Positions 1 to 64,000 of a stretch of 64,000 bases of DNA are shown here, piece after piece (positions within the stretch are counted from its first letter, which is position 1; each line of letters begins with the position of its first letter). The stretch comes from a virus. The position numbers and the translations under genes were made by a program. The notes beneath the pieces were generated by a model. It saw only the letters and a program-made list of their open reading frames with translations. It had not been told where the DNA came from and did no database searches. Location of the stretch: the UHGV virus genome UHGV-0018639. One strand, 5' to 3'.

Positions 1-537
1 ATACCATGCAAGAAACTTGTGCCAACCTTTATTGCTGGTCTGAATGGAGCGTTCTTCCTTCGGTCTGCCGTGCTTGTCAAATCCGGTTAGCGTTCTAATC
101 TTGCCGAACTTCTCAAGCCCTGCGATAAAAAACCAGATAGGCATGAGCAACGCCGGAGTATGAACTTCCGGAGCTATTCCGGTTTTCTTGGATGGCGTTC
201 CCGCCCAGTCAAGGCGGTAAACGATGAAGCGCGGCTTGCCGTCTTTCGCTTGATATTGCAGGCCGCGATACAAGCTCTCTACACGTCCGCCGCAGGTTTT
301 GCACTCAAGCGGACAGAAAACTTTCTGCCCGTCTATCAGCATTTGGATGGTATTGTCTTTGTAGCCGTCTAGCGCTACATCTTCTTTTTCGCTCTTGAAG
401 CGCGTCATTTCAAGCTCGAAGGCTCTACCACGTGCGCCACAATTCACGCCTTCAACAGGCGCAAGCCCTTCCGACTCTTCCCAGCGGCGCAGGTAATAGT
501 CAAGATTGCGCGCGCGTTCGATTTGGTGTTTGTTCAT
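1..537 (-). CDS. hypothetical protein, 5' part only (gene runs off the left window edge); ATG at 537-535
   Basis: The frame is open on the minus strand from the ATG (rc of 535-537) to position 1. An RBS-like aggaagg sits upstream (rc of 541-555). It is absent from the ORF track because it is truncated by the edge. It is divergent from the + strand genes. Confidence 0.5.
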   Translation of the reverse strand, partial: MNKHQIERARNLDYYLRRWEESEGLAPVEGVNCGARGRAFELEMTRFKSEKEDVALDGYKDNTIQMLIDGQKVFCPLECKTCGGRVESLYRGLQYQAKDGKPRFIVYRLDWAGTPSKKTGIAPEVHTPALLMPIWFFIAGLEKFGKIRTLTGFDKHGRPKEERSIQTSNKGWHKFLAWY

Positions 538-897
538 GTGTAACTTCCTTCCTAAATTTGTTATTTGTCCCGCTATGCGGCGTCCACTCCGCGCGGGCTA
601 TATGTAACTGTCAAGGTTCAATTTTCGCTTCGGGGCTTGTCTCTTGCCCCTTGGCAATTATGATTATAGCACTTTCTGCGCGAAAGTCAAGAATTTTTAG
701 ACTGAAAAAACTAACAAACAATCGCCCATTTTTTGATCCATTTTTGTCTAAAATGACGGACAAACCATTACCAAACTTTTGCCAGAACTTCCCTAAAAAT
801 TTACAAATGACAAATTGTGAAAAATTTAACAAGCTAGGGCGCCCATATTTTGGTAAATGGGCTTCCAGTTTCTTCCAAAGGGTCGGGGCCTCCAAAC

Positions 898-1017
898 AAA
901 TTTGCAAAAATTTCAAAATTCAAATTCAAAAATTTCAAAATTCAAATTTGCAAAAATTTCAAAATTCAAATTCAAAAATTTCAAAATTCAAATTTGCAAA
1001 AATTTCAAAATTTGACT
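898..1017. repeat. about five tandem copies of a ~23-bp unit (aattYRcaaaaatttcaaaattca), iteron/operator-like, overlapping the -35 of the downstream promoter
   Basis: Direct reading: aatttgcaaaaatttcaaaattca / aattcaaaaatttcaaaattca alternate with a 46-bp super-period. The ORF track translates this as a KFQNSN repeat, which is spurious. Confidence 0.7.
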
Positions 1018-1040
1018 TTCTCCCTTTCTTGTGCTATAAT
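1012..1040 (+). promoter_or_regulatory. sigma-A type promoter: TTGACT (1012-1017), 17-bp spacer, TATAAT (1035-1040)
   Basis: Perfect consensus hexamers with 17-bp spacing. The RBS aaaggag is at 1091-1097 and the ATG at 1104. Confidence 0.6.
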
Positions 1041-1103
1041 TATAAGTAGAAGAAATAGGTAGGGAAAGAATTAGTAAATTTTCCCATACTAAAGGAGACT
1101 TAT

Positions 1104-2564
1104 ATGTATATACATACATCTAACTTAGACGCTCAACCGCGTCGAAAATCAACATTATCGCTCGACTGGACGCTTGAAACAGCAGTCGAGCGCACAGATT
1201 TTTTGGAAACCTATTTGGCCAATCGAACCGTCCCTCTCTCCGAGTCTGACCTCGAAATGTGTGGAAACTATCTACTTTGGGGACGTGGCTCAAACGGCCT
1301 AAATGCTGAACAAGAAGGTTACGTCCAATTAGAGCGCCGCAACTCTACATGGGCCTCTAGCGCAAATACCCGCCAAGTGTCCTCAATTGAAGAACTAACA
1401 GAAAACCCAACTTTTGATGAGGCGCAATTTCACTCACTGGCCGACACAACTTATAAAACACCCAAACCAAACTTTTCACGTGAAGAATGCCTACGCAAAG
1501 CCCCGCCTGAATTCATTCCAATGCTACGGGATTTGTTTGGGCGCATTGACCGTGTTGAACTATCAATTGGGTTTTATGATAGGGCGCACGGCAAACGCAA
1601 GACAGACTTGCCTGAGCGCCTAACACGCAAGTTTTCACCCGAAGAGCTGTTTGATTTAGAAGAACGCGCGCTTAGCTGGACAAATGGTCAGTATCTCAAG
1701 AAGAAGCATCTTTTAGTGGAGCTGAGACGCGAACAATATACCATAAAGGACAGTTTTTCTAATAGTCTAATGGCACGACCCACAAATAAGTTTGTGGAGG
1801 AGGTTTCACCGACATTTTGCGGGCCAGAATCAGCGGAGGATGGATTTTTGGTTCTCCCTATTGGCTTGTCTGACTCTGCAAGACAAACGCAAGGCAAAAA
1901 CAAGTCGGTCAACTGGTTTTTAGAATTTGAGGAACTTGCCGTGAAAAAAGATGATCCGGCCTATCAAACGCAAGCCCGCAAGTTGGAGAGCCGACTAATC
2001 GAGCGAGGAATTTGTCAGCCACATAAGACAACTAAAAAAACGCAAGAACCCCAAGGAAACGCGTCTCAAAAATCGGCCATGCCATTCGGCTTTCTTACAA
2101 TTGACTTCCGCAATCCGGCCCACATTTGTAGATTGTTGGATAGCCAAAAGCTACTAATAACTGACCCCTCTCTCTCACGAGTGCGCGATACCCTTGATTT
2201 TTATATGCGGCAGGCCAATTTGACCCCCATTCAACAAAAAGTGCTTGAACTCAAACTAGCCGGTAAGCAAAATATGGATATCAAGGAAATTGTCAATAAA
2301 GAATTTGACCGCTCTTATCAGGCAAATTACATTTCCACCATTTATCGACAATACGTAGCCCCCGCAATTGCGGATGCTGCAACTCGTCATTTGGAAATTG
2401 TGCGCGCTATCGCTGAGGGGCCAGAACGTTTCAAATACTGCTCGGTCTGCGGCCGCCTGTTAGTAGAGAGCGAAACCTATTTCATACACAAGAGCCGCGC
2501 AAAATCAGGTTTTTCAGCTCGCTGTAAACAGTGTGATCATGACTATCGGCAAAGGAGAAAGTAA
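1104..2564 (+). CDS. putative transcription regulator: sigma-70 region-4-like HTH (LTPIQQKVLELKLAGKQNMDIKEI) plus C-terminal C4 zinc ribbon
   Basis: ORF track 486 aa with a strong RBS. There is a region-4-like HTH motif and a C-terminal CxxC...CxxC. The function is inferred from motifs only. Confidence 0.5.
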   Translation: MYIHTSNLDAQPRRKSTLSLDWTLETAVERTDFLETYLANRTVPLSESDLEMCGNYLLWGRGSNGLNAEQEGYVQLERRNSTWASSANTRQVSSIEELTENPTFDEAQFHSLADTTYKTPKPNFSREECLRKAPPEFIPMLRDLFGRIDRVELSIGFYDRAHGKRKTDLPERLTRKFSPEELFDLEERALSWTNGQYLKKKHLLVELRREQYTIKDSFSNSLMARPTNKFVEEVSPTFCGPESAEDGFLVLPIGLSDSARQTQGKNKSVNWFLEFEELAVKKDDPAYQTQARKLESRLIERGICQPHKTTKKTQEPQGNASQKSAMPFGFLTIDFRNPAHICRLLDSQKLLITDPSLSRVRDTLDFYMRQANLTPIQQKVLELKLAGKQNMDIKEIVNKEFDRSYQANYISTIYRQYVAPAIADAATRHLEIVRAIAEGPERFKYCSVCGRLLVESETYFIHKSRAKSGFSARCKQCDHDYRQRRK

Positions 2565-2993
2565 ATGAAAGAAAAAGAAAATAAAGTTTCTGTGAAACAG
2601 TTCCAAGAATTCTTGGACTTGTTCTCACAACTTCAAATTTATGACCTAATCGCGCTATGCCAGATTATGAGCACTCCGATGGGTTATGAAAAACAAGAAG
2701 GGGAGGAACGCGCACGCCCGCGTGAGTTAGCTGACATTTTGGAGGAAGTGATGGATAAGTTTCTAGCGCTTCCGAGGGCAAGCCGCAAAGATCTGTTGAA
2801 GGTAATGCGCGTTGCTGTTAAAAATCCATCGCCTGAACCCAAAGAATTCACAAAAATGGCAGCCGCGAAATCAGGCAGGTTAGCTACTCCATCGAACGAT
2901 TCGATTGAATGTGTTGATGGTAAATCTGCTCTACAGACTTGTCCTACTCACACGTGCAGCGTTGCCTCAAAAACAAGTGAAGGTGATACCTAA
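2565..2993 (+). CDS. hypothetical protein
   Basis: ORF track 142 aa, translationally coupled to its neighbours (ATG overlaps the previous stop). Confidence 0.55.
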   Translation: MKEKENKVSVKQFQEFLDLFSQLQIYDLIALCQIMSTPMGYEKQEGEERARPRELADILEEVMDKFLALPRASRKDLLKVMRVAVKNPSPEPKEFTKMAAAKSGRLATPSNDSIECVDGKSALQTCPTHTCSVASKTSEGDT

Positions 2994-4021
2994 TGCCCGG
3001 ACTCGGACCCCAGATGATTCGCCCACGAATTGAGACACAAACTTGTTCATGGTGCGAGTCGCTTTTGGGAAGCGATGAATTTGCTTATACAAATTCTCCT
3101 TTCTATCCTAAAAAGCGCCTTCCGATGTGTAATTCGTGCATCAAACAGTATTTGGTTGAAAAAGATTTTCAATGGGATGCTATTGATCGCATTTGCCAGT
3201 GCGCCGACGTTCCGTTCGTCCCACGAGAATTTGAGCGAGTTCACAACGAGAAAGGTGATGATTGTTTTCCCATCTACGCGGCACTTTTTGCGACCTCTGA
3301 ATATGAGGGGCTTGGATGGGACAATTATTACAAGGCTTATAAACAATTGCGCGATAACGGCCAGTTGATTGATGAGCTTCCATTGCTAGCAGAAGACAAG
3401 CGCGCAAAATTGATCGACCGATGGGGCGCCAATTATGATGATGAGGCTTTGACATACCTTGAACAACTTTATCAAGGCTTACAGGCCACACAGAATATTG
3501 CAGGTGCTCTCCAAAGCGACCAAGCCTATAAAATTTGTAAGATTTCCTATGAGATTGACTGCCGCATTAGAGAAGGCGTTGATTTTGATAAGCTGTTAGG
3601 CTCTTATGATAAGCTTGTCAAGACAGCCGAATTTACACCGAAAAATGCGAAAAATGCAGCTGACTTTGATACCACAGGGGAATTGATTAAATTCTTAGAG
3701 AAAAAAGGCTGGCGTTGTAAATATTATGATGGCGTTACAAGAGATATTGTTGATGAAACAATCAAAAACATTCAAGCCTACAACCAGCGTCTTTATACAA
3801 ATGAAAGCGGCCTTGGTGAGGAAATAACTCGTCGCATTGAAGCCCTTGAACGTGCGAAAAAACTTGAGGGCGCGGAGCAGTCTTTCGAAGAGCGTTATTA
3901 TGGTGAAAGCACGGATGTTAGCGATAATGAAGCTGACCTCTATGAAACCGAAGGCTATAAGGAGCTTCTTTCAATGGACGGCGACGATTTTGAAGCAGAG
4001 GTTGAAGGTTATGACTCCTAA
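2993..4021 (+). CDS. hypothetical zinc-finger protein; by position a possible small terminase subunit
   Basis: ORF track 342 aa with CxxC...CxxC near the N-terminus. It lies immediately upstream of, and overlaps, terL exon 1. No sequence-level evidence for TerS. Confidence 0.5.
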   Translation: MPGLGPQMIRPRIETQTCSWCESLLGSDEFAYTNSPFYPKKRLPMCNSCIKQYLVEKDFQWDAIDRICQCADVPFVPREFERVHNEKGDDCFPIYAALFATSEYEGLGWDNYYKAYKQLRDNGQLIDELPLLAEDKRAKLIDRWGANYDDEALTYLEQLYQGLQATQNIAGALQSDQAYKICKISYEIDCRIREGVDFDKLLGSYDKLVKTAEFTPKNAKNAADFDTTGELIKFLEKKGWRCKYYDGVTRDIVDETIKNIQAYNQRLYTNESGLGEEITRRIEALERAKKLEGAEQSFEERYYGESTDVSDNEADLYETEGYKELLSMDGDDFEAEVEGYDS

Positions 4022-4364
4022 GAAAATTCCCCTTTTGTTAGAGAAAAAAGAAAATATGTTCCAAGCGCCCGATCGACCCGTGCGTGATGGCATTGAGCTT
4101 GAGAAGGGAGTCGCCCTTTCAGAGCAATATTTAGAAGAACATTTAGAGGATATTGAAAATGTAATGGGTACGTTTATTGCGTATCCTGACATTTATCTTG
4201 ATACGATAGCGACAGAGAACTCACCTTCTTTGTTTTTCTATCAGCGCATTACCTTGCGTGCCATTATGAGATTTAAGGAGATATATATCTGTGCCTGCCG
4301 CGCATACTCGAAGAGCTTTATCTCAATTTTGGCAATGATATTGGAATGTATTTTTATTCCGGGT
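4011..4364 (+). CDS. terL: terminase large subunit, exon 1 (118 codons, Walker-A-like CRAYSKS region)
   Basis: The ATG at 4011 overlaps the upstream stop, with a gaagg RBS. The exon ends at U4364 (..CCG GGU), predicted from P1/P10 pairing and from alignment of IFIPG|TRRFICAPNKK with the post-Walker-A region of T4 gp17. ORF track 3837..4400 reads on into the intron. Confidence 0.7.
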
Positions 4365-5584
4365 AAAATGTGTGCCCCCTTACTTCGTGAGGAGTATTGA
4401 ATAAGTTATCTTAAAGCTGGAAAACCGTAAAGTCTCTTATACCTTCAGGGTGCTTCTCTCAAAAAGGTTGCGAAAGTAGAAACAAATAAGAGAATGGCAT
4501 AAGGTGCAAACCTAAGTGCTGCTAATTGGCAATCAGCGACTAAAATAGAAAAAGGAGTATTTATAATGAGTGCAAAGAAAAAGACACATGAACAGTTTGT
4601 AAAGGATATTATAAATAAATATAATATACAAAAAGAGGATTTTACCTTTTTATCAGAATATCAAGGTTATGATAAGCCTATTATTTTTCAATGCAACAAA
4701 TGTGGAAAAATAAAGACTATTGTGGCTGGAGCTTTGCTAAGGACTTCGTCTCATAAAAAACACATATGTCCATGCTACGGTTACGCTCAAGAATGGCACG
4801 AAGAAAATCAATTTTTGCGAATTTGGATAAAAAAGCAATCTAAATATGATATAATAAAATATACTCCGGGGCTTTTAGAAATTCAACTAAAATGCAAAAA
4901 ATGTGGGACTTTTCAAAAACGCTCGGCTAAAAGTTTAGAGAAAAATGATGAGTGTTTGGGCTGTGAGAACAAATGTAATATTAAGAAACCGCAGCAAGTA
5001 TTTGAGCAAGAATTGAAAAATTTCTGTGGAGAAGAATATCAATTAGTTGGAGATTATAATGGATCTGATAACTATTGTCTATTGAGGCATACTCTTTGTG
5101 GGAAAATTTATCGAGCTAAGCCTCATTATCTTCTAACAGGAAAAGGCGGAACTTGTCCTATTTGCCAAATAAAATCAAAAGGAGAAAAAGTAATTGCTGC
5201 TTTTCTTGATAAAAAAAATATTGTTTACTATACACAATATAGATTAGATGAATTTCGGCGTGCACCATATGATTTCTTTTTACCAGACCATAATTTATTA
5301 ATTGAATTCCAAGGCACTCAGCATTTTCAGCCAGTTCCGCGTTTTGGAGGAGAATTGACTTATCAACGACAAAAAGAAGTTGATGAAAAAAAAGTAGAAA
5401 TAGCTAAAAAAGAAAATAAGCAACTACTCATTATAAATTACAATCAAATCGATGAAATAGAAACTATTTTAGCTCAACGACTATCCCTTTATGGGAGTAG
5501 CAATGATATTATTGCGAAACGATAACTATCTCTTAGGAGATAAAGATATAGTCTAATCTTATATGAAAATATAAGTCTTTTTTG
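4365..5584 (+). mobile_element. group I intron (1220 nt) interrupting terL, carrying a homing endonuclease ORF in the P8 region
   Basis: P-like ggttgcgaaag (4466-4476), Q-like ggtgcaaacc, R element tcagcgactaaaa (4534-4546), S element aagatatagtct (5540-5551), a P9 hairpin with GAAA loop, and terminal G5584. P1 is gggU(4361-4364):Gccc(4374-4377). P10 is acacg(5585-5589):ugugu(4369-4373). Splicing gives an in-frame 602-aa TerL. Confidence 0.7.
4566..5525 (+). CDS. intron-encoded homing endonuclease candidate: zinc-finger repeats plus C-terminal Vsr/DUF559-like PD-(D/E)xK motif (PYDFFLPDHNLLIEFQGTQH)
   Basis: ORF track 319 aa with its own RBS (aaaggag). It sits between the intron R and S elements. 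There are multiple CxxC pairs and a C-terminal motif resembling Vsr-like endonucleases. Confidence 0.65.
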   Translation: MSAKKKTHEQFVKDIINKYNIQKEDFTFLSEYQGYDKPIIFQCNKCGKIKTIVAGALLRTSSHKKHICPCYGYAQEWHEENQFLRIWIKKQSKYDIIKYTPGLLEIQLKCKKCGTFQKRSAKSLEKNDECLGCENKCNIKKPQQVFEQELKNFCGEEYQLVGDYNGSDNYCLLRHTLCGKIYRAKPHYLLTGKGGTCPICQIKSKGEKVIAAFLDKKNIVYYTQYRLDEFRRAPYDFFLPDHNLLIEFQGTQHFQPVPRFGGELTYQRQKEVDEKKVEIAKKENKQLLIINYNQIDEIETILAQRLSLYGSSNDIIAKR

Positions 5585-7039
5585 ACACGAAGATTTATTT
5601 GTGCCCCCAACAAAAAACAAGGCGCACAAATAGCTAAAGAAAAGATAAATGAAATTTATGACAAGTGGCCTCTTATAAGGCGAGAAGTGGTAAGAGGCGA
5701 TATTGACCCAATGCCGGGAAATTTTGGTTCAGATTATGTCAGCTTGACATTTCGTAACGGCTCTACATTTGAAGTTTGTGGTGCGTTGGAAAGCACCCGT
5801 GGATTGCGTAAATATGGTGGTTTGATAGATGAGATTCGTGACCATGAGGAACAGCCGATAAGTGAAATTGTCCTTCCTCTTCTCAATGTTTCACGCCGTC
5901 TTCCTGATAACACTGTAAATCCACGTGAACCGAACCAACAAACAATTTTTGCTACAAGTGCGGGCACTAAGATGTCATTTGCATATGACAAACTCATCTC
6001 GGTTTTTGAAAACTCAATAATTCTACCGAATCAATCATTTACATTCGGCTGTGACTATAGAGTCCCAATGATGCACGGACTTGTAGACCGTAAATACATC
6101 AACAATTTAAAAATGGACCCCTCTTTCAACGAAGAAAGCTTCGCTCGTGAATATATGTCCTTGTGGAGCGGGGCTTCTGACGAAAGTTGGTTTAATTTTA
6201 GCAAAATGGAAAAACATCGTAAAATAAAAAACCCAGAATTTCATGCGAATTTTAGAGCTGGAGTCAATCAATTCTACTTTATTTCGGTAGACGTAGCAAG
6301 ACTGGCCGGCTGTCAAACTGTTGCGTGTGTTTTTCGTGTAAATATTAGAAATGATAGATATTATGCAACGCTTGTAAATGTTATTGTACTTGGTAAGCAA
6401 ATGGAACTAAAAACATTTACTCAACAAGCAATTGATCTCAAAAAACTTATTAGGGACTATAAACCAAAAGAGTGTCTTATAGATACAAATGGTTTAGGTG
6501 TTGGCCTTGCCGATGAAATGATAAAAGTCCATTATGATGAACACGGTGAAATGCTTCCAGCATATGGTTTCTTCAATGATGACTCTTATAAAAAAGTACA
6601 GCCAAAAGACGCTATTTGTATCTTATATTCAATGAAAGCCAACGGCCCATTGAATAGTGAAATACATGGGACAACATATGCCCGCATAAATGGCGGTATG
6701 ATTCAGTTTCTAATAAAAGAGCAGGATGCGAAAATTGCTTTGCTCGCTACAAAGGTAGGACAGAAGATGAGTATTGAACAGCGCGTCAAGCGACTTATGC
6801 CGCATGAAATGACATCGAGCCTTTTTGAAGAAATGGCAAATCTTCGTTTGAAAAGAACAGGCTCTGGCACTGATATAGTGCTCGAACAAATCAATACTCG
6901 ATTCCCTAAAGATAAATATTCTGCTTTTTCCTATGGTGTTTGGCGTATCAAACAATTAGAGGATGAAGCAACTAAAAAGCGTCGGCGCCGCACACCCGGT
7001 GTAAAGCGCCAACTAACCTTTTTTTCAGGAGGTCGCTAA
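5585..7039 (+). CDS. terL: terminase large subunit, exon 2 (ATPase Walker B LIDEIRDHEE, motif III TSAGT, nuclease domain)
   Basis: ORF track 5582..7039. Walker B and the coupling motif are visible. Exon 2 starts at A5585 after terminal G5584. Confidence 0.85.
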   Translation, partial: TRRFICAPNKKQGAQIAKEKINEIYDKWPLIRREVVRGDIDPMPGNFGSDYVSLTFRNGSTFEVCGALESTRGLRKYGGLIDEIRDHEEQPISEIVLPLLNVSRRLPDNTVNPREPNQQTIFATSAGTKMSFAYDKLISVFENSIILPNQSFTFGCDYRVPMMHGLVDRKYINNLKMDPSFNEESFAREYMSLWSGASDESWFNFSKMEKHRKIKNPEFHANFRAGVNQFYFISVDVARLAGCQTVACVFRVNIRNDRYYATLVNVIVLGKQMELKTFTQQAIDLKKLIRDYKPKECLIDTNGLGVGLADEMIKVHYDEHGEMLPAYGFFNDDSYKKVQPKDAICILYSMKANGPLNSEIHGTTYARINGGMIQFLIKEQDAKIALLATKVGQKMSIEQRVKRLMPHEMTSSLFEEMANLRLKRTGSGTDIVLEQINTRFPKDKYSAFSYGVWRIKQLEDEATKKRRRRTPGVKRQLTFFSGGR

Positions 7040-7042
7040 TGA

Positions 7043-8578
7043 ATGGCGAATGAAGTAAAGGATACGATTGGCGCACGTCAGGCAAAGAAACGAAATTTCA
7101 ACTTGACTACTCTTGAGGGCGCCAAAGTTCCAGTTGTACCGACTAGTGATACCAGTTGGACACAACTTTCATACGGTATTCCGCGGCGTTATGGTTATTT
7201 TGGGCGCGATCGTTATGACGAAAAAGATATCAAGGACATTATCGAAAATGGTGATGTCCTTGCTCAGCAAAAACTTTCTCGTTATTTTTATGAGCGTAGC
7301 CCGCTGTATCGCCAACAAATTATACATTACGCATCTATTTTGAAATATGTTGGGATTCTTATTCCGCACAGTAAAAGCGGCTCTCTCTCCACTCCTAACA
7401 TAAAGAAGAGATATGAGCGTGGTTTAGAGTTTGTGGAACACTTCAATTTACCTAAATATGGCTTTGAATGGTCAGAAAAAGCTCTTGTGGATGGCTGTTA
7501 TTACGGCGTTATTCAAGACATTACAAAAGATAGTATTTCAATTCTTGATTTGCCGATGCGCTACTGCGTGAGCCGCTTTAAAGACCCAAATGGAAATGAT
7601 TTGATTGAATTTGACGTGTCATATTTTGACACGATTGCTGATGAGGATTCTCGTGAAATTGCGCTTGACACTTATCCACAACTGATAGCGAATCACTATC
7701 GTGCGTGGAGTCGCCGCAAGAGTGTGTCAAATAAGTGGGTAATGATTCCGGCTGACATTGGCATTTGTTTCCCAATGTTGAGTAGTGGTTTACCTTTCTT
7801 TTTGCCAATTTTGCCATCAATTTTACAGTATGAAGATACTGTCGAAATTGAACGTGAACGAGATCTTGAAGAAATTAGGAAGATAATTGTCCAGAAAATT
7901 CCGCACAATACATCCACTAATGAGCTTTTATTCGAGCCTGATGAGGCCCTTGAAATGCATGAGGGCACTGTTGCTATGATGGGTGGTAATAAGAATGTTA
8001 GTGTTCTTACAACCTATGCGGATGTTGATGCAATTGTTTCTAAAACTTCATCTGAAGCTTCGTCTAATTCAATCGAAAAAATGCTGCAGAATGTATTTAA
8101 CAAATCTGGCGTAAGCCCGCAATTGTTTGCATCTACTGGCAGCACTACCCTAAAAATGTCCATCAGAAAAGATATTGCTTTTATGATGACGATGGCTAAC
8201 AAATATGCTACTTTTCTGACCGGCATTTTGAATAAATTGTTCGGCAATTCTAATATAAGTTTTAAATATGAAATTCTTCCTGTTGGAGAGCAAAACTGGG
8301 ATGACTACATCAAATCTGCAAAAGAACTCGCTTCTCTTGGCTATAGTTGGCTTGTGCCGTCTATCGCGCAAGGTATTTCTCAGCGCGATCTTAGTGATAT
8401 CAAACAGCTTGAGAATGATGTTTTGAAGCTCCCAGAAGCCTTGATTCCGCTTCAATCTGCCTATAATGCAATTACAGGTGAGGTTGGTGCGCCAAAGAAA
8501 CAAGAAGAGGAAAAAGCCGAACAAACAATCAAAAATGAAAAATCATTAGATAATACAGCGGGAGGTTCGGTTAGCTAA
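7043..8578 (+). CDS. portal protein (putative)
   Basis: 511 aa, directly downstream of terL with overlapping stop/start. Size and position are typical. No motif-level proof. Confidence 0.6.
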   Translation: MANEVKDTIGARQAKKRNFNLTTLEGAKVPVVPTSDTSWTQLSYGIPRRYGYFGRDRYDEKDIKDIIENGDVLAQQKLSRYFYERSPLYRQQIIHYASILKYVGILIPHSKSGSLSTPNIKKRYERGLEFVEHFNLPKYGFEWSEKALVDGCYYGVIQDITKDSISILDLPMRYCVSRFKDPNGNDLIEFDVSYFDTIADEDSREIALDTYPQLIANHYRAWSRRKSVSNKWVMIPADIGICFPMLSSGLPFFLPILPSILQYEDTVEIERERDLEEIRKIIVQKIPHNTSTNELLFEPDEALEMHEGTVAMMGGNKNVSVLTTYADVDAIVSKTSSEASSNSIEKMLQNVFNKSGVSPQLFASTGSTTLKMSIRKDIAFMMTMANKYATFLTGILNKLFGNSNISFKYEILPVGEQNWDDYIKSAKELASLGYSWLVPSIAQGISQRDLSDIKQLENDVLKLPEALIPLQSAYNAITGEVGAPKKQEEEKAEQTIKNEKSLDNTAGGSVS

Positions 8579-10005
8579 TGAGTAAAAAGATTACTCAGTT
8601 CGATGTACAGCTATATGGTGATTTACAACCGTACAACCAAGTCCTCTCAAAGTGCCGTTGCCGCGTTTTTTATAAGTACGAAAACCGAAATGGCGTTTTT
8701 ATTACAGATGAGTTTGCTGATAAGCTCATTGCAACTTTGCCTTATGTCCCTGTAAAAGGTATTTACGACAAGTTCAATGACGACTATACTGACCACGGTA
8801 AGAATCGTGATGAAGGCCGTATTTATGGTATTGTGCCTGAATCATATAACTTTGCGTGGGAGCCACACGTTGATGGTGATGGTGTTGAACGTATTTATGC
8901 GTGCTGCGATGTCCTCGTCTTTACGGCTCTTTATCAGGAGGCTAGAGAAATTGTTTCTAAAGGTCAATCAATGGAGCTTTTTGCTCCTTCAATAAAGGGC
9001 GGCTGGAAAACAATTCACGGTCAGCGTTTATTTGTATATACTGATGCTTGTTTCCTTGGGCTTCAAGCTTTAGGGGACGATGTAGAGCCTTGTTTTGAAG
9101 GCGCGGCATTTTTTACTTTATATTCTAACTTACAAGAGGCAGTTGACAAGCTTGAGCAATTTGCTTTAGATAATTCAACTGTCAACAATGGAGGACAAGA
9201 AATGGATAAACTCAATTTCAAACTCAGCGATAGTCAGAAGTTCGATATGCTCTTCTCTGTACTAAATCCTGAGTATAATGAGGAAGGTAATTGGAGTGTT
9301 GCTTACTCTATTTGCTCCGTCTATGACGAATATGCTATTGCGTATGATTATGAAAATAATCGCTACGTGCGGGCTTATTACACTAAGAATGATGATGACG
9401 ATTCAATTTCTCTTGGCGAGGTCGTCGAAGTTTATATTGTTGATGTAACTGAAAGTGAAAAAAAGACTCTCGATACTATTCAGGCAATAAATGGCGGCAG
9501 TTTTGAGAAGGCTGATGAAATTTATTCCAAGAATGAAGAACTAACCAATCAGGTTTCTACTCTTGAGGGTCAAGTTTCTGAGTTCCAGACTCAAGTTGAA
9601 ACTTTCAATTCTGAAAAAGAAAATTTTGAACAGCAAATTGTAGAGCTGAATAACGCAAACGCTACTTTACAAACAGAGAATGAAAATTCTGTCGCAGAAC
9701 TCTCTACTTTGAAGGAAGAAGTTGAACAGCTTCGCGCATTTAGGCTCAACGCCGAAACGGCTGAAAAAGAATCAATTCTCCAAAAGTATTCTAAGTCTCT
9801 TCCTGAAGAAACTCTCAAGAAATATAGCGAGAGTCTTGAGAAGTTTGCGATTGCTGATTTGAAGAAAGAATTGGCCTTTGAAATGGTGGAGCATAATCCA
9901 AATTTATTCAATTTGGAAACTCCCGCTCAGTACGTCCCGAAAGAAGTTCATACGGGCGGTATTGAGGATATCTTATCCAAATATACTAATAAAATGGAGG
10001 ACTAA
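8578..10005 (+). CDS. putative prohead protease / scaffolding protein (N-terminal globular domain, C-terminal ~170-aa coiled coil)
   Basis: 475 aa. The C-terminal heptad-rich segment (NQVSTLEGQVSEFQTQVETF...) is typical of scaffolds. Position is between portal and capsid. Protease assignment is tentative. Confidence 0.4.
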   Translation: MSKKITQFDVQLYGDLQPYNQVLSKCRCRVFYKYENRNGVFITDEFADKLIATLPYVPVKGIYDKFNDDYTDHGKNRDEGRIYGIVPESYNFAWEPHVDGDGVERIYACCDVLVFTALYQEAREIVSKGQSMELFAPSIKGGWKTIHGQRLFVYTDACFLGLQALGDDVEPCFEGAAFFTLYSNLQEAVDKLEQFALDNSTVNNGGQEMDKLNFKLSDSQKFDMLFSVLNPEYNEEGNWSVAYSICSVYDEYAIAYDYENNRYVRAYYTKNDDDDSISLGEVVEVYIVDVTESEKKTLDTIQAINGGSFEKADEIYSKNEELTNQVSTLEGQVSEFQTQVETFNSEKENFEQQIVELNNANATLQTENENSVAELSTLKEEVEQLRAFRLNAETAEKESILQKYSKSLPEETLKKYSESLEKFAIADLKKELAFEMVEHNPNLFNLETPAQYVPKEVHTGGIEDILSKYTNKMED

Positions 10006-10010
10006 TACAT

Positions 10011-10565
10011 ATGGCTATCAAAAGACTCGTTATTGATGGTTTTGGCCAGATTGAGTTAAACAATGTGGCTTTCCGTAGAGACGGTCGCGTTGAAGCCCAG
10101 TGCGCCCTTGACGCCGAGGACTTCGCTAGCGTTCCTGCGGAAAATGGTATGCTTTTGGCCGTTGATAAGGCTAATCGCTGCATAAAATTTTATAATGCTT
10201 CTGAGGATCTTCCTCTGGCAATAAATTATAGTTCTGAGCACCTTTATGATGAGCGCCTCAACGCTCTGAAGGACTTTAGCCTCAAGCCCGGTCAGCTTTA
10301 TCCTCGTATGGGTTATCCCGCTATCGGTGACTTGTTTACTACCAACACACTGTGCTATGACGACACCGAGTATACAAGTGAGGATGCTCTTTTGACTGCA
10401 CTCAAGGCTTGCAATACCGCTGTTGTTTATGCTGGTGCTTCTACCAATGGTGCTTGGAAGGTTTCTGCCACTAAGCCGACTGCTGGTGTTATTGCTAAGG
10501 TTGTCAAGGCTTACAGTATGCCTGATGGTCAGTTCGGCGTTAAGCTCCAGATTCTTGGTTGCTAA
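10011..10565 (+). CDS. hypothetical head protein (possible decoration/minor capsid)
   Basis: ORF track 184 aa, immediately upstream of the major capsid gene. Confidence 0.5.
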   Translation: MAIKRLVIDGFGQIELNNVAFRRDGRVEAQCALDAEDFASVPAENGMLLAVDKANRCIKFYNASEDLPLAINYSSEHLYDERLNALKDFSLKPGQLYPRMGYPAIGDLFTTNTLCYDDTEYTSEDALLTALKACNTAVVYAGASTNGAWKVSATKPTAGVIAKVVKAYSMPDGQFGVKLQILGC

Positions 10566-10584
10566 TTGAGGAGGTATTTTGAAT

Positions 10585-11631
10585 ATGGCTACTATAAAAG
10601 AACTGAAAGACCTCGCTCTCCACGCCGCTAAGGGTACTGCTCCCGCAAACTTCACTCAAGAAAACGTTGAGGATGCTTTCCGTGGTGAGATGGGCAAGCT
10701 CGCTTCTTCTTTGAACGAGTTCAATCGTAATAAGTACGATATTTTTGAGATTATAATGAGTGCCGCCGATGAAATCGTTCCTAATAAGGTTATTTCCGGT
10801 ATGGCTCCGTTTGCTGAAGTTCAGCAAGTTGCCTTTAAGCAGAAGGCCGTCTTCCGTCGTCGTGTTGGTCAGAACCGCGCTAAGCTGTTCCTTACCCGTG
10901 CGGCTGCGGCTGGTGTTTATGAGACTTTCCGTCTTGACCACACTGATTTCACCGTTGAAACTTATGCGATCGGTGGCGCGACCACTATCGACTTCCAGCG
11001 TTTCCTTGATGGCGCTGAGACTATGTCCGAGCTTATGGATATCGTGACCGAAGGCATGGTTGACGTTATCTATGGTGAAGTTCAGCGTGCGCTGAAGGAT
11101 GCTATCAATGCGGCTGGTCGTCCTGCGGCTAACAAGTATTCCGGCAACTCCTTCGATGGTACTGAAATGATGAAGCTTATTTCTGTTGTCAAGGCTTACG
11201 GCTCTAGCGCTGTTATCTTTGCTCCTCCTGAGTTCGTTGCCGCTATGGGTCCGGATGCTATCGTTCCTGTCGGCACTAACTATCAAGGTGTTTATCATCC
11301 TCAGGACATCGATGCAATTCACAACACTGGCTATGTTAATCTGTTCCGTGGTACTCCCATTGTTCAGATTCCTCAGTCCTTTATTGACGAGAGCAACACC
11401 AAGACTTGGATTGACCCACAGTTTGCTTACATTCTTCCTGCTGGTAAGGAAAAGGTTGTCAAGGTTGTTCTTGAGGGCGGCCAGCAAATGTACGACTTCC
11501 AGAACCGCGACGCTTCTATGGAACTTCACACCTACCGTCTGATGGGCGTTGCTATTCTGGCACATCACAACTGGGCGATTTACCAGAACACTGGTATCAC
11601 CGAGACTGTTGATTCCCCTTACGATATATAA
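10585..11631 (+). CDS. major capsid protein (HK97-fold family, putative)
   Basis: About 349 aa. GC and codon usage are clearly higher than the flanks, suggesting high expression. A strong RBS gaggaggt is 9 nt upstream of ATG 10585, and a strong terminator follows. ORF track start 10579 is an upstream TTG. Confidence 0.7.
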   Translation: MATIKELKDLALHAAKGTAPANFTQENVEDAFRGEMGKLASSLNEFNRNKYDIFEIIMSAADEIVPNKVISGMAPFAEVQQVAFKQKAVFRRRVGQNRAKLFLTRAAAAGVYETFRLDHTDFTVETYAIGGATTIDFQRFLDGAETMSELMDIVTEGMVDVIYGEVQRALKDAINAAGRPAANKYSGNSFDGTEMMKLISVVKAYGSSAVIFAPPEFVAAMGPDAIVPVGTNYQGVYHPQDIDAIHNTGYVNLFRGTPIVQIPQSFIDESNTKTWIDPQFAYILPAGKEKVVKVVLEGGQQMYDFQNRDASMELHTYRLMGVAILAHHNWAIYQNTGITETVDSPYDI

Positions 11632-11642
11632 TTGAGTTATAA

Positions 11643-11680
11643 AGAGGGAGGGAGTTTCTCCCTTCCTCTATTTTATTTTA
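11643..11680 (+). terminator. rho-independent terminator after the capsid gene
   Basis: GC-rich hairpin agagggagggag-tttc-tcccttcctct followed by a T-run. Confidence 0.65.
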
Positions 11681-11701
11681 GGAGTAAAGGAGTTTTTATT
11701 A

Positions 11702-12180
11702 TGGATAAGAAAAAGATTGCTATTACAAGTCAGGTCAATGGCCGTGTTGGCATCAATGTGCCTGAGATGCGTTTCAAGAAAACTTGGGAAAAGAAAGGTC
11801 AAAAGGTTCTTGTGGATGCAGAGATATTGGAAGAGATTTTTTATGACCCCGGCGTTGAGTATATGTTCCGTCAGGGCATTTTGTATATAGAGGATATGGA
11901 CTTCAAGAAAGAAGTCGGTTTGGAGCCTAATGATGCAAAAGAGCCTGTCAATATTGTCAAGATTGATGATGCAAAGCTTGCTCGTGCGCTTGGTCCCATG
12001 CCGGTTAGTGAATTTAGGAAGTTCTTTGAGCCGCTTACAACTGAACAGAAGCATCAAGTTGCTGACTATGCTATTACTCACGAATGTACTGATTTTAATA
12101 AGAGTGAGATAATTCAAAAGGCCATTGGCATTAATGTCATAAGCGCAATTCAGTTGAATAGGCAGGCTAAGGCTGAATAA
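11702..12180 (+). CDS. hypothetical head-associated protein
   Basis: ORF in the 11632..12180 frame. The ATG at 11702 follows the RBS aaggag. 159 aa. Confidence 0.55.
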
Positions 12181-12191
12181 GGAGGTTATAT

Positions 12192-12620
12192 ATGACCCCT
12201 ATCAAAAAAGTATATAATGCGTTTCTTGTTAAAATTTTGGATGATGAATGGGCACAGTGGCTTTGGGAAGAAGTTCATCAGGATTTGAAAGAACTTTATC
12301 TTAGTGCGGCGGTTTGGTTTAAGTTTCCTCGCAATGATATTAGTTTAGCTGATGATACTCACATAGCAGGTGACCTTGATGACTCAGAAATCCAAATTTT
12401 AGCTGTACGTATGAAAGTTGAGTGGTTGAACCGCTCAATTATGACTTGGGAGAATATCAAACCTCTTTATGAGGAAAGAGATTTCTCTCAGGCCAATATG
12501 TTAGATAAACTTTGTTCAGCTCTTGAGAAAGAAGAAAAGCGGGCAAACCGTTTGGAAAGTACTTATTATCGCTCAAGAGATAAGAAATCCTTTGGCTATT
12601 CTAAATTGGCAGGTGGCTAA
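12192..12620 (+). CDS. head-tail connector/adaptor protein (putative)
   Basis: 142 aa. Size and position are typical of head-tail adaptors. Confidence 0.45.
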   Translation: MTPIKKVYNAFLVKILDDEWAQWLWEEVHQDLKELYLSAAVWFKFPRNDISLADDTHIAGDLDDSEIQILAVRMKVEWLNRSIMTWENIKPLYEERDFSQANMLDKLCSALEKEEKRANRLESTYYRSRDKKSFGYSKLAGG

Positions 12621-12621
12621 T

Positions 12622-12888
12622 ATGGAATATGCTGAGGAAATGAAAGAAGGCTATGATAACAAGCTAAAAAATAAAATTTTTCATCTGCTTTGTGAGTATG
12701 AGGAGAATGGAGAATGGGAAAAGTTTTTGGATAGTATTCTAATTGAACTGATGGGCGTTGATGAAAGTGAGCGCTCAATCAATTATTATATTTTATTCAA
12801 AAAACTTTCTAGCTTGAAATATCTTAGCTACAAATATTTTCGAACAACAATTTTTGATTGTATGTCTCTTATAGGAGGCGGTTTGTGA
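12622..12888 (+). CDS. hypothetical protein (head-tail joining region)
   Basis: The ATG at 12622 is within ORF 12523..12888 and is coupled to the upstream stop. Confidence 0.5.
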   Translation: MEYAEEMKEGYDNKLKNKIFHLLCEYEENGEWEKFLDSILIELMGVDESERSINYYILFKKLSSLKYLSYKYFRTTIFDCMSLIGGGL

Positions 12889-13613
12889 TGGACTATTTTG
12901 AAGACGTATATCTTAAACGTCTGAACCGCTACGGGATAGATTATCAATCCCGTGTTCAGAATAAGCGCGAAAAGGAGTTTGAAGATTATTTGCTCAAGTC
13001 CGTTTATCGTGTTGATTTTGAATATGAGGATGCTATACATCCCGGAATCCTTGAAAAATATAAACAAGATGAAACTCAAACCTTGCAATATTTGCTGACT
13101 CGAAGAAAGCTAAACATTCCAAATGGTACTATCCTTATGATAGAAAACAAAGATGGGATTCTGAAGCCTTGGATGATTTATTGGATGGAGGAAATTTCCG
13201 CCAGTGGGTATAACAAATATATTGTATTACGAATGTCTCATTACATTCAGTGGATATCCCGTGCTGGAAAGCAATGTTCTACTTGGGCTTATATGTATGG
13301 ACAAGAGGACAATATGCTCAAAGACGAACTTAAGTCTAGAAGCCGCTCCGCTGGTCTATATACCGAAAATCTTAAAATGAGTTTCTTCATAATGCCAACA
13401 AATGCAGATTTACGAAAAGACGATTATTTTGAGACAGGTGAGGGCGACCTTAAAGAAGGCTATCGCGTGACAGGTTATGATATACAGTCTGACCTTGGAG
13501 TTGAATTCGTCACTGTTGATCCTGTATATTTGTTTGATCTAACGCCTGCTCCGGAAAAAACCGAGGAAGACAGTGAGGATGATTTCTTCTGGTTGAATGG
13601 AGGTAAGGAGTAA
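12888..13613 (+). CDS. hypothetical protein (head closure/tail completion region)
   Basis: ATG 12888 overlaps the upstream TGA. The RBS aggaggcgg is 7 nt upstream. 241 aa. Confidence 0.55.
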   Translation: MDYFEDVYLKRLNRYGIDYQSRVQNKREKEFEDYLLKSVYRVDFEYEDAIHPGILEKYKQDETQTLQYLLTRRKLNIPNGTILMIENKDGILKPWMIYWMEEISASGYNKYIVLRMSHYIQWISRAGKQCSTWAYMYGQEDNMLKDELKSRSRSAGLYTENLKMSFFIMPTNADLRKDDYFETGEGDLKEGYRVTGYDIQSDLGVEFVTVDPVYLFDLTPAPEKTEEDSEDDFFWLNGGKE

Positions 13614-14104
13614 TGGGAGTTAGAAATTGCGCTGATATTGGAGAGAACCTTCAAAAGATTATAAGTCGCTTGATGGATAATCAGAATTTGTTGAAATATT
13701 TGTACTATTCTGATAAAGACCCCTTATCCAATCCTGATTTGACTGATGAACAAATCAAAAAGGAAATTTTTGAAAAAATTGTCAAAGTGACGCCCCGTAT
13801 TGGCTCTAAAGAAACTGCGCAGTCATTGATACTTGTACGGTGTAGTCAAGGGAGCCGGTTAGGTGCGAATAGCGAATTCAAGTTGATAAATTTTATTATT
13901 GAAATTTATGTTCCTGATACTCAGTGGCTCATCAAAGGACAAAATTTGCGGCCTTTCGCTATAATGGGAGAAATTCAAAAGTCTCTTGACGGAAAGCTTA
14001 TTAATGGACTTGGTAAGCTAACTGGTGGTGATTTTCAATATAACTTCTCAAGTGAAGAAATGACTTGCTATTTTCAAAATTTTGAGGTTATAGCATATGA
14101 TTAA
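13613..14104 (+). CDS. hypothetical protein (tail completion region)
   Basis: ORF track 163 aa, translationally coupled. Confidence 0.5.
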   Translation: MGVRNCADIGENLQKIISRLMDNQNLLKYLYYSDKDPLSNPDLTDEQIKKEIFEKIVKVTPRIGSKETAQSLILVRCSQGSRLGANSEFKLINFIIEIYVPDTQWLIKGQNLRPFAIMGEIQKSLDGKLINGLGKLTGGDFQYNFSSEEMTCYFQNFEVIAYD

Positions 14105-14831
14105 TGAAAATTTTTTCATTGGTGAGCCTATTCATTTCAAAAACTTATGTAAAATTTATCCCGCAAAAGTTAGAGAAGTTATAACAAATGAAGAGCTAGG
14201 TTTATATCAACAACTCCTATTCATAACGCAAGATGAGTTGCGAGACAAATGGTTTGAAGAGAAAATTGAAGGTGAACCCTTTACGCCATTTCAATTCGTA
14301 TTAAATTATGCGCGAGCTGGTGAAGGCCGCGAAGAAATGGTAAGTCGCGCTTTTCAGTTTTTCATTCACGAGCCGGTTTCTTTCTTGTTTGATATGAATA
14401 TGATTGTCATTGGAGATCTGAAAGAAGAACTCAAAAAAATTGATTCCGTCGATGAATTGCGGCTTTTGAAGGAAGAAGATTATTTTGATTTTCAAAATCT
14501 CTTGCGCGAATCATTTGGTGATTCACCAGTTGGTCCACCTGACCCGCCTGATCTTGACCCACGCATTGCACGCATCAAAAGATTAGGTCGAAAGAGAGAT
14601 AAACTGGCCGCCAAAAAAGGTTTGAAATTTTCTGATCTAATGACATCTATTTGTTGTATGGGAATTGGGATAACTCCACTTAATATTGGAGAGTTGAGCA
14701 AATGCGCAATTTCGGCATTACTTCAGAGCTATCAAGCCAAAGAAAAATTTGACTTAGACGCTCGAAGTTTACTTGCCGGAGCGGATAAAAATAAGGTAAA
14801 AATTGAATATTGGATAAAAAATTTTGAATAA
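14097..14831 (+). CDS. hypothetical protein
   Basis: ORF track 244 aa, overlaps the previous gene by 8 nt. Confidence 0.5.
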   Translation: MINENFFIGEPIHFKNLCKIYPAKVREVITNEELGLYQQLLFITQDELRDKWFEEKIEGEPFTPFQFVLNYARAGEGREEMVSRAFQFFIHEPVSFLFDMNMIVIGDLKEELKKIDSVDELRLLKEEDYFDFQNLLRESFGDSPVGPPDPPDLDPRIARIKRLGRKRDKLAAKKGLKFSDLMTSICCMGIGITPLNIGELSKCAISALLQSYQAKEKFDLDARSLLAGADKNKVKIEYWIKNFE

Positions 14832-14848
14832 ATAGGAGGCTATTTTTG

Positions 14849-15592
14849 ATGGCTAATCTGTTAGATAAATATGGCATCAAAGAGGTCGCTGACGTAGTTT
14901 TCTATAAAATAAATCCTGACGGTAGCCGTGGCGCACCTGTCCTTTATTTGGACACCCTCAAGGTTAGCACCATTGAGCAGACCGCAGAAAACGTCGCGGC
15001 TCGTGGTGGTAAGGGTAACCCTGAACTCATAATTTGGGACTTCAATAAAGAAATAACCCTTACTCTGCAGGATGCTTTGTTCTCAGCTAAGTCTCTTGCT
15101 ATGATGTTTGGCTCTGAAGCAGTAAATGCCACTCATTTGGTCAAGACTTTAGCGAAAGATGAGGTAACTTCTGAAGGTGCAAAGTATTACTTTACCGATA
15201 TGAATGGCAAGAAAGTCGAACTCAAGCAGCCGCATTGGTATAAAGCAACTGGTGAGGAAGATACTACTACCGATCATACCGACGCTGTTTTTGTGACGGG
15301 TGATGTCGATATCACTGGCTACGAGTTCTCTATTGATGCGCAAAAGTTCCCTGACACTTATTATGTCACTGGCGATACCTATGCACGTAGCCAAGCCACT
15401 GGTGAGGATGAATATCTTCAGTTCATCGTTCAGAAAGCTAAGATGCTGTCTGAGGTCACTCTTACCATGGAGGCTGAAGGTGATCCCGCTGTCTTCGATA
15501 TGAACCTTAAGGTTCTTCGCCCAGCGGACGGTAAGATGCTCAAACTTGTTAAGTATGACTTTACTGCTGCCGCTGCTGGCAGCGATGGCTAA
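14849..15592 (+). CDS. putative major tail (tube) protein
   Basis: 247 aa. GC and codon usage are elevated. The RBS aggagg is upstream of ATG 14849. A strong terminator follows. It has a paralog in the next gene. Confidence 0.55.
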   Translation: MANLLDKYGIKEVADVVFYKINPDGSRGAPVLYLDTLKVSTIEQTAENVAARGGKGNPELIIWDFNKEITLTLQDALFSAKSLAMMFGSEAVNATHLVKTLAKDEVTSEGAKYYFTDMNGKKVELKQPHWYKATGEEDTTTDHTDAVFVTGDVDITGYEFSIDAQKFPDTYYVTGDTYARSQATGEDEYLQFIVQKAKMLSEVTLTMEAEGDPAVFDMNLKVLRPADGKMLKLVKYDFTAAAAGSDG

Positions 15593-15606
15593 TTTTATAA
15601 ACCCCT

Positions 15607-15643
15607 GAGTAGGTGGTGTCTTACCACCTACTCATTTTTTTTA
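15607..15643 (+). terminator. rho-independent terminator
   Basis: Perfect hairpin gagtaggtggt-gtct-taccacctactc followed by ttttttttt. Confidence 0.8.
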
Positions 15644-15659
15644 TTTAGGAGGACAGGAG

Positions 15660-16439
15660 ATGGATTACCAACAATTTTCCTTGAAGGAACTTTATCAAGT
15701 TTCTTTAAAGGCTAACTATGAGTTGGAAATCAACGGTCAAAAGTTCTACCCCGGAGATGTTATTACAACTTTTGATCATATTCAACTTGCTAATTTTGGA
15801 GAGATTCGTCAATTTGTTGCTGCAAGAGGCGGTTTTGACAACCGCGCACAAGTAATTTGGGACACTGTTCAAGAAGTTCCTTTGTCGTTTGCTCAAGGAG
15901 TTTTTTCTCGTGAGCAAATGGCAGTTATGAATAACTTGAGGCTTGTTTCACAAGAAAACTCTAACTTGACACTTACTCAAACTGAGTATTGTGAAAGCGA
16001 CGAAAACGGCATTATTATTTTGCGGCATGAACCATTGACAAACTTACACGTGCGCGCAGTCGATGGACAAGCTATAAGCTACACGATTGACAAGAATGAG
16101 CTTACACTAAGCAGGCATTATTGTAATTGCATTGTGTCTTACAATTTTGAATATAAGAATCCCATAACTAACCTCATTGTGGGAGAACGATTTTTGAATG
16201 GATTTTTATCATTGGAAGGCCGCACACGTTTCAAGGATGACAAAACCGGCGCAAATCATACTGGTATAATTCAAATACCAAAACTGAAAATTGTTTCAAA
16301 GTTTTCGCTTCAATTGGGCGAAAATGCTGCCCCAGTCAATGGCTCGTTCGATGCGATTGCGTATCCAGTGGGGCCGCGAGGCAGTGTTAGAATTGTTGAT
16401 TTGTGGCTTCTCAATGAAGATATAGATGCGGATTTCTAA
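15660..16439 (+). CDS. tail tube-like protein, paralog of 14849..15592
   Basis: 259 aa. It shares the block VAARGG..(x)IWD...L..Q..FS with the preceding protein. It occupies the slot where tail chaperones usually lie. Confidence 0.45.
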   Translation: MDYQQFSLKELYQVSLKANYELEINGQKFYPGDVITTFDHIQLANFGEIRQFVAARGGFDNRAQVIWDTVQEVPLSFAQGVFSREQMAVMNNLRLVSQENSNLTLTQTEYCESDENGIIILRHEPLTNLHVRAVDGQAISYTIDKNELTLSRHYCNCIVSYNFEYKNPITNLIVGERFLNGFLSLEGRTRFKDDKTGANHTGIIQIPKLKIVSKFSLQLGENAAPVNGSFDAIAYPVGPRGSVRIVDLWLLNEDIDADF

Positions 16440-16453
16440 AGGAGGAGTAAAGG

Positions 16454-18370
16454 ATGCCTACAAATAGGACAGTGTCTGGGACAATCAACCTAAAGGCGCT
16501 TTTGGATGTTAGTCAGATTAGGAAAGCGGCTAGTGATATTGAAAATGCGTTGAGTGGAGTTTCGCTTCCGAAGAATATTAGTTCTGATTTGACGAAGAAG
16601 TTAAATCAGATGAAGGGAGAAATGACTCGTCTTGATCAGATTCTTGCAGGCGATATTACGGCTGATAGCTCTAAAGAAGCATTGAATTCAGCTCAAAGGA
16701 TTCTCAAAGCTTATAGCGATATAAAAGTTGCAGTTGCACAAGCCGCCAATTTGTCAAATGCGCAACTTAAGAAACTTTTTCCTGAATCAGTAGCTGAAAA
16801 CATTGAGAAAGCAAATAGGGCGCTTGAGAAGTATAATTCTAATTTAGAGAAATATAATAGAGGCATTACTAGTAGAAAAGGCAATATAACAAAACAACAG
16901 AACCGTGAAGCTGAACTTCAACGAAAACTCGCGGCTGAACAAGCTAAACCAACAAATGCTACCGTCAATGGGCAAGTTTATAATGCAAAAGATTTGCGAG
17001 ATCAAGCAAGCGCAGCTCAGAAAGAGATAGATAATGCTCAAAAGAAAATGCAGCAGTGGTATAATGCCAAAGCTGGACGAGAGAATCTTTCCGAAGGGCA
17101 AAAACGTAAATCTAGCACTTATCGACAGATTGCTGATGAGTTAGAAGCAGCAAAGAAAAAACTGAAAGAATTTACAGATGCACAAGCTACTGTTCAAGAC
17201 TCGTCTGCAATAAGCAGCCTTATTAGTCAAATAACTACTGTGCAAGGGAAGATTAAAGATGCTCAAAAAGCATTACAAGATTTCCAAGCGAACAATAGTG
17301 GAACGGCTGACTTTTCAACATTGCGCGCTGAACTTGAAAAACTTGGCATTGATATGTCAAATTTGCCTCAAGATGTCGATGGTGCGAGACAGGCGATCGC
17401 TAAACTGACAAATGATGAACTATCCAAAATTCAGTCGCAAATCAGCGGCGTGGTTTCAGCCACTGATAAAGGCTCTGGTGCTTTTGATAATTATGCTAGC
17501 GGTGCAAATCGTGCGCGAGATGCTGTCCGTCAGCTAACAAATCAAGAGCGCGAACTTCAGCAGTTCCAGTCTCGTGTTGAATACTTCTTTGGTTTCAACA
17601 ATAGCGTTCAGCTTTTGAAAAATGCTGTGCGCGATGCTATTGACACAGTAAAAGACCTTGACGAGGCAATGACTGAGACTGCTGTTGTCACTGACTTTAG
17701 CGTTGGTGATATGTGGAAACAGTTGCCGAAATATACCGATGAAGCTAACAAGCTTGGCGCGACAGTAAAAGGCGCATATGAAACATTGACATTGTTCTAC
17801 CAACAGGGTTTGAATCAGAATCAGGCTTGGGATTTGGGTATTGAGACAATGAAGATGGCCCGTATTGCGGGATTGGACTATGCTAATGCCACTGATCTTA
17901 TGACTAGTGCCTTGCGCGGCTTCAATATGGAGCTAAATCAAGTTTCTTCTCAACGTGTCAATGACGTCTATTCTGAATTAGCTGCTATAACCGCTTCAGA
18001 CGTTGAAGAACTCGGTATTGCAATGAGCAAGACAGCGTCTTTGGCTCATTCTGCTAATATGGAATTTGAGACGACCGCGGCTCTGTTAACACAAGGCGTC
18101 GAAGCGACTCGCGAGAGTCCTGAAACTATTGGTACTAGCTTGAAAACTGTAATAGCTCGTTTTACAGAAGTAAAAGAGCTATTCACAAAAGATCAATTGA
18201 TGGGCACCGACAGTGAAGGCCAAGTTATCAATATAAATAAAATTGATACTGCCCTTCAGACGGTCGGTATTGATTTGAAAAAATTCTTACTCGGCGAGGA
18301 AGGTTTGGATGATGTTTTGCTCCAACTTTCCTCTCGTTGGAATACATTAGACTTAGCAACGCAGAGATAT
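16454..18370 (+). CDS. tail tape measure protein, exon 1 (639 codons, TP901-family core: ...ALQTVGIDLK...SRWNTLDLATQRY)
   Basis: ORF track 16454..18388. The exon ends at U18370. P1 is agauaU(18365-70):Guaucu(18379-84). The last 6 codons of the ORF track are intron-encoded. Confidence 0.75.
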
Positions 18371-19532
18371 TTGCAAAAGTATCTATAACCTATTGAATTG
18401 CGGGAAATTCCTTAGAGCTTTAGCAACCAAGTATAGGTGGTAACACACTATATGGCGAGGGTAATGACTAAGGTACGGTAAAATCGCTAAAGATTGGAAA
18501 ATCCGCAGCCAAGACACATAATCTTGACTTCTTTCTATTTTTATGATATAATAAAAATAGAGGTGAAGAAAATGAAACAAATTTGTTTAGATAATGAACC
18601 AACTCCTTTTTATATCACAGAAAGTGGGGCTTTATGGAGAGAAGATACTAACCACTGGTATAGACCCTTTGAAAATGGTGGTTATCTTAGCTATCACTTA
18701 AAATGGAAAAATAAAACATATCCAAAACGAGTTCATCGGCTTGTGGCAGAGGCTTTTATTCCTAACCCAGACAATTTACCTTTTGTCCATCATAAAGACC
18801 ATAATAGGCTTAATAATTGTGTTAATAATTTAGCTTGGGCTTCTATCAAAGAAAACAATCAAGATAAATTGGAAAAAATGAAACAAGAAAGATATATAAA
18901 TGAGAAAATAGACTTTGAAAAAGAAGAGTGGAAGCAATATATGGAAACTGATTTTTGGGTTAGTAATATGGGGCGAGTCAGAAACCAACGGACAAAAAAT
19001 ATTCTAAAAGGGAATATCCGAGATAATGGTTATATTCGCTATGGGCTAAGATATGATGGAAAGATTCATTCTTTCAATGGGCACAACCTCGTTTGGTTAG
19101 TATGGAATGGCCCACAAAAAGGAGTTATAAACCATATAAATGGAGATAAATTAGATAATAGATTATCAAATCTTGAAGATGTTTCTCAATCAGAGAATCT
19201 GATAAAAGCAAATATTCCCAATCGTACCCCCGTCTGTAATAGTTTAGAGCCAGATGGAGAAATTATAAAAGTTTTTCCGTCTCAAGGACAAGCAGCCAAA
19301 TATTATAATATAAGCTCAGGGACTTTGAATAGAGCGCTTTATAATAAAGGTTGGCGAGCGGGTGGCTTTTATTGGAGAAAATTAGAAGAATCAGATTATG
19401 TGTAAGGTTCAACGACTACTCTATATCGGATAACGATGGAGGTAGAGACATTGCGTCTCGAAGTGGTAGGATGGATTTGAAAAAGAATCCAGTGATATAG
19501 TCTATTCCTTTGCGAAAGTAAAGGTAGTAAAG
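18371..19532 (+). mobile_element. group I intron (1162 nt) in the tape measure gene with an HNH homing endonuclease ORF in the P6 region
   Basis: P element aattgcgggaaa (18396-18407). Q element aatccgcagc (18509-18518). R element gttcaacgactac (19407-19419). S element gatatagtct (19494-19503). P9 hairpin with GAAA loop and terminal G19532. The spliced product reads ..LATQRY|IATQAAGSRQQSRFLAMISNY.., matching the conserved TP901 tape measure core. Confidence 0.8.
18572..19405 (+). CDS. HNH homing endonuclease (two HNH-like motifs: VHHKDHNRLNN...SIKEN and INHINGDKLDNRLSNLEDVSQSEN)
   Basis: ATG 18572 after RBS agaggtgaag. ORF track start 18494 includes the intron Q element. 277 aa. Confidence 0.8.
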   Translation: MKQICLDNEPTPFYITESGALWREDTNHWYRPFENGGYLSYHLKWKNKTYPKRVHRLVAEAFIPNPDNLPFVHHKDHNRLNNCVNNLAWASIKENNQDKLEKMKQERYINEKIDFEKEEWKQYMETDFWVSNMGRVRNQRTKNILKGNIRDNGYIRYGLRYDGKIHSFNGHNLVWLVWNGPQKGVINHINGDKLDNRLSNLEDVSQSENLIKANIPNRTPVCNSLEPDGEIIKVFPSQGQAAKYYNISSGTLNRALYNKGWRAGGFYWRKLEESDYV

Positions 19533-22500
19533 ATTGCAACTCAGGCAGCAGGTAGTAGACAGCAGTCTCGTTTCCTTGCAATGATCTCAAACTACTCCCG
19601 CACACAAGAACTCGTTGAAGCCGCCTACAACAGCACAGGTGCATCTCAAAAGCAATTTGAGAAAACTCTCGACAGCCTTGAAGCAAAACTCAATAAGCTG
19701 ACAAATGCATGGGATACGTTCACAATGGGCTTAGCAAACAACGCCATTATTAAGGCAGTTGTTGATGCGCTCACTACAATTCTTACAGTAATAAATAAAA
19801 TAACAGGCGCATTCGGTGATGGAACTGGCGCAGTTCTGAAATTTATGACTGCAATGTCCCTCATAAAGGCTGGTGGCGTGGCTTTCGGTAGTGGTATGTC
19901 GTGGATTACACAGGCCAAAGGCGCGATTGATAAAGGGCAAAAGATTCCGAAATTTGGTGCAGTGGCTAAGGCTTATGCTAAAACTCAATATGGTACTAGT
20001 TTTGGCGGTGCGTTAGGTAATGCTTTTGTTGGGCCTTGGACGGGTTTGATAAATATTCCAAAGACGATAAAGGAAAATCGTCTTGAAGCCAATGCAGCAA
20101 GACTGAAACGATATAACAAAATAGAAGCCAAATTTGCAAATTCTTCAAGGCAACAAGAGCATCTTTCTCGCTTTGCTCGTGCTGCAAATAGTAATACTTT
20201 ACTTGGTCGTTTCGGTACTTGGGTAGCTAACAAAGGCTGGGGCCAAAAGAGAATTGGTGGCAGTCATGCGACTAAAATTCAAGAATATCTTGGCTTAGTC
20301 GGGCAGGAGGGAGCTGCGGCCGCGGGCGCTTTAGCTCAAGTAGCTTCTGTTCTCGCTAAACTTGGCGTTTTTGCAGGAATAGCTGTTGCCGCGGTAAAAA
20401 TCGCGGACCTCAATCTAATCAATGCCAAAGAGGCCCAAGCCGCGGCTGAAGCCCAAAAATCCGCGCAGTCTCAAGCTCGTCAAAATCAAAGCTCTTTCAA
20501 AGAACAAATTTCAACCTATCGTCAACTTCAAACTACGCTCAAAGAAACTACAAAAGGGACTGATGCGTGGAACGAAGCCCTTGTTGCTGCGAACGAAAAC
20601 GTTCTCGAAATGGCAAAGAATTGGGGCGATTTAGGACTCACCTATTCAGTTGATAACGAGACTGGTGCACTTCAACTTGATAAAACTTCACAAAAGAAAG
20701 TTGAGGATAAGTTAGCGTCCGCGACAAACGAATCAGCTTTCAAAACTGCGTTCACACAAGCATATGCTAACGCAGTTCAAGGACGCGATTATAAGCGCTC
20801 TAGAGTTACTCAATCTCTAAGTGGAGCGGATGACCTTGAAGCCCAAAATAAGGCAAAAGCTTCTCTCAATACAGCAAATAGCCTGCTTGATAGTGGACTG
20901 TCTAGTATCGTTGATAGTTTTGACGGTTTCGGTTCAGCAATCAGTAATGATTTGCTTGATGAGAAATACTTAAAGGGGGCCGGAAAAGAGGCCGCTAAAT
21001 ATTTCTGGCATACTACCGGAGATATGACTGAAGATCTTATGTCTCGCTTTGGCCTTACCCGTGAGCAAGTTCTTTCAACATATGGTAATGGTGAAAAGCT
21101 CGATGCTGAACTTGCGCACAATGCGTTAGGTTTGGACGATGTGGCTAATAAATTGGCTACTGAAGTTGGGGGTATGATCGAAGCCTTCTCTGGAGCTTTT
21201 GAGAATTCCAAATCGGCTCAAGCCTTCCTTGATGTTCTCAACGGCGTTGAAGACGTTGATACATCCAAACTTAAAGACGTCGGTTTAAAGTTACCCGCAA
21301 TTTTTGAAAGCTTAGGCTATGAACAAGGAACTGAAGCATACTCTAATGCTTACCTTCAGTTTATGACCAATTACACCGATGCGATAAAAACAGCGGCAGA
21401 AAATGAAGCCATCGCGCGCTCGGTTGTTGGAGATACTAAATTCAATCAGTTGTCAGACCAAACTCAGAAAGATCTGAGTTCAATGCTGGCAAACTCTTCC
21501 AAATATTTTGGATACGATGGACAGCGAGAATTACAAGATCAACTTAGGACGCTTTCTAAACAAGGTGAACTTGATGCTGATCGTCTAACTCAGGCTTATA
21601 GCTCAATCGACTTCTCTAGTCCAATTCGTGCAATGTCTCAGTTGCGCAAGATGGCGCAGAGCACTGATGCAGAAATCAAAGCTCTTGGTGAACAAGGACT
21701 TAAGTCCCTGTCTGACAATACTAGTGCGTTAAGTTTGTCGAACCAGTTTGAGTATCTTTACGAAAATATTCTTTCATCTGATGAAAATCTGGAAGACCTG
21801 ATCGATGAATTTGGCAAACTTGATGCTGATGATATCTATGATTTAGCTGATAGTTTTTCTGACCTTAAGACCTTCCTGAAAGAAAGTGGAGTCAGCGCCG
21901 CGGCTCTTGCAACTACGCTCAACCGTATCAATAAGAATGGCCTCAATCCTAATCTTATAAGTGGCGAGTTTTTAACTGCAATGTCTAAACTCAATTCTTT
22001 CACAAATGGAATTGAAGGCACTATAAGAGAACTTGATGACATTGACCTCGGCACAGATTATGGCCAGATGACTGACTTCGTGGCCGATCTGCTTGACCCG
22101 TGGAAAGAAATGATGAATAATGGTGAGTTTGGCAATGCTCAGGCTTCCGGTATTTATGATTTGTTCTTTGGTGCAGGCTCTTGGCGTAAAATCACTCAGC
22201 AGGGCGAAGCAATGGTCAAGCAAGAAGGCCAGCGCTTGTTCGACTTGCTCAACAACATTGTCAATACAGGTGATTTATCTCCTATTTGGGAGGCTGTCCT
22301 TGGTACTGATGTTCTTTCTGGCAAGGGCTTCAATGCTAAATGGAATGATGAGTTAGGTCGCATTGACTGGGAAATTACTGATGCAACTTACCAAGATATT
22401 TATGACTCTCTTGCCGGAAAAGGTTTATCTGATACACTTATCAAGCTTCTGATTGGCGATGCTGCGAACTTCTCGATTGACTTGGCTCAAATTGTTGATG

Positions 22501-25500
22501 CCAATGGTGTTGAGGAAGCAATCAAGTATTTGATTAAGAATACAAAAGGCATAATTGATCAATCTCTTATTGATACAATTATTGCCCAAGCCGCAGATCC
22601 AGAAGAAGCGAAAAAAATTGTCGATAAAGCGCTCAAGGCGAATGGCAAGACGGCTGATGAGTGGAAGGCTGATACTCTTACTACTGGTATAAATGCTGGA
22701 TTCTCTGGAGAGCAAGAAAGTTTGGATGAAGGTACTTACGCTAGAGCTATTGCTGATAATATAGATGTTGGTACAGCAACACTTAAAAAACGAATAGAAA
22801 ATAAAACAGCTCTTACAGAAAATCTGCTGAATTCCCTTTCAAAACAAGAGCAGGAATTTAGAGATAGAAATAATTTATCTTCTTTGGCAAGTTCTTGGCT
22901 TGATATTTCTGATGGCGATTTTGAAAGAGCTTTTCAAGGTTTTATTCAGGATTTAGGTATAACTAATGAGGCAGTAGATAGCGCCGCAAGAGAAACTGCA
23001 AGAGAATATTTAGAAGCTTTTGCAAAGAATTTCAATACTCAAACTGCGGAAATCGACCTTGATGCAATGGTCAAAGAAACAGGTCAAGACTATGAACAAT
23101 TCATTGGCCCTGTGGCCCAAAAGATTCGAGATGAGATAGATGGCGCTGTCGAGGTTATATACCAAGGCCATAAGATAGAGGTTGAACCTGAAGTCATTAC
23201 GGACGATATGTCGGATGATGAAATTCAGGCTTGGCTTGACAAACAAGTAAAAGAACAAGACATTCAAGTTTGGAAAGATAATATTGCTGAAGCTGTCACA
23301 CAAGGCGTCGCTGAACTGGGTGAACTTGACATTGGTATTGATAGTGATGCCTTGACTTCTGCTATTGAAGGAGCAATTTCAGCCGCGACGGGCAAGACTT
23401 ATCATGTCAATATTGTAGGCGATGTTGCTCTTGACGGTAGTTCGAACTCTGGCTCTAATACTAAAACGACAACAGTTACTAAAGGCAAATTTAGTAAACC
23501 CAAGAAAGATTCAAGCTCTGCCGCGGGTGGCTATGTTCCTTCTCATGCTGGTGGCACTCGTCGTGCAAAAGCCGGCCCTGCGCTTACTGGTGAAGAAGGC
23601 CCCGAAATCGTCTGGAACAAAGAAAAAGGTTATGCTTACATTGTCGGTGCAAAAGGCCCTCAGTATGCCGATCTTCAGCCGGGAGATAGAGTTTTCACAG
23701 CGCCACAAACCCGCAAAATTTTGAGTAATTCTGACCGTGGAGCGACTCCGGCATTTAGCGGTGGCGGTAGTATTCCTAACCCATATGATCACTCTGGCTC
23801 TTACAATAGGAAAGACAATAAGGGTTGGTTGAACGATGGCTCCAGCTCAGGTTCCAGCTCCAAATCTGATGATGGCGACAAATGGCGCAACGAATTTGAC
23901 TGGCTCTACAATCTGATGGAAGACCTCATCGAACTTGGCCGCGACCAAGAGAAGCTCGACGAGAAATATGAAGATTATCTTGCGGATATTTCCAAAACCG
24001 CGGGTGATCTCGTTCGTGTAACAGCGGAGCAATATCGCAATCTTTACGCGCAACAAGTTCGTCAAGAGCTTGCCTATGAGAAACGTCTCCAAGAGATGCG
24101 CGAATATCTCGCAGTAAATGCGCAGTATGCCGAGTATGGGACTTACAATTTTGAAGATCAGACGATTGAAATTGACTGGGACAAGATTGAAGCTATTCTT
24201 GATGAAGATCTGTATAACAACGTCAAAGATTATGTCGATGGCTTGGAGGAAGTTCAAGACCGCATTGACAAAGCCGATGATGCTCTTCAAGATATTGAGA
24301 ATGATATCCAAGATTTGCGCGAACGCTTTATCGAAGAATATACCAGTTTTGAAAAGCGCATTTTAGACGCCTTGGTCGATGAGCGTCAAAAGCAAATTGA
24401 TGAACTTAGTGATATCAACGATAGCATCAAAGATACTAATTCCAATTTGTTTGATGCAATTCAGAAGTCAATTGATAAACAACGGCAAGACCGTGATAAT
24501 CAAAAGACTGAAGATGAAATTGCCAAAAAAGAGCGTCGCTTGGCTTTCTTGAGACAAGACACTTCAACTGATAATACTGTTGCTATCAAAGAGCTTGAAA
24601 AAGAGCTTAGTGAAATGAAGCAGGATTATACAGATGAACTGCTTGATCAAAAACTGAGTCTTCTCCAAGATCAAGCTGATTTTGCCGCTGAGCAACGTGA
24701 ACGCCAAATCAAGTTAATGGAAAGTAATCTTGAATTTGACCAAGAGACTGGTCAACTCTGGGAGCAGATTCACGATTTGTTGAATAACTCTGTGGGCGAG
24801 GATGGCAAGCTTTTAAATGATAGCGCGCTCGTTGCTTTGCTTCAGAAGAGCGAAAGTTGGGAGAGCTTGAGCGAAGTCCAGAAAAAGATGTGGCAAGATG
24901 ACCTTATTAAGGACTTCAATGTTGCGTATGCGTATGTATTGTCGCAAAATATTGATGAGACAAAAATTAAGCAAGATAAGACTAACAAGCTACTTGAGGA
25001 ACTTGTCAATCACTTAGTGCCGAGCCATTCGCAAGCCGCCGATAAGAATTCGAGTGGTTCAAGTGGCGGTGGCGGAGGCTCTGGCGGAACTGGTGGAAAA
25101 ACAAATCTAAATGAGAATCAGACTAAAGAGACTTGGATCGCTTATTATGGTAAGGTTCCTCTTAGCGGAACTTATTCATCTCAAGGCGAGGCTCTCGCGG
25201 CTGCGAGAAAGTATCAAGAGAAGCTAATTGCTAGTTACTCTTCCCAAGTGCAAAAGGAAATGAACTCTGATAGAAAAAAGCAACTTCAGGCGGCTTTAGA
25301 TAGAGCAAAATATACAGCTATTTCTTCTAAAAAACTTTCAGCCTACAAAACCGGTGGCCTCGCAACTCAAACCGGCCTTGCTTGGCTCGATGGCACCAAG
25401 TCTCGTCCTGAGCTTGTCCTCAATGCGCGCGATACTGAAAACTTTATTCAACTCAAAGACATATTGTCCGACCTGTTGCGTGGTGGCTCCACAACAAGCA

Positions 25501-25655
25501 ACATAACCACATCCGGTGATAACTATTTCAGCATCACGGTTCAAGCAGAAATCGCAAATGACTACGATGTTGAGCGTCTTACTAAAAAAATCAAAGACGA
25601 AATTTACAAAGATGGCTCTTACCGTGGTGTGAATGTAATTAGAAAAATCAGATAA
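19533..25655 (+). CDS. tail tape measure protein, exon 2 (2040 aa; combined protein ~2679 aa)
   Basis: ORF track 19581..25655. The upstream in-frame sequence from 19533 continues the tape measure core (IATQAAGSRQQSRFLAM). It is long, coiled-coil and Gly/Ser-rich. Confidence 0.8.
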   Translation: MATQAAGSRQQSRFLAMISNYSRTQELVEAAYNSTGASQKQFEKTLDSLEAKLNKLTNAWDTFTMGLANNAIIKAVVDALTTILTVINKITGAFGDGTGAVLKFMTAMSLIKAGGVAFGSGMSWITQAKGAIDKGQKIPKFGAVAKAYAKTQYGTSFGGALGNAFVGPWTGLINIPKTIKENRLEANAARLKRYNKIEAKFANSSRQQEHLSRFARAANSNTLLGRFGTWVANKGWGQKRIGGSHATKIQEYLGLVGQEGAAAAGALAQVASVLAKLGVFAGIAVAAVKIADLNLINAKEAQAAAEAQKSAQSQARQNQSSFKEQISTYRQLQTTLKETTKGTDAWNEALVAANENVLEMAKNWGDLGLTYSVDNETGALQLDKTSQKKVEDKLASATNESAFKTAFTQAYANAVQGRDYKRSRVTQSLSGADDLEAQNKAKASLNTANSLLDSGLSSIVDSFDGFGSAISNDLLDEKYLKGAGKEAAKYFWHTTGDMTEDLMSRFGLTREQVLSTYGNGEKLDAELAHNALGLDDVANKLATEVGGMIEAFSGAFENSKSAQAFLDVLNGVEDVDTSKLKDVGLKLPAIFESLGYEQGTEAYSNAYLQFMTNYTDAIKTAAENEAIARSVVGDTKFNQLSDQTQKDLSSMLANSSKYFGYDGQRELQDQLRTLSKQGELDADRLTQAYSSIDFSSPIRAMSQLRKMAQSTDAEIKALGEQGLKSLSDNTSALSLSNQFEYLYENILSSDENLEDLIDEFGKLDADDIYDLADSFSDLKTFLKESGVSAAALATTLNRINKNGLNPNLISGEFLTAMSKLNSFTNGIEGTIRELDDIDLGTDYGQMTDFVADLLDPWKEMMNNGEFGNAQASGIYDLFFGAGSWRKITQQGEAMVKQEGQRLFDLLNNIVNTGDLSPIWEAVLGTDVLSGKGFNAKWNDELGRIDWEITDATYQDIYDSLAGKGLSDTLIKLLIGDAANFSIDLAQIVDANGVEEAIKYLIKNTKGIIDQSLIDTIIAQAADPEEAKKIVDKALKANGKTADEWKADTLTTGINAGFSGEQESLDEGTYARAIADNIDVGTATLKKRIENKTALTENLLNSLSKQEQEFRDRNNLSSLASSWLDISDGDFERAFQGFIQDLGITNEAVDSAARETAREYLEAFAKNFNTQTAEIDLDAMVKETGQDYEQFIGPVAQKIRDEIDGAVEVIYQGHKIEVEPEVITDDMSDDEIQAWLDKQVKEQDIQVWKDNIAEAVTQGVAELGELDIGIDSDALTSAIEGAISAATGKTYHVNIVGDVALDGSSNSGSNTKTTTVTKGKFSKPKKDSSSAAGGYVPSHAGGTRRAKAGPALTGEEGPEIVWNKEKGYAYIVGAKGPQYADLQPGDRVFTAPQTRKILSNSDRGATPAFSGGGSIPNPYDHSGSYNRKDNKGWLNDGSSSGSSSKSDDGDKWRNEFDWLYNLMEDLIELGRDQEKLDEKYEDYLADISKTAGDLVRVTAEQYRNLYAQQVRQELAYEKRLQEMREYLAVNAQYAEYGTYNFEDQTIEIDWDKIEAILDEDLYNNVKDYVDGLEEVQDRIDKADDALQDIENDIQDLRERFIEEYTSFEKRILDALVDERQKQIDELSDINDSIKDTNSNLFDAIQKSIDKQRQDRDNQKTEDEIAKKERRLAFLRQDTSTDNTVAIKELEKELSEMKQDYTDELLDQKLSLLQDQADFAAEQRERQIKLMESNLEFDQETGQLWEQIHDLLNNSVGEDGKLLNDSALVALLQKSESWESLSEVQKKMWQDDLIKDFNVAYAYVLSQNIDETKIKQDKTNKLLEELVNHLVPSHSQAADKNSSGSSGGGGGSGGTGGKTNLNENQTKETWIAYYGKVPLSGTYSSQGEALAAARKYQEKLIASYSSQVQKEMNSDRKKQLQAALDRAKYTAISSKKLSAYKTGGLATQTGLAWLDGTKSRPELVLNARDTENFIQLKDILSDLLRGGSTTSNITTSGDNYFSITVQAEIANDYDVERLTKKIKDEIYKDGSYRGVNVIRKIR

Positions 25656-25744
25656 TATGAGGGAGGTTTATCCTCCCTCTTTTCTGTATTTCAAGACAAA
25701 AAATTTTACTTATTTTTAGAATAATGGGTAAAGGAGGCTACCAA

Positions 25745-26683
25745 ATGGGAGTTGACAAAGGAGATTTTATGGGCTTTCAGTATGGCGGTTATCATTCTTC
25801 ACAATTGGGGATAACTCGCGTGAGCGATGGCAGCCGTTATACAGAGGAATTAGCGCCCACTATCAATGATAAAATTATTGAAAAGCCGGGTAATGATGGA
25901 ACTTATTTTTTCGGTTCTTTCTTTACACAAAAAACATTTGATTTATCAATGGCTTTTGATTCTATTACAGAAGCGCAACTATATTTGCTAAGAATGATTT
26001 TTTCAACCAAAGTACCACAGCAACTTATTTTTGATGAGACACCTTATAAGTTCTATTGGGCTAAGCCAGCGGCTGCTCCTCAGTTCAATTATATCTGTTT
26101 TGAGGAAGGCGATAAGTTGCGAGTTTACAAAGGAGAGTGCACGGTTTCACTCGTCTCTTATGACGTATATGCACATTCTACAAAGAAAACGCTTGCTGAA
26201 TTCGATGATGAAAATGTAGTCGAATGGTCAGACGTAATTGCGCTTAAACAGACACTTGATGGAATTGATACTTTTAGCGGCAATCCTTTGATGGCTGAGC
26301 TGTGGAATCCCGGCGAAGTCGAAACAGACTGGATACTTAGTTTGAAGGGTTTTACGTCTGATGTTGTAAATGATTCTGGCATTACAATTCCGGGTAAACT
26401 TGGTACATCTGATGGTATACATATCTATTTGGCGGATAATGCTGATGCGCAACTTTATTTATCTCAAATTTCTCGAATTGGTTCTGACGATGAAATTCGT
26501 ATCAATTCAGCGACAAACCTACTTGAGGGTTATAAAAATGGCAAGCGCACTGGCAACTTATATAACAAATATAAGATAAAAGGTACTTTCTTTAAGATAC
26601 CTACTGGCCAATCTTATATGGCCTTAACTGGCATAACCAATGCCGCGCAAGTGGGTATAGATTATGATTACCTCTTCTATTAA
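25745..26683 (+). CDS. distal tail protein (Dit-like, putative)
   Basis: ORF 25724..26683. The ATG at 25745 follows the RBS aaaggagg. Its position just after the tape measure gene is typical of Dit. Confidence 0.5.
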   Translation: MGVDKGDFMGFQYGGYHSSQLGITRVSDGSRYTEELAPTINDKIIEKPGNDGTYFFGSFFTQKTFDLSMAFDSITEAQLYLLRMIFSTKVPQQLIFDETPYKFYWAKPAAAPQFNYICFEEGDKLRVYKGECTVSLVSYDVYAHSTKKTLAEFDDENVVEWSDVIALKQTLDGIDTFSGNPLMAELWNPGEVETDWILSLKGFTSDVVNDSGITIPGKLGTSDGIHIYLADNADAQLYLSQISRIGSDDEIRINSATNLLEGYKNGKRTGNLYNKYKIKGTFFKIPTGQSYMALTGITNAAQVGIDYDYLFY

Positions 26684-26693
26684 GGAGGTCCTT

Positions 26694-29600
26694 ATGCTTT
26701 TACGAGAATATGAAATTAGTGTTTGGGAGGATATACTCTCAGACGATAAAACAACATATAATGAATATCCGATTGCAGTCATTGGATCTAATACAATGAC
26801 TAGTGATTGTGCCGCACAAGACGCTCATTTCAATAAAAAGACGACAGGCGAATATACTCTTAGTTTCATTTTATATACGCAATATTTTGACAAAACTGAA
26901 GGCATTTTTGTTGATAACCCTTTCATCAAATTGCTTGTCAATGAACGGAAGATTAAACTTCACTATAAAGATCAGTGGTATGATTTTGTTATAAAGAGTA
27001 TTGTTGAGGATTCTGATGGCAAAAGCTATACTTATACAGCGCAAGCTTTGTTTATCAATGAGCTGTCTAAAAATGGCCTTGATATTGTTTTCAGTATTGA
27101 GAAAGAAAATTCAATTGGTAATATAACTACACTCGCAGCTGAGGCTTTGAAAGGCACAGATTGGAAAGTCTCTGATGAGTCTGATTTATTACGTCAAACT
27201 ATAATTGAGCCATTGTATGTGTTGACAACCACATCAGTTATTACCGCGAAAAATCTTTTAAATCGAAACGCATCTAGTGTTTCCATCCCCGCGGGTTCAA
27301 TTATTTATGGATTCTACTCTTGTGTAATAAATAAAGACCCATTTTTTCAGTTTCTCTATCGAGATGATGGCGCTTACACAATCGACACGGATACTGGCGC
27401 GATAACAAATAGCACAAACTGGTATATAGATAATGTATCTTACTCGAACAGTGAGGGCACTCCTTCTTTCTGCAAAAATGAAAAAGCAATTAGTATTGAT
27501 TATCGTGGCAAGAAATATATTCGCTCTACTACCAATTTTTATGACTCTAAAGTCGATGAATATATAACTGTTTATGAGGACGCCGCTGGAGAAGAAATTC
27601 GTGGTTTTACGAAAACAGAATATTTGTCTCCGACTTTTACTCAAAATTTGGTGACAAATTCCTCTAATTTTGAAAGTACAACTGGTTGGGATAAAGAAGG
27701 TTCATCTTACGTCCGCTCTTTGTTTCATCCGCCACTCGTTGATTCAGATGGAAATGATCTAAAGGGCCAAGATCTTATCAACGCATTGGCTACTTCAAAA
27801 CTTACTTTACAGTTTGACTTACAGAGCGGCGAGCGCTTTCACAATAGTGGTTTAGTTGATAATAGAAAATTATTTGTTAAAAATGGCATAGCCAGCGATG
27901 AACGATATGTCTTACGTATAAAACTTAGCAAAGATTCAACAGCAATTTCTCATTTGAAAGGTTTCGTTGCTTTCTATGATGGGATGACAACAGATGGAAA
28001 GTATAATATACAAAAGAACGGTTCGACTGAACTTCACATTTTTGATTTTTCTTTCATAGGAAGTACCGTCGATTCTGATGGGTACTATATACAAAGTGCT
28101 AGCGCGAATCAAAGTGTGACTTATCAACAAATGTTGACAGGTACTTTAGGTTTATTCTTTCAAACCGATATTGCAGGCACTTACATATTTGAACAGATTG
28201 ATTTCTTTAAATATTATAGTCAGGATGGAAAAATTCTTTATCCCGAAAGTGTGCCAAGTGCTGAGGCACAAACCGTTTATTATTACTATAGCCCTAGCAA
28301 AAACATAAATGCAACATCATCCGATGAAATTAAATATGAATATGTCGGCGCATCACCTTGTATTAACTATGTTGTCAAATATGACGAAAATTGCGAAAAA
28401 CGACGCTCTTATGAGACGGAAAAAACAAATCGTTTTAATATCCTACAAGATCTCGCGGAGTTGTTTGAGTGCTGGGCTGATTTCGTTATAGAGCACAATG
28501 AGGATGGTTCTGTTAAAAAAGATGCTAATGGAGTGCCACAGAAGTATGTAATTTTTCGCAACTATATTGGTGTTGAAAACTTTGCGGGTTTCCGCTATGG
28601 CATCAACCTCCAATCAATTGAGCGCACAGTTGATAGTGACCAAATTTGTTCTAAGATTGTTGTCGAAGACAACGATAATGAGTTCGCCACTGATGGCTAC
28701 TGTTCAATTTCGCGTGCAGTTGATAATCCAACTGGTGAGCTTTTCTTCTATGATTTTCGTCACTACTATACACAAGGCTTATTGAACTACAATGAACTGA
28801 TGAATGATCTTTATCTTGAAGTTGATCCGTGGCTTGGTTATTATGTCAAGATGAAGCACATTAATCAGAACCGCCAAGCGCTCCTTGAGGAAGCGTCTGC
28901 GATTGCGAACTCAATGAATAATTTGTCGGCATCAAGCCAGACTTATTATTTAATATACACAGAAGCAAGCACTCAGTTAAATGATAAAAAGCAAGAGCTT
29001 GCTAATTATCCTCCTGCAAAAGGGTATAAATATGAGGATTTTATCAAAAATCCAGTGACAGATAAATACGTTATTTCCTTAATAGAGCATGACCCTGAGA
29101 TTATAGGAATTATAACGACAATCGCAGTTCTTGAGCGGCAAGTTGAACAGAATAAAAAATTTTATGATACTTATAAGGAAGCCTATGATGTGGCTCAAGC
29201 TCGTTATAAAGAGATTCAGGAAAACCTTGAATCTTCAAAAGCTCAAAAAGAGGCTCTTAACAAAAAATTCTATGAGAAGTATTCACGCTTTATTCAAGAA
29301 GGCTCTTGGACAAGTGAGGACTATCTTGATGATAATCTCTACTACTATGATGCGGCAGCTACGCTTGCTGAATCAGCAAATCCGCAAATTACTTATTCAA
29401 TTAGCGTAATTGACATTGGCTCTCTTGATGGGTTTGAGAGCTATACTTTCAATCCGGGCGATAAGACTTACATTGAAGATACGGAATTCTTCGGTTATGT
29501 TTATATTGATGGTGTAAAGACTCCTGTTCAAGAAGAAATTGTCGTAAGTGAAATTGATGTTGTTTTAAATGACCCATCACAAGACACAATAACCGTTCAA

Positions 29601-30863
29601 AATTATAAAACTCGTTTTGAAGATATGTTCCAGCGCATTAGTGCGACAACGACTTCTCTTCAATATCAGTCTGGCAGCTATGCTCGTGCGGCCAATGCTG
29701 TTACAAAAACTGGCGAAATAAAAGCGGAAACACTTCAGCAAAGTTTTGCTAATAACGCTTTTACACTTGCTAATGCGGGTGATCAGACTGTTTTGTGGAA
29801 TGAAAATGGTATTACAATTTCAAGCCCACGTACACCAAATCAAATTGTTCGTATTATAAATGGTGGTATTTACTTAACCAAAGATAGTGGTACAACTTGG
29901 AGTGCGGCGATTACAGGGGCAGGAATTAATGCATCTTATATAAATGCTGGACAGATTGATACTAATGTTATTCGTATAATGAATGGTGCATTTCCAACTT
30001 ATAAGTGGGATGGAAACGGATTAAGCGCATATTGGTTTTCTCAGAATTCTGATGGCTCGATTGGTTCAATTAATTATGGCAAGTTTGTACGATTTGATCA
30101 ATATGGTATTTACGGTATGTTGGCCAATGATGAAAACTGGATTGCCGCGAATTTGAATGATGTAAAAACTAAAGCTAAATTTGGTTTGACTTGGGATGGC
30201 TTCTTTCTTAAGAATGGAAATGATTCTGGTCAAATTGAAATTAGTAGCGATAAAGATATCACAGTTAGCGCTGGTGGATATGACCGCATAAAGATTGGTA
30301 AGATTGGTGATGAAAATTATGGTTTATCAATAAATGATGCAACTGGCGCGCAGGTATTAGCAACAGAAAGCGACGGCTCTTTATGGCTAAAAAACAAACT
30401 TTCTGTTTCAACCTCTCTTGAAGGAAAAACTGTTCAGATTGGATATCTTAATGATATTGATGAAAAGCACGGGCATCAGGTCATTAATGCGACAGATAAT
30501 TTTATTGTTTATGAGGATGGACACTTATTAGCAAAGAGCGGTGAGTTTACTGGAACTATAAATGCGACAGGCGGGAAAATTGGTAACTTAACAATAGAAG
30601 AGCTTGAAAATTCAGGCTATACTATTTTAATTACCAGTGACAAAGGTACTGTTTTTAAAAATGATTATCCAGAAGTAATAAATCTTACCTGTGAAGTATA
30701 TAAAGGCGGAGAAAAAATCAATAACTCTCTTGCATATACTATTACATATCAATGGCAAAAAAACCATATTGATATATTGGATGCAAATCAAATGACTTAT
30801 GAGGTAAAGGATGAAGATGTTACAATAACAGCAATCTATACCTGTGTTGTAAACATTACATAA
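26694..30863 (+). CDS. tail-associated lysin/Tal-like baseplate protein (prophage tail endopeptidase-like N-terminal domain), 1389 aa
   Basis: ORF 26664..30863. The ATG at 26694 follows the RBS aaggagg. The N-terminal region resembles the siphovirus Tal family. The position follows Dit. Confidence 0.55.
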   Translation: MLLREYEISVWEDILSDDKTTYNEYPIAVIGSNTMTSDCAAQDAHFNKKTTGEYTLSFILYTQYFDKTEGIFVDNPFIKLLVNERKIKLHYKDQWYDFVIKSIVEDSDGKSYTYTAQALFINELSKNGLDIVFSIEKENSIGNITTLAAEALKGTDWKVSDESDLLRQTIIEPLYVLTTTSVITAKNLLNRNASSVSIPAGSIIYGFYSCVINKDPFFQFLYRDDGAYTIDTDTGAITNSTNWYIDNVSYSNSEGTPSFCKNEKAISIDYRGKKYIRSTTNFYDSKVDEYITVYEDAAGEEIRGFTKTEYLSPTFTQNLVTNSSNFESTTGWDKEGSSYVRSLFHPPLVDSDGNDLKGQDLINALATSKLTLQFDLQSGERFHNSGLVDNRKLFVKNGIASDERYVLRIKLSKDSTAISHLKGFVAFYDGMTTDGKYNIQKNGSTELHIFDFSFIGSTVDSDGYYIQSASANQSVTYQQMLTGTLGLFFQTDIAGTYIFEQIDFFKYYSQDGKILYPESVPSAEAQTVYYYYSPSKNINATSSDEIKYEYVGASPCINYVVKYDENCEKRRSYETEKTNRFNILQDLAELFECWADFVIEHNEDGSVKKDANGVPQKYVIFRNYIGVENFAGFRYGINLQSIERTVDSDQICSKIVVEDNDNEFATDGYCSISRAVDNPTGELFFYDFRHYYTQGLLNYNELMNDLYLEVDPWLGYYVKMKHINQNRQALLEEASAIANSMNNLSASSQTYYLIYTEASTQLNDKKQELANYPPAKGYKYEDFIKNPVTDKYVISLIEHDPEIIGIITTIAVLERQVEQNKKFYDTYKEAYDVAQARYKEIQENLESSKAQKEALNKKFYEKYSRFIQEGSWTSEDYLDDNLYYYDAAATLAESANPQITYSISVIDIGSLDGFESYTFNPGDKTYIEDTEFFGYVYIDGVKTPVQEEIVVSEIDVVLNDPSQDTITVQNYKTRFEDMFQRISATTTSLQYQSGSYARAANAVTKTGEIKAETLQQSFANNAFTLANAGDQTVLWNENGITISSPRTPNQIVRIINGGIYLTKDSGTTWSAAITGAGINASYINAGQIDTNVIRIMNGAFPTYKWDGNGLSAYWFSQNSDGSIGSINYGKFVRFDQYGIYGMLANDENWIAANLNDVKTKAKFGLTWDGFFLKNGNDSGQIEISSDKDITVSAGGYDRIKIGKIGDENYGLSINDATGAQVLATESDGSLWLKNKLSVSTSLEGKTVQIGYLNDIDEKHGHQVINATDNFIVYEDGHLLAKSGEFTGTINATGGKIGNLTIEELENSGYTILITSDKGTVFKNDYPEVINLTCEVYKGGEKINNSLAYTITYQWQKNHIDILDANQMTYEVKDEDVTITAIYTCVVNIT

Positions 30864-30875
30864 GGAGGTAAAGAG

Positions 30876-33644
30876 ATGCCAAACTATTCCGGCTCAATTA
30901 CACTGTCAAAAATATTTGATGGGCAACCGGGCGCAGATGGCAATTCTTACAATCTTGTTTTCAATAAGCAGAAAGTTATAAAATATAAGGTTAAAGATGG
31001 GAGCAATAACTACTTTACACGTTTTGCTCCCTCTCGCCTGATTTTTTATGCCACAAAACGAGATGGTAATAATACGCCCGCGAAATTGAGCGATGATGAT
31101 TACGATTTTACTTTTGCAATGCTTGATATGCTCGGTTCTGACGACACCAGTTCTTTGGAAGAATTAGATAAAACAAGCCCCTATTTTCAAGCTTTTAAGC
31201 CCTTTCTTTTCTATGATAATGATGATTCTTCAGTTCCTGCGAACTGGATTTTTGAAATACAACAATTCTGGGATATATATATTCTGAGTTCTAATGACTC
31301 TGATTACAAAATAATTGTAAAATATGCTACAACAAATGGCGGGACACCACAAGATTGGAGTGCCATTAATTCTGGCCCGATTTATGCAGGTGTTTATTTT
31401 CCACAGAAGATTTTAGATGGAGGCGAAACTCAATATTCTATCCCATCTAATGCATCTGATTATCATTGGTATTTACTTGGAAATAAAACGGCTGGGCAAG
31501 ATGATCCAACTGATACAATAAGTAGTGGTATTAAACAGCTTCTTCAAAAACTTGGCCGCATAATGGGGCAAGATGATGCAATTTATATTTTTAAGCTGAA
31601 AAGTCCCGAAGCGACACCGCAAGAATGGGGTACATTTCCTCTAATACAACAATGGGCAACTACTGAAAGCCTTGCATCTTTCGCGCTCAATGCAGATAGT
31701 ATCAATATGGCTGTAGATAACACAAAGCTTCGTTTCGATAGCAATGGGTTACACGTTGTAAATGGTGGTTTTGATATTACAAGAGTTTATGAGGACGGCC
31801 GTGAGTCAGAAAAAGTTTTCTGGGTAGACGACAATGATGATGGTGATTTGCATATCAAAGGTCGTTTAGAAGCAGCAACTGGCACTTTTGCAGGTGAACT
31901 CACTGCAGCAACTGGCTCATTTTCGGGTGAATTGAAAGCAGCAACTGGTTCTTTTTCTGGTAATCTTGATGCGGCAGGTGGTACATTTTCTGGTATTTTG
32001 GCAGCTGTAACTGGCACTTTCAAAGAAGGCTACATTCAGAAGGCTATAATTGGTAATGAAAATAGTAATTATATTTTATTAAGTGATACAGATGGAATCA
32101 TTCATCACGATGCAGGAAATGAAAACATTAGCAATTTTTCAATTTCTCTTGATGGTTCTGTAATTGCAAAACGTATAACTCTCGATGAAGGTCGCATAGG
32201 TGATTTGACGTTCAATAACTCCACAATTCGTGGTGGTGATTCTTGGTATATTAATTCAACTGATGCTGTATTTAATAATATAACAGCCGCTGGTAAAATT
32301 ACAACAGCGATTTTTGAGCAACAAAAACTTCAGTTGTGTGGTGGTACTTTCTTATTTAAAGATGCCTACCGAATTAATGATATTGAGGTTCAAATAGGAG
32401 CAACTTCATTTATTCCTGTTTTCCGCGATTCAATTCAACCTAGCTCTACTAATCTATACATGGTTACAAATGAGAATCGATCTGCGCAATTTTATGCTAG
32501 CCCAGCTGAGAATGGAGTTTGGACTATTTATGGCAGTGCTCAATATGGTATTTATAATTTAGTTCTTAATTTAGGAGCTATAAATAATGGGAAAACTGAT
32601 GACTGGCTTATTGCAATAAATTCAACGGCTACTGACTTAACGGCATCAGGATTACCACAGAATAGTGTGAGTTTGTCTTGTCTTGAGGCTGATAATGAAT
32701 CTTATAAAATTGTTCCTAAAATAATCTTAGGCAAGATTCCTGCACGAACAATTTCTACAACAATTCAACAAGATACTTATGGACTTTATGCTGAAAGCGC
32801 CTATCTTACTGGCACACTTACTACACAATATTCAGCAGATGGTGGAGTCGGTTATGCTGGTGTTAATACACTAAATGGCGCACGCTTCAATAAAAAAGTT
32901 TCTGGACTGAAAGATGATAATAGTCGTATTGTATTTTGGGCTGGATCAAATGGTTTGACAGACGCGGCGATTCAAAATTCAGTTTTTCAAGTTTCTGAAA
33001 ATGGTACGCTCTATGCAAGTCAGGGCTACTTTGAAGGTTCTATTCTGAGTAAAGCAACAATTGAAGCTTCAACGCTTCGCACAGTTAAAATTGAAGGCGC
33101 AGGAACAGGTCCCGCGCTATCAATTAGTGATTGCCAGACGGGTATTGTTTTTACAGGAACAAAAAATGGTATCGGACAAAATATTTTTTCTTTAACAAAT
33201 AATGGAATTGAGTCATCTGTTCCTTTAACTTTTACAGGAACAACAGGCTTCAATATTATAAATGCTCGTGCGTCGATGGATAGACTGATAATTGTAGATA
33301 ATCAAAATCAGTCTGGTACGATTGTCATAAATCCACTTTCACTTGACTTTTATAATCAATATAAGAGTGATAGTGCGCTGGCTAATGATTATACTCACGG
33401 AGATTATCATTTACAAGTTAGCTCTGATGGTCTTGCAATTTATGATACTGAAAAGCGAGTAAATTTTGATAAGGATAAAACGAGCATCTATTCTGGATTG
33501 GATATACAAGATAATCTTTCTTTTGGCAATATTGATAAAGAAGAATACACTGCACAGTATCGTAAAGTTGCTGAAGCAGATTCTAATGGGAAGAATTATC
33601 TAATTGGATTAGACCTTTATATTTCTAAAATAGAGGTTGGGTAA
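30876..33644 (+). CDS. tail fibre / receptor-binding protein with tandem AATG(S/T)F(S/A)GxL repeats
   Basis: 922 aa. There are five consecutive ~11-aa repeats (nt ~31866-32030) and C-terminal beta-rich domains. Confidence 0.55.
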   Translation: MPNYSGSITLSKIFDGQPGADGNSYNLVFNKQKVIKYKVKDGSNNYFTRFAPSRLIFYATKRDGNNTPAKLSDDDYDFTFAMLDMLGSDDTSSLEELDKTSPYFQAFKPFLFYDNDDSSVPANWIFEIQQFWDIYILSSNDSDYKIIVKYATTNGGTPQDWSAINSGPIYAGVYFPQKILDGGETQYSIPSNASDYHWYLLGNKTAGQDDPTDTISSGIKQLLQKLGRIMGQDDAIYIFKLKSPEATPQEWGTFPLIQQWATTESLASFALNADSINMAVDNTKLRFDSNGLHVVNGGFDITRVYEDGRESEKVFWVDDNDDGDLHIKGRLEAATGTFAGELTAATGSFSGELKAATGSFSGNLDAAGGTFSGILAAVTGTFKEGYIQKAIIGNENSNYILLSDTDGIIHHDAGNENISNFSISLDGSVIAKRITLDEGRIGDLTFNNSTIRGGDSWYINSTDAVFNNITAAGKITTAIFEQQKLQLCGGTFLFKDAYRINDIEVQIGATSFIPVFRDSIQPSSTNLYMVTNENRSAQFYASPAENGVWTIYGSAQYGIYNLVLNLGAINNGKTDDWLIAINSTATDLTASGLPQNSVSLSCLEADNESYKIVPKIILGKIPARTISTTIQQDTYGLYAESAYLTGTLTTQYSADGGVGYAGVNTLNGARFNKKVSGLKDDNSRIVFWAGSNGLTDAAIQNSVFQVSENGTLYASQGYFEGSILSKATIEASTLRTVKIEGAGTGPALSISDCQTGIVFTGTKNGIGQNIFSLTNNGIESSVPLTFTGTTGFNIINARASMDRLIIVDNQNQSGTIVINPLSLDFYNQYKSDSALANDYTHGDYHLQVSSDGLAIYDTEKRVNFDKDKTSIYSGLDIQDNLSFGNIDKEEYTAQYRKVAEADSNGKNYLIGLDLYISKIEVG

Positions 33645-33655
33645 AGGAGGCAAAT

Positions 33656-36600
33656 ATGGCGCAAATACATTATAATTGTCTCGTTCCGGGCTGGACAGCA
33701 GATCAATGGAATGGGCAAGTAAATATAGGTTTTGAGCTTTCTTATAATAAAAACACAAATGAAACCACTGTAATTTTTACCGCTAATGAATGTTATCACA
33801 AGTATTTTGGTATTAATGGATGGGGTACTGAAGCCACCACTAATATCACAATTTATGCAACTGATAACACAGGTGATAAAAAAACTGGCTGGTTTTATAC
33901 TTACGGATATACTGATGGTGGAACAAAACAATTCAATGCAACACCAAGTAATATTGTTGTAAAGCACTCAAATGCAATCGGTGCAAAAAGTATCATTATT
34001 GAAACTTCGACTACAATAAAGGTGTATTTGAAAAAAGGTGTCCAATCAACTGGCACTGGTACTTATTCTGAAGCAGTTGCTTTACCAGCATCTCCAGTCA
34101 GCGTGCCGACTAGTTTTATGACCTCTGCGCAATCAATAATCATTCCGACTGGCTCAATTCCTTTGAGCTGGTCGGGTGCAACGGCTGGTATAAATAATGC
34201 AATAAAAGGTTATCACCTTTTCTGGAAAGTCGGCGGCGCACCAACAGCTAGTTCATATACAGATAAAATTGATGTTTCAAGTGCATCTTATACTATTAAA
34301 CTAAACTTGGGAGATAATCAACGAGGGCAAACGGTCTATACAGCAATTCAGACTTATGGTGAGATGGGGGTCAATTATGATTCTGACTTATTGGCTGGCC
34401 CTTCTGTTAAAATAAACTCACGACCAGCCGCGCCGGCCCTTTCGGCAACAAATGCAACATTGCCGTCAACAGTGGGTGCTTATAAGGTAAAAGTTGTGGC
34501 TGGTAAGGATAATGATCTATCACAAACTATTCAAGTAAGGCAAGGAGACGATGGCGAAGCGCAGGCAAGTGGAACGCAGTTCTCTTTTAATGGCGCTGGC
34601 ACTTTTACATTCTACTCTTTTGATGGATTAGAAAATTCAGCTACTGGAACCTCTATTACTATTATTCGTAATTCTAAGCCTGAAGTTGGCTCAATAAATA
34701 CGACTTTCTCAGCATCAATAAATACAAATGATAAGACTTTTTCAACAGCTCAACTCAAAAACGCAGATTCAAAAAAGCTAACTGCGGCGCAATGGTATAT
34801 ACGTTCAGCGGCAACTTCCGCTGAAATTTCAAGCGCAGCCGCGAGACAAATTACAACTGGCACAATTACAAACTCGTCAAGCGATGATAGCTCAAGTTGT
34901 ACTTTGATTATCAATCCATTAGCTTCTACTCCAATTGTTAATCCCGGCTACTACTATCAGATTGGCGTTCAACTCAAAGATGAGTATGAGTATAGTGATA
35001 TTGCTTGGTCAAGTAATATAAAGCAAATTTATGGCCAGCTTTCACTTACTTTGAATTCTATAACCGCTACTCATTTTGAAACAGGAATATCAGCGGCTTA
35101 TGCGTCTTATTATCGTATACCAAAAATAAATTTAAGCTGGAAATCGCCTGCTACTTTTCCAACTGGTCTTTCATCTTTATGGTATTCAATTTTCTATTCA
35201 ATAGATGCAGGTAATTCTTGGAAACAATGGAATAGTGGTATCCAATCACTTACTGCTAATACAACTTATACTCCAACAATTGATTTTTCAAGTGTAGGCC
35301 GTGGTGACTTTTTAGCAAAAATTGTTTTGTATGATAAGAAAGATGGCAGCAACCAGCAACTTGAGACTTCTATGTCAAACAAATTGTATTATTCACCAGA
35401 TCCGCAATGGATGGCTGGTTCAACCCCAACATTGGCCTATACAATAGAAGCGGACGACAACCGCACTTGTGTCCGTCCAAATTATAGTTCAAAAGGAACC
35501 AATGCGCTTACTTTATCTATTCCTTATCCGAGTACGATTAATACACTACTTCAAACTAATAAGGCTGACTTACAATATGCAATATATCTTTATCAAGATG
35601 GTAAAGATGTAAGTGCTGAAGTTCAAAGCAAGCAAAAAATTACGATAGGCGATAGTGCTGCAACAGAGACTGGCCCACTAAAACTTAATGTTGCTTACAG
35701 CAAGTTAACAAATCTTTATTCAACTTTTTTTGATAGCGATAAAACAAAATGGATTGGCCCTTATAATATGTCCATTATGGTGCGATTCTTTGATGCTTTT
35801 GAGGAATCAATTGATACGCCTAAAATGAGTTTTGTTTTAGACTTTCGTGAGAAACCAAAAAAAATTGAAACTTTAAAAATAGGTCGTGATGGCGTTCTGT
35901 CAAATAATTATGCCGCAGTAGCCGCAAAACGAAGCGCTAATACTGTAATTTTTCCGACTAGCTCTATTGACGCTGAAAAATCAATTTTAGTCGGTGAACA
36001 TTTAATAATTGCTTTTCAGAAGCCAGCCCTAAGCTATGAAGCACAAACAATTGGGCAATATATATTTACACTTTATAATAGTGAGCATAGTGCAATTTAT
36101 ACATATAGAACAGCCGATATTATTTCAGCTTCAATATATGGTGAGTCATCACTAAACTGCGTAGTAATTCCCGCGGCTGATTTTCTCAGTACAGCAACTA
36201 CTTTTTATGCAACAATTCGTCAGCAAGATAGTCAATCTTATAATGATAACATTAGTATCGAAAGCGATGGAAGTAATTCATTATGTGGTGGCTCATTAGA
36301 ACAACCAATAATCAATTTTGAAATGCCGGAACTATCTGTAAGTGGTGGTTCAATGAACATAACTGTCACTAAGAAGACGGCTTCTTTGAGTTGGAGCGGA
36401 ATTCAAGCAAAATATAATTCCTATTTGCGTACTATGGTATATGATGACATATCTTATAGCCCGCTTTGTAATTTATTTTTACAAATAAGTGAAAATAATG
36501 ATTTTAGTTCATCTTTTGAACTTCCATTGGCTAGTTACTCAAGCACTAATAAAACCTATAAGCTGGAAGCAAATGAATTTTCAAAAACTCTGAGTGATTT

Positions 36601-36967
36601 GACTGGCAACTGCTTTGTTCGTATTGGCGTTATTTATAATACTGGTTTAAAGCTCGATTCAAGTGGCAGTATTGTTGCTAATCAAATTACACTTTATTCA
36701 ACTCCTAAGATATTTTTTAGTGAAGCTCCAACTGTAAGTTATCGTCAAAATCAAATTGGTGTAAATGGTATCCCTGATGCTAATACCGCTTTCAAAGTAT
36801 CAATAACTCAAAACAATTATCTTGTAACGCTTGAAGGCTATAATGTAGCTGACCCTACAATAATCCATTCTATCACATTTGACCTATGTAATGGAAAAAT
36901 AATTTCTACTAATTTTATGGCGACACAAGATGAAATTGACCAGATTTGTAATGGCACTTATATTTAA
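33656..36967 (+). CDS. large tail fibre / host-specificity protein (Ig/FN3-like repeats likely)
   Basis: 1103 aa, Ser/Thr/Asn-rich beta-type sequence. Its position is at the end of the tail module. Confidence 0.5.
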   Translation: MAQIHYNCLVPGWTADQWNGQVNIGFELSYNKNTNETTVIFTANECYHKYFGINGWGTEATTNITIYATDNTGDKKTGWFYTYGYTDGGTKQFNATPSNIVVKHSNAIGAKSIIIETSTTIKVYLKKGVQSTGTGTYSEAVALPASPVSVPTSFMTSAQSIIIPTGSIPLSWSGATAGINNAIKGYHLFWKVGGAPTASSYTDKIDVSSASYTIKLNLGDNQRGQTVYTAIQTYGEMGVNYDSDLLAGPSVKINSRPAAPALSATNATLPSTVGAYKVKVVAGKDNDLSQTIQVRQGDDGEAQASGTQFSFNGAGTFTFYSFDGLENSATGTSITIIRNSKPEVGSINTTFSASINTNDKTFSTAQLKNADSKKLTAAQWYIRSAATSAEISSAAARQITTGTITNSSSDDSSSCTLIINPLASTPIVNPGYYYQIGVQLKDEYEYSDIAWSSNIKQIYGQLSLTLNSITATHFETGISAAYASYYRIPKINLSWKSPATFPTGLSSLWYSIFYSIDAGNSWKQWNSGIQSLTANTTYTPTIDFSSVGRGDFLAKIVLYDKKDGSNQQLETSMSNKLYYSPDPQWMAGSTPTLAYTIEADDNRTCVRPNYSSKGTNALTLSIPYPSTINTLLQTNKADLQYAIYLYQDGKDVSAEVQSKQKITIGDSAATETGPLKLNVAYSKLTNLYSTFFDSDKTKWIGPYNMSIMVRFFDAFEESIDTPKMSFVLDFREKPKKIETLKIGRDGVLSNNYAAVAAKRSANTVIFPTSSIDAEKSILVGEHLIIAFQKPALSYEAQTIGQYIFTLYNSEHSAIYTYRTADIISASIYGESSLNCVVIPAADFLSTATTFYATIRQQDSQSYNDNISIESDGSNSLCGGSLEQPIINFEMPELSVSGGSMNITVTKKTASLSWSGIQAKYNSYLRTMVYDDISYSPLCNLFLQISENNDFSSSFELPLASYSSTNKTYKLEANEFSKTLSDLTGNCFVRIGVIYNTGLKLDSSGSIVANQITLYSTPKIFFSEAPTVSYRQNQIGVNGIPDANTAFKVSITQNNYLVTLEGYNVADPTIIHSITFDLCNGKIISTNFMATQDEIDQICNGTYI

Positions 36968-37045
36968 TGCACGTGAACTACTAAAATTTGATTTTTCCTT
37001 CAATTTATGTTATACTATTTATATATAAAGTAAAGGAGGATTAGT

Positions 37046-37426
37046 ATGCAGCTAGCCGAAGTAATACAATTTCAAACTGTATATAACACACTTGCTGAAG
37101 CAAAGCTTCCATTCAAGGTGGCTTATAAACTGAACAAGTTATACGAAGAAGCTCAAAAAGAAGCTGAGTGGTACAATAAAGAATTTAATTCAATCTTGAA
37201 TGAATATGGAATGAGAGACGAGAGCGGCAATTTCATTCATACCACTGATGGCCTTGCAATAAAAATACAAGAGGGTCGTGAAAGTGAGTGCCAAGCAAAG
37301 GTTCAAGAACTCGCGCAAGTTGATATAGAACTGAAATCTCCAAAACTTACAATGGATGATCTTTCAGCAATAGATGCTGAACTAACTGTGCGTGAGGTTG
37401 CAATTTTGATGAATTTCATAGAATAA
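37046..37426 (+). CDS. hypothetical protein
   Basis: ORF track 126 aa with RBS aaaggagg. Confidence 0.5.
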   Translation: MQLAEVIQFQTVYNTLAEAKLPFKVAYKLNKLYEEAQKEAEWYNKEFNSILNEYGMRDESGNFIHTTDGLAIKIQEGRESECQAKVQELAQVDIELKSPKLTMDDLSAIDAELTVREVAILMNFIE

Positions 37427-37434
37427 CAAAAAGT

Positions 37435-37476
37435 CCCGAAGAGGCATAATGCTTCTTCGGGATTTGTGCATTTTGT
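37435..37476 (+). terminator. putative rho-independent terminator
   Basis: Hairpin cccgaagaggc-ataat-gcttcttcggg (one mismatch), then a T-rich tail. Confidence 0.5.
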
Positions 37477-37592
37477 TCAATTTATTCTGAGATAATTAAG
37501 TAAATTGCTGAATTTCTTTTACGCTTACCAATAAAATGTCTAATAAGTCCACTAGTGCTACTTCCATATGAAGAAACAAAGGAGGTAGTAAA

Positions 37593-37940
37593 ATGAATCC
37601 TTTTCAAACCAATACCGTGCAGCCACAAAATAGATTTACGCCATCTATGTTTATGACGCCGCAAGGTAATGTTTATGTCATTGATAGTCCACTTGAAGTA
37701 GCCAATGTTCCTATGGGGACGGGTTTATCTGTCGCAATTTGTCCTAATGAAAGTCTTATGTATCTCAAGATGTATCAAAATGGTGCGCCATCAATTACGG
37801 CTTATAAACTCGCTCCCTATGAACAGCCAACTGGCAATAGTAATTTAGACAAAGTTCTACAAAACATAACTGATAGACTTGACAAAATTGAAAAATCTCT
37901 TTTACCTAAAAAGGAGGAAAAAATAAATGACCTTCTCTAA
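37593..37940 (+). CDS. hypothetical protein
   Basis: ORF track 115 aa with RBS aaaggagg. Confidence 0.5.
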   Translation: MNPFQTNTVQPQNRFTPSMFMTPQGNVYVIDSPLEVANVPMGTGLSVAICPNESLMYLKMYQNGAPSITAYKLAPYEQPTGNSNLDKVLQNITDRLDKIEKSLLPKKEEKINDLL

Positions 37941-38166
37941 CCCTTTACAAGCACTTATGCAGATGGGAAGAGGCCCAATGATGAACGCTCTTCCCAATAT
38001 ATCAAAACCAGCTCAAAATCCACCGATAAATATACAACAATTGAAGCAAGCACTCCCGCAACTCACTAAAGAAAATTATGTGCAATTGGTTTCTCAGGCC
38101 CGCGCACAAGGAATTAGTGAGCAAGATATTGAATCAGGACTCAACTTTCTTTTACAACTAAATTGA
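37927..38166 (+). CDS. hypothetical protein
   Basis: ORF track 79 aa, overlaps the upstream gene. Confidence 0.45.
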   Translation: MTFSNPLQALMQMGRGPMMNALPNISKPAQNPPINIQQLKQALPQLTKENYVQLVSQARAQGISEQDIESGLNFLLQLN

Positions 38167-38220
38167 TTTACGTCCGGGGTAAGTCAATTTATATTATAAA
38201 TTTTTAGGAGGTTTTTTGTA

Positions 38221-38919
38221 ATGAACGAAGGACTTAGCGCTGGCGATATTCTCGCTTTGACACGTGATAATGATGATGGTATGAATAATGCTTGGAATAA
38301 CCCTTTTATTTATCTTGTTTGGCTGGCATTGTTAGGTGGTAATGGCGGACTCTTTGGCCGTCGTGACGACTGTGCAACGCAAGGTGCAATAACTCGTTCC
38401 GACTTGTTCGAAGGTTTCAGCAATCAAGATGTAAATGGCCAACTTCGCGGTATTACTAATGGTATATGTGATGGCTTCTATGCTATTAATAGTGGAATGA
38501 AAGACGGCTTCTATGGTAATCAAGCCGTAATCAAAGATGGCTTTTATTCCACTCAAGGCGCACTTGCTGAGAATAGGTTTCAACAGCAACAGTGCTGCTG
38601 CGAACTCAAGGGTGAAATTAAAAACATCGCAACCGAAGGCTATCGCAATACCTGCGAAATCACTACCGCAATTCATAATGAAGGCGAAGCAACTCGCGCT
38701 CTCATAAATGCTAATACAATGCAAGAACTCCGTGATAAGCTTGCTGATAAAGATAGAGATTTGCTTTATGCAAACTTCCAGAACTCTCAGCAGCTCCAGA
38801 ACGCATATTTAGTTGATACTTTGCGTCCAGTTAGCAGACCTGCATATATCACTTGCAGTCCATATCAATCTGTCAACTCTTGTGGCACATCCAGCTGCGG
38901 CTGTGGCTATGGCATTTGA
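38221..38919 (+). CDS. membrane-anchored cysteine-rich protein (one N-terminal TM segment NPFIYLVWLALLGGNGGLFG; C-terminus ..SCGTSSCGCGYGI); holin-like/lysis-associated or surface protein, unknown
   Basis: ORF track 232 aa with RBS aggagg. It has a hydrophobic Gly-rich helix and a CCC/CGCG cysteine cluster. Confidence 0.45.
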   Translation: MNEGLSAGDILALTRDNDDGMNNAWNNPFIYLVWLALLGGNGGLFGRRDDCATQGAITRSDLFEGFSNQDVNGQLRGITNGICDGFYAINSGMKDGFYGNQAVIKDGFYSTQGALAENRFQQQQCCCELKGEIKNIATEGYRNTCEITTAIHNEGEATRALINANTMQELRDKLADKDRDLLYANFQNSQQLQNAYLVDTLRPVSRPAYITCSPYQSVNSCGTSSCGCGYGI

Positions 38920-38963
38920 GCCAACTCACCGTGAGTACATATCCGTATCAGGGGTGAAACTAA

Positions 38964-39380
38964 ATGGTAGATAGTTATAATATTCAATCTCAAACTGTTG
39001 ATGTAAATGGCTTACTTACATTTCCTATCAATTCCATATTGACAGGCTGTACTGTTAGCCATACAGCAGGTAGCACGACATTCTCACTCAATAAGCCCGG
39101 ACTTTATTTTGTCTCCTTTAATGCGGTTGGCACTATATCTGGTGCTACTGCTGGCGCAATAACCGTTCAACTCCAGAATAATGGCACAGCAGTTCCGGGC
39201 GCGCTTAGCTCAGATACATCTGCATCAACAACTGACGTTCGCAATCTTTCTTTCACAAAAGTAATTCGAGTCAATCCATCTTGCTGTGCGGTTAATAATC
39301 AAGCTAATCTGACATTTGTAAATATAGGACTTGGTGCGATTTATACCAATGCTAACGTGGTAATTACCAAATTGGCATAA
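38964..39380 (+). CDS. BclA C-terminal-domain-like (C1q/TNF-like jelly-roll) protein
   Basis: 138 aa with a Thr/Ser/Gly/Asn-rich beta pattern (TFSLNKPGLYFVSFNAVGTISGATAGAITVQLQNNG...NLTFVNIGLGAIYTN). This is reminiscent of Bacillus/Clostridium exosporium BclA C-terminal domains. Recalled family resemblance, not a computed match. Confidence 0.4.
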   Translation: MVDSYNIQSQTVDVNGLLTFPINSILTGCTVSHTAGSTTFSLNKPGLYFVSFNAVGTISGATAGAITVQLQNNGTAVPGALSSDTSASTTDVRNLSFTKVIRVNPSCCAVNNQANLTFVNIGLGAIYTNANVVITKLA

Positions 39381-39389
39381 GGAGGCAAT

Positions 39390-39692
39390 ATGGTAAAATA
39401 TAAAGCGCTTTATAAAGCAATGTATGATGACTTGAAAGATAGTGAAATGATGATTTGTTATGCTAATGAAATTCGTGAAAATAAAGAAGATGCGGCTTTG
39501 GCCGATGTTATAGCCAAATATGCACAATATAGGCTAAATCACTTTATGGAGTTTCATAAGTTGTTTGAAAATGAAGCGTCAAAAGAGCCGCAAGTCAATG
39601 CTGAATCAGTAGCTTATTGTATGTGGGATATAACCCACGAAATGATGATGGACTGGTATGGTTCCATCAAACAAAAAATAGAAAAATTCTAA
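39390..39692 (+). CDS. hypothetical protein
   Basis: ORF track 100 aa with RBS aaggagg. Confidence 0.5.
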   Translation: MVKYKALYKAMYDDLKDSEMMICYANEIRENKEDAALADVIAKYAQYRLNHFMEFHKLFENEASKEPQVNAESVAYCMWDITHEMMMDWYGSIKQKIEKF

Positions 39693-39696
39693 TTTT

Positions 39697-39730
39697 GAGG
39701 GAGGAGCATAATGCTCCTCTCTTTTTATTC
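39697..39730 (+). terminator. terminator hairpin at the junction of convergent + and - strand modules
   Basis: Hairpin gagggaggagca-taa-tgctcctctc followed by tttttatt. The - strand ruvC stop lies inside it. Confidence 0.55.
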
Positions 39731-40468
39731 CCAAGAAATCATTTTTCGGTTTGGTGCACACTGTCGGACGGCATAGGTGCCAATTCCTATTGCATCAGCT
39801 TCGTCTTCACTAACAGATACGTCGTACCATTGTTTTGCTAGCTGACGCATTGATCCTTTTTTGTCGCTTCTTGATCGCCCTTTAACCCCGCACTCTTGAC
39901 GCCAGACCCCTGTGTGACATAAAGTGTAGGCAATTCCTAACTCAAAGCAACACTCAATCAAAATTCCTTGAAGCCACGCAAGCTGTTGAAAAACATCAAC
40001 ACCCATCATACGTTTGCCTTCGCTTTCATTTTGAAGTTGAATATTTTCCAATGCCACTAAGTCAGGCTGCCAATTATGTAACATATTGACGAGCCAAACC
40101 TTTACAGCATTACTCCGCGCTATTGTATCAGGTAATTGAGTTTGGTAGGTTCCATATTTAATAAGTTCTTTGTCGTCAAAAATTGAGAATCCTGTGATGT
40201 GTGTTGCTTGATCGAGTGCAAGCACACGAAACACATTCTTCTTTTTTGGAACAATTTTAGATGTAGTTGCTTCTGTCTTATATACATTAGCCTCGCAGGT
40301 AGGGCATATTCGTTTTGCGCGAAGCTTTTTCCAAGGGGCGAATACGGAGTGCCCTTCTGGGCACTCGAATCGCATTTCTGTTTCAAGATTTGTGTATGTG
40401 TCGCTTATAACTTTCCAGCCGTCTTGCTCTAATTCCTCTTTAATTGAATCTAATGAAATTTTTGCCAT
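39725..40468 (-). CDS. ruvC: RuvC-like Holliday junction resolvase
   Basis: 247 aa. It has the LALDQATHITGFSIFDD and DAIGIG motifs typical of phage RuvC-family resolvases. Confidence 0.65.
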   Translation of the reverse strand: MAKISLDSIKEELEQDGWKVISDTYTNLETEMRFECPEGHSVFAPWKKLRAKRICPTCEANVYKTEATTSKIVPKKKNVFRVLALDQATHITGFSIFDDKELIKYGTYQTQLPDTIARSNAVKVWLVNMLHNWQPDLVALENIQLQNESEGKRMMGVDVFQQLAWLQGILIECCFELGIAYTLCHTGVWRQECGVKGRSRSDKKGSMRQLAKQWYDVSVSEDEADAIGIGTYAVRQCAPNRKMISWE

Positions 40469-41409
40469 TAAAACTTTCCGGTAGAACCGAAACCGCCCTG
40501 ACGGTCTTCCGCTCCATAGAGAGTTATGTCATCAACTTCTTGCCAACTTATTTTGGGGACTTCGGCAAGAACTAACTGGGCGATTTTCTGACCTTTTGTT
40601 ATGTAGATAGGGGAGCCGTGAAGAATTGACGTGATGATAGGACGATGAGTTTCATCGTCAAACTCATAAGTTATATCTTTGATTGCAGGCTCATTGTTTT
40701 CAAGAATTATGCCAATCTCGTCGTGAAATCCTTCATCGACAGTGCCAATTGAATTGGCGATACGCATATGAGTGCGAGCTGATAGACCTGACTTAGCGCG
40801 CACCTGTATTTCATAACCTTTCGGCAAAGCCACTCTCAAACCAGTCGGGATTATCTTGATTTCGCCGGGGTCAATCGTATAATCATCGAGCGCAAACACA
40901 TCAAGGCCGCTGTCAGTTGTATGGGCATATTCAGGAAGCCTTATTTCACTAAACAGCCGCTGTACAGGCACACTCACAACACGACGTGCGATTCGCTCAT
41001 TTTCACCAAGCGCATTTGCAACTATACCAAGAATGGATTTGAAGAAATCTATTTTGACTTGAGAAATCTTACCATCCAGATTTGTTTGCAGTTTTTCCGC
41101 AATGTTGGCCAGCTCATCCATCATATCCTCAGCCGCGACGCCTTGAATTGAAAGGTTCTGCGCAATACCAAGCTGAATCTGCGGGTCTTTGAAGGCACTA
41201 TAAAAGTTCTCCAAAACGCCAGCCGCAACTACCATAAATTGCTCGTCATCAAGGCTCATCAAGCTAGAGAATGCCTTGACATACTCATCAGCCTCGTCTT
41301 CGTCTATTAAATTACCGAAGAAAAACGAAAAGGTGTCGCGCAATGTCTGTTCGATATCTTCTTCAGGCATTTCAATCGGCTTACCTGAAATATCTATTAT
41401 TTCACTCAT
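40468..41409 (-). CDS. dut: dUTPase domain protein (C-terminal dUTPase with motif RAKSGLS; N-terminal extra domain)
   Basis: 313 aa. The C-terminal half shows dUTPase motifs (SGLDV..., RSGLS-like, ILHGSPIYITKGQKIAQLVL). Confidence 0.6.
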   Translation of the reverse strand: MSEIIDISGKPIEMPEEDIEQTLRDTFSFFFGNLIDEDEADEYVKAFSSLMSLDDEQFMVVAAGVLENFYSAFKDPQIQLGIAQNLSIQGVAAEDMMDELANIAEKLQTNLDGKISQVKIDFFKSILGIVANALGENERIARRVVSVPVQRLFSEIRLPEYAHTTDSGLDVFALDDYTIDPGEIKIIPTGLRVALPKGYEIQVRAKSGLSARTHMRIANSIGTVDEGFHDEIGIILENNEPAIKDITYEFDDETHRPIITSILHGSPIYITKGQKIAQLVLAEVPKISWQEVDDITLYGAEDRQGGFGSTGKF

Positions 41410-41648
41410 TCAAGCCCCTCCCATATTGTGCTATATACCATAGTGCAAGAAACGACTTCGCAACTGTCAATTATTTCACCCTTGGACTTCTTATCCTTAT
41501 GGGTGTAGCCGCACTTGGTTATCTGATAACCCTTTTCGTGGGCTTCAGTGCGAAATTTTTCCATTAAATCTTTTGCCTCATTTTCACTTTCAACTCTATA
41601 TTCTTTGGTTTCCTTGAGCAGTATCATTTTATTTCTCCTTTTATCCAA
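41406..41648 (-). CDS. hypothetical protein
   Basis: ORF track 80 aa, coupled. Confidence 0.45.
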   Translation of the reverse strand: MDKRRNKMILLKETKEYRVESENEAKDLMEKFRTEAHEKGYQITKCGYTHKDKKSKGEIIDSCEVVSCTMVYSTIWEGLE

Positions 41649-41720
41649 TACATATAGAAAGGACTTCCTTTCCTTTTTATAATATAATTATATCACAAAA
41701 AGATAAGGAAGTCAAATTTT

Positions 41721-42983
41721 TCAATCTTTATTTTTCAAAATCAGATTGAGAATAATACCAGCTATAAGAGCAAGTGCAGTAGCGGAAATTGAAAAATCAG
41801 CGCCACCAATCGCAAGGCCGCTTATGCCGAGAGAAAGAACCGCAGAGACAATTATCAAGTTCTTTTGCTCATTCAAATCAACTTGCTGCAGCATTTTTAC
41901 GCCACTACAAGCAATAAATCCATAGAGAACAATTGCCGCGCCAGCAAAAACGCAAGCCGGGATTGAACTAATAAAAGCTTGGACCGGCACAAAGAAGCCC
42001 ATAAGTATCAATATAAATGCGGCGGTTCCGCTCACTTTCGCAGAAGCAACTTTGCTAAATCCAACACAAGCAACGCCTTCACCATAAGAGCAAGCGCCGA
42101 GTCCGCCAAGTAAACCACTAACAGCATTTGCAAGTCCTTCACCAGCAAAGATACGGTTAAGGCCGGGCTTTTTGTAAAGATCAATACCAATTATATTACT
42201 GAGCGCGGCGTGATCGCTAAGAGCTTCCATCATTGCACTTATAGTGTAAGCAATAAACAAAATTATAAGAGGAATAAGCTGCGGCAGTTCAATAAATTTG
42301 CCCCAATCAACGTGAGAAACCGCGAGGTCAGGCAATGCGAAAAGGGCCATATTTTCAAAGACGTTAAAATCGACAACAGGAAAAATCTTCGTGATTGTCA
42401 GAATAATTGCATAAATATAACCAACTAAAGTGCCAAGCAGGAACGGGAGAATCTTTATAATTCCTTTCGCATAATGTGAAAAGAGTGCAATTGCTATCAT
42501 TGTGATGATAGCTACACTAACGCCCCACATATTAGTTTCGCCATTTATCTGAACATAAGTCAAGATAAAAGGCATAAGGTTAATACCTATAACAACCGTG
42601 ACTGCGCCGATCAATGACTTAGGAAAAATTTTATATATATTTTCAACAGGAACACGACTAAAGATAAGACCAAAAATTGTATAAACAACCCAAATTACAA
42701 AACAGCCAATAATTGCGCCTTCATAACCACAAGAAGTAAGTGCAATTATGATAGGAGCGACAAAAGCGCCAGAGTTTGAAATGAACATTGGGGATTGTCC
42801 TTTTGTTATAAGAATATAAGCCAGAGTACCACAGCCCGCGCCAACGAGTGCACCAGATACGGCGACACCACAAATATTAGCAATGAGCGTTGTGGCAACT
42901 ATAATTGACAGCATCATTTGTATTGAGAATAATAAAAGCTGCCCGAATGGAATTTTATCATCTAAAGAATATTTCATTACCAA
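41721..42983 (-). CDS. NCS2-family nucleobase permease (xanthine/uracil permease-like), ~12 TM
   Basis: 420 aa and very hydrophobic. The general architecture and Gly-rich motifs fit nucleobase:cation symporter-2. Confidence 0.6.
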   Translation of the reverse strand: MVMKYSLDDKIPFGQLLLFSIQMMLSIIVATTLIANICGVAVSGALVGAGCGTLAYILITKGQSPMFISNSGAFVAPIIIALTSCGYEGAIIGCFVIWVVYTIFGLIFSRVPVENIYKIFPKSLIGAVTVVIGINLMPFILTYVQINGETNMWGVSVAIITMIAIALFSHYAKGIIKILPFLLGTLVGYIYAIILTITKIFPVVDFNVFENMALFALPDLAVSHVDWGKFIELPQLIPLIILFIAYTISAMMEALSDHAALSNIIGIDLYKKPGLNRIFAGEGLANAVSGLLGGLGACSYGEGVACVGFSKVASAKVSGTAAFILILMGFFVPVQAFISSIPACVFAGAAIVLYGFIACSGVKMLQQVDLNEQKNLIIVSAVLSLGISGLAIGGADFSISATALALIAGIILNLILKNKD

Positions 42984-43825
42984 ATCACCTTATATTTTAT
43001 TTTATTTGTTTTAGCTATTTGCCTTTTTAGAGGGTCTTTTTCCGTCCAATTTTTTATAGCGTATTGGAAATATTTAGATGACTTGGCTTTTTCTTTCCAT
43101 TTTTTTAGTTGTTTTATATCTTCTGGATTCGATTCCTCAAAAAAATGGCCTCCATGAGTCCAATGCCTATTTAGTTCAATAAATAAATCTTCCGATACGA
43201 TATAAAAATCACAAAAGAAAGGATACCGTTTTTCATCTTTATAATTTCTCAAAACATTTTCTTTTCCATATTGTTGACAAAGTTGTAAATATAAATCTTC
43301 CTCTGGTTTGGAAATTCTAAAACTATTATTTTTTCTTTTTGTCTCAGCTTGTTTTTTTAGGGTTTTTGGCCAATCCATATTTTTTGTACGCCATTTATAA
43401 AAATTTTCTAAAGATCCATATTTTTGTATCATGGTTTTATTTCTTTGGGCTATATTATGATAATTATGAGGATCTGGCCATAAGATTTGATTTGTGGCTT
43501 TAGTTTTTTCTTTTATTTTCTCGGCTTTTGCTGGATTAGAAACCCCATATTTTTGATAACAAGTTTTTTCAGCTTTCTTTTTTACGGAATCTAATTGATG
43601 GACATTATCTACTCCGTATTTTTTTTGGCAAGTGGCTCTTCGTCTTTGGTTAGAAACTTTAATTTGAGTTGGATCACGGGGTTTCATTCCTCGCTGCCAT
43701 CCTTGCTCTAAGTATTTTTCTAGCTCTGATGATAGGACTCTTTTATTTATTTGCCCATTGTTGATAAAAAGCCCTGACGAATGAGATTGGCTCATTCGTG
43801 AGTCGCCTCCCAGTCCTGAAGCCAT
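42977..43825 (-). CDS. free-standing Vsr/DUF559-like PD-(D/E)xK endonuclease candidate with N-terminal tandem KYGV.N repeats
   Basis: 282 aa. It has repeats KKYGVDNVHQLDSVKKK / QKYGVSNPAKAEK and a C-terminal RYPFFCDFYIVSEDLFIELNRHWTHGGH. That motif resembles the Vsr-like motif of the terL intron endonuclease. Confidence 0.5.
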   Translation of the reverse strand: MASGLGGDSRMSQSHSSGLFINNGQINKRVLSSELEKYLEQGWQRGMKPRDPTQIKVSNQRRRATCQKKYGVDNVHQLDSVKKKAEKTCYQKYGVSNPAKAEKIKEKTKATNQILWPDPHNYHNIAQRNKTMIQKYGSLENFYKWRTKNMDWPKTLKKQAETKRKNNSFRISKPEEDLYLQLCQQYGKENVLRNYKDEKRYPFFCDFYIVSEDLFIELNRHWTHGGHFFEESNPEDIKQLKKWKEKAKSSKYFQYAIKNWTEKDPLKRQIAKTNKIKYKVIW

Positions 43826-44298
43826 TTTATTACGTCTTCAATATTATCTACTAAAACGCCGCCTTGCTTAATAAGACCAACAGTATAAAGATTCTGATAA
43901 CAGAACTGACTCTCACCAATATCAAAACGCATTATTTCGGCTTTAGCATCATTGTATGTGCGACTTGCCATACGACTATCAGTACAAATACCGATAATCA
44001 TTTTCTTGTCTCCGCGCGCAATTTTTTCGTGAAATTTGCCAATTTCTGCACTTGTTCCAGAAGGAATCACATCGCCATCAATGCAAGCAACAAGAACATC
44101 AGTTTCATCCAAGCGTGCATTATCTCCATCCGCAATCTGCCAAGAGCTTGCACATTTTGTTTTATCATTTATTTCTTTATTTTCCAGAGGATTATAGAGG
44201 TTGATTCCGGGAATAGCATCACGAATTTGTGCGCTCCATTTCTCATTTCTCATTCTATCTCCTTCACAAAAGATTGGCCCCGCCAAATAAACATTCAT
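43792..44298 (-). CDS. nucleoside 2-deoxyribosyltransferase family protein
   Basis: N-terminal MNVYLAGPIF and the DGDVIPSGTSAEIGKFHEKIARGDKKMIIG motif. ORF track 43792..44349; the likely start is the internal ATG at 44298. Confidence 0.6.
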   Translation of the reverse strand: MNVYLAGPIFCEGDRMRNEKWSAQIRDAIPGINLYNPLENKEINDKTKCASSWQIADGDNARLDETDVLVACIDGDVIPSGTSAEIGKFHEKIARGDKKMIIGICTDSRMASRTYNDAKAEIMRFDIGESQFCYQNLYTVGLIKQGGVLVDNIEDVIKWLQDWEATHE

Positions 44299-44696
44299 TC
44301 GTCTATATCCTCCAAATAAATTATTTTTTTCTCTAATTGCTTTGCCCATTCAATTTCACGTTTTGTGGATTCACCAATATAGCCATTCTTGTTTATTACA
44401 AAAATCATATCAGACATTGAAATTTTAGCTAGATGCATACGGTCGAGCTGTTGTTTTTCTTTCTCTGTCATTGTATCACCGTAATGCCCATAAATCTCAG
44501 GACTTAGGACAATATAGCCTGCAATTGTAAATTCTTTGCGATATTGCTGAAACAAAGGAAGAAACTTAGTACTGCCACACAATGTAATAATGGGAAACTC
44601 ATTTTGGTAGTTCCGCACTAAAATTTTATTAGTTATTTGTTGTCCCACATTCATCCTCGATTCCCATTGCTGCACTAGCTGCTTTATAGCCCTCAA
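44295..44696 (-). CDS. NDT-like (DUF4406-type) nucleoside deoxyribosyltransferase-fold protein
   Basis: 133 aa. ITLCGSTKF and VINKNGYIGESTKREIEWAKQLEKKIIYL match the NDT-fold pattern D.GT.fEiGyA...gKp. Confidence 0.45.
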   Translation of the reverse strand: MRAIKQLVQQWESRMNVGQQITNKILVRNYQNEFPIITLCGSTKFLPLFQQYRKEFTIAGYIVLSPEIYGHYGDTMTEKEKQQLDRMHLAKISMSDMIFVINKNGYIGESTKREIEWAKQLEKKIIYLEDIDE

Positions 44697-44883
44697 TATA
44701 GCCCATTGTATGTTCTTTATTCAGCCTTTCTTGAATATTCTTATAAACTTGCGGGAATAAACTTGCTATCACAAACTCAAAAGAAAGTTCAAGCTCATCT
44801 GTGTTTCCATTATACGTTTTTTCTACTTGCTCAATTACTCGTTTTATGTGCATGAATCGAACCTTATCTAAATTTTCGTCCAT
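44629..44883 (-). CDS. hypothetical protein
   Basis: ORF track 84 aa. Confidence 0.4.
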   Translation of the reverse strand: MDENLDKVRFMHIKRVIEQVEKTYNGNTDELELSFEFVIASLFPQVYKNIQERLNKEHTMGYIEGYKAASAAMGIEDECGTTNN

Positions 44884-45461
44884 AATTTCTCCTTTCCATA
44901 ATGTAGGGTTAAAGCGCCAAATGAATTACCTAATGCAGCAACTAAAATTTTTCGGAAGGAAATTGGTATAGAGCTTGCTGCTGAATAAAACATATTAGCA
45001 ATGCAGTGATCAAAACCACAATAAACAAATAAAAATACAGGGAGCATTATAGCAAGAAGAGACTTTGTTCGTTTGAATCCTTCAACTGCGCAATAGACAC
45101 ATACTCCGCACAAGTAGGAGCTAAAGAGTAAATTGGCATATGACATTTCTGCTTTTGAAGAAGCAACTAAATCGGCCAAAAATGGATTTACCCACCACAC
45201 CAATAAACCCAATAGTGCGGCGCCAGCGAAATTTGCAATAAGCATTATACTTAAATCAATAAGATCTGCGCCATCACCTACATAAGCAATGCGGCCAGTG
45301 TAAAGCGGAAGGCCAAGTTCTAAAATTGAGACAAGCCCAAAGCTAAATAACAATGCACCCAATATCTTATTTTGGCTAATGAGGTTGGCATATCCGCCAA
45401 CCCCAATTAGCATACCTGCAAAGAAAGCAGGAATTATATTATAGCTATCTTTTTTTATCAT
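44868..45461 (-). CDS. formate/nitrite transporter (FNT)-family-like membrane channel (short, 197 aa)
   Basis: Hydrophobic, with GFDHCIANMFY matching the conserved FNT motif (GFEHSIANMF in FocA). Confidence 0.45.
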   Translation of the reverse strand: MIKKDSYNIIPAFFAGMLIGVGGYANLISQNKILGALLFSFGLVSILELGLPLYTGRIAYVGDGADLIDLSIMLIANFAGAALLGLLVWWVNPFLADLVASSKAEMSYANLLFSSYLCGVCVYCAVEGFKRTKSLLAIMLPVFLFVYCGFDHCIANMFYSAASSIPISFRKILVAALGNSFGALTLHYGKEKLWTKI

Positions 45462-45492
45462 ATTTATATTATACTAAAATTTTGATGAAAAA

Positions 45493-46002
45493 TCAAATTT
45501 TGAGTTCACAAATGTGCGCTTTTTCCAAAGTTTGGTGAACATCTATAAGGCGCTGATTACGAGAGCCACGGAATGGCAAAGTTAAATCACGCTGCTCAAG
45601 AATAAAAGGGCCATCTACCACAACATCGCAAAGTTGGAGTGTTGTTGAAATGCGGCGAGGGGGATTGAAATCCTCCCAGTCCAAGTGGTAGCCAGTATAG
45701 AGCCAAATGTCTTTATTAGGAAATTTTTCTTTGATTTCTCTTAACAACTTATAGATAGTATTGTTGTTTTGTGGCTCAAGTGGATGACCGCCAGAAAGAG
45801 TGATTCCTTTTATCCAAGGCTTTGAAAGAGCGTCAAATAGTTCTTCTTTCGCGGTGTCATCAAAAAGTTTACCTGCGCAGAAATCCCAAGTTTCAGGATT
45901 ATGACATTCTTTGCAATGGAGAGAACATCCTGAAACCCAAAGAACGACACGCACGCCAAGACCATTTGCGATGTCGCATTTTGTTATTTTGATATAATTC
46001 AT
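45493..46002 (-). CDS. nrdG: anaerobic ribonucleotide reductase activating protein (radical SAM)
   Basis: The GCSLHCKECHN CxxxCxxC motif. The start MNYIKITKCDIANG at 46002 overlaps the nrdD stop. Confidence 0.75.
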   Translation of the reverse strand: MNYIKITKCDIANGLGVRVVLWVSGCSLHCKECHNPETWDFCAGKLFDDTAKEELFDALSKPWIKGITLSGGHPLEPQNNNTIYKLLREIKEKFPNKDIWLYTGYHLDWEDFNPPRRISTTLQLCDVVVDGPFILEQRDLTLPFRGSRNQRLIDVHQTLEKAHICELKI

Positions 46003-46979
46003 TATGATTCTCCCAAATGTAAGACACGCTCTTTTATTTCTTGGGTACGGCCAAAATTCCAAAAATTAGAGCCAATATAGCCGCAAGTACGACGTGCAAC
46101 GTTCAAGGTAGAATGATCACGGTTGCCGCAATTTGGACAATACCACTCCATATTATCATCAATGAGAATTTCGCCATCGAAGCCACATTTCTGACAGTAG
46201 TCGCTCTTTGTATTAAGTTCAGCATACATTATGTTATCATAAATAAACCTATAAAGCTCTAAGACGGCAGGAATATTGTTTTGTAAATTAGGAACCTCTA
46301 CATAGCTTATTGCACCGCCCGGACTAAGTTTTTGAAACTCAGCCTCGAAAGCAAGTTTATCAAAAGCATTGATTTCTTCAAAAACAGGAACATGATAACT
46401 ATTTGTAATATAATTACGGTCATGCCCATCGAGTTTAATAAATATATCATTGCCAAATCGCTGTTTTAGGCAACGCGCAAACTTATATGTTGTACTTTCA
46501 ATAGGAGCACCATAGAGAGAATAATCAATTTTTTCAGCAGCTTTCCATTCAGCACACTTCTCATTTAAACGTGCCATTACTTCAAGAGCAAAAGGTTTCC
46601 CATCAGTCTGTGTATGGCTATGCCTTGTCATATATTTTACGCACTCATAAAGACCAGCATATCCAAGTGAAATTGTTGAATAGCCATTATGAAGCAATTT
46701 ATCAAGCCTCTCACCTTTTTCAAGACGAGCGAGTGCGCCATTTTGCCAAAGAATAGGGGCAACATCACTAAGGGTTCCCTCAAGACGCTTATGTCTAAGT
46801 TGAAGTGCTTTGTGGCATAATTCAGTACGCTCTTCAAATAGCTGCCAAAACTTATCAATATTACCGCCTGAACTAAAAGCTAAATCTGGTAAACTAATTG
46901 TAACAACACCTTGGTTAAAACGACCATAGTATTTTGGGTTATTATTTTCATCAACATAAGGAGTTAGGAAGCTCCTGCA
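46002..46979 (-). CDS. nrdD: anaerobic ribonucleoside-triphosphate reductase NrdD, exon 2 (glycyl-radical C-terminal part: CRSFL..., RRTCGYIG..GRTQEIKERV)
   Basis: ORF track 46002..46982. Exon 2 starts at 46979 (UGC AGG..) after terminal G46980. Confidence 0.8.
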   Translation of the reverse strand, partial: CRSFLTPYVDENNNPKYYGRFNQGVVTISLPDLAFSSGGNIDKFWQLFEERTELCHKALQLRHKRLEGTLSDVAPILWQNGALARLEKGERLDKLLHNGYSTISLGYAGLYECVKYMTRHSHTQTDGKPFALEVMARLNEKCAEWKAAEKIDYSLYGAPIESTTYKFARCLKQRFGNDIFIKLDGHDRNYITNSYHVPVFEEINAFDKLAFEAEFQKLSPGGAISYVEVPNLQNNIPAVLELYRFIYDNIMYAELNTKSDYCQKCGFDGEILIDDNMEWYCPNCGNRDHSTLNVARRTCGYIGSNFWNFGRTQEIKERVLHLGES

Positions 46980-47748
46980 CATATTATCCCATATCCCTAT
47001 GGGTACTGACTATATCTTCATTCCACTAAAAAGTGGAGTTGTCTTCCGCTTCGAGTGAGTGCCTATCTCTCACCCTACTCCCTTACATTCATCAGGGATA
47101 GTCGATACACTTCATTCATCATAATAAAAATTATAAGGAGTATTATTTGTCCGTTGCTGTAAAAGAAAGGTCCTGATACGATGTCTATCAATACCAGTTT
47201 TACGTTCGCATTCTCTCATTGACTTATAGTGAAAACGTTCTTTTGTCTCTTTATTTTCAGCAATTATCCAAATTCCACGCCCTTTATGCGGATTTATATA
47301 ATTGTTTTCCTGATAAGCCTTTCTAATATTTTCGCTGTGAGATACGGCCCGCAAATTAGAAAGTTCATTATGTGATTTATTTCCATCAATATGGTCTACA
47401 ACTGTACAATTATCAAGAAAAACTTCCGCCATAAGGCGATGAACGCGAGTTCGTATTCGATTGCCACCAAGACAAAGAACTACGTGTTGATACATATCAA
47501 TGCCAATATATGGACTAATTATTCTTCCCGTTTTAAAATTGATTATTTGAGCATCTTCATTTATACCAAATTGATTATTCAAACTTGGAATGGGCATAAA
47601 TTCTTTCATTATCTCACCTCCTTTTCATATTTATGATATATGATGAATTTTAGCACGGCCTCATCTGTTCTAGACCTAGCCGTTAGCCGCATTTGCGACA
47701 CCCGCGGGCGCGGTTCAAAAGATTTTATATGAGCTGCAGTTTTCACTT
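46980..47748 (-). mobile_element. group I intron (769 nt) in nrdD with an HNH homing endonuclease ORF
   Basis: On the - strand the exon 1 end ..ugu aug ggU(47749) joins ugc agg(46979..) to give CMG|CRSFL (the conserved NrdD MGCRSFL). P1 is uaugggU:Gcucaua (rc of ~47720-47726). P10 is cugca:ugcag. R-like gtatcgactatcc and S aagatatagtcag (rc of 46991-47003). P9 hairpin and terminal G46980. Confidence 0.8.
47112..47609 (-). CDS. HNH homing endonuclease (VDHIDGNKSHNELSNLRAVSHSEN)
   Basis: 165 aa with RBS aaggagg upstream. It lies inside the nrdD intron. Confidence 0.8.
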   Translation of the reverse strand: MKEFMPIPSLNNQFGINEDAQIINFKTGRIISPYIGIDMYQHVVLCLGGNRIRTRVHRLMAEVFLDNCTVVDHIDGNKSHNELSNLRAVSHSENIRKAYQENNYINPHKGRGIWIIAENKETKERFHYKSMRECERKTGIDRHRIRTFLLQQRTNNTPYNFYYDE

Positions 47749-48927
47749 ACCCATACAAGGATAACAACGACCCTTACCAGTTTTGTCTTTTTTTAATTCT
47801 AACATCATTTTTTCAGAAATAATATCAGGGACAAGACGCTTTGCTGTACATTTTGCTGCAAGTTCTGTTAAGTAAAAATACTTATCGCCCGGCTGTAAAT
47901 TATCAGGTTCAAGGACATAAAGTAACTTAGGAAATGCAGGCGTAATATAAACGCCTTTTTCATTCTTGAAACCTAAAATACGTTGTTTAATAAACTCCTC
48001 TATCAGCATTGCTAATTCATTCTTATATTCTTCTGTCTCGTTTAAATACATAAATACAGAAAGAAATGGTGCTTGACCATTTGTTGTTGTCATTGAATTG
48101 ACTTGATAGTTGAAAGTCTGAACAGCATCAACAACTTCTTTTTTTGTATCAAGTTGCGCATACTTATGCGCATTCTCATCGTCAAATCCCCAATCTTTAT
48201 ACTTCTTGAGATAAGCTTCATAAGAGCTTCTAACAAAAGGTGCAAGATGTGTAAGAGTAATAGTAGCACCACCATATGAAGAAGAAGCGACGCCAAGAAT
48301 TACTTGCGTTGCAATCGTAGAAGCTGTCAGAATTCTATGCGGCTTTTCAATTTTAACGTTATTAATTACAGTACCATTTTGAAGGACATCCTCTAAGTTA
48401 ATAAGATCGCAATTATGGAGGGTCTTCTGGCCGAAATAATCAATATCGTGGAAATGTATAATACCTTTCTCATGCGCGTCCACAATCTCAGGGGGAAGAA
48501 GAAATCGTTTAGAGATGTCTTCGCTAACAATACCGGCCATATAATCACGCTGTGTCGTTACAAGGTCGGCATTTTTATTTGAATTTTCAGCGTTCCAATA
48601 ATCACTTGTACCACTGATTAGTTCAAGTAAATCTTTGTCTGTTGTATTGCCTTCGCGCGCGAGTCTATGTTTATACCTGTATTCAACATAGCGCTCAGCC
48701 ACGTCTTTTCTTGAACTAGCCATAAGCCGCTCAACTACTAAGTCTTGAATTTCTTCAACGCTCAAATCTCTATTAAGCTTTTCTATTTGAGTAGCCACCA
48801 TTCGTGCCTTATTTTTGGCATAAGATGTTTCACGTCCATCTACTTCCAAAAAGGCTTTGAGAATGGCGACTCTAATTTTCTCTTTATCAAATGGAACCGT
48901 AGTTCCATCACGTTTTATGACGTACAA
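47749..48927 (-). CDS. nrdD: NrdD exon 1 (ATP-cone VIKRDGTTVPFDKEKI and N-terminal catalytic part; 393 codons)
   Basis: ORF track 47743..48927. The last 2 codons plus the stop of that ORF are intron-encoded. Confidence 0.8.
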
Positions 48928-48928
48928 A

Positions 48929-49129
48929 TCAATCCCTCCCCGGTTCCTCTAAATAACAAAAACGACAGTAGCCATCAATAAATTCATGAGTACATTGCTT
49001 CTGTAATTCACGATTTTCTTTTATCAGCGCAGCTACTGTATTATTTAGAGTATAAACATTCGGGGACATAATGGATTGAATTATATCATTGTTTGCTTCA
49101 ATTTTTTCGTGTATTTCTTGATTAGACAT
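48929..49129 (-). CDS. hypothetical small protein
   Basis: ORF track 66 aa. Confidence 0.4.
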   Translation of the reverse strand: MSNQEIHEKIEANNDIIQSIMSPNVYTLNNTVAALIKENRELQKQCTHEFIDGYCRFCYLEEPGRD

Positions 49130-50267
49130 ATTCTAGTTTTCCTCCTTTTAGTTCTACATTACGGGCCTCATAGAAGGCCTTGAATAGGTCATAGTTTTTT
49201 ACACGGGTTTTAGTCAAAGACAACCGCGCGTCAATCTTAGTTGGAACGTGCGGTCTTTTTGTTGTTTCATCAGGCAACGACCGGCAAAAAGCATAAACGC
49301 TATCACTATCAAGATATTCCTCAAAGATATCTCGATGGCGTGGAGACATTAGTGATACTGCATAGCAATTCATTAGGTCAATTGTTTTGTCCCATCCCAT
49401 TTTCTCAAAGTATTCTTGATCATAGCGAAATTTGATTCGAGAAAATGTGTGGCGAAAATATATAATTTGCTTGTGAATTAGCGGCAAAACGCGTTCATAA
49501 AAATCATCTTGTGAATTACATTCACGTGTAATGTCACATTCAAGTTTACTTTTCTTTTTATCCCCTGTTATATAGACATTTTCCAACATATCATTTGGAA
49601 TAAGCCCATCATAAAGAAAAGTAAAATAGTGCGCGGAAGTTGGTAAACTCATCCATTGGAGAAGAGATTCTGTGTTCTCCGCATAAACAGGAAATTTGCT
49701 TGAAACGTAGGGGTGAAAGATACCCCAATTTTTCATTTGCCTCAACAAATCTTGAACAGTTTCATATGCCCCGTTTATCTGACCGGGCGTAAAATCGTGT
49801 AGAAATAGATTTGTTTTCCCTTTGATGGAGGATGTTAGTTGTTTAGCAAATTGTGGATTTATTGTCGAGCCATTGAGCGAAAGCCGCAGATGTTGTGCTT
49901 TTGACAAGGACTCAAAAGTTCGTCCCATTTCTGTGCTTGTCTCAAATAACCGCCGCTGTGTCTGATAGATAGACGTATCAGGCGGCAAATTTTCAATTTC
50001 TGGTGGTAATTGCAGATATTGATTGTCTGAAAAAGCAAGCCCACCAGTTTCAACATTCTTATAAGCGCGGAAATCGGGGATAAATTCTCCATCATTGTAA
50101 TCTTTACGGTAATATAGCTTGGTGTAATATTCCGGCGCGAAAGAAGGCGTCAAAGAAATGATATCCCTCTTTTTGCGATAGTAAGTTGCCATCTTCATTA
50201 TTTCAAGGTTGAAGGCCGTGTGAGTAAAGTGCTTCATATCTTCATCATAAAATCCAATTGCCGCCAT
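49122..50267 (-). CDS. hypothetical protein (381 aa, no recognisable motif)
   Basis: ORF track, coupled between the dnaE and nrdD operon genes. Confidence 0.5.
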   Translation of the reverse strand: MAAIGFYDEDMKHFTHTAFNLEIMKMATYYRKKRDIISLTPSFAPEYYTKLYYRKDYNDGEFIPDFRAYKNVETGGLAFSDNQYLQLPPEIENLPPDTSIYQTQRRLFETSTEMGRTFESLSKAQHLRLSLNGSTINPQFAKQLTSSIKGKTNLFLHDFTPGQINGAYETVQDLLRQMKNWGIFHPYVSSKFPVYAENTESLLQWMSLPTSAHYFTFLYDGLIPNDMLENVYITGDKKKSKLECDITRECNSQDDFYERVLPLIHKQIIYFRHTFSRIKFRYDQEYFEKMGWDKTIDLMNCYAVSLMSPRHRDIFEEYLDSDSVYAFCRSLPDETTKRPHVPTKIDARLSLTKTRVKNYDLFKAFYEARNVELKGGKLEYV

Positions 50268-51759
50268 TTACTCACCCCTTACATGAGTTGTTATACGGCC
50301 ATATTCATCAATATCTGTTATTTCTTCAACCAGATGGTATGGGGTTCGGGAATATTTCTTCGCCAGAAATCCATCATCCTTTCTAATGCCACATACGATT
50401 ATCTTGTTGCCACGTGAGAAAGTGCTGCGACTGATAACGTGTTTCTTCCCATCAGGCCCTCTCTCCGAAATTTGCTTATCATAATTAGCAAATGCTTCGC
50501 CAAAAATTTTGACCTGAACAACGCCATCTTTTGTCAATAACGAAACAATTTTCTTTGCCTTATCCCTATCCAATACAGTTCCGCAAATACGATGTATTCT
50601 ATAAATCGGAACCGGCGCGCTATCACTATCCTTGCCGCGCGGTTTGAAGTAAGTCTCAACATCAGGCTGCTCTTTCAGTTTGAAGAAGTTTGAAAAGCCT
50701 TGCGCACGTTCATCAACATTTTGAAGTTCATGTTCGTGGAAATAACATGAAACGCTATCCATCTCCCACTTGCTTATTGAACCAAGACAATATTTATTCC
50801 AGATATCTCGCGTTAATCGCTCATTCACGGTATCTAGCAACTCATCATGATTTTCTTTTATCCACTTGCGGACATTATCCATATATTTCTTATAAATTTT
50901 GTCCCAAGCCGTGATGTTAATTTTGAAGCCACTTTCAGTTTCATTGCTTGCGCTCAAACAGTCAAGTGAAAAATTCTTATCAAGGAAATTCAATGCGATA
51001 TTATCTATGCCATAGAATGATGTGTCTAACTTCATTTTCTTGAGATACTTTGTGAAGTTATAAACACGACGCTCAAAATCAAGATTTTCGGGAATCAACC
51101 CAAAGTTTATCAACATTGCCATATTCTGAAGAGTGATACGTTTCTTTGTGTCGCTAATCAGGCTGACATATTCGCGCATTAAATCTACTCTATCACCAAA
51201 TGCATCAAAAGCTCCGCATTTTATGAGGTTTATCATTTGTGGCTTGTTGATTTTTACTTTGGAAAGAAAATCGGAGATTGAGTTATAGGGTCGATTTGCG
51301 ATTATGGATTTAACGATGTCTTCGCCGACTTTGACGATACCGCTCATACCATAACGAATTGTTGAATTTTCAACATCAGGAGAGAAAGTAAAAGTAGATT
51401 TGTTGATATCTGGAGGAGAAACCGAAATACCGGCCATTCGCATTTTACCGATTGCTGATGCAATTTTGCCATAGTTAGTCGTTTTGACTTTTTTCTTTTT
51501 CTTTTTTACATCAATTTTTTCTTCTTCGTCTTCATCTTCGTCGTCATCTTCGGTATCATCAACAAATTCTTCAATACAGTTGTTATAACTATATTCAATA
51601 ATATCTTCTGGCGTTTCGTCATCGTTCTCATCATTTGATTCATTGCCGCCGCTATCGCTAATCAAACACGCGCAATTCCAAAAAATTGTTGGAAAACGAT
51701 ATGCAAGATTCATTTCCTGCAAAGCCACAAGCGAGTAGGAAAGAGTATGTGCTCGACAA
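50268..51759 (-). CDS. dnaE: DNA polymerase III alpha (DnaE-type) exon 2 (..CRAHTLSYSLVALQEMNLAYRFP.., acidic insert, HhH GISVSPPDINKS, OB domain)
   Basis: ORF track 50268..51728. The frame is open upstream to 51759. Exon 2 begins UUGU.. after terminal G51760. The joined GYSF|CRAHTLSYSLV matches DnaE GYGFNKSHSAAYALV. Confidence 0.8.
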
Positions 51760-52862
51760 CTTACCGCACATAGTTTCTTATGCCAGATTTACTCTGTTGC
51801 GGTCTGGACTATACCATCAATTTCATTGTTTCCAATGAAAAAGTCCTTATTATAGTCTCTGAACGTTTTTCTTATCTCAATATATTTTCTATTCATACCA
51901 AAAGGCTTATTATAAACTAGAGCGATTAGTTTTAGGATATTGAACTGATTAGCGGTTTCAACTCTATATAAGCTATCTTCAGTTTTTCTTATATGTAAAT
52001 CTTCCATAAAGAAATTTTCTACTAAGATTTTTTCAATCCATTTGATAAATTCTTCAGATGCTGATACTATATAAAATTGAGCACCGCCATAAGAAGTTTT
52101 ACTGACACACCCATCACCGTCTATTATACCACGAATAATGTAAGGCAAATATCGCTTTTCTTGCTCATACAATTGCGGCGCCGGTATAATATATGTTTTA
52201 TTCTTTATTATACCATAACGGGCAGCCTCAGCTTGAAGACCCGGCCTATTTATCAATACCCTATATCGAGTTTGCTTTCCAGCTTGAGGATAGGCCTTAT
52301 AAGTTATTCCAATTCCTTTAGCTATAAAAGCAATAACATCTTCGTCCACCATATCCAACCCTAAGCCATCTCGATCGCTCAATAGATATCCATCCGTAAG
52401 CAGTAGCCCGATTAGATATGCATCGAACGGACTTTTGATTTCAGATAACGAATAGGTATATCCTCGACGATTATCTTGCGCTTGCCGTATAATTTCTTGA
52501 TATTCATCTGGATAATACTTTTTTACCTTGTCGGTTATAGACTTCTTTGTTTTATAACCATATCGACCCATTAGCTCTGAAACCGATGCCCCATTCTTAT
52601 ATTCTTCAACTAATTTTAGTTCATCTTCTTTTGATATTTTCTGATAACCCATAGTATATCCCTCCTAAGAATAAGTAGCCCTATTCAAATAGAAATACAC
52701 TAAAATAAGAAACTTCGCTGCGGATTATCCAATTCTAAATGATTTTACTATACCCTCTCTCTTTCTGAGAGGCCGCGATATTATTGCTAATATCGTTTAG
52801 TTATTTAGACTCTAAGGAAGTCCCCGCAATTTCAAGGATTTATACTCGTCTTGTATTAGTCA
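51760..52862 (-). mobile_element. group I intron (1103 nt) in dnaE with a LAGLIDADG homing endonuclease ORF
   Basis: - strand: an 8-bp P1 uacucguU(52870-52863):Gacgagua (rc of 52848-52841). P10 is uugu:acaa. P element aaauugcgggga (rc of 52821-52832). Q element aauccgcagc (rc of ~52716-52725). S gguauaguccag (rc of 51803-51814). P9 hairpin and terminal G51760. Confidence 0.8.
51789..52652 (-). CDS. LAGLIDADG homing endonuclease (two motifs LIGLLLTDGYL and IRGIIDGDGCV) with N-terminal HTH
   Basis: 287 aa with RBS aggaggg. Its C-terminal end overlaps the intron S/P9 region. Confidence 0.8.
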   Translation of the reverse strand: MGYQKISKEDELKLVEEYKNGASVSELMGRYGYKTKKSITDKVKKYYPDEYQEIIRQAQDNRRGYTYSLSEIKSPFDAYLIGLLLTDGYLLSDRDGLGLDMVDEDVIAFIAKGIGITYKAYPQAGKQTRYRVLINRPGLQAEAARYGIIKNKTYIIPAPQLYEQEKRYLPYIIRGIIDGDGCVSKTSYGGAQFYIVSASEEFIKWIEKILVENFFMEDLHIRKTEDSLYRVETANQFNILKLIALVYNKPFGMNRKYIEIRKTFRDYNKDFFIGNNEIDGIVQTATE

Positions 52863-55360
52863 AACGAGTACCCGCGCTGAACTCTGAACAAAACGTCCCA
52901 TACATAATGGGCAAAAGTCATATCACAACCTTTTTCTTTTGCATTTTCAAAATAGGCTTTTTCACATTCATCAAAGAGTTTGCCTTGTTTTTTTGCAATT
53001 GCCTTTCGACATTTATCTGCAAAAGTCAGATTATTCCCTCCGAGTCTTTCTTCCTGCAGAAGCTGCATCATTCCTTCTTGACTCTCACATATGCCACTCG
53101 TTATCGCATTATGTCCAATTAACCATTTTATATCTTCATTTTTTAATCCATATTGAATCATTTCGTCTCGCCATTCATTGATATTCAAACGATATCTTGC
53201 CCACATATCAAGTGGCTGCTCAGCTCCTTTTTCAGGAGCCATTAGACGAATTACTGAATTCAAAACAGCTAATTCACTAACGTTTTTAGGATGAGTTAGC
53301 GCTATGCCAGAAATGCCGCTCGGTTGTTCCATTTGAAACAAACTGGATATCTTATGATTCCAAACCATTTCCCACATTTCTGGTGCAGTTCGTTCAAGAT
53401 TATATATGCCAATTACACTTTCATAAGTTTCACGTAATGTTGGCTTTCGCTCTATATAACCATAATCACATAACAAATCTAGCTCATTGTGTATTTTATC
53501 AAGAGCTTCAATTGACAACATATCAATTTTGATCAGCGATGCGTCCTCCGCATCATGGAGTTCAAAAGCCGTAATGACCGTGCCATCAGGCGCGCGTGTT
53601 AGCGCTGTCGATTCCGTAAAAGGCTCGTCAACGAAGATCACTCCACCGGCGTGGACGCCAATGCCACAAATTAACCCCTCAATTTTTGAAGCAACTTCCC
53701 AAACATCACTGTAGGTTTTCATTGCTTCAACAAATTGCTTTACTGGCTTAAAACCTTTATCTTCATCACCCTCTATACATTGGGTAAGTGAGCGAAGTTG
53801 CCCGCGATCAGCTGGAATCAGAGATGCCAAATAGGATGCTACATCAACATCAATTCCCAAGCCACGGCAGGCCGTTAGAATTGCTGATTTAGATTTTTCT
53901 GTTTTGAATGTAATAACATTCGCAACTCTGTCTTCCCCATAAAACTCACGGAATTTCTGTAAAACTTGTGCACGACGTCCGCCTTCAATATCAGTATCAA
54001 CGTCCAATACCGACGCACGTTCGGGATTAAGAAAACGCCAATGAAATACTTGAGTTTCTTCTTGAATTGGATTTATCTGTGTTATATCTAATGCATATAA
54101 CAAAATAAATCCTGCACCTGAACCACGCCCCGGCCCAACAAGAGAACCAGCTTCCCAACATAAATCAATATTTTTCTGCAGATTCAGAAAATAAGTCGAC
54201 CAATGCGTGTGATTTGTTATCGACGAACGCCATGTATCATCAAGACAAATATTTATCTCATCATACGCTCGTTTGTTCTGCAAACCCGGCTTCCGTTGGA
54301 TGCCGTCAATAATCGCCCAAACCAGTTTTCTATCACCCCAATAATCAGAGTTATAGAAAGTTTCTAAATAAGGAATTTCATGTTTGAGAATATCATATGC
54401 TGCCTCATCTTCAGGAAATGTTTTCCAATAAAGTTCTGGAATTTTTAAGGGGCGCATTAGTGAAAAATCTTCACACATTTCACCTATCTTGAGAATATTA
54501 TAATATGCAACTTGAAGTTGTTCTTCGGTGAAATAATCGAAATACTCTTCTATTTCTTTCGTATTCATAAGATACGTAGTAGCATAGAAATCATCTACTT
54601 CTCGTTCACCATTCTGTGCATTGAGATATGCCTTATGAATCGCGCGATCTTCTTTTTTGAGATAATGGCTATCAGTTGTTATAACATAAGAAATGTCGTA
54701 TTTAGCTGATAATTCAAGCAACTTTTTATTTACATAAATTTGTTCTTTGTTATGACTTGGTTGCATTTCAAAAAAGAAATTACCGTGCCCAAAAAGTTTA
54801 TCCAAAGATAAAATCCAATTTTCAATTTTGCTATTGAGCGAGCTATCATTTCGTGCTTTGAGAAGCTGAGTAGGAAGACAGCCACCGAGGCAAGCTGTCA
54901 TTCCCACAATGTGTCCCGGATTAGCCCCTACGATTTCAAACAAATCACTATAATAAGTTGGCATACGACGCATACCACGCGCCATATAACTACGTAATCC
55001 TGCACGAGTAGATAATTCTCTAATTTGTTTATGCCCAATCGCGTCTTTTGCTAACAAAATAAAGTGATAATATTTATCTTGTCCTGTAATAAAATTCGAT
55101 GCATTTAACCCATTTCGACAAAGATAAATTTCATTTCCTTGAATAAATTTGAAATCAGGGTATTTTTCTTTTACTTTTTTATAATACTTTTCTGCCTTAA
55201 TCGCGCCAGATATTGACTCATGGTCTGTAAGAGCGACGACTTTATGACCCAACTCGATGGCGCGATCAATTAGGTCTGAGACTTTTATTATACAGTCTCG
55301 AAGCCTTTCATTAGAATAATCCGAGTGGTTATGTAATGACCCCGGATACGGAATATTCAA
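52863..55360 (-). CDS. dnaE: DNA polymerase III alpha (DnaE-type) exon 1 (PHP domain LHNHSDYS.., GRGSGAGFILLYALDITQINP, ..RGYSF)
   Basis: ORF track 52856..55360. The exon ends at the second U of UUU (52863); the D codon and stop of the ORF track are intron-encoded. Confidence 0.8.
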
Positions 55361-55423
55361 CTTATCACCCCTTTCCTTTATTTTCTAATATAATTATACC
55401 AAAAAATTCCCCAAAAGTCAAAC

Positions 55424-55891
55424 TCAAAAACTCCACTCCGCGTTTTCAACTTCAACGTCTACGATTTGCAATTGTGGGGTATAATTTCCAAGCCATTCGT
55501 TGACATTCGGCTTGCCCACAATCGTTAAACACATTTCAGGCCATTTGTGAAGTTTTTCAATCAAATCTTTCGCACGGAACTTTATGTAAGTAATTCCATT
55601 CTTTTCAATTCGTATCGTGTCTTGACTCTTACCAATTATCTTTACATCCGCAGGTCTTATGTAAAGGTTTGTTATCGCCATAAGACTTTGAGGATTGTTC
55701 TGACCCCAAACTCTCTCATATCGCGCGAGGTCGAATATGATGTTGGATATATCATTGTCGCTTGCTTTGCGGACAAAATCGACGTCGTAATTATTATCGC
55801 CAAAATCGTAAGCCACGAGTTGAGTGTTAGATAAGGCAAGAAGTTCATTATAGCTATTAGCTGGAATGGCAAACCCAGCTGCATTAGCGTG
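55424..55891 (-). CDS. recJ: RecJ-like DHH-family exonuclease, exon 2 (starts HANAAGF.. = DHHA1 GGGHxxAAG motif)
   Basis: ORF track 55424..55918 (GTG start). The frame is open upstream to 55891. Exon 2 starts CAC GCU after terminal G55892. Confidence 0.65.
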   Translation of the reverse strand, partial: HANAAGFAIPANSYNELLALSNTQLVAYDFGDNNYDVDFVRKASDNDISNIIFDLARYERVWGQNNPQSLMAITNLYIRPADVKIIGKSQDTIRIEKNGITYIKFRAKDLIEKLHKWPEMCLTIVGKPNVNEWLGNYTPQLQIVDVEVENAEWSF

Positions 55892-56135
55892 CGTGTAATC
55901 CCTTGTTTCCAAGGGCACTGACTATTTCTTACATATGTAAAACATATGAATACCCATTTCGGGCGGCGTACCAATAGCCGTCCTACTTCTCCGATTCGAG
56001 AATAGTCGATACAGGTTCCTTGTCGTATGACAAGTCTTCCCACGAGATTAGCATATCTTTCGACTTAGCTTTCCTCGTTAGCCGCGAATGCGACCCCACT
56101 GGTAAGTGGAAAAGGTATAACGGGCCAATTCCTCA
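55892..56135 (-). ncRNA. small ORF-less group I intron (~244 nt) in the recJ-like gene
   Basis: - strand: exon 1 ..GAU UAC GUA CAG GGU(56136) then an in-frame UGA, and exon 2 CAC GCU AAU GCA GCU GGG, give ..DYVQG|HANAAGF (DHHA1 motif). R-like guaucgacuauuc (rc of ~56006-56018). S-like aagaaauaguca (rc of ~55919-55930). P9 is cccuug-gaaa-caaggg, then terminal G 9 nt later. P1 is gggU:Gccc (4 bp). Confidence 0.6.
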
Positions 56136-57383
56136 ACCCTGTACGTAATCAAATAAACTAGTATCTAACAAATAATCCTTGAACGACGTAAGCGCGCTCT
56201 GTGAAAGACCTCTAATACTTCCCTTTATCATTCCATCGGGGCCTTCGCGGCCTATCATTGTAGGCTTATGATACCGCGCGCTAAGCTGTGTTGCAATCAA
56301 ACCATTCAACTCAGGCGGGAAGTTATCATCGTCATCAAGTTTTACAAATAAAATTTTGTTTTCAAGTAAATCATACTTATGTATCTTATACTCAAGTTGC
56401 TCAGTTGCTTTTTCTTTTGCTTTATCTTGGTGCGACTTCGCGTTCGTACATTCGCGTGCACTTTCGATTGCAAGCTTTTCAAGAGTCCCCTTCGCACCAC
56501 GCTTGCCGCTAGGCACAAGTTCCTCACCAGCAACAACTGCACGATAGAGACGTTTTTTCTCATCTTGTGAACCTACACGTATCATTGCGTTGATAAGCGG
56601 CGTTATGTAAAATGCGACAGTTGTTGGATTGACCTCGCCGCCCATTGAGTAGGACTGCTTTTCAACAAGAGTTTTGAGGAAAAAGTTTCGTATGTTGGCA
56701 CAACCTTGCTGGACAATGAACTGATTTTCGTATGATAGCATACTTACCATATCACTTATAATACCCAACGCCGCTAAGTCAATATATTCCCAAGCCCAAT
56801 TATGGCCAAACGCATCATCAAGCGCACGGCAGAACTGCCACACGACACCAGCGCCGCACAGGTCTTTGTTCTGATAAGCGGGGCTTGTCTGATTGTTTAT
56901 TAGAATCATATTAGGCGGAATTTCGCTTGTGGGTTCTAATTCGTGGTGGTCGATGCAGAGCACGGGACAGTCTAACTGTTTGATATACTCACCATCGTTA
57001 GTTCCCGCGTCCGGGACTATGACACCGCTCCAACTATGTTCAAGCAACTTATCCATCACATCACTACAACCGTGCTGTTTGCCGCTGTGTATTATCTGTA
57101 TAATATGCTTTACGGGATTGAGTCGCTTTATGTATTGATAAATAATGCCGCTTGACGTCAAGCCGTCCGCATCACAATCACAAATTAGCCCCAGTGGATT
57201 TTCATCATTCAAGTTTTGTCTGATAAAATCAATACCTTCATCTATATTATCCAGCGCGCGGTAACTCTGTAAGCACGACTCATCAGGATTCAAGAACAGA
57301 TCAACGTCTTCAATTCCTCTCAATCGTAAAATTTGTTCTCCATAGTTTTCATATATTCCATCGTTTGTCAATTTATATTTCAC
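56136..57383 (-). CDS. recJ: RecJ-like DHH phosphoesterase/exonuclease, exon 1 (DCDADGLTS, IDHH motifs)
   Basis: ORF track 56133..57383. DHH motifs I-III are visible. Confidence 0.7.
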
Positions 57384-58426
57384 TGCACTTTTACCCTCCT
57401 GCGTAGCAGTTCTCGGAAAATTTCTTCGCCCCTATCGGTAGGGCTGTCTTTTGGCTCTGTCAATCTATCTCTATCATAAATAAAGGAAAAATTGGTTAGT
57501 TTACTATATTTTTTACACATTGCATAGAGTTTATTAAAGTAAACATCTTCGCCGGGTTTTTCTTCGTTGTCAAAGCAAAGAACAACTTCATCAGGACGCC
57601 CAACTTTGATAATTTCGCGCATGGCCCACTTGTTTAGATGAGAGCCGCACACAGCAACAGAGCAGTTATTCATATTAAACCCCTCTTGCTGAAGCACTGA
57701 CTTCTCTCCCTCAAAAATATAGCAGATATGACTCCGCTTTATCTTTTGTTTATTTTGATAAAGTCCATATGGGTTCAGCGAAAGTGGATGACTATACCAA
57801 ATTCCTTCAACTTGAACTGGCATATACTTACCTACATTCTCAACTTCCCATTGATTGAGCGCACGTCCTCTTATTCCAACGAGTTCGCCCTTTATATTAT
57901 AATGAGGAATTATAATTTTGTTTTGGCTTATTGAATAGCGAATGTCAAACTTATCCATTGCCTCTTTTGTAATTCCATCGTTCAACCATTCAGGTGAATA
58001 AAACTTTGTGAATACATCAAGGACGTGCTTATCATAGACTTTCAATTCTTTCGGCTTTTGCGGCTTGTATTTATCTCGTTCACTGACATATGGTTCTACC
58101 AAAGACGAACGCTCAGCTATTGAGTAAGTAGAACAATTTATTGCAGGAAGTAAAATATCATTATGCCAATCATACAAAATGTTTCTTGTATCATAGTAAT
58201 GCTTCAAAAAACTAAAAATTGACATATTGCCGCACTCACTATAACAAACAAATAGATGAGTGTCAAAGTAATAATACAATTTTGGGCTTCCTTCGTGCGC
58301 ATTATGACAAATTGTTGTGCAGACTAAACAATTGTCCTTTCTTTGAACATCGCCGCTAAGTTGTCGGAGTAGATTTTCTACTCCATCTGGCGTTAGTCCT
58401 TTTACAATACCTTCATAGTCAATCAA
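57380..58426 (-). CDS. dnaG: DNA primase (DnaG-like: CHC2 zinc finger + TOPRIM IFEGEKSV...DNEE)
   Basis: 348 aa with zinc-binding C..C..H..C..C and TOPRIM acidic motifs. Confidence 0.65.
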   Translation of the reverse strand: MIDYEGIVKGLTPDGVENLLRQLSGDVQRKDNCLVCTTICHNAHEGSPKLYYYFDTHLFVCYSECGNMSIFSFLKHYYDTRNILYDWHNDILLPAINCSTYSIAERSSLVEPYVSERDKYKPQKPKELKVYDKHVLDVFTKFYSPEWLNDGITKEAMDKFDIRYSISQNKIIIPHYNIKGELVGIRGRALNQWEVENVGKYMPVQVEGIWYSHPLSLNPYGLYQNKQKIKRSHICYIFEGEKSVLQQEGFNMNNCSVAVCGSHLNKWAMREIIKVGRPDEVVLCFDNEEKPGEDVYFNKLYAMCKKYSKLTNFSFIYDRDRLTEPKDSPTDRGEEIFRELLRRRVKVQ

Positions 58427-59978
58427 TCTTATTCAACCTTTCTATCAATTCACTTATTTCGTTCGATTCACTATCATCCCAATTATAGACTTCAATATCA
58501 TTTACGACAAAATCATCAAGCGGTTCCAGCAAAGAATTTGTGATAAACAAATCTTTCTTTTTCAAACGCCCCAAATCAACATATGACCAAATACGTGTTT
58601 GCGTCCATCGGCCACTTCTTAACTTATATACGTCCGCAACTTGGTTTGGCGTTCCATACATACTAATGAAATTGTCTTTTAGAATTAGTAGCTCATCATT
58701 TGTTGGACGCGACATAATCAAACCATTATCTGCTTTATTGATAATCGCACGGCTGCCCGCGAGAGAAGATTCGTTTCTTATATCTTTATTATCATCAGCT
58801 TTCGCATTTACTTGTGTCGAAGTAAAAACCGCAACATTCAATTCAACAGCTAAATTTTTTAGTGCGGTTGTCATAAATAAAAGTAATTCATCATTTCGAA
58901 GTGCTGTCCCTTTGAATTCATTTACCAACGAAGGACTTATAAAGATATAGTCATAAAACACAACATCGACTTCGTTTATAATACACTGGTCGCGCACAAC
59001 TGCATTTATGAGTTCAATCGTCGGCTCAGGCATACGTATGACAATGAAATTCTTTTCGTATTGTTTCATTACTTCAAGAGCTTGCTTGATAATGCGCCGT
59101 TCTGCCTCATCAAAGTTTGCATATCGGAACCTGTCTTCGTTAATATCGGTAAGATAGGCTAAAACCATTTTCTGAATTTCTTTTTTCTGCTGCTCAGTTA
59201 TGATGAACAAAATTCTTTGCGTATTTCCGCACTGAATCCATTTGCCATTTTCTGTGTTATAACGAACAGGATAGGCAAGATAACAAGCATCCATTACTGC
59301 AGTACGCGTCTTGCCAAGGCCGCTACCCGCAGAACGGACTGTCAAAGTCCCTTTTAACGCGCCATTCATTATTTCATTACAAATCGCCCCCTGTATCGGA
59401 TAGCCAATTTCTTCTGTTGAGCCAAAACTTTCGACCAGTTCTTCAATACCATCAGCGAGACTTTCAATTTCAACTTCTTCACCAGCCGCATATTCACTTT
59501 CCAAATGAATAAGTTGTTTTTTCAACCCCTTAATAATATCTTGCGGCGTCAGTTCCTTGAACCGCTCATTTATCTCAGTCGCGCGTGGAGCCGTTAAATC
59601 TTTTTCATAGAATGATTTGACACTATACCCTTGCTTTTCAAGGTCAGTCATTAGATTGAACTTTTTGAGCTGATTATAATAAAACCCAAAGTTCTCTACG
59701 TCGGCCAGCTCAATCAAGTCCTGAACTCGTTCGAGTCCATTCGCCTGTTCAAACAAAGACTTTGACATTGGATCTTGCCCAAAAACACCTTCAATATCTA
59801 TTGGCCTTATCTTAGGAGCACCGCCTGTGTATAACATATAAATGGCTTTGAAGACACGCCTATCAAACTTATCCTCAAAGTCGAGTGGCGTCAGTGAATA
59901 TTTGTCCGTTTCATTCAACAGTTTGGGCTGAAGTATCAAACCGCCAAGAACTTGATTTATAGAAGTGCGGTCAGTCAA
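58419..59978 (-). CDS. dnaB: DnaB-like replicative helicase (Walker A SAGSGLGKT)
   Basis: 519 aa with an N-terminal DnaB-like domain and a RecA-fold ATPase with Walker A/B. Confidence 0.65.
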   Translation of the reverse strand: MTDRTSINQVLGGLILQPKLLNETDKYSLTPLDFEDKFDRRVFKAIYMLYTGGAPKIRPIDIEGVFGQDPMSKSLFEQANGLERVQDLIELADVENFGFYYNQLKKFNLMTDLEKQGYSVKSFYEKDLTAPRATEINERFKELTPQDIIKGLKKQLIHLESEYAAGEEVEIESLADGIEELVESFGSTEEIGYPIQGAICNEIMNGALKGTLTVRSAGSGLGKTRTAVMDACYLAYPVRYNTENGKWIQCGNTQRILFIITEQQKKEIQKMVLAYLTDINEDRFRYANFDEAERRIIKQALEVMKQYEKNFIVIRMPEPTIELINAVVRDQCIINEVDVVFYDYIFISPSLVNEFKGTALRNDELLLFMTTALKNLAVELNVAVFTSTQVNAKADDNKDIRNESSLAGSRAIINKADNGLIMSRPTNDELLILKDNFISMYGTPNQVADVYKLRSGRWTQTRIWSYVDLGRLKKKDLFITNSLLEPLDDFVVNDIEVYNWDDSESNEISELIERLNKID

Positions 59979-60550
59979 TCTTCATCATCCTCCATTGAAT
60001 AAGTCTTGCGGTTGTTCTTCTTTTTCGGAGCGGACTGCCGCACAATCTGTTTCTGCATTTCAGCTTGCTTCTTTGCCTGCTCTTCAATTCGCTTTATGAT
60101 ATCACTATCGCGCTGGTTCTGTTGCTTCCAATATTCGCGTGAATCATCATAAACATAATCTACGATTCCAATCGCACCATTAGAACGTTCAATTGAGTTT
60201 TTCTTTACGTCGTAAAAATAAACCAGCGCAAAATAAATACCTTTTGGAGTGCGTTTCTTTTTGAGATTCGATTGCCACTGCTTGTCAAACAACGGATAAT
60301 TGACAGCTATCTTCAAATGATTTTTCAAAAAGTAATATGTGCTATTCTTCCATTCTTCATCTGAAGCTGTATCTGTAATTTTCTTGCCTTTTCTCAGCTC
60401 CATTGCTTTTGGATAACATTCGGTGTGATAAAACCACTTTGTCGGACTTTCAATCCACGTGTCTTCTGGCACGACATTTCTGTCAAACTTTTCGTGGCAA
60501 TAGCGGCACTCGACTTCTCTCTTTGGATATTTTAACTGTGTTTTTGCCAC
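59975..60550 (-). CDS. hypothetical protein with N-terminal CxxC..C..C zinc-binding region
   Basis: ORF track 191 aa with a Lys-rich C-terminus. Confidence 0.5.
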   Translation of the reverse strand: MAKTQLKYPKREVECRYCHEKFDRNVVPEDTWIESPTKWFYHTECYPKAMELRKGKKITDTASDEEWKNSTYYFLKNHLKIAVNYPLFDKQWQSNLKKKRTPKGIYFALVYFYDVKKNSIERSNGAIGIVDYVYDDSREYWKQQNQRDSDIIKRIEEQAKKQAEMQKQIVRQSAPKKKNNRKTYSMEDDED

Positions 60551-60600
60551 TTTCTCACTCCTTTCATATATAAATATTATATCACAATTTTTTTAAAAAG

Positions 60601-60640
60601 TCAAATTAGAAAAAGGCGACTACAATATAAAGTAGTCGCC
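60601..60640 (-). terminator. rho-independent terminator (- strand)
   Basis: Hairpin ggcgactac-aatataaa-gtagtcgcc, followed on the - strand by a U-run (rc of tcaaattagaaaaa). Confidence 0.65.
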
Positions 60641-60660
60641 CGTGAGCAGTTATACAATAT

Positions 60661-61118
60661 TTAGTTGCTCTTCTCCTTGAGAAGGTCTTCCATTTCAAGA
60701 TTGACAAGATTGAGCAAATCAACTTGATCTTCAGTGGCTTCGCTGAGCTTCATCGGATGACCAAAAACCATTTCGATCTTTTTGGAAATACGACGAGCCA
60801 TATCAGCATCGGCATTTTCGCCTGTGCCGACAAGCTTGACCCAAAGGTCTTGCGCGTGGTTGCGAACAGTTATGTAGTTAAGAGCTTCCTCACTCTTGAT
60901 TATAACATTATCCACCGCAGAACCGCCGCTCACTTCAATCTCCTTATCTATTGCGCGACCTACCGCGTCTTCAAGATAAGAATAACCAAAAGGAAGGACA
61001 GGGTCAAGGAAACGATATCGACTACCCGCGGTAATAGTGGGAGTAGCGCGAGTTATCAAGTGTCTTTCCCAGCCTGTTTTGTCATTCCACTCTTTAGTAA
61101 TGACGCCTATAATATCAA
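60661..61118 (-). CDS. Sak4-like (AAA_24) ssDNA-annealing ATPase, exon 2 (approximate 5' boundary); ..FDIIGVITKEWNDKTGWERHLITRATPTITAGSRYRF..
   Basis: ORF track 60661..61059. The frame is open upstream to the homing endonuclease stop at 61156. The exon 2 start is placed at ~61118 by homology reasoning and is uncertain by a few nt. Confidence 0.5.
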
Positions 61119-62191
61119 CACATTTTGTTATCGTAAAGCTTTTTATCTTTACTTCTTACTCTTGATTTTGAGCAAGTTCAGCATATCTTTTTTCCTCTTC
61201 TCCAGAGGAATAGAGTCTCGTGGATTTTATATCATAAAAGTTTTTCATTGCTTGATATTTTCTTTCCATATAAATAGAATTGGGCACATACAGAATCTCA
61301 AAAAGTCTTAAGATAGTGTCTTTTTTATAAACTTGTATTGTATAAAAATGGTCGCCTTGACTGAGCGTCGCTGTGCTGGTCGAAAGAGAGGTAATAATAC
61401 CATATTTATTCAGAAGAACTTGCCGCATCCATTCAATAACTTCTTTTCTTGCTCCACAAATATACCAATTATAATGATATTTTTTATAATCAGTCCAAAT
61501 ACATCCATCTCCATCAAAATATCCTCGAATATAAGAGATAAAATATTGTTCATCAAGAAAAGTCGGCGGTGTTAGAGTAAAAGTTTTACGAGGTATTATT
61601 CCATAATGGGCTAAATCTTGTTTGATAGTATGACTACAAACTCTTAGCCGGCTATACTCACAACCTGAATTATTTGTATAATGCTGAATAGGTCCCTCAT
61701 ATTTTAGTTCTTCTTTTATCTTATACAATATTTCTTCATCGGATCTTTGAATATCTATTGTAAAATGATTCGTATCTTTTGATACTCCGCCATCGGAAGC
61801 TAAAAATCCAAGAATATAAGCCATATTATGAGATTGTATCTTGAAATAATCGTCATTAACATTATAAGCTCGACATTCTTTTGCAGCTTCTTGCCGATTA
61901 CGAACCTTTACTCCCCATTTTTTCAAGTATCTTTGAATTGTCGCTCCTGAAGCTCCTCCAACATCTCGGCCAATAGCATTTACGCCTCTTTTTAGAACTG
62001 TATAATTATAAATTATAAATTCTTTTTGTTCATCTGTAAATGAAATAGATTTACCCACTCTGGGTTCCTCCTTTTATGTTTATCAATCTATGCGTTGCGC
62101 GTGTCGGAACTTTTACACTCCGACTTCCGCTCTGATTCCCATCTCAGGGTTCCAGATTTTTACTCTAATTTAGATATTTGTTTCCAAATAA
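61119..62191 (-). mobile_element. intervening sequence (probable group I intron, boundaries approximate) in the Sak4-like gene carrying a LAGLIDADG homing endonuclease ORF
   Basis: The N- and C-terminal halves of a Sak4-like ATPase flank the homing endonuclease gene. U/G-rule-compatible splice pairs exist: U62192 with G61119, or U62191 with G61121. The core shows P/Q-like variants aaucuggaac and gaaucagagcgg. No canonical R/S was found and P1 was not convincingly identified. Confidence 0.45.
61156..62058 (-). CDS. LAGLIDADG homing endonuclease (LGFLASDGGV and IRGYFDGDGCI) with N-terminal HTH
   Basis: 300 aa with RBS aaaaggagg. It is in the same frame as downstream exon 2 but separated by its own stop. 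Confidence 0.8.
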   Translation of the reverse strand: MGKSISFTDEQKEFIIYNYTVLKRGVNAIGRDVGGASGATIQRYLKKWGVKVRNRQEAAKECRAYNVNDDYFKIQSHNMAYILGFLASDGGVSKDTNHFTIDIQRSDEEILYKIKEELKYEGPIQHYTNNSGCEYSRLRVCSHTIKQDLAHYGIIPRKTFTLTPPTFLDEQYFISYIRGYFDGDGCIWTDYKKYHYNWYICGARKEVIEWMRQVLLNKYGIITSLSTSTATLSQGDHFYTIQVYKKDTILRLFEILYVPNSIYMERKYQAMKNFYDIKSTRLYSSGEEEKRYAELAQNQE

Positions 62192-62729
62192 ATGTCCCAT
62201 TGAGACTATTGACAACTTTTAGGCATCTAGGATTGAGGTCAGGTTTATACCCAACTATAGTTCCCTTATCATCAACTTCCTCTTTCAAATGAGAAGTCAA
62301 AATAAGACCATAACCAAGCATTGTAATTCTGCGAAGAGTGCGCTCAAATTCTTGAGACAGAGACTTATAACCTGCGCCATAAGGAATGTCACCAATCTTC
62401 TGAACGCCAGCCTGTGCACAAATATACTGTTCGCACAAATCCCAAGCAATGGCAACTGTATCAAAACATATCGTCTTATACATTTGCTTTGCTTCAGGTT
62501 TTTCAAGCTGGCGGCAGATGATTTTACAATCACTCCATTTTTCAATGGGCTGAATCATTGCTCCCGGACGAGCATTAGTGCCCATCTCAAAAGCAAGAAT
62601 TAAAGAATCCTTCGCAGTTGTGCAAAATTCCGTTTTTCCGATCTTAGGCTCTCCAGCAAGAAGCACATACTTGCCAGACAAATTTCTCGGAACAACGCTC
62701 GGTTGAATAGATAATATATCAATAGCCAT
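62192..62729 (-). CDS. Sak4-like (AAA_24) ATPase, exon 1 (Walker A LLAGEPKIGKT), approximate 3' boundary
   Basis: ORF track 62160..62729. The last ~10 codons of the ORF track are probably intron-encoded. Confidence 0.5.
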
Positions 62730-62743
62730 AGGTCAAGGCCTCC

Positions 62744-63646
62744 TTAGAAACCGAGGTCAAGACCCATAGACGCAGTGGAAGAAGCTTGAGCGGGCGCCTT
62801 ACGCTGTGCAGCACGAGCACGGCCATTGGCTTTCTGCTGCTCCTGACGTTCCTTTCTCTTATTGAGGCCTGCGCTTATCTCTTCAAGAGTCCAAGCTTTA
62901 TCACCGTCAAGTGGAGTCGGACAGCCACCAGTGATAACAAGCTCACTCAAATTCAGAGTGCGAGTTTCCTCGTGCGGCTCACCGAAGCCCGGATTGACTA
63001 TCTCAGTGCGAACAGTGGAGGTAAAGTTCAGGCGACCTTCAGCTGCAACACAATCATTCTCCTGCCAATATTCGCTTATTGCCGCGCGAACATTCTCGCT
63101 CTTAACAATAAACGGAATGACATCAACAGTATCGCCCCAGCCGGGGACTACGCCACGAATTATCATATTACCAGTCTCAATGCCTTCCTTATCAAGCTCA
63201 GGAGACATATTAGCCAACATCATCTCAATAGAGAAATCAGCTTTAGGCTTCATTTCATCCTTACGCACAACATTAACAAAAGATGCTTGAATCTGAGGAT
63301 AAGAAATCATAGAAGAGCCATCCTGAGACGGATATTCATTCATAGAAATCTTGCCAGTCAGACGGACACGAGTTGCGTCAGCCTCACCAACCTGCGCAAT
63401 ACTATGCATTTCATCAAGAATACGCTGAACAGATGCATATGCAGGATTAGCATTACCATCACGCTTGGTCTTATTTGCAAACAGCTTTACAGGGATTTCA
63501 AGAAGTCCCTCTTTGCTATTGACTCTTATCTTTATAGAACCACCAAGATACTCAGTGGTGCGGCCGTCCTTTTCAAAAGAGCCATTCTTCAGGTCAGTTT
63601 CACTCAATATTCCTTCAATATATACTTTATTAGTTGCTTCTCTCAT
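62744..63646 (-). CDS. putative ssDNA-binding protein (partner of Sak4; acidic/Gly C-terminal tail ..MGLDLGF)
   Basis: 300 aa with RBS aaggag. Its position is adjacent to the Sak4-like gene. No direct motif proof. Confidence 0.35.
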   Translation of the reverse strand: MREATNKVYIEGILSETDLKNGSFEKDGRTTEYLGGSIKIRVNSKEGLLEIPVKLFANKTKRDGNANPAYASVQRILDEMHSIAQVGEADATRVRLTGKISMNEYPSQDGSSMISYPQIQASFVNVVRKDEMKPKADFSIEMMLANMSPELDKEGIETGNMIIRGVVPGWGDTVDVIPFIVKSENVRAAISEYWQENDCVAAEGRLNFTSTVRTEIVNPGFGEPHEETRTLNLSELVITGGCPTPLDGDKAWTLEEISAGLNKRKERQEQQKANGRARAAQRKAPAQASSTASMGLDLGF

Positions 63647-63726
63647 TTTCTTACTCCTTATTTTTTATTTTGACTCTTTTGAACATAAGGAGCCTGACTA
63701 TTCATCAGGCTCCGATATATTCAAAA

Positions 63727-63981
63727 TTACTCTTCGTCAGCGGACGGAACAAAAACCTTGCCTTCATCAGTCAGATTGACATAAGTGATCTCCTTGGCAT
63801 CTTCGCCTTCACCAGCAACCTTCTCACGAACAACAAGACCCTTCTTCTGAAGGTCAGTTACATTTGCACCGATAGAACGAGCAGCGCGGCCAAGAGCGGA
63901 AACCAGCTCATCAATGGAAATGTGACCACCATTGTCACGAACGTAATTAAAGACTTCACTAGACTTACTTGTCAATTTCAC
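63727..63981 (-). CDS. small winged-helix/HTH-like protein (hypothetical)
   Basis: 84 aa, GTG start at 63981 with RBS aaaggag. A palindromic terminator hairpin is at 63690-63714. Confidence 0.45.
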   Translation of the reverse strand: MKLTSKSSEVFNYVRDNGGHISIDELVSALGRAARSIGANVTDLQKKGLVVREKVAGEGEDAKEITYVNLTDEGKVFVPSADEE

Positions 63982-64000
63982 TTTGTTTTTCTCCTTTTGT

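Follow-up and report, generated by a model that had tools for sequence, protein, structure and literature searches.

Six genes of an uncultured large phage, each split by a probable mobile group I intron

Six genes of a large, uncultured, siphovirus-like Bacillota phage, namely terL, the tape measure gene, nrdD, dnaE, a recJ-like gene and a gene for a Sak4-like ATPase, are each interrupted once, very probably by a mobile group I intron that would splice itself out of the transcript. The analysed stretch of DNA (the window) is 64 kb long and, judged from relatives, is part of a genome of ~126-132 kb; the nearest TerL relatives belong to Geobacillus virus E3 and to Alicyclobacillus and Enterococcus phages. 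All six interruptions lie within 4011-62729, from the ATG of terL at 4011 to the ATG of Sak4 at 62729, which gives one intron per 10.7 kb of the window.

The decisive evidence for introns comes from intron-less alleles in relatives. For each of the six, a closely related IMG/VR contig has an uninterrupted allele with exons abutting exactly at the predicted junction, and the flanking exons are roughly 83-99% identical in nucleotide sequence. By blastn of the window against close IMG/VR relatives, the window-specific insertions measure 769 nt in nrdD, ~1103 nt in dnaE, 244 nt in recJ, 1082 nt in Sak4 and ~1162 nt in the tape measure gene; the intron-less terL allele is that of L002. A sequence-only reading of this DNA had named the same six genes, on both strands and including structural and replication genes, and the relatives confirm it. 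Its claim that protein continuity is restored also stands, since junction peptides are uninterrupted in relatives and, after in-silico splicing, single Pfam domains are completed across three junctions (AAA_24, NRDD and PhageMin_Tail). Profile coordinates run on across the gaps between ORF pieces (Pfam NRDD, phrog_15503).

The introns share the hallmarks of group I that had been claimed for five of them: U at position -1 and G as the final intron nucleotide (both 6/6), a P1 helix with a U.G pair (6/6, in recJ from the RNAalifold structure), and P10 directly 5' of the P1 strand in five; in the recJ intron P10 was looked for and no obvious one was seen. All six are very probably phage IA-type introns carrying P7.1/P7.2-type extensions. 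The proposed comparison with Rfam RF00028, run on the six intervals, gave no score at the gathering level of 50 bits (the recJ intron, which has no ORF, reached 30.9 bits), and sub-threshold matches of 15-31 bits for five, Sak4 being the exception. This test alone would have misled. The group I assignment made earlier for five interruptions holds for those five, and the sixth (Sak4), then left unassigned, is also group I-like, of a family that RF00028 cannot detect.

On the proposed mechanism, the transcribed intron would fold so that P1 offers the core the last U of the exon, held in a U.G wobble; exogenous guanosine held in P7 would attack the 5' splice site, and P10 would align the 3' exon while the terminal G serves exon ligation, leaving an uninterrupted reading frame. 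We infer both this self-splicing, for all six introns, and the activity of the encoded endonucleases from sequence.

Endonuclease ORFs are present in five introns (one Vsr-like, two HNH, two LAGLIDADG), one more than the four reported before, as the dnaE and Sak4 intron ORFs both match LAGLIDADG_3; the three families were correctly recognized. The domains exceed Pfam cut-offs in four of the five ORFs, and the fifth, in the terL intron, matches PHROG 559 and 3R3P. LAGLIDADG_3 occurs in inteins too, and nrdD, dnaE and terL are classic intein hosts, but each upstream exon frame runs into a stop codon, and the endonucleases are encoded in frames of their own, each behind a ribosome-binding site. 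An intein reading is refuted by these frames, as no continuous in-frame ORF runs through the insertions. Pfam, PHROG and Rfam scans turned up neither a Hint domain nor an ORF for a reverse transcriptase or maturase, and nothing matched RF00029; the probability that inteins or group II introns account for the interruptions is close to nil.

The terL locus, on the + strand, is composed as follows.
4011..4364, + strand: terL exon 1, ending ATT CCG GGT (IPG); phrog_15503 positions 26-115
4365..5584, + strand: terL group I intron, 1220 nt; RF00028 30.6 bits, E 6e-4 at 5460-5575
4566..5525, + strand: predicted endonuclease ORF in the intron, 319 aa; zinc-ribbon repeats and a C-terminal Vsr/PD-(D/E)XK-like domain
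5585..7039, + strand: terL exon 2, beginning ACA CGA AGA (TRR); phrog_15503 positions 119-213; phrog_2 terminase large subunit

The terL intron has an internal guide sequence, UGUGUGCCC, at intron positions 5-13, P1 (GGGU/GCCC with the U.G pair) and P10 (ACACG/UGUGU). An R-like element, CAACGACUA, and an S element, GAUAUAGUC at 5545-5553, are present; downstream come a GAAA-capped P9 hairpin and, at 5584, the terminal G. The intron is missing from L002, where the allele reads IPG|TRRFICAP, and is carried at 90% identity by L001 and L003. Its ORF matches phrog_559 (E 9e-48) and phrog_9084, 'homing endonuclease', and a profile of its C-terminal domain matches 3R3P, 'Mobile intron protein', best among PDB entries (E 0.048). 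Alignment of spliced products to homologs, as had been suggested, places TerL in one piece with terminases of isolated phages, for example aa 46-583 with the Geobacillus virus E3 terminase.

The tape measure gene is the second interrupted gene on this strand.
16454..18370, + strand: tape measure exon 1, ending AGA TAT (RY); PhageMin_Tail
18371..19532, + strand: group I intron, 1162 nt; intron-less in L175, L177 and L178 (qgap 1158, sgap 3)
18573..19405, + strand: predicted HNH endonuclease ORF in the intron; Pfam HNH_3 E 1e-16, NUMOD4 E 4e-7, phrog_59 E 5e-62
19533..25655, + strand: tape measure exon 2, beginning ATT GCA ACT (IAT)

The junction peptide is uninterrupted in the same three relatives at 94-97%, and the spliced protein has a complete PhageMin_Tail domain (2-201/201). 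P1 is AGAUAU/GUAUCU with the U.G pair and P10 is UUGCAA/UUGCAA. The sub-threshold RF00028 match falls into two parts, 18399-18564 (18.4 bits, P4-P6) and 19316-19524 (21.5 bits). The HNH ORF likely starts at the ATG at 18573, after GAGGTG, rather than at the TTG at 18494 of the mechanical ORF.

The remaining four genes are on the - strand, among them nrdD and dnaE.
47749..48927, - strand: nrdD exon 1, ATP-cone and NRDD 1-262; ends TGT ATG GGT (CMG)
46980..47748, - strand: nrdD group I intron, 769 nt; RF00028 20.9 bits at 47173-46987
47112..47609, - strand: predicted HNH endonuclease ORF in the nrdD intron, 165 aa; Pfam HNH_3 E 2e-8, phrog_59 E 1.5e-24
46002..46979, - strand: nrdD exon 2, beginning TGC AGG (CR); NRDD 264-562, Gly_radical
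52863..55360, - strand: dnaE exon 1; PHP, DNA_pol3_alpha, finger; ends TCG TT
51760..52862, - strand: dnaE group I intron, 1103 nt, phase-2 insertion within a Phe codon; RF00028 15.2 bits at 52828-52677 (P4-P6)
51789..52652, - strand: predicted LAGLIDADG endonuclease ORF in the dnaE intron, 287 aa; Pfam LAGLIDADG_3 E 7e-10, phrog_4645
50268..51759, - strand: dnaE exon 2; HHH_6 and others

The nrdD intron is an exact insertion (sgap 0) relative to L051, L052, L131, L171, L172 and L174, and the junction is uninterrupted in L051/L171 at 100% amino acid identity; spliced NrdD matches NRDD 1-562 as one stretch (594 bits). Its P1 includes AUGGGU/GCUCAU with the U.G pair, and P10 is UGCAG/CUGCA. The dnaE intron is lacking in L131, L144, L173 and L174, where the junction peptide GYSF|CRAHT is uninterrupted (96% in L131/L174, 90% in L144/L173), and L136, L138, L145 and L151 have the same intron at the same site with 71-88% identity. 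P1 is formed by GUACUCGUU/GACGAGUAU with the U.G pair and P10 by UUGU/ACAA, and the 3' end of the LAGLIDADG ORF overlaps the R element GUUCAGAGACUA.

The recJ-like gene has the one intron without an ORF.
56136..57383, - strand: recJ-like exon 1; DHH; ends CAG GGT (QG)
55892..56135, - strand: recJ group I intron, 244 nt, without ORF; exact insertion, sgap 0 relative to L131, L144, L173 and L174
55424..55891, - strand: recJ-like exon 2, beginning CAC GCT (HA of the HANAAG motif); RecJ_OB

In these four relatives the junction is uninterrupted at 94%. The intron aligns with RF00028 over its full length (model 1-253; E 2.4e-6 in a narrow scan). RNAalifold, applied to it together with the same-site introns of L171, L172 and L166, gave 72 pairs, 19 supported by compensatory changes, in P1 (splice-site U paired to G), P2-P6, P7.1, P7.2, P8 and P9.

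The Sak4-like locus has the intron that RF00028 does not recognize.
62203..62729, - strand: Sak4-like exon 1, ending AAT AGT CT; phrog_124; AAA_24 positions 3-156
61121..62202, - strand: group I-like intron, 1082 nt; exact insertion, sgap 0 relative to L174
61156..62058, - strand: predicted LAGLIDADG endonuclease ORF in the intron, 300 aa; GTG start after AAGGAGG; phrog_4645 E 3e-48
60661..61120, - strand: Sak4-like exon 2, beginning T GTT GAT ((L)VD)

This interruption might be no ribozyme at all, the helices being over-interpreted, and instead a LAGLIDADG cassette splitting the ATPase into two separately translated pieces, or some other intervening sequence. RF00028 matches neither this intron nor 20 members of its family, P1 has just 4 bp and the ORF (Pfam LAGLIDADG_3 E 5e-13, in two stretches) is located inside the proposed core, between P7 and P3'. 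But the L174 allele, KVVNSL|VDVIGVI, excises the insertion exactly, with U at -1 and G last, and exon 2 begins without a start codon or ribosome-binding site. Spliced Sak4 matches AAA_24 at 3-195/195 with 136.6 bits, whereas exon 1 by itself scores 111.9. The proposed helices are P1 (GUCU/GGAC, with the U.G pair and an adjacent P10), P2 with a GAAA loop, P3 (UAGAG/CUCUA), P4 (UCUGG/UCAGA), P5 (CCC/GGG), P6, P7 (GCAUA/UAUGC), P8 (CCUCU/AGAGG), P9 (CUUGCUC/GAGUAAG) and P9.1 (GUAAAG/CUUUAC). The family comprises at least 120 homologous IMG/VR stretches, including members with a contiguous core; in an alignment of 87 sequences, pairing per helix is 78-100%, versus 13-56% with the partner slid and 52-80% when shuffled, and each helix greatly exceeds both of its controls. 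The eight helices P3-P9.1 covary strongly, and P3 crosses P7 as in the group I pseudoknot. In L151 an intron of this family splits dnaE precisely at KVKTTNYG|KIA, a site uninterrupted in the window. A non-ribozyme origin is therefore quite improbable, and our own structural and covariation models point to a group I-like intron.

Presence/absence differences among near-identical relatives indicate recent intron mobility. During mixed infection, an intron-encoded endonuclease would cut the intron-less alleles of related phages and recombinational repair would copy the intron in; such homing would therefore leave introns patchily distributed among near-identical relatives. The same or homologous introns are found at identical sites in remoter relatives, and additional sites are occupied in relatives. 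At least one intron may have decayed and no longer splice, so that the gene would be a pseudogene and the genome defective, or else the contig may be mis-assembled, in view of the metagenomic source and the low Rfam scores. Such explanations are highly improbable: terL, the tape measure gene and dnaE are essential, all exons are intact and in frame at the six loci, core motifs and endonuclease ORFs are intact, and the recJ and terL introns are kept at 90-94% identity in independent contigs. An assembly artefact is unlikely because the junctions agree to the base with other contigs.

T4 has three introns in 169 kb. Introns of T4 (td, nrdB, nrdD(sunY)) and Twort have, like those described here, IA architecture, extra helices between P7 and P3' and endonuclease ORFs looped out of the core, and they too reside in nucleotide-metabolism and replication genes including nrdD, the likeness being one of architecture. 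The present phage differs from T4 in having six introns in six genes within 64 kb, with the tape measure gene, recJ and sak4 among the targets.

Bastillevirinae (SIOphi, Moonbeam, phiNIT1), also phages of Bacillota, carry multiple group I introns in terL and in replication genes, with partial RF00028 matches split by endonuclease ORFs (PMC11878797, PMC4299906). Some of these introns are spliced in vivo though not in vitro, and the endonucleases in their terL introns belong to PHROG 559, annotated with a VSR fold (PMC11878797); the ORF in the terL intron here falls in the same PHROG. The Bastillevirinae are myoviruses with a PolA-type polymerase and introns mostly in Pol and TerL (up to six in two genes), whereas here the replicase host gene is of DnaE type and six genes have one intron each. 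The C-terminal domain of the terL-intron ORF matches I-Bth0305I (PDB 3R3P) over nearly its full length, at an E value of 0.048, and has the conserved D...E.xG.QH-type motif, while the N-terminal zinc-ribbon repeats lie outside the match. Group I introns in the tape measure gene are known from Bacillus cereus group prophages (PMC2504315), likewise Bacillota siphoviruses.

Multiple introns in a phage are a well-known phenomenon, of which the present case is a genuine and unusually dense example. [quoted passage not shown] Both groups are metagenomic, like the phage described here, and their core genes, terL, nrdD and polymerase among them, are very rich in introns. They are phages of Bacteroidota with inteins mixed in, and Jug introns are mostly ~206 nt and ORF-less, whereas five of the six introns here are ~0.8-1.2 kb long with embedded endonuclease genes, and no inteins are present. 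The intron density of the window is at the top of the known range, beside the reported maximum of the crAss-like Zeta phages.

The six interrupted genes of the window are each split by what appears, from its boundaries and predicted fold, to be a group I intron. As the sequence-only reading had proposed, profile coordinates run on over each gap, the flanks abut in relatives, and structural as well as replication genes on both strands are involved. By protein profiles, terL and the tape measure gene belong to a plus-strand structural module (terminase, portal, capsid, tape measure and tail genes), and nrdD, dnaE, the recJ-like gene and the Sak4-like AAA_24 ATPase gene (sak4) to a minus-strand module for replication and nucleotide metabolism (NrdD/NrdG, DnaE, RecJ-like, primase, DnaB, Sak4-like).

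Introns of the window, with insertion length against the gap in a relative (nucleotide alignment), score against the Rfam group I intron model RF00028, and intron ORF
4365-5584, plus strand: terL intron; 30.6 bits; ORF 4566-5525, 319 aa, PHROG 559
18371-19532, plus strand: tape measure intron; 1158 nt against 3; 21.5 and 18.4 bits, on either side of the ORF; ORF 18573-19405, 277 aa, HNH_3 and NUMOD4
47748-46980, minus strand: nrdD intron; 769 nt against 0; 20.9 bits; ORF 47609-47112, 165 aa, HNH_3
52862-51760, minus strand: dnaE intron; 1104 nt against 1; 15.2 bits; ORF 52652-51789, 287 aa, LAGLIDADG_3
56135-55892, minus strand: recJ intron; 244 nt against 0; 30.9 bits (E 2.4e-6, full model); no ORF
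62202-61121, minus strand: Sak4 intron; 1082 nt against 0; no RF00028 match; ORF 62058-61156, 300 aa, LAGLIDADG_3 in two stretches

Pfam NRDD is matched at positions 1-262 in the ORF 48927-47743 and at 264-562 in the ORF 46982-46002, and phrog_15503 at 26-115 on the 5' and 119-213 on the 3' side of the terL gap. Profile matches place DHH upstream and RecJ_OB downstream of the recJ gap, PHP, pol3_alpha and finger domains upstream and HHH_6 downstream of the dnaE gap, and AAA_24 positions 3-156 upstream of the Sak4 gap. Junctions were placed by hand from the sequence and then checked by comparing 200-residue junction peptides with related loci; those of the tape measure gene, nrdD, dnaE and recJ each align ungapped along 600 nt with one or more close relatives, at 90-100% amino acid identity. 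The terL intron is fixed at 4365-5584 by an intron-less allele in the sibling contig 159535 (stretch L002), which reads ...ATTCCGGGA ACTCGTAGATTT and encodes IPG|TRRFICAP. The same allele rules out a junction IPGK-I-FICAP by way of the repeated TGTGCCCCC, the repeat being the guide sequence. In Sak4, uninterrupted as KVVNSL|VDVIGV in stretch L174 of that contig, a single boundary choice preserves both frame and protein, and it yields U at -1 and G at the end.

In-silico splicing extends AAA_24 to positions 3-195 of 195 (111.9 to 136.6 bits), joins NRDD into a single stretch 1-562 (594 bits) and fills PhageMin_Tail to 201/201. With frames and Pfam domains rejoined by in-silico ligation and junction peptides contiguous in relatives, the claim that protein continuity is restored holds, and the predicted introns would be spliced. 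The proposed alignment of a spliced product to homologs gave the same picture for TerL, which aligns whole, in one block (aa 46-583), with terminases of isolated phages (40.8% identity to Geobacillus virus E3, 39% to Alicyclobacillus phage KKP_3916, 37% to Enterococcus phage H1). By this similarity the window would belong to a large siphovirus-like Bacillota phage. At protein level the introns interrupt strongly conserved motifs: GYSF|CRAH in DnaE, QG|HANAAG in RecJ and CMG|CRSF in NrdD. Homing endonucleases usually target motifs of this kind.

Inteins and group II introns were rejected as readings, by reading frames and domain content. Inteins would be translated with their hosts, and here each exon-1 frame meets a stop codon inside the insertion and a Hint domain was not found. 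Group II introns are contradicted by the lack of an RF00029 match and of an RT domain, and by 5' ends (AAAAU, UUGCA, AAGUG, UGACU, UGAGG, CAAUG) that differ from the group II GUGYG.

The group I hallmarks named in the sequence-only reading are largely present. All six introns have U at -1 and a terminal (omega) G, at boundaries set independently by intron-less alleles. P1 ending in a U.G wobble was found by automatic search in the terL, tape measure, nrdD, dnaE and Sak4 introns, and in the recJ intron through an RNAalifold consensus (columns 6-17). P10, 4-6 bp with the first 3'-exon bases, lies immediately 5' of the P1 strand in five of the six, the canonical guide-sequence layout; in the recJ intron it was looked for and none was evident. 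Four introns, those of terL, the tape measure gene, nrdD and recJ, contain the canonical S element (RAWAUAGUC, (G/A)A(A/U)AUAGUC), and dnaE has UGGUAUAGUCC. A match to GATATAGTC at 58944 (plus strand, within the minus-strand dnaB) and a related one at 12891 were judged to be chance (6 found against 2.6 expected).

As for the P3-P8 core, RF00028 alignments span P4-P6 and/or P7-P9 in five introns, and in the family of the Sak4 intron P3 crosses P7 and covariation supports every helix. The recJ intron, aligned with same-site introns of three other contigs, gives a consensus of 72 pairs (compensatory changes in 19), comprising P1-P6, P7.1, P7.2, P8 and P9. Additional helices placed between P7 and P3' are typical of phage IA introns; the label IA is provisional here, taken from helix layout and not from a subtype model. 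The six introns come from at least two structural subtypes.

At its gathering threshold (50 bits) RF00028 detected none of the six introns in the whole window. A permissive whole-window scan missed recJ, dnaE and Sak4, and narrower scans gave sub-threshold matches for recJ and dnaE. The proposed Rfam check thus supports five introns by sub-threshold alignments, but none at the gathering score, and Sak4 not at all. In five introns the core is split by the endonuclease ORF, and partial RF00028 matches split by such ORFs are known from phage introns (PMC11878797). Scanning at the Rfam threshold alone would report zero introns in a six-intron window. This matters for phage annotation: when terL, dnaE, nrdD or tape measure genes are split, the pieces are mis-called as fragments.

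Endonuclease genes had been claimed for four introns; the count is five, both the dnaE and the Sak4 ORF being LAGLIDADG_3. All five ORFs are intact, preceded by a Shine-Dalgarno sequence, and predicted to encode active endonucleases. Two of the three proposed families exceed Pfam cut-offs: HNH_3 (cut-off 24.8) with 60.6 bits for the tape measure ORF, which also has NUMOD4, and 34.1 bits for the nrdD ORF, and LAGLIDADG_3 (cut-off 22.5) with 39.4 bits for the dnaE ORF and 49.6 bits in two stretches for the Sak4 ORF. NCBIfam gave no match for four endonuclease ORFs. The third family, Vsr-like, is moderately supported: the terL ORF is a putative Vsr-like/EDxHD (I-Bth0305I-type) endonuclease of PD-(D/E)XK type by its match to PHROG 559 (E 9e-48), a VSR-fold group found in Bastillevirinae terL introns (PMC11878797). 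A profile of its C-terminal domain has as best PDB match 3R3P, 'Mobile intron protein', at only E 0.048; Pfam, NCBIfam and single-sequence PDB searches gave no match.

Megablast of the first 25 kb against INPHARED (50,697 phage records) returned a sole match, 34 nt in an intron core, and there is thus no close annotated relative. The match, in the P7-P9 segment of the terL intron (5543-5576, plus strand), is 100% identical to Flavobacterium phage FPSV-D18 (MW442830, 48159-48192); this Bacteroidota phage probably has a related intron core there. Close IMG/VR relatives are contigs of 75-132 kb from metagenome 3300045988. Intron content varies between contigs with ~83-99% identical exons.

Introns at the window's sites in four sibling contigs of that metagenome (all present in the window)
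terL (window site): present in 158127 and 159271; absent in 159535; 162796 not covered
tape measure: absent in 158127, 159535 and 162796; homologous intron at or next to the site in 159271
nrdD: absent in 158127, 159271 and 159535; region divergent in 162796
dnaE: absent in 159535 and 162796; dnaE divergent in 158127 and 159271
recJ: present in 158127 and 159271; absent in 159535 and 162796
Sak4: absent in 159535 and 162796; 158127 and 159271 not covered

Relatives also carry insertions at sites that are empty in the window. Insertions of ~1.2 kb in terL lie at codon 96 (window position 4297; L001 3491-4698, L002 3364-4571) and 17 codons 3' of the window intron (window position 5636; L003 4797-6003); the L003 terL has twin introns with a micro-exon between, each with a PHROG-559-like ORF. 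In contig 159535 the window's recJ site is empty, but a 995-nt insertion occupies another position in the gene, in exon 1 (L131 336-1332/L174 9005-10001; window position 56760). Distant relatives (~65% TerL identity) have further terL sites, some with same-site nrdD and dnaE introns. At least 10 intron sites are occupied in the five near-identical genomes of the window clade.

A free-standing endonuclease-like ORF was also found:
42977-43825, minus strand: 282 aa, Pfam DUF7487, phrog_3339 'homing endonuclease'
It lies between the xanthine/uracil permease and nucleoside 2-deoxyribosyltransferase genes, in an 813-nt window-specific insertion (42979-43791) that is absent from 158127 and 159535 (L051, L052) and thus represents a seventh mobile insertion. 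Contig 159271 has an 837-nt insertion of its own (L176 4492-5330; window position 14887), absent in the window, between two tail-region genes (window 14831/14846), and this may be another free-standing endonuclease. In 158127 and 159271, most of dnaE exon 1 and the intron region (L171 5268-8668, L172 3862-7273; window 51561-55376) has no nucleotide match and only ~32% amino acid identity to the DnaE of the window, and flanking genes have 86-90% nucleotide identity, which points to replacement of much of dnaE.

Some neighbouring genes are unusual phage cargo:
41721-42983, minus strand: Xan_ur_permease (full-length, E 4e-54)
44868-45461, minus strand: formate/nitrite-transporter-family protein (E 9e-22)
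43792-44349, minus strand: nucleoside 2-deoxyribosyltransferase
Their neighbours are nrdD/nrdG and a gene for a dUTPase-domain protein; together the genes suggest a module for nucleotide salvage with membrane transporters. Just 5' of the packaging genes, a 486-aa protein (1104-2564, plus strand) matches a phage sigma factor family in its C-terminal part (phrog_5767, E 4e-10).

The 3' end of the Sak4 intron resembles a second intron in the dnaE of the related stretch L151, whose core is contiguous. That intron splits dnaE at KVKTTNYG|KIA, where the window is uninterrupted, and has U at -1 and a terminal G. Side by side, the two share conserved single-stranded segments (AAUCAGAG, GCAACGCAUAG, CCACGAG, AAAAGAUAUGCUG, GAUAAAAAGC, GAUAAC), and the helices between differ through compensatory changes. 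A pattern made from two conserved segments finds at least 120 IMG/VR stretches. For 87 distinct contiguous-core sequences aligned together with the ORF-deleted Sak4 intron, the RNAalifold consensus contains P3, P6, P7.1, P8, P9 and P9.1, and P4, P5 and P7 were placed by register. Each helix is 78-100% paired, against 13-56% after shifting the 3' partner by 1-2 columns and a mean of 52-80% with shuffled partners, and shows 5-28 further pair types. The 5' strand of P7 lies within P3 and the 3' strand beyond it, the pseudoknot topology of group I introns. In place of the usual GACUA/UAGUC, P7 reads GCAUA/UAUGC and keeps the first G-C pair, where guanosine is expected to bind; an assignment of the Sak4 P7 to ACUCU/AGAGU was dropped after comparison with L151 and the family. 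The LAGLIDADG ORF of the Sak4 intron sits between P7 and CCACGAG, its 3' end overlapping P3', P8, P7' and P9.

RF00028 does not match even the contiguous-core L151 intron, and at gathering score over 20 family loci it detected no family member and four neighbouring other introns. On some IMG/VR contigs two or three group I introns are packed within 0.5-1.7 kb, RF00028-positive ones (85-106 bits) adjoining RF00028-negative Sak4-type ones (L200 4945-5231, 5600-5875, 6610-6651; L202 3394-3434, 3624-3845; L252 1252-1292, 1486-1704). The newest group I database is seeded with RF00028, and the Sak4-type family may therefore be under-represented there. This family bears on estimates of intron prevalence and is the most interesting remainder of the analysis. 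A broader reading, joining a widespread RF00028-invisible Sak4-type class, recJ and sak4 as unrecorded hosts and a Bacillota intron hot-spot, is put forward tentatively, as a possibility we would not bet on; if it is true, and if subtype models also miss the Sak4 type, RF00028-seeded surveys and databases would give systematically low counts of phage introns. The window is besides a clean case for intron homing in nature, with base-exact boundaries, intact endonuclease genes of three families, and intron-plus and intron-minus alleles matched in sibling genomes of one metagenome (IMG 3300045988); the intron-less alleles are ready substrates for new homing endonucleases.

Several of these host genes have known group I introns elsewhere. 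T4 has one in nrdD, and terL introns occur in Lactobacillus phage LL-H, Moonbeam and SIOphi. Tape measure introns are known from B. cereus-group prophages (PMC2504315) and nrdD introns from Jug phages (PMC12880540); for recJ or sak4 as hosts, our non-exhaustive literature search found no report. Six introns in 64 kb amount to 1 per 10.7 kb. The sequence-only reading was right that this density is high, but had set it on par with T4-, SPO1- and Twort-like phages, and the window is denser than T4, SPO1 and Twort. It is also denser than any Bastillevirinae genome listed, with at most 6 introns per genome (PMC11878797), and denser than Jug phages, which average 18.5 per 360-402 kb (PMC12880540). 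Comparable figures come from crAss-like Zeta phages, where 145-192 kb can hold up to 14 introns plus 3 inteins (PMC7886860); given this comparable density and the shared host genes, the finding is correct and the phenomenon already known.

Follow-up and report, generated by a model that had tools for sequence, protein, structure and literature searches.

Several phage introns, including those of T4 td (encoding I-TevI), T4 nrdB and nrdD, Twort orf142 and the SPO1 DNA polymerase gene, share a group I core of the IA2 type with additional P7.1/P7.2 hairpins. Such introns typically combine a short P1 containing a U-G pair, a P10 guide pairing and an open reading frame (ORF) that is looped out of a peripheral helix, which is P6 in td. 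In phage terminase genes, proteins of the family PHROG 559 have been described in terL introns of Bastillevirinae (including Moonbeamvirus, Nitunavirus and Caeruleovirus; Herelleviridae), with a VSR rather than an HNH signature (PMC11878797). The terL introns of Staphylococcus phage Twort (MT151386.1) are annotated with the PHROG 559-family proteins IepA and IepB. The Vsr-like EDxHD family of homing endonucleases is represented by the intron-encoded I-Bth0305I (PDB 3R3P), whose intron likewise interrupts a phage gene, one that encodes a DNA-dependent ATPase (PMC3239194).

The window (the whole stretch of viral DNA that was analysed, 64,000 nucleotides) contains at 4365-5584 an element which is very probably a mobile group I intron of the phage IA2-like type, inserted in the part of the terminase large subunit (TerL) gene that encodes the ATPase domain. 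This terL intron with its homing endonuclease belongs to a kind of element known from the terminase genes of other phages, of which it is a well-formed member, and does not overturn current understanding, while extending terL introns with Vsr-like endonucleases past Herelleviridae to an uncultured SPbeta-like phage group. The Herelleviridae terL introns agree with it in host gene, IA-type phage intron, ORF in a loop and PHROG 559 endonuclease, but nucleotide similarity is confined to the conserved core. The two hosts also differ in their terminases, since Herelleviridae TerL belongs to phrog_675, whereas the window TerL matches phrog_15503/phrog_2 and has SPbeta-like neighbours, namely conserved structural-module genes with YonG_N, YonD_N and YonB domains. 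In Twort, the first intron precedes the Walker A region and the second is placed far downstream of it, in contrast to 17 residues after Walker A in the window. With the phage IA2 introns as a whole, the window intron shares P7.1/P7.2, the short U-G P1, P10 and the looped-out ORF, and its S and P9 sequences are near-identical to those of many phage introns; it differs from them by a large conserved P5 extension, by having no P9.1/P9.2 and by ending 9 nt after P9. The endonuclease class is also different, being GIY-YIG or HNH in T4 td and other IA2 introns and Vsr-like here.

Insertion boundaries and the intronless allele

4011..4364, + strand: terL exon 1, 118 codons from ATG 4011, including the Walker-A-like ACRAYSKS
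4365..5584, + strand: group I intron, 1,220 nt, exactly missing from the intronless allele L001
5585..7039, + strand: terL exon 2, 484 codons plus stop, whose first 5 nt (ACACG) are the P10 strand

ORF frame analysis showed that the terL frame is open to 4364, meets a stop at 4398-4400 and is in frame again from 5585. The limits of the insert are fixed by an intronless metagenomic allele (L001; protein P0001, 602 aa), which is about 99% identical to the predicted spliced TerL and runs through the junction without an indel. In the blastn comparison, window positions 1105-4363 correspond to L001 positions 1-3259 and window positions 5585-12039 to L001 positions 3261-9715; because these blocks flank the junction of 4364 with 5585, the insert is exactly 1,220 bp, as the original prediction had it with an insert of about 1.2 kb at this junction. 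Excision of 4365-5584 restores the terL reading frame, as seen when the predicted ligated product is compared with P0001, and the junction peptide proposed earlier, IFIPG continued by TRRFICAPNKK, is the same as that encoded by intact homologues. Profile searches gave the same picture. The phrog_15503 profile covers exon 1 with its positions 26-115 and exon 2 with positions 119-213, contiguously, and a weak Pfam TerL_ATPase match extends over the junction (residues 85-137) in the spliced protein only. Exon 2 matches the terminase large subunit families phrog_2, phrog_5909 and phrog_9. A search with TerL returned 2,116 significant matches, among them hundreds of homologues of about 600 aa, and a scan of 185,579 species genomes found no TerL relatives.

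The insertion point lies between Gly118 and Thr119; the Walker-A-like ACRAYSKS is about 17 residues upstream and a Walker-B-like GGLIDE about 80 residues further on. The spliced frame and the intronless allele thus bear out the predicted location in the ATPase domain past the Walker-A region. For annotation purposes, terL should be given as a join of 4011..4364 with 5585..7039, without which gene callers produce two terL fragments and a mislabelled "HNH" gene.

Splice sites and ribozyme core

4361..4377, + strand: P1 hairpin, exon GGGU 4361-4364 with guide GCCC 4374-4377 (sequence and MFE fold)
4378..4392, + strand: P2 hairpin, CCUUAC/GUGAGG, 6/6 pairs in the MFE fold, conserved or compatible in L036-L038
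4405..4410, + strand: P3 5' strand, GUUAUC, partner 5521-5526; 4/6 pairs changed on both sides, 97% of cells paired (18 sequences)
4416..4420, + strand: P4 5' strand (P element), GCUGG, partner 4533-4537; aligned with P4 of the Rfam-annotated CB457P1 intron, 98% of cells paired
4425..4529, + strand: P5 (4425-4427/4527-4529) with its peripheral extension
4433-4440/4486-4493, + strand: P5a, 8/8 pairs covary; in the MFE fold
4441-4445/4464-4468, + strand: P5b, in the MFE fold
4469-4478, + strand: GAAA hairpin of the P5 extension, in the MFE fold
4496-4520, + strand: GGCAU...GUGCU stem with GCAA hairpin, P5 extension, in the MFE fold
4533..4537, + strand: P4 3' strand (Q element), UCAGC, aligning with CAAUCAGC (Q) of all family members
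4540..4548, + strand: P6 5' strand, CUAAAAUAG, partner 5464-5472 across the ORF
5464..5472, + strand: P6 3' strand, CUAUUUUAG, within the ORF
5474..5483, + strand: R element, UCAACGACUA, J6/7 and P7 5' strand (A5477, bulged C5478, G5479-A5483)
5484-5487/5493-5496, + strand: P7.1, covaries; in the MFE fold
5501-5505/5510-5514, + strand: P7.2, in the MFE fold
5521..5526, + strand: P3 3' strand, GAUAAC, overlapping the ORF stop codon 5523-5525; covariation
5527..5542, + strand: P8 hairpin, UAUCUC-UUAG-GAGAUA, closed 6-bp stem without ORF (Rfam alignment)
5543..5554, + strand: S element, AAGAUAUAGUC at 5543-5553; J8/7 AAGAUA and P7 3' strand UAGUC(U)
5558..5575, + strand: P9 hairpin with GAAA tetraloop (Rfam alignment), 5/7 pairs covary
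5584, + strand: terminal guanosine (omega G), last intron base, boundary from the intronless allele

Both ends of the intron agree with the original prediction. P1 is only 4 bp long, with a U4364-G4374 wobble at the 5' splice site, and CCGGGU before the site together with GCCCC in the guide is kept in all four same-site introns (the window, L036, L037 and L038). The splice codon is GGU in these four intron-bearing alleles and GGA in both intronless alleles. The P10 guide UGUGU (4369-4373) lies inside the P1 loop, directly 5' of the P1 strand, and pairs with ACACG at 5585-5589. This pairing, which had been called from the window, covaries with exon 2 among the same-site introns in three versions (ACACG:UGUGU, ACAAAAC:GUUUUGU and AGUAAA:UUUACU), being changed in L037 and L038. 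A G just before exon 2 is also found in L036-L038, and the predicted GAAA-capped P9 and the terminal G5584 after it are both present.

A covariation test, in which the structure was carried from window coordinates onto 18 sequences with 61 pairs, found 92.3% of cells paired and 36 pairs with double changes. The covariation value was 0.50, compared with 0.17 in shuffles (0/500 reached the observed value) and 0.08-0.125 in slid controls, and the covarying helices are P3, P5, P5a, P6, P7, P7.1, P8 and P9. In P7 every cell is paired (100%) and two pairs covary, and all six pairs of P8 are changed on both sides. The count leaves out P7.2, for which MAFFT put the window one column out of register; judged from the same-site introns, this hairpin has compensatory changes in L037 (GC-GAAA-GC) and L038 (GAGCU...AGCUC). 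With the ORF deleted, MFE folding of the RNA gives P1, P2, P3, P4, P5a-d, P6, P7.1, P7.2 and P8, while P5 covaries in the alignment yet has 0/3 pairs in the fold. An assignment of P5 to 4454-4459/4489-4494, made by manual folding, was dropped, as the family alignment gives P5a at 4433-4440/4486-4493. The covariation counts and the exact match to the intronless allele rule out a chance origin, and the same two lines of evidence back the earlier reading of a group I intron in terL.

Database models see less of the core. In E-value mode, Rfam matched only the 3' third of the intron, with a partial RF00028 hit on the P8/S/P9 part (30.6 bits, E 1.3e-5), and the whole window gave no match at the gathering score, which is 50 bits for this family and is a detection threshold rather than a defining property of group I introns. 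The score falls under the threshold because the 915-nt ORF in the P6 loop (L6) splits the core, and the homologous but ORF-less intron of Enterocloster phage CB457P1 reaches 93.6 bits on RF00028. A megablast of the locus against annotated phages returned only a 34-nt match, exact, to S/P9 of Flavobacterium phage FPSV-D18. Homologous cores are present in introns of Clostridium, Staphylococcus, Listeria and Enterocloster phages, and the CB457P1 intron and about 30 IMG/VR contigs share a homologous P3-P9 core, including the P5-extension motif AUGGCAUAAGGU..AA.CCUAAGUGCU, which is common to 30 viral contigs. These relatives occupy other host genes with other P1/P10 guides, and most are without an ORF in P6, although one of them (L008) has a homologous endonuclease ORF there. 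Compared with the CB457P1-type relatives, the window intron has lost one P5-extension hairpin and the post-P9 helices. Extra P7.1 and P7.2 hairpins between P7 and P3' mark subgroup IA in the Michel and Westhof scheme, and both are present here, as in IA2-like introns.

The position of the ORF had been read differently. The original prediction had R and S elements flanking the endonuclease ORF, which was placed in P8. The S element stands, with seven invariant columns and the others nearly invariant, and lies within the RF00028 partial match. The R element does not stand at its former place, since the string tcagcgactaaaa exists at 4533-4546 but consists of Q and the P6 5' strand. An architecture in which this string would pair with S as P7 draws on the complementarity of GACUA (4538-4542) to UAGUC (5549-5553) and on its resemblance to the R consensus, but comparative data refute it and leave it practically no credence. 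The order in 17 related introns is CAAUCAGC, then P6, then UCAACGACUA, and this last element occurs in the window at 5474-5483, with P7.1, P7.2 and P3' after it in the family register. This R element is nearly invariant in 18 introns, with six invariant columns, and is kept in L036-L038, whereas GACUA at 4538 is missing from the same-site L037 and L038 and CAACGACUA is kept in all same-site introns. P8 is a closed, covarying 6-bp hairpin at 5527-5542. The ORF is instead bracketed by the 9-bp P6, which has nine perfect Watson-Crick pairs, all in the MFE fold, and whose base is in register with the family P6 that covaries at 3/3 pairs. The ORF thus sits in the P6 loop.

T4-like phages are known to have free-standing endonuclease genes that interrupt other phage genes. 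A comparable arrangement here, with separately translated terL halves whose two polypeptides assemble without splicing, could draw on a possible TTG start of exon 2 at 5582, but no ribosome-binding site precedes it. A complete covarying group I core surrounds the ORF, the guide covaries with exon 2 in three lineages, which would be purposeless without splicing, and the exon 1 frame reads into the intron to an arbitrary stop; a split terL is accordingly very improbable.

The intron is expected to splice by the standard group I mechanism. P1 would arise by pairing of the exon 1 end GGGU with the internal guide GCCC, placing the U-G wobble at the cleavage site, and a free guanosine bound in the P7 pocket (the G5479-C5553 pair beside bulged C5478) would attack after U4364. 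The terminal G5584 would then take the place of the guanosine in this pocket, while P10 (ACACG with UGUGU) would position the 3' exon, and exon ligation would yield a TerL of 602 aa.

The endonuclease in the P6 loop

4552..4557, + strand: ribosome-binding site, AAGGAG, 8 nt before the start codon (ATG) of the endonuclease gene
4566..5525, + strand: endonuclease gene, 319 aa, three zinc-ribbon modules followed by a C-terminal Vsr-like nuclease

The endonuclease would be made from this P6-loop gene through its own ribosome-binding site, and a GGAG before the ATG is also found in L036-L038. The last ~20 codons overlap P6', J6/7, P7, P7.1, P7.2 and P3'. The protein matches the PHROG 559 profile over residues 2-317 (E 9.1e-48), and homologues of it occur in 416 phage records, those of both Twort terL introns among them; IepB of Twort shares 31.5% identity with it across 95% of the protein, and the architecture of IepA is the same. 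In the AlphaFold2 model (mean pLDDT 87.8), the N-terminal 200 residues form three helix-plus-beta-hairpin modules with Cys/His ligand sets (C43, C46, C68, C70; C110, C113, C130, C133; H175, C178, C197, C200), which presumably bind DNA. They are followed by a nuclease domain of the PD-(D/E)xK superfamily, for which a fold search gave a Vsr-type fold. The CxxC pairs, the D...ExQ...H nuclease motif and the fold search uphold the earlier call of a zinc-finger, Vsr-like (PD-(D/E)xK) homing endonuclease. E207, D236, E247, H253 and D273 do not vary among 21 homologues, the most distant of which have 22% identity.

Pfam gave weak, sub-threshold matches to zinc-ribbon families only, with no HNH match that would indicate a beta-beta-alpha-metal motif, so that the PHROG 559 label 'HNH endonuclease' is a misnomer. 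A phmmer search against PDB sequences found no match for the endonuclease or for spliced TerL. The invariant E...D...H...D series appears compatible with the composite EDxHD motif, and a profile alignment to 3r3p places E207 opposite the first E of that family; the alignment is weak (E-value 0.35), so that sequence similarity to I-Bth0305I is marginal. The EDxHD family carries an N-terminal NUMOD/helix-turn-helix region, whereas such a DNA-binding region was not found in the N-terminus of the window endonuclease, where the three zinc-ribbon modules stand instead, and for this reason the enzyme is filed as Vsr-like and not as a typical EDxHD protein. The ORFs also differ in position, which is P6 here and P5 in the I-Bth0305I recA intron (PMC3239194). 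The type of endonuclease, whose combination of zinc ribbons with such a nuclease was earlier called not typical for intron-encoded enzymes, is indeed uncommon, but has precedents: Vsr-like endonucleases of introns make up the EDxHD family (PMC3239194), and PHROG 559 proteins are reported from terL introns (PMC11878797).

Tentatively, PHROG 559 may represent a separate lineage of homing endonucleases, in which a tandem series of three zinc ribbons, in place of NUMOD/HTH motifs, would guide a Vsr-fold nuclease apparently specialised for phage terminase genes, with the TerL ATPase domain of the SPbeta-like clade as a three-site hotspot; we consider this an even-handed guess leaning slightly to the negative. 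The family is without a characterised member, and recognition based on zinc ribbons could interest nuclease engineers.

Intron-plus and intron-minus alleles

The endonuclease presumably cuts the intronless terL of co-infecting relatives close to the insertion site, after which recombinational repair would copy the intron together with a short piece of flanking exon. The existence of an allele that is ~99% identical and has no intron is a presence/absence pattern typical of recent gain or loss. From 32 bp upstream to 24 bp downstream of the insertion point, the window and L001 show nine differences; seven are synonymous, and the non-synonymous ones at 4333 and 4340 change Val107/Met109 to Ala/Ile. 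The cluster is flanked by 563 bp before and 83 bp after it with 0 differences. Ordinary mosaic recombination could contribute to this cluster, because a second patch of differences from L001 exists at 5900-6130. L036 has a second intron (GIY-YIG) at about 5816; this patch is not centred there, so that it is not claimed as a co-conversion footprint of that site.

The ribozyme could be intact in an element that is itself immobile and only vertically inherited, with an endonuclease that is inactive or re-purposed, for instance as a maturase-like or competition factor. The nuclease is only remotely similar to characterised enzymes, and alleles with and without the intron do not have the same target sequence, so that many natural targets may resist. 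Nevertheless, the ORF has its full length, the 21 homologues show no change at its putative catalytic residues, and a ~99% identical intronless allele exists. The same ORF-intron pair moreover occurs at the same terL site in L037 and L038, where the surrounding DNA is only 64-66% identical. Immobility is therefore rather unlikely, and a mobile intron remains the preferred reading. The natural intron-plus/intron-minus allele pairs and the three P10 variants would be convenient material for experiments on homing and target recognition.

The three sites of the possible hotspot in the TerL ATPase domain of the SPbeta-like clade are those of an intein in Walker A, of the present intron after Walker A, and of a GIY-YIG intron just before Walker B.

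Boundaries of the terL intron

The terL gene starts at an ATG at position 4011, which overlaps the stop codon of the upstream YonG_N-domain gene, and its first frame is open to 4364, followed by a stop at 4398-4400; a second long terL frame runs from 5585 to 7039. The two pieces are halves of a single protein, since PHROG family 15503 aligns its profile positions 26-115 to the first and 119-213 to the second. A weak Pfam TerL_ATPase match, under the curated cut-off (residues 85-137, E 0.013), is seen solely in the joined protein. Searching with the joined 602-aa TerL returned hundreds of uninterrupted proteins of ~600 aa, and the best match, P0001, is ~99% identical over its full length. The metagenome contig encoding it (L001) aligns to 1105-4363 and 5585-12039 of the window and is without exactly 4365-5584 (1,220 bases). 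A genuinely split terL flanking a free-standing endonuclease gene is a poorly supported reading. The alternative junction 4363|5584, one base to the left, fits the DNA and the protein equally well, but only 4364|5585 leaves exon 1 ending in U and the intron ending in G. The boundaries are established as originally predicted.

Three other contigs (L036, L037 and L038) have close or distant homologues of the endonuclease at this site of terL, in surrounding DNA that shares 91%, 66% and 64-67% identity with the window, respectively. All three retain CCGGGU| at the end of exon 1 and GCCCC as the P1 guide, in agreement with the proposed P1 (gggU:Gccc). The P10 pairings (exon 2:guide) are ACACG:UGUGU in the window and L036, ACAAAAC:GUUUUGU in L037 and AGUAAA:UUUACU in L038. 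Changes in the guide bases are thus matched by changes at the start of exon 2, which gives direct comparative support to the predicted P10 (acacg:ugugu) and to the 3' splice site. The codon of Gly118 is GGA in two intronless alleles (L001 and L002) and GGU in all intron-bearing ones, a division that is consistent with the U-G requirement.

Ribozyme core and location of the ORF

No Rfam family matched at the gathering score; in E-value mode, RF00028 matched 5460-5575 (30.6 bits), a hit confined to P8, J8/7-P7' and the GAAA-capped P9. The ORF-deleted intron matched 217 records of annotated phages by blastn, including those of Staphylococcus, Listeria, Clostridium, Enterocloster and Bacillus, and a group I intron is annotated in one of the 217. 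The match in Enterocloster phage CB457P1 is an ORF-less intron scoring 93.6 bits on RF00028.

The original prediction had placed R at 4533-4546 and the ORF in P8. Comparison with CB457P1 identified CAAUCAGC at 4530-4537 as the counterpart of Q, the 3' strand of P4, and the order in the relatives is Q, the P6 hairpin and only afterwards R (UCAACGACUA). The supposed R actually combines Q with the 5' strand of P6, as the alignment of introns described below also indicates; its GACUA is not kept in the same-site introns of L037 and L038, while CAACGACUA is kept in all. The true R lies at 5474-5483, within the final codons of the endonuclease ORF; P7.1, P7.2, the second strand of P3 (3'), P8, S and P9 then follow in the register of the family. 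Since a perfect 9-bp helix (4540-4548/5464-5472) brackets the ORF, the ORF sits in the P6 loop, and the architecture with the ORF in P8 is poorly supported. The presence of P7.1 and P7.2 between P7 and P3' assigns the intron to subgroup IA, of the IA2-like phage type.

The P5-extension motif, used as query, found 30 further viral contigs, and 17 distinct relatives were aligned with the ORF-deleted window sequence. In this alignment, 92.3% of the proposed pairs are standard and 36 of 61 have changed on both sides. The covariation score is 0.50, compared with 0.17 for shuffles (0 of 500 reached the observed value) and 0.08-0.125 for slid controls. The covarying helices are P3, P5, P5a, P6, P7, P7.1, P8 and P9; P4 does not vary, nor does part of the P5 extension, in the latter case partly as a result of its having served as the search motif. 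The unconstrained MFE fold of the ORF-deleted precursor recovered P1, P2, P3, P4, P5a-d, P6, P7.1, P7.2 and P8, while P7, being pseudoknotted with P3, cannot appear in it. Taken together, the fold of the intron is established.

The endonuclease and the probable mobility of the intron

The endonuclease ORF (4566-5525) is preceded by AAGGAG (4552-4557) at a spacing of 8 nt. Its top family is PHROG 559 (9.1e-48), labelled "HNH endonuclease", and Pfam gave zinc-ribbon matches only, all sub-threshold. Relatives were found by tblastn in 416 phage records, including Bacillus SPO1-like phages and both terL intron ORFs of Twort (IepA and IepB). In an alignment of 21 homologues, C197, P198, E207, L214, D236, I246, E247, G250, H253 and D273 are invariant and K276 nearly so. 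The AlphaFold2 model built on this alignment (mean pLDDT 87.8) shows three modules of similar build in the N-terminal region, each combining a helix and beta-hairpins with a four-ligand Cys/His set:

Cys/His sets of the endonuclease in the AlphaFold2 model
Module 1: C43, C46, C68, C70
Module 2: C110, C113, C130, C133
Module 3: H175, C178, C197, C200

In a profile search of PDB sequences, residues 206-304 aligned to 3r3p with a weak E-value of 0.35. The HNH label is incorrect; the class of the protein, zinc fingers with a Vsr-like PD-(D/E)xK nuclease, is established and had been correctly recognized.

The differences between the window and L001 here are at 4333, 4340, 4346 and 4364 on the exon 1 side and at 5587, 5590, 5599, 5602 and 5608 on the exon 2 side. 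Seven of these nine differences are synonymous, and those at 4333 and 4340 turn Val107/Met109 of P0001 into Ala/Ile; the two sequences are identical throughout the 563 bp before this stretch and the 83 bp after it. The cluster resembles a tract of co-conversion. Another divergent patch (5900-6130, 25 differences in an allele otherwise ~99% identical) is centred on neither intron site and probably arose by mosaic recombination, so ordinary mosaicism occurs too. Downstream of the P5 motif in L008 (IMGVR_UViG_3300028242_000164), a homologous endonuclease ORF (MPKKKTHEQFIKEF...) lies in P6 of a related intron, which suggests that the ORF and the intron lineage travel together. An element that splices but is immobile finds poor support, although it is the least improbable of the rival readings. 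The best explanation is a mobile self-splicing IA2-like intron, with splicing chemistry, cleavage and homing predicted from its family.

The EDxHD family was defined for Vsr-like intron endonucleases, among them I-Bth0305I, which is encoded in a recA intron (PMC3239194); where I-Bth0305I has NUMOD/HTH motifs, the window endonuclease has zinc ribbons. In a 2025 survey of Bastillevirinae, group I introns were found in 5 of 52 terL genes; four terL introns are listed as encoding proteins of PHROG 559 that bear a VSR signature, and one terL intron was demonstrated to splice in vitro and in vivo (PMC11878797). The Twort GenBank record likewise gives terL as three exons with two intron-encoded proteins, so the window element belongs to an already known kind. 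It is new in its phage lineage, its TerL family and its site of insertion. The genes neighbouring terL share YonG_N, YonD_N and YonB domains with SPbeta-like phages; no close nucleotide match was found in annotated phages, nor any TerL relative in the species-representative genome set. The main interpretation is supported; the observation is partly confirmed, because one structural assignment was wrong.

Further selfish elements in relatives and candidate introns in the window

Unlike the window, L036 (4748-5889) and L037 (~4730-6120) have an additional terL intron, which encodes a GIY-YIG endonuclease and is inserted directly before the Walker-B-like GGLIDE (equivalent to ~5813-5819 of the window). 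P0002 (L002 6001-9018, 1005 aa) is a TerL of 98% identity whose Walker-A-like motif (VVA|CRAFSKS) is interrupted by an intein of 403 aa (CLKGDT...VEGHN, +1 Cys); its gene has no intron at 4364|5585. Three kinds of selfish element have thus entered TerL in this clade, at three sites close together in the ATPase domain.

Two further apparent group I introns are seen in the window:

~18389-19580, plus strand: second intron, interrupting a long gene (ORFs 16454-18388 and 19581-25655)
~46983-47742, minus strand: third intron, splitting an nrdD-like anaerobic ribonucleotide reductase gene (ORFs 47743-48927 and 46002-46982)

The former, in what is presumably a tail tape-measure gene, has R (TCAACGACTA) at 19409, S (GATATAGTC) at 19494, P7.1/P7.2, P8, a GAAA-capped P9 and an ORF (18494-19405) with the HNH-like motif VHHKDHNRLNN. 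The latter, whose situation is similar to that of the T4 nrdD intron, shows P7.1, P8, TCGACTA as an R-like string and S (GATATAGTC) at 47008-47016, and its ORF (47112-47609) also contains an HNH-like motif. Further strings that resemble R (TCAGAGACTA) or S (GATATAGTC, GACATAGTC) stand isolated at 51853-51862 (minus), 58944-58952 (plus; no R nearby) and 11019-11027 (minus); S-like strings number 5 in the window against 0.63 expected. In Clostridium phage D-1873 (L003), a RAGATH-18 RNA (4235-4304, 61.7 bits) lies ~1.5 kb downstream of the record's annotated group I intron and is unrelated to the terL intron.

Follow-up and report, generated by a model that had tools for sequence, protein, structure and literature searches.

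The tape measure protein (TMP) gene in a 64,000-nt stretch of viral DNA (UHGV virus genome UHGV-0018639; "the window" denotes this whole stretch) is divided by an insert that itself carries an open reading frame for an HNH endonuclease. This arrangement raises the question of whether the locus holds one gene interrupted by an intron or two genes separated by a third. We consider it very probable that positions 18371-19532 are a self-splicing group I intron of subgroup IA that is mobile, encodes an HNH endonuclease and resides within the TMP gene. A first-pass annotation, made from the letters of the window, had proposed a group I intron with an HNH endonuclease inside a TP901-family TMP; that proposal is borne out by an intron-less allele, profile matches, RNA folding and covariation. 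The proposed organization of the gene is as follows:

16454-18370, + strand: TMP exon 1; 639 codons, ending ...LATQRY; matched by PF10145 and TIGR01760 and collinear with the allele on contig L001
18371-19532, + strand: group I intron, subgroup IA, no P2; 1162 nt; absent from the L001 allele, and identified by RF00028 half-matches, fold and covariation
19533-25655, + strand: TMP exon 2; 2040 codons plus stop, beginning IATQAAGSRQQSRF; phrog_4211 TMP match
18370/19533, + strand: predicted spliced mRNA junction, CGCAGAGATAT / ATTGCAACTCAGG
across 18370/19533, + strand: predicted spliced-read sequence, CGCAGAGATATATTGCAACTCAGG

Intron-less alleles and the joined tape measure protein

The boundaries of the insert are given by contig L001 (~90% DNA identity to the window), whose allele aligns without gaps to exon 1 and exon 2 joined at 18370/19533 and is without exactly these 1162 nt. 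Across the junction site L001 reads ...GCAACGCAAAGGTATATTGCGACTCAAGC..., while the joined window exons read ...GCAACGCAGAGATATATTGCAACTCAGGC...; the intron-less site of the L001 type is CAAAGGTATATTGCGACTCAAGC. This collinearity places the splice junction where the first-pass annotation had placed it, with U18370, the last base of exon 1, as the 5’ splice site and G19532, the last base of the intron, as omega-G. The uninterrupted TMP encoded on L001 (P0124, 2719 aa) belongs to the same 90% protein cluster as exon 1, and uninterrupted TMPs are also present in L004, L006 and L007 and in most of 80 IMG/VR loci.

Joined in frame (LATQRY/IATQAAGSRQQSRFLAM), the exons encode a protein of 2679 aa with the predicted junction-spanning peptide ...LATQRYIATQAAGSR. 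Exon 1 alone matches positions 6-201 of the 349 in TIGR01760 (66.3 bits), while the joined protein matches 6-347 contiguously (97.6 bits; cut-off 28.8), restoring the TP901-family core as had been predicted. The match to PF10145 likewise extends from 2-190 of 201 for exon 1 to 2-201 of 201 for the joined protein. Uninterrupted homologues read TQRYIATxAAGSRQQSRFIAM across the junction. The expectation that the intron sits in the best-conserved block of the TMP also holds: 15-residue windows over the junction rank as the best conserved in the TMP domain, a ranking that is partly circular because the sequences were chosen with a pattern for that block, and independent support comes from the presence of the junction motif in all of the uninterrupted homologues (74/74).

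Public databases represent the locus differently, calling exon 1 (644 aa, ending LQKYL before a stop) and exon 2 (from the M at 19581) as separate proteins. These annotations, together with the fact that free-standing HNH genes are described as common in phages, would fit a locus without splicing, in which an independent HNH gene lies between two TMP halves and the tape measure is made as two polypeptides. Against this, no Shine-Dalgarno ribosome-binding sequence precedes the first in-frame ATG of exon 2 (19581), and the junction, which falls within a nearly invariant motif, keeps the reading frame exactly. Moreover, the insert has a complete group I core with covariation, and inserts at this site that lack an endonuclease ORF altogether still pass the RF00028 threshold (both below). 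Production of two polypeptides is therefore very unlikely, and we treat the insert as an intron in what follows.

Ribozyme architecture

The first-pass annotation had named P, Q, R and S elements and a 6-bp P1 with its wobble at U18370, all of which are found at the positions given for them. A second 6-bp helix, P10, had been overlooked. The elements and helices of the ribozyme are:

18396-18407, + strand: P element, aattgcgggaaa (sequence)
18500-18509, + strand: Q element, aatccgcagc (sequence)
19407-19419, + strand: R element, gttcaacgactac (sequence)
19494-19503, + strand: S element, gatatagtct (sequence)
18365-18384, + strand: P1; exon AGAUAU (18365-18370) with internal guide GUAUCU (18379-18384)
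18371-18376 with 19534-19539, + strand: P10; intron UUGCAA pairs with exon 2 UUGCAA
18389-18526, + strand: 5’ ribozyme half, from the 5’ strand of P3 to P6
18389-95 with P3’ 19464-70, + strand: P3; compensatory changes
18398-404 with 18502-08, + strand: P4; invariant
18408-11 with 18496-99, + strand: P5; compensatory changes
18418-24 with 18486-92, + strand: P5a; compensatory changes
18431-39 with 18444-53, + strand: P5b; compensatory changes
18510-14 with 18522-26, + strand: P6; compensatory changes
19407-19532, + strand: 3’ ribozyme half, from R to omega-G; RF00028 match of 21.5 bits
19414-18 with P7’ 19498-502, + strand: P7 (GACUA/UAGUC); one-sided changes
19419-28 with 19434-41, + strand: P7.1; one compensatory pair
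19445-49 with 19455-59, + strand: P7.2; invariant
19472-78 with 19485-91, + strand: P8; compensatory changes
19503-13 with 19518-29, + strand: P9; compensatory changes

The presence of P7.1 and P7.2 between P7 and P3’ assigns the intron to subgroup IA. P1, in which U18370-G18379 forms the wobble at the 5’ splice site, is predicted by both the minimum free energy (MFE) fold and RNAalifold, and its pairs are invariant in four introns at the same site. The P10 pairing is maintained in relatives despite base changes (UUGUAA/UUGCAA in L016, UUGGAA/UUUCAA in L022). The P...Q motif is generic to group I introns of this class; a pattern scan of viral contigs for it returned at least 120 stretches, giant-virus contigs among them.

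For folding we used a 285-nt RNA (intron positions 157-1033, the endonuclease module, deleted) plus 10 exon bases, with no constraints. The MFE structure contains P1, the long-range P3, P4, P5, P5a/b, P6, P7.1, P7.2, P8 and P9, at -76.4 kcal/mol (z = -3.48; 0/200 shuffles fold as well). RNAalifold applied to four introns at the window site (window, L016, L018 and L083, three of them closely related) yields 82 pairs, 19 with compensatory changes. The consensus structure was then edited by adding the P7 pseudoknot and P6 by hand and removing two spurious hairpins; in this edited structure 99.1% of cells are paired across the four introns, with P7 100% paired. Twenty pairs change on both sides, compared with 7.8 ± 1.9 in shuffles (0/500 reach 20) and 0-4 in slid controls. 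The compensatory changes are located in P3, P5, P5a, P5b, P6, P7.1, P8 and P9, while P1, P4 and P7.2 never vary among the four and thus lie outside the reach of covariation. A 12-intron MAFFT alignment spanning all three insertion sites described below (sites a, b and c; ORFs deleted) was left out of the pair counts, for which the four site-a introns were used; its 3’ half is misaligned because the P7.1/P7.2/P9 architectures differ.

An Rfam scan, which the first-pass annotation had suggested as a check, gives a mixed outcome. In gathering mode, RF00028 (gathering score 50 bits) is not found in the window, while in E-value mode two half-matches flank the endonuclease ORF, at 18399-18564 (P3-P6, 18.4 bits) and 19316-19524 (P7-P9, 21.5 bits). 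The intron family is thus recovered, but below the gathering score on the window itself. The shortfall is attributable to the 877-nt endonuclease module, which splits the model, as orthologues without it pass: of the ORF-less introns at this site, that of L022 reaches 65.8 bits and that of L083 reaches 59.6 bits.

The sub-threshold score of the window copy could also be taken as a sign of decay, with a non-splicing intron in a defective phage or prophage remnant and the TMP reduced to a pseudogene. We regard this as no more probable than two polypeptides. The score has the explanation just given, both exons and the HEG ORF are intact, and the near-complete pairing of helix positions (99.1%) is kept by compensatory changes. 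Furthermore, three contigs, the longest of 132.6 kb, encode an identical exon 1 protein, and the intron is carried by several near-complete phage contigs (59-117 kb).

An insertion with an endonuclease ORF, and nothing more, speaks for an intein, a group II intron or an assembly chimera, readings to which we assign practically no weight: the TMP frame stops five codons into the insert (LQKYL, stop at 18386-18388), so that it cannot be an intein; no reverse transcriptase is encoded, the ORF being HNH only, and no group II family is found in Rfam at E ≤ 10; and the same arrangement recurs in independent ENA, Logan, NCBI and IMG/VR assemblies.

The endonuclease module

The group I intron carries the following coding module:

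18524-18552, + strand: promoter-like site; TTGACT, 17 nt, TATAAT, with an extended -10 TG
18560-18565, + strand: Shine-Dalgarno GAGGTG, 6 nt before the endonuclease ATG
18572-19405, + strand: 277-aa HNH homing endonuclease; NUMOD4+HNH module in two copies, then a C-terminal DNA-binding-like tail

Assignment of the protein to the HNH endonucleases is based on matches to Pfam HNH_3 (PF13392; 8.6e-17, 61 bits against a cut-off of 24.8) over two stretches, NUMOD4 (30.8 bits, cut-off 23.4), phrog_59 (2e-61) and the structure of I-HmuI (PDB 1U3E; E 1.9e-7, residues 119-210). The 90% cluster to which it belongs has 155 members, one of them named ‘homing endonuclease’. The N-terminal 110 residues are similar to residues 126-209 (24% identity, E 1e-5), and this internal duplication indicates that the enzyme consists of a beta-module-plus-HNH unit repeated in tandem, with a tail at its C-terminus.

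Comparison with ORF-less relatives at the same site places the insertion point of the ORF module between the P6 hairpin and GUUCAACGA; the 877-nt module lies directly 3’ of the P6 hairpin and not within an obvious terminal loop, which is a point against the intron reading. The stop codon of the endonuclease (19403-19405) ends one base from R. The promoter-like site matches the consensus at 11 of 12 positions and is the best in the region. Equivalent upstream elements are found in L005, L014, L016, L018 and L024 and are absent from the ORF-less copies. Taken together, the promoter-like site and the Shine-Dalgarno sequence suggest that the endonuclease could be transcribed independently of the late TMP mRNA.

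Proposed splicing and homing

Based on the predicted structure, splicing would begin once the late TMP mRNA is made, when P1, with its U18370-G18379 wobble, forms between the internal guide GUAUCU and AGAUAU at the end of the exon. Exogenous guanosine bound in P7 would then attack 3’ of U18370. P10 would form between the first six bases of the intron, UUGCAA, and the beginning of exon 2 as omega-G19532 enters the G-site, and ligation of the exons would restore QRY/IATQAAGSRQQSRF. The self-contained module between P6 and P7, with its putative sigma-A-type promoter, Shine-Dalgarno sequence and 277-aa tandem-HNH endonuclease, would provide for mobility. By analogy with I-HmuI and I-TevI, the endonuclease is predicted to attack intron-less alleles in mixed infections, nicking or cutting the TMP gene of a co-infecting relative close to where the intron would insert; repair off the intron-bearing copy would then transfer the intron.

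Probable mobility and neighbouring insertion sites

Introns at the window site are more conserved than their flanks. When the window is compared with L016, L018 and L024, identity is ~83% for the intron (91-94% for the ribozyme halves) and only 46-73% for the flanking TMP DNA, even within 30-300 nt of the junction. The same intron occupies the same site in divergent TMPs, and the difference in identity points to horizontal spread.

The block of the TMP that hosts the window intron is often interrupted in relatives. Among ~125 related TMP protein clusters, 74 are uninterrupted, ~23 stop at the window site, ~27 stop 28 nt downstream of it and 2 stop 18 nt downstream, such that ~40% end at an intron site in this block. 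The relatives define three insertion sites within a block of 10 codons, QRY/IATQAA/GSRQ/QSRF, at 0 (site a, that of the window), +18 (site c) and +28 nt (site b). Some genes carry twin introns: L022 and L024 have introns at sites a and b with a 28-nt micro-exon between them, and L083 has introns at sites a and c with 18 nt between. In the TMP region of L083, RF00028 exceeds its threshold seven times within 3.8 kb. The endonucleases of site-a and site-b introns share 40% identity and a common 277-aa architecture.

Group I introns almost universally have a U-G wobble where the 5’ splice site lies. At site b, all 12 introns with resolved splice sites have C at position -1 of the 5’ splice site, a call based on the only junction that restores AAGSRQQSRF with an intron ending in G. 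In P1 of these introns, C(-1) pairs with G or, in the abundant LNVNRLLLAA type, lies opposite A, while the rest of the helix covaries with the exon (GGUAGUAGGC/GCCCACUGCU, GGAAGCAGGC/GCCUGCUUCU, ...AGAC/GUCC... and GGAAGUCGGC/ACCGACUUCU).

It is possible, at somewhat less than an even chance, that the window intron is competing with others, in all three related intron lineages, for this 10-codon TMP block. An intron already in place may disrupt the sequence recognized by its neighbour’s endonuclease. Double occupancy nevertheless occurs, and the micro-exons of 18 and 28 nt that it leaves would have to be spliced correctly. Should such arrangements prove functional, the TMP gene would, as far as general knowledge goes, be among the most intron-dense of bacterial or phage genes, and would offer a natural system for studying splice-site rules and intron competition.

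Phage context and implications for annotation

Genes neighbouring the TMP carry the Pfam families YomW, YomV, YomU_Tube and YonB. In tblastn searches with the junction region, the closest cultured TMPs are at most 35% identical (among them those of Perkons, Enterococcus phages of ~138 kb, and yomI of SPbeta), and none of the TMPs found is split at the window site. Neighbouring genes and nearest TMPs together indicate an SPbeta-like phage of ~130 kb known only from metagenomes, presumably with a long, non-contractile tail like that of SPbeta. A megablast search of positions 17800-20100 against 50,697 phage records returned no match, and the phage thus has no close cultured relative. The window also contains a second intron, located in the terminase gene.

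In public metagenome catalogues, the TMP of the window and those of many relatives are split into a pair of unrelated proteins and an intervening gene called ‘hypothetical’ or ‘homing endonuclease’, where the correct product is very probably a single tape measure of 2679 aa. The locus adds a large uncultivated SPbeta-like clade to the hosts in which mobile group I introns sit in the best-conserved part of a structural gene that is essential. Alleles with the intron, without it and with an ORF-less copy of it, all at a single site, offer natural material for homing studies. Specialists may find more to pursue in the relatives, with their competition between neighbouring sites, their twin introns and their 5’ splice site without U, than in the window intron.

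Comparison with known introns

The closest nucleotide relatives of the 5’ ribozyme half in cultured phages are found in Staphylococcus Twortvirinae (phage K type) and SPO1-like Bacillus phages, where BLAST aligns it to unannotated gaps at 69-75% identity over ~120-155 nt; in PALS_1 (73.4% identity) the match lies between two pieces of a lysin CDS. These are likewise phage introns of IA type with HNH-type endonucleases, but they differ in their host genes (lysin, DNA polymerase and others) and in their endonucleases, and only the P3-P6 half can be aligned by BLAST.

I-HmuI, from the DNA polymerase intron of SPO1, is also encoded in a phage group I intron and nicks one strand. Its residues 2-97 (N-terminal beta module plus HNH motif) match residues 119-210 of the window endonuclease, which has two such modules in tandem where I-HmuI has one. 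The T4 td intron (IA2) carries the I-TevI ORF in its P6 region, and I-TevI is expressed from its own promoters and not from the host mRNA. The td intron resembles the window intron in being a group I intron with an endonuclease ORF in the P6 region; it differs in its GIY-YIG enzyme, its thymidylate synthase host gene and its Gram-negative myovirus host.

The nearest precedent for the locus comes from prophages of the Bacillus cereus group. In the TMP genes of these prophages, Tourasse and Kolsto (2008; PMC2504315) described three sites occupied by group I introns of the IA1/IA2 type (TMP-IVS1, IVS2, IVS3a and IVS3b). They reported that related introns re-target adjacent sites via P1 and that different introns share one site, and they mentioned a terminase intron within the same prophage. 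The first-pass annotation had called tape measure genes an uncommon host for introns; given these three sites and the ~40% of related clusters that stop within the block, this was an overstatement. The two systems are alike in the tape measure host gene, the IA class, the use of several sites, the additional terminase intron and the P1-based re-targeting of neighbouring sites (here a, b and c). According to the same study, TMP-IVS3b and the tail-tube intron lack a complete HEG, whereas the window intron has an intact tandem-HNH gene. The phage lineages also differ, the window phage being SPbeta-like with a TMP at most 35% identical to cultured ones. Every qualitative feature of the window intron thus has a precedent in the Bacillus cereus group, and what is new is the phage lineage in which it occurs.

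Clustered introns in the tape measure gene of related phages

Group I introns in the tape measure (TMP) genes of related phages occupy several closely spaced positions. Relative to site a, the insertion point of the window's TMP intron, site b lies 28 nt and site c 18 nt downstream. Two contig loci (L022, 4272-4931; L024, 4272-5791) carry introns at both a and b, separated by a 28-nt micro-exon, and a third (L083, 5736-6293) has introns at a and c with an 18-nt micro-exon between them; in each case a single block of 10 TMP codons houses both members of the pair. Matches to RF00028, the Rfam group I intron family, mark additional introns upstream in L079 and L072 as well. In L083 (IMGVR_UViG_3300045988_167376), seven matches reach or exceed the gathering score in a 3.8-kb stretch of the TMP region (2517-6290), and a TMP gene with these seven candidate introns would be unusually intron-dense for a phage gene. 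Truncations in this TMP domain are also found after IATMA, QQS and TREAPE (proteins P0088, P0095, P0122 and P0148; upstream breaks in L069, L073, L079 and L083), with breaks also at query positions ~29/30 and 38-47. This pattern suggests putative insertion sites in addition to a, b and c.

The site-b introns of a related lineage (L002, L005, L014, L022, L024, L072, L073 and L082) follow an exon whose last base is C, not U. In P1 (the end of the 5' exon paired with the internal guide sequence), this C is paired with G or, in the commonest type, stands opposite A, and the exon and the other pairs of this helix covary from locus to locus. No other junction for the site-b introns gives both a restored AAGSRQQSRF and a terminal G.

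At site a, a close intron-less relative (L001, 4905-4925) differs synonymously from the joined exons of the window (18362-18370 plus 19533-19545) within the exon sequences of P1 (AGGTAT vs. AGATAT in the window) and P10, the pairing of intron start and exon 2 start (TTGCGA vs. TTGCAA). Co-conversion might explain these differences, as might evasion of the endonuclease. Site a is also empty in L002, a site-b intron carrier, and the sequence there is the same as the window's spliced junction.

The in-frame stop codons in the TMP exons of L079 (6132 onward) and L083 (6294 onward) are all TAG. L079 has five in 576 TMP codons, the first at the invariant Q position of GSRQQSRF. The pattern suggests phages in which TAG may be reassigned in late genes; the TMP of the window phage shows no TAG recoding of this kind.

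A second intron in the window

The gene for the terminase large subunit is split by a second group I intron (approximately 4365-5601), with the following features:

3837-4400, ORF, terminase exon 1 (phrog_15503 match covering both exons)
4566-5525, endonuclease-like ORF inside the intron, 319 aa (phrog_559 and phrog_9084 matches)
5460-5575, RF00028 match (30.6 bits, E 6e-4)
5582-7039, ORF, terminase exon 2 (same phrog_15503 match; phrog_2 TerL match)

Core elements R (gctcaacgactat) and S (agatatagtct) and a P9 hairpin are present. The intron ends are approximate, and 'tgtgccccc' occurs twice around the intron (4371-79 and 5600-08). A Pfam search with the 319-aa ORF returned no match.

Tandem modules in the TMP-intron endonuclease

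The endonuclease encoded within the window's TMP intron (18572-19405) is built from a NUMOD4-like-plus-HNH module that is duplicated internally, in tandem (aa 11-95 vs. aa 126-209), and both HNH motifs appear intact by eye. Speculatively, such a double-module enzyme might cut both strands. I-HmuI, the HNH endonuclease of the phage SPO1 intron, has one module, whereas the window enzyme has two.

Follow-up and report, generated by a model that had tools for sequence, protein, structure and literature searches.

This large gut phage encodes a gene cluster that we read as a conserved auxiliary module for nucleobase salvage, in which base import and transglycosylation would feed phage DNA synthesis (probability about 0.55). 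Its core is an importer and a nucleoside 2'-deoxyribosyltransferase (NDT) family enzyme. This pair recurs in many related phages, which therefore probably scavenge bases for their own DNA. The comparative evidence, the NDT-NCS2 pairing across IMG/VR phages, is new.

The stretch of DNA analyzed here (the window) contained 64,000 nt, about half of an estimated 130-kb genome. All of the elements named in a first-pass annotation were found on the minus strand at the coordinates below, which confirms the original observation. They are given in order of transcription, starting with nrdD, which is interrupted by an apparent intron.

47749..48927, minus strand: nrdD exon 1 (ATP-cone and N-terminal half), NF006732 positions 3-384
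46980..47748, minus strand: nrdD insertion, carrying a 165-aa ORF (47112-47609)
46002..46979, minus strand: nrdD exon 2 (C-terminal half including the glycyl-radical region), NF006732 positions 385-707
45493..46002, minus strand: nrdG, anaerobic ribonucleotide reductase activase; TIGR02491 173.7 bits (cutoff 126.1), PF13353 E 2e-45
44868..45461, minus strand: compact FNT-family anion channel, 197 aa; PF01226 E 8.8e-22
44629..44883, minus strand: 84-aa ORF, kept in close relatives
44295..44654, minus strand: small NDT-fold protein, 119 aa; motif ITLCGSTKF ... GYIGESTKREIEWA
43792..44298, minus strand: NDT-family enzyme, 168 aa, MNVYLAGPIF...; PF05014 47.1 bits (cutoff 28.8)
42977..43825, minus strand: free-standing homing-endonuclease-like gene, DUF7487; PF24308 E 7e-14, PHROG homing endonuclease
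41721..42977, minus strand: NCS2/NAT-family nucleobase:cation symporter, 418 aa; PF00860 E 3.6e-54
41406..41648, minus strand: 80-aa ORF between NCS2 and dUTPase, with homologues in relatives
40468..41409, minus strand: dUTPase with an N-terminal extension of ~140 aa; PF00692 E 4.6e-14, PHROG 135 dUTPase E 2.4e-46

The long ORF starts of the NDT, NCS2, nrdG, and small NDT-like genes are upstream artefacts. Domain and profile searches agreed with the families first assigned (NCS2, NDT, FNT, and endonuclease). The cluster lies between a structural module (terminase, portal, and tape measure) and a replication module (DnaE-type polymerase, DnaB, and RecJ-like), and it is syntenic in four close relatives, all IMG/VR viral contigs of 75-132 kb. 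Both results bear out the earlier claim that it is phage encoded.

Permease homologues with 60-94% identity were retrieved from 31 IMG/VR loci, 29 of them informative (upstream sequence present). In 25 of the 29, the gene just upstream of NCS2 encodes an NDT, and 2 further loci contain a divergent NDT-like neighbor (25-27/29 in all). The pairing persists in phages whose NrdD is of three different NCBIfam types and whose polymerase is 39-45% identical. The permease (60-68%) and the NDT (40-61%) are more alike across these phages than the polymerase or NrdG (36-41%). The four main genes are under purifying selection, with dN/dS of 0.01-0.19. Some relatives also encode an NT5C deoxynucleotidase (L042, L008, and L045), a Bmp/PnrA-like substrate-binding (nucleoside-binding) lipoprotein directly after NCS2 (L037), or an AAA_33 kinase with a weak, sub-threshold deoxynucleoside kinase (dNK) match (L036). 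The proposal that a base importer and a deoxyribosyltransferase act together is much strengthened by this adjacency across divergent phages and by the genes that relatives add.

The permease starts at an ATG with an upstream AAGGTGA Shine-Dalgarno sequence. NCS2 proteins are importers (UraA-type proton symport), and those of the UraA type contain 14 transmembrane segments rather than the 12 first reported for this one. The permease aligns over its full length, across all 14 segments, with the Escherichia coli uracil:H+ symporter UraA (3qe7, 5xls, and 8omz; E 1e-41 to 1e-48 for 3qe7/8omz) at ~30% identity. It keeps the TMS8 Glu and TMS10 Glu. It differs in having Met for the TMS1 His (Q-H to Q-M), Gly for the TMS10 Asn, and a TMS8 that is 7 residues longer. 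Its partner is an NDT, whereas bacterial uraA pairs with upp. It scored 204 bits against the NCBIfam uracil-permease cutoff of 477 and was also under the NCBIfam NCS2 cutoff. Its motifs in TMS1, TMS8, and TMS10 depart from the canonical NAT motifs (PMC5972032) but are very strongly conserved inside the phage clade. The dN/dS was 0.06-0.07. A second cluster of homologues, at 48% identity, is on phage-size contigs, with the first named homologues from bacteria at 36-37%. Judged from its sequence, the permease is an old, phage-resident, non-canonical, and divergent NAT lineage. Its substrate, and even nucleobase transport itself, is not secure because of the motif departures and the scores under the NCBIfam cutoffs. 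We infer both substrate identity and transport direction. Our best guess for the imported base, a pyrimidine (for instance, uracil or thymine), follows from the retained TMS10 Glu and from UraA being the closest homologue with a solved structure.

Among PDB entries, the NDT matched 7m5h best (E 6e-24), and its catalytic Glu, in SAEIG, was aligned. Like bacterial NDTs, including that of Lactobacillus (1f8x, 1s2d, 7m5h, 7o62, 8rh3, and 6evs), it has a PF05014 domain, an N-terminal motif of the form Y-x-A-G-P-x-F, and a catalytic Glu within x-E-x-G. In contrast to characterized NDTs, it has Pro in place of the Asp six residues ahead of the catalytic Glu (E-6), and its donor may therefore be other than a plain deoxynucleoside. 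The description of this enzyme as canonical thus holds for the Glu and the N-terminal motif and is a slight overstatement at E-6. The family invariants are D74, D76, P79, G81, T82, and E85. An invariant P-x-G-T precedes the Glu, and only the phage clade has the DGD motif and the invariant E-3 Thr. The dN/dS was 0.03-0.18. We infer transferase, as against hydrolase, activity.

The NDT start codon overlaps the stop of the small NDT-fold gene (ATGA), with a strong Shine-Dalgarno sequence, GGAGGA, between the two. The label DUF4406-like fits the small protein at the level of fold, and the DUF4406 match itself was sub-threshold. It contains an invariant S-T ahead of its Glu and an N-terminal CGS motif that, by comparison with DNPH1, may resemble a phosphate-binding loop. 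The dN/dS was 0.01-0.11.

In the salvage reading, the permease would enter the host membrane during infection and bring in a free nucleobase by proton symport. The Glu nucleophile of the NDT would move a 2'-deoxyribosyl group onto this base from a donor, which may be deoxynucleosides, or possibly dNMPs, out of host-DNA breakdown. The transfer would shift the deoxynucleoside pool toward the needs of an AT-rich phage. The product would be phosphorylated by host kinases, or by phage kinases in some relatives. Neither a deoxynucleotidase nor a deoxynucleoside kinase is encoded in the 64-kb window, so the pathway would rely on host enzymes. The small NDT-fold protein, translationally coupled to the NDT in this phage, may be a second enzyme acting on N-glycosidic bonds or may serve as a partner subunit. 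It may have another base or phosphate specificity, or it may be a hydrolase. In 19-20 of the 31 loci (about two thirds), the module is accompanied by the phage's own NrdDG and is located downstream of it, and in this lineage it is upstream of dUTPase. Because it travels with NrdDG, it looks like a complement to de novo dNTP synthesis and not a substitute for it, and independence from host RNR was the wrong framing.

A similar arrangement is found in Borrelia burgdorferi, where purine salvage uses the nucleoside 2'-deoxyribosyltransferase BB0426 with imported bases and nucleosides (PMC2764106) and BmpD is a nucleoside-binding protein (PMC7093131). Both systems would couple base or nucleoside uptake to an NDT that redistributes deoxyribose among bases for DNA precursors, and L037 has its Bmp/PnrA-family lipoprotein beside the permease. 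The Borrelia system is cellular and makes up for a missing RNR, whereas the phage genes are viral, physically paired, and mostly adjoin their own class III RNR. The phage NDT also lacks the Asp at E-6, and its partner permease belongs, as a divergent member, to the UraA-like NATs and is no characterized purine permease.

The permease may instead mainly boost ribonucleotide supply, with the NDT as a side activity. Uracil would be converted by host Upp to UMP and on to UTP and CTP, from which phage NrdD would make dUTP and dCTP, dUTPase would make dUMP, and thymidylate synthase would make dTMP. This route suits UraA as the nearest solved homologue, the order nrdD-nrdG ... NCS2-dUTPase in this lineage, and class III RNRs, which act on triphosphates (PMC4493059). 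It is unlikely, since it leaves unexplained why an NDT, and not a phosphoribosyltransferase, is the invariant neighbor of the permease. Seven loci (L043-L048 and L053) keep the NDT neighbor with no nrdDG within 8 kb, and the dUTPase adjacency does not extend to most distant relatives.

The cluster may instead serve to place a non-canonical base in the DNA. An unusual base would be imported by the divergent permease, and one or both NDT-fold enzymes would install it on deoxyribose or deoxyribose 5-phosphate (dNMP base exchange, DmtZ-like for 2-aminoadenine), giving modified phage DNA. There is a precedent in PurZ0 phages Ghobes and Wayne, where the NDT-like DmtZ hydrolyses dAMP, moves dR5P onto the Z base, and has a Dut-like partner enzyme, DutZ (PMC12884076). 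Here too, an NDT-superfamily enzyme is encoded near a Dut-family enzyme, with the potential for nucleotide-pool remodelling and base exchange. The atypical, conserved permease motifs, the NDT with P-x-G-T and without Asp at E-6, and the S-T and CGS motifs of the small protein are consistent with such a route. DmtZ works on dAMP and Z base inside the PurZ pathway and its system involves no transporter, whereas neither PurZ nor other Z-genome genes were seen in the 64-kb window. DmtZ resembles the window's proteins at fold level only (BFVD match to the Ghobes protein, E 1.5e-3). The 64-kb window yielded no gene for base synthesis or DNA modification, which leaves the earlier proposal of a route to a non-canonical base unsupported; it is therefore only a possibility, and an improbable one. 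The gut lumen would have to supply the unusual base. The best matches of the NDT are ordinary bacterial NDTs, the dUTPase is ordinary by profile, and the NT5C, PnrA-like, and weak-dNK kinase genes of relatives indicate ordinary salvage.

It is quite doubtful that one or both NDT-fold proteins are N-glycosidases of the DNPH1/MilB type, directed at one particular host (d)NMP so as to destroy it, with the permease recapturing or disposing of the base. DmtZ shows that phages have such hydrolase activity, and dUTPase is another pool-curating enzyme nearby. However, dNMP hydrolysis would squander deoxyribose when the phage needs it, and an NCS2 importer matches supply better than disposal. The tight NDT-NCS2 pairing and the NT5C and PnrA-like genes of relatives suit scavenging. 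Most NCS2 tblastn matches in GenBank "phage" records appear host derived (e.g., pyrP beside VT2-Sakai), but an origin of this cluster in prophage-flanking host DNA or assembly contamination has almost no probability and is already refuted by synteny in many 100-240-kb viral contigs, given also the phage modules on either side, a GC content equal to that of the surroundings, the interspersed homing endonucleases, and the distance to named bacterial permeases.

The FNT channel was first grouped with the salvage genes. Of the 31 NCS2 loci, those of the four close relatives alone carry it, and distant homologues are in unrelated phage contexts, so it is not part of the conserved module. Its AlphaFold structure (pLDDT 84.7) matched FocA, HSC, and NirC (3kly, 3tdo, and 4fc4) and PfFNT in Foldseek with TM-scores of 0.75-0.84. 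It conserves the pore Thr (LPLYTG), the His (GFDHCIANMF), and the vestibule Lys; T55, K103, H152, and N179 are invariant throughout a short-FNT family carried by phages (172-197 aa). At 197 aa, the channel is shorter than FocA, HSC, and NirC (250-285 aa), with trimmed loops and no N-terminal cytoplasmic helix. Its gene adjoins nrdG, not pflB, and it scored under the NCBIfam FNT and FocA cutoffs. The dN/dS was 0.10-0.19.

The channel, which would have been added right after nrdG in this sub-lineage only, most plausibly conducts formate for an E. coli-type NrdD. Formate is the reductant of the characterized E. coli, L. lactis, and T4 NrdD enzymes (PMC4493059). This link explains the position of the channel better than nucleobase salvage does. 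For the link are the invariant pore Thr, His, and Lys and the spliced NrdD, which scored 861.6 bits against the NF006732 cutoff of 657 (E. coli-type equivalog). Against it are the distant short-FNT loci, with no nrdD nearby, and L031 and L050, which encode a window-like NrdD (67-73% identical) without an FNT.

The DUF7487 endonuclease is not a component of the cluster. It is a mobile gene inserted between those for NDT and NCS2. In 4/4 close relatives it is absent, and the stop of NDT directly adjoins the start of NCS2. The nrdD gene is uninterrupted in relatives (junction ...CYPCMG|CRSFL...). In the window, the last letters of the 5' exon are GGT, and the last letter of the insert is G. The insertion looks like a group I intron and had no Rfam match. 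The 165-aa ORF within it had no match in the NCBIfam scan and is taken to be a putative HNH-type homing endonuclease.

The N-terminal extension of the dUTPase had no Pfam match. The 84-aa ORF had no match in Pfam or PHROG; it is 90-99% identical in four relatives, with dN/dS of 0.09-0.40. The 80-aa ORF had no family match in profile searches and is conserved at 96-99% among close relatives and at 38-54% among some of the distant ones.

The cluster is one run of minus-strand genes. In transcription order it contains the following features.

47749-48927, minus strand: nrdD exon 1 (ORF listing and profile searches)
46980-47748, minus strand: 769-nt insertion in nrdD with a 165-aa ORF (47112-47609)
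46002-46979, minus strand: nrdD exon 2 (profile searches)
45493-46002, minus strand: nrdG (profile searches)
44868-45461, minus strand: FNT-family protein, 197 aa (PF01226)
Between the FNT gene and the gene for the 119-aa protein, minus strand: 84-aa ORF
44295-44654, minus strand: small NDT-like protein, 119 aa (sub-threshold DUF4406 match)
43792-44298, minus strand: nucleoside 2-deoxyribosyltransferase (NDT; PF05014)
42977-43825, minus strand: homing-endonuclease-like gene (DUF7487)
41721-42977, minus strand: NCS2 permease (PF00860)
After the permease, minus strand: 80-aa ORF, then a 313-aa dUTPase, then a RuvC-like resolvase

The first-pass annotation had proposed a phage salvage cluster for nucleobases and nucleosides. 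Its gene inventory was correct, since ORF listing and profile searches recovered its elements as a single co-oriented run from nrdD to the resolvase. Several genes start downstream of their longest-ORF starts. The NDT start is an ATG after GGAGGA, and it overlaps the stop of the preceding gene as ATGA. The NCS2 start is an ATG with AAGGTGA just before it. Counts from promoter and terminator scans matched or came close to the shuffled expectation. PADLOC matched no defense family, so a defense or counter-defense reading of the cluster is unsupported.

Phage modules lie on both sides of the cluster. Genes for terminase, portal, tape-measure, and tail proteins occupy the plus strand from 1 to 39.4 kb. 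Between 39.7 and 64 kb, the minus strand has genes for a DnaE-type polymerase, a DnaB helicase, a RecJ-like DHH protein, and an AAA_24 protein. The GC content is even across the cluster. The gene order is retained in four IMG/VR contigs of 75 to 132 kb, where the cluster proteins are 78 to 100% identical, except for nrdD of one contig (L003; handles of this form denote related IMG/VR or metagenomic phage loci). Given the flanking phage modules, the even GC content, and the synteny in viral contigs, the cluster is neither contamination nor host DNA beside a prophage, an origin that the first-pass annotation had allowed for. Among GenBank phages, a DNA similarity search yielded only short patches at 65 to 77% identity and no close relative. 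A tblastn search of GenBank phage records with the permease returned chiefly apparently host-derived segments at 24 to 33% identity and was uninformative.

The protein families in the cluster are known ones, and NDTs are often annotated in phages. Solute transporters are seldom encoded by phages, and we know of no phage transporter shown to import nucleobases. A full-text literature search turned up neither a phage NCS2-NDT pairing nor a phage FNT gene adjacent to nrdD. Two things are new here: a phage-evolved NAT permease and NDT-fold enzymes form a conserved pair in a widespread gut-phage clade, and there is a phage-borne minimal FNT family.

Permease homologues at 67 to 72% identity sit in other large phage-like contigs and not in bacterial chromosomes. 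The order there is DnaE, guanylate kinase, NrdD, (GIY-YIG), NrdG, small NDT-like, NDT, small ORF, and NCS2, followed by convergent tail genes. An IMG/VR profile scan retrieved 31 loci with permeases 60 to 94% identical, on contigs of up to 240 kb. The neighbor genes of these loci were scored by tblastn. Upstream sequence is present in 29 of the 31, and NDT lies directly upstream of the permease in 25 of those 29. Two of the other four (L037 and L042) have a divergent neighbor that starts with ...GYLGGDIMxFGS and gives sub-threshold PF05014 matches. Among the 31 loci, the NDT-permease pair is accompanied by the small NDT-like gene in 19 and by NrdDG in 19 to 20. Seven loci with an NDT neighbor (L043 to L048 and L053) contain no NrdDG within 8 kb.

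The pairing is kept though the polymerase is just 39 to 45% identical. It is also kept across three NCBIfam NrdD types (PRK09263-like in the window, PRK07111-like in L011, and PRK08271-like in L008). The best-conserved proteins of the neighborhood are the permease (60 to 68% identity) and NDT (40 to 61%). Against four close relatives, dN/dS was 0.06 to 0.07 for NCS2, 0.10 to 0.19 for FNT, 0.03 to 0.18 for NDT, and 0.01 to 0.11 for the small NDT-like gene. This strong purifying selection across a widespread clade indicates that the pair probably matters for DNA-precursor acquisition.

Some loci carry further genes of nucleoside metabolism in this position. An NT5C deoxyribonucleotidase gene lies near nrdD in L042 (L042:4270-4884), L008, and L045. 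In L037, the permease gene is immediately followed by one for a Bmp/PnrA-like substrate-binding lipoprotein (L037:9243-10442); characterized members of that family bind nucleosides. In L036, the added gene encodes an AAA_33 kinase whose match to dNK is weak and under threshold.

The large gut phages with this pair include TAG-recoded phages from human and pig metagenomes. In the distant relatives L009, L011, and L012, TAG codons occur in frame within nrdD, nrdG, and the permease gene (e.g., L009:946-3192 and L009:6001-7257). By position offset, TAG at permease codon 20 in these relatives corresponds to the family-invariant Gln22, so TAG is read as Gln in these phages (code 15). Only 2 of 51 ORFs in the window terminate with TAG, and none of its genes seems to be interrupted by TAG.

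The permease matches PF00860 (Xan_ur_permease) with 184.4 bits against a gathering threshold of 27, over profile positions 1 to 383 of 389. Its residues 8 to 417 align with UraA 9 to 407. The family named at first pass therefore stands; the 12 transmembrane segments given there do not, as UraA-type proteins have 14. The canonical NAT motifs are Gln-His in TMS1, E-x-x-G-D/H/G in TMS8, and [Q/E/P]-N-x-G-x-x-x-x-T-[G/R/K] in TMS10 (PMC5972032). The permease does not match this set. Its TMS1 has Q22-M in place of Q-H. Its TMS8 has E253-A-L-S-D257, with Ser for Gly. Its TMS10 has E302-G-V-A-C-V-G-F-S-K, with Gly for the signature Asn, Ala for Gly, and Ser for Thr. Both Glu residues are retained, the one in TMS8 and the one that opens the TMS10 signature, and UraA likewise opens its TMS10 signature with Glu. 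The protein scores under the NCBIfam cutoffs for the UraA/PyrP uracil permease equivalog (NF007995; 203.9 bits against 477) and for NCS2 (TIGR00801; 196.5 against 291.8 bits). Because of the altered motifs and these scores, we file it in a non-canonical branch of the NAT family. A pyrimidine is no more than a best guess for its substrate.

In an exhaustive HMMER search with the permease, 1.84 billion cluster representatives gave only 119 clusters at an E value of ≤1e-30. The next cluster, at 48% identity, is again on contigs of 150 to 167 kb. The first organism-named clusters (Borkfalkiaceae/Christensenellaceae and a Spirochaetaceae MAG) are just 36 to 37% identical. Phage-size contigs for the nearest clusters and such distant named bacterial ones point to an old phage-resident gene lineage and not to a recent host pick-up. 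A first scan of genome contigs found no match, and an alignment-based second scan found one Clostridia MAG contig. That contig (NrdD-NrdG-NDT-NCS2) looks phage derived itself, so no host was assigned from it. Between the window and L024 to L026 and L052, the permease dS is 0.48 to 0.75 and that of NDT, the small NDT-like gene, and FNT is 0.07 to 0.34, a synonymous divergence 2 to 5 times that of the neighbor genes. One possible cause is a co-conversion tract accompanying the adjacent homing endonuclease.

The NDT matches PF05014 (47.1 bits against a gathering threshold of 28.8). In the PDB it matched the Enterococcus faecalis NDT 7m5h (E value, 6e-24) and also 7o62. Its N terminus, MNVYLAGPIF, fits the Y-x-A-G-P-x-F motif, and E85 in SAEIG aligns with the catalytic Glu of both structures. 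The NDTs of E. faecalis and D. psychrophila have Asp six residues before this Glu, whereas all six aligned phage sequences have Pro (Pro79). D74-G-D76 and G81-T82 are invariant in the same six sequences. We take the replaced Asp to be Asp92 in Lactobacillus leichmannii numbering, a ligand of the 5'-OH. Altering that Asp turns NDTs into phosphodeoxyribosyltransferases. The 2013 work of Kaminski and Labesse is among the references of PMC12884076. As a lead only, the Pro at this position means that the donor of the phage NDT could be a nucleotide instead of a nucleoside.

The 119-aa protein had been called DUF4406-like. It has the NDT-type flavodoxin-like fold, with the catalytic position conserved as an acidic residue, so the fold holds. 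The DUF4406 label does not, since the match to PF14359 is under threshold (19.3 bits against 22; E value, 0.0015). A family profile had no significant sequence match in the PDB, and fold comparison alone succeeded. Family members in cellular contigs occur in mixed gene contexts with no functional clue; in one of them, an unrelated PF00860 gene lies at a distance of 2 kb. Some members (P0141, P0142, P0144, P0146, P0160, and P0176 in alignment A3) have an N-terminal Cys-rich domain, ...GYCCCK...C.C..F......GFCHCG.YYK. It presumably resembles ferredoxin-thioredoxin-reductase-like CxC motifs and hints at redox or metal regulation. The L008 contig, binned in a Clostridia MAG, has a 489-aa ORF (L008:4536-6005) that reaches the permease start. 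NDT forms its N-terminal part and is followed by a C-terminal part of about 320 aa.

The best-supported reading, with a probability of roughly 55%, is that the cluster is a base-scavenging module that feeds phage replication. The permease would bring a nucleobase into the host cell. One or both NDT-fold enzymes would attach it to deoxyribose from existing deoxynucleosides or deoxynucleotides, and the products would feed replication beside de novo synthesis driven by NrdDG. The pair probably aids the DNA-precursor supply of these uncultured phages in an anaerobic, nucleobase-rich habitat.

Four other readings are considered. It is unlikely that the two NDT-fold enzymes are a (phospho)deoxyribosyl base-exchange machine that acts directly on dNMPs released from host DNA with a base from the phage-evolved permease, along with a minimal formate-supplying FNT. 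Neither kinases nor RNR would be required to turn host G/C deoxynucleotides into the A/T deoxynucleotides needed by the phage; alternatively, an imported non-canonical base would enter the phage dNTP pool. The phage-specific minimal FNT channel would fuel the viral glycyl-radical RNR with formate. Exchange of bases on dNMPs by phage NDT-fold enzymes has a precedent in DmtZ, a phage NDT-like enzyme that hydrolyzes dAMP, moves deoxyribose 5-phosphate onto 2-aminoadenine, and is paired with a Dut-like enzyme (PMC12884076). If true, this would be the first case of a virus encoding a transporter-enzyme pair that remodels DNA precursors.

Imported uracil might just enter the path to dTMP through NrdD and Dut, leaving NDT a secondary role; we consider this slightly less likely again. 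Lower still is the chance that import of an unusual base is a route to a non-canonical DNA base. The first-pass annotation had called for a check for DNA-modification genes, and no such family was found in the 64-kb window, about half of the estimated 130-kb genome. Sanitation of dNMPs through hydrolase activity is the least probable of the four.

The base-scavenging reading is directly testable, as the three proteins are small and can be expressed and assayed. The cluster also supplies divergent NAT, NDT, and minimal FNT proteins for use in research on transport and biocatalysis. It may give a way to address gut nucleobase flux driven by phages.

The FNT protein matches PF01226 with 78.1 bits against a gathering threshold of 34.6. 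It scores under the FocA and fnt subfamily cutoffs of NCBIfam (TIGR04060, 51.7 bits against 290; TIGR00790, 51 against 232). A model built with 18 homologues had a pLDDT of 84.7 and a pTM of 0.82. Its query-normalized TM-scores to the hydrosulfide channel HSC, FocA, NirC, PfFNT, and LciA were 0.75 to 0.84. Foldseek matched it to 3tdo, 3klz, 4fc4, and 6vqq with a probability of 1.00 and TM-scores of 0.75 to 0.84. The family consists of short proteins of 172 to 197 aa. The pore Thr T55 (LPLYTG, omega loop) and the central His H152 (GFDHCIANMF, S loop; GF[DE]HCIA across the family) are invariant in 18 sequences and align with the Thr and His of Vibrio FocA (3kly; ...LFTS... and ...GFEHCIANMF). 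A vestibule Lys and a C-terminal GN motif are also invariant in the family. The modeled protein is apparently a compact, complete channel protomer.

FNT is found only in four close relatives among the 31 permease loci. Its place directly after nrdG suggests formate supply, as the spliced NrdD is of the Escherichia coli type and formate is the reductant of the characterized NrdD enzymes of E. coli, L. lactis, and T4 (PMC4493059). FNT is not tied to one NrdD subtype: L003 retains it despite a different, PRK07111-like NrdD body, and L031 and L050 have window-like NrdD without it. Distant homologues lie in phage replication regions with no nrdD nearby. We regard FNT as a lineage-specific add-on, with formate as the leading substrate candidate. 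Short FNTs of 182 to 196 aa, 31 to 39% identical, occur in other phage-like contigs (L005:3853-4401, L007:66-647, L015:4677-5243, and L016:1772-2362). Their neighbors include RecA and clamp-loader genes, RlaP and a CCA-adding enzyme, DnaE, and TnpB-like genes.

The spliced NrdD exceeds the cutoff of the E. coli/T4-type class III equivalog (NF006732; 861.6 bits against 657), and its exon junction is identical to the uninterrupted nrdD of L001, a close relative. The insertion splits ...CYPCMG|CRSFL..., presumably around the finger-loop cysteine as placed by T4 NrdD. The last nucleotides are GGU in the 5' exon and ...AUG in the insert. The insertion is not present in close relatives, where the gene is intact. 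A group I intron is known in T4 nrdD/sunY. By its exon junction and boundary nucleotides only, the insertion looks like a group I intron; an Rfam search of 39 to 56 kb at an E value of ≤0.1 returned neither a group I intron nor any other RNA family. The 165-aa ORF, which has no family match, is taken to be a candidate HNH-type homing endonuclease.

The DUF7487 gene encodes an endonuclease by profile match (52.7 bits against 27; PHROG 3339/12131). It is missing from all four close relatives (L001 to L004), where the NDT stop abuts the NCS2 start. It is thus a free-standing homing endonuclease gene and no component of the pathway.

Other elements of this kind lie in the replication module. The polymerase is split into ORFs of 834 and 486 aa by an insertion (51729-52855, minus strand) with a LAGLIDADG ORF (51789-52652), and about 10 junction residues are unaccounted for. 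The L003 polymerase is a single uninterrupted 1,228-aa gene. A 300-aa LAGLIDADG_3 ORF (61156-62058, minus strand) is the third ORF of homing-endonuclease type. At least four such elements occur in 25 kb of the genome.

The L003 nrdD (L003:5217-7463) is a mosaic. Its first ~90 residues (ATP-cone) are near-identical to those of the window, with one substitution. The rest is of the PRK07111-like type and about 27 to 42% identical, and the flanking genes are >90% identical. The catalytic body was swapped by recombination.

About 140 aa at the N terminus of the dUTPase (40978-41409, minus strand) form an extension that had no match in a Pfam search. At the end of the structural module (38221-39380, plus strand) are a Cys-rich 232-aa protein and a 138-aa protein. 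The latter matches the BclA C-terminal (C1q-like) domain just under threshold (36.4 bits against a cutoff of 38). Both are possibly tail-fiber tip or decoration proteins.
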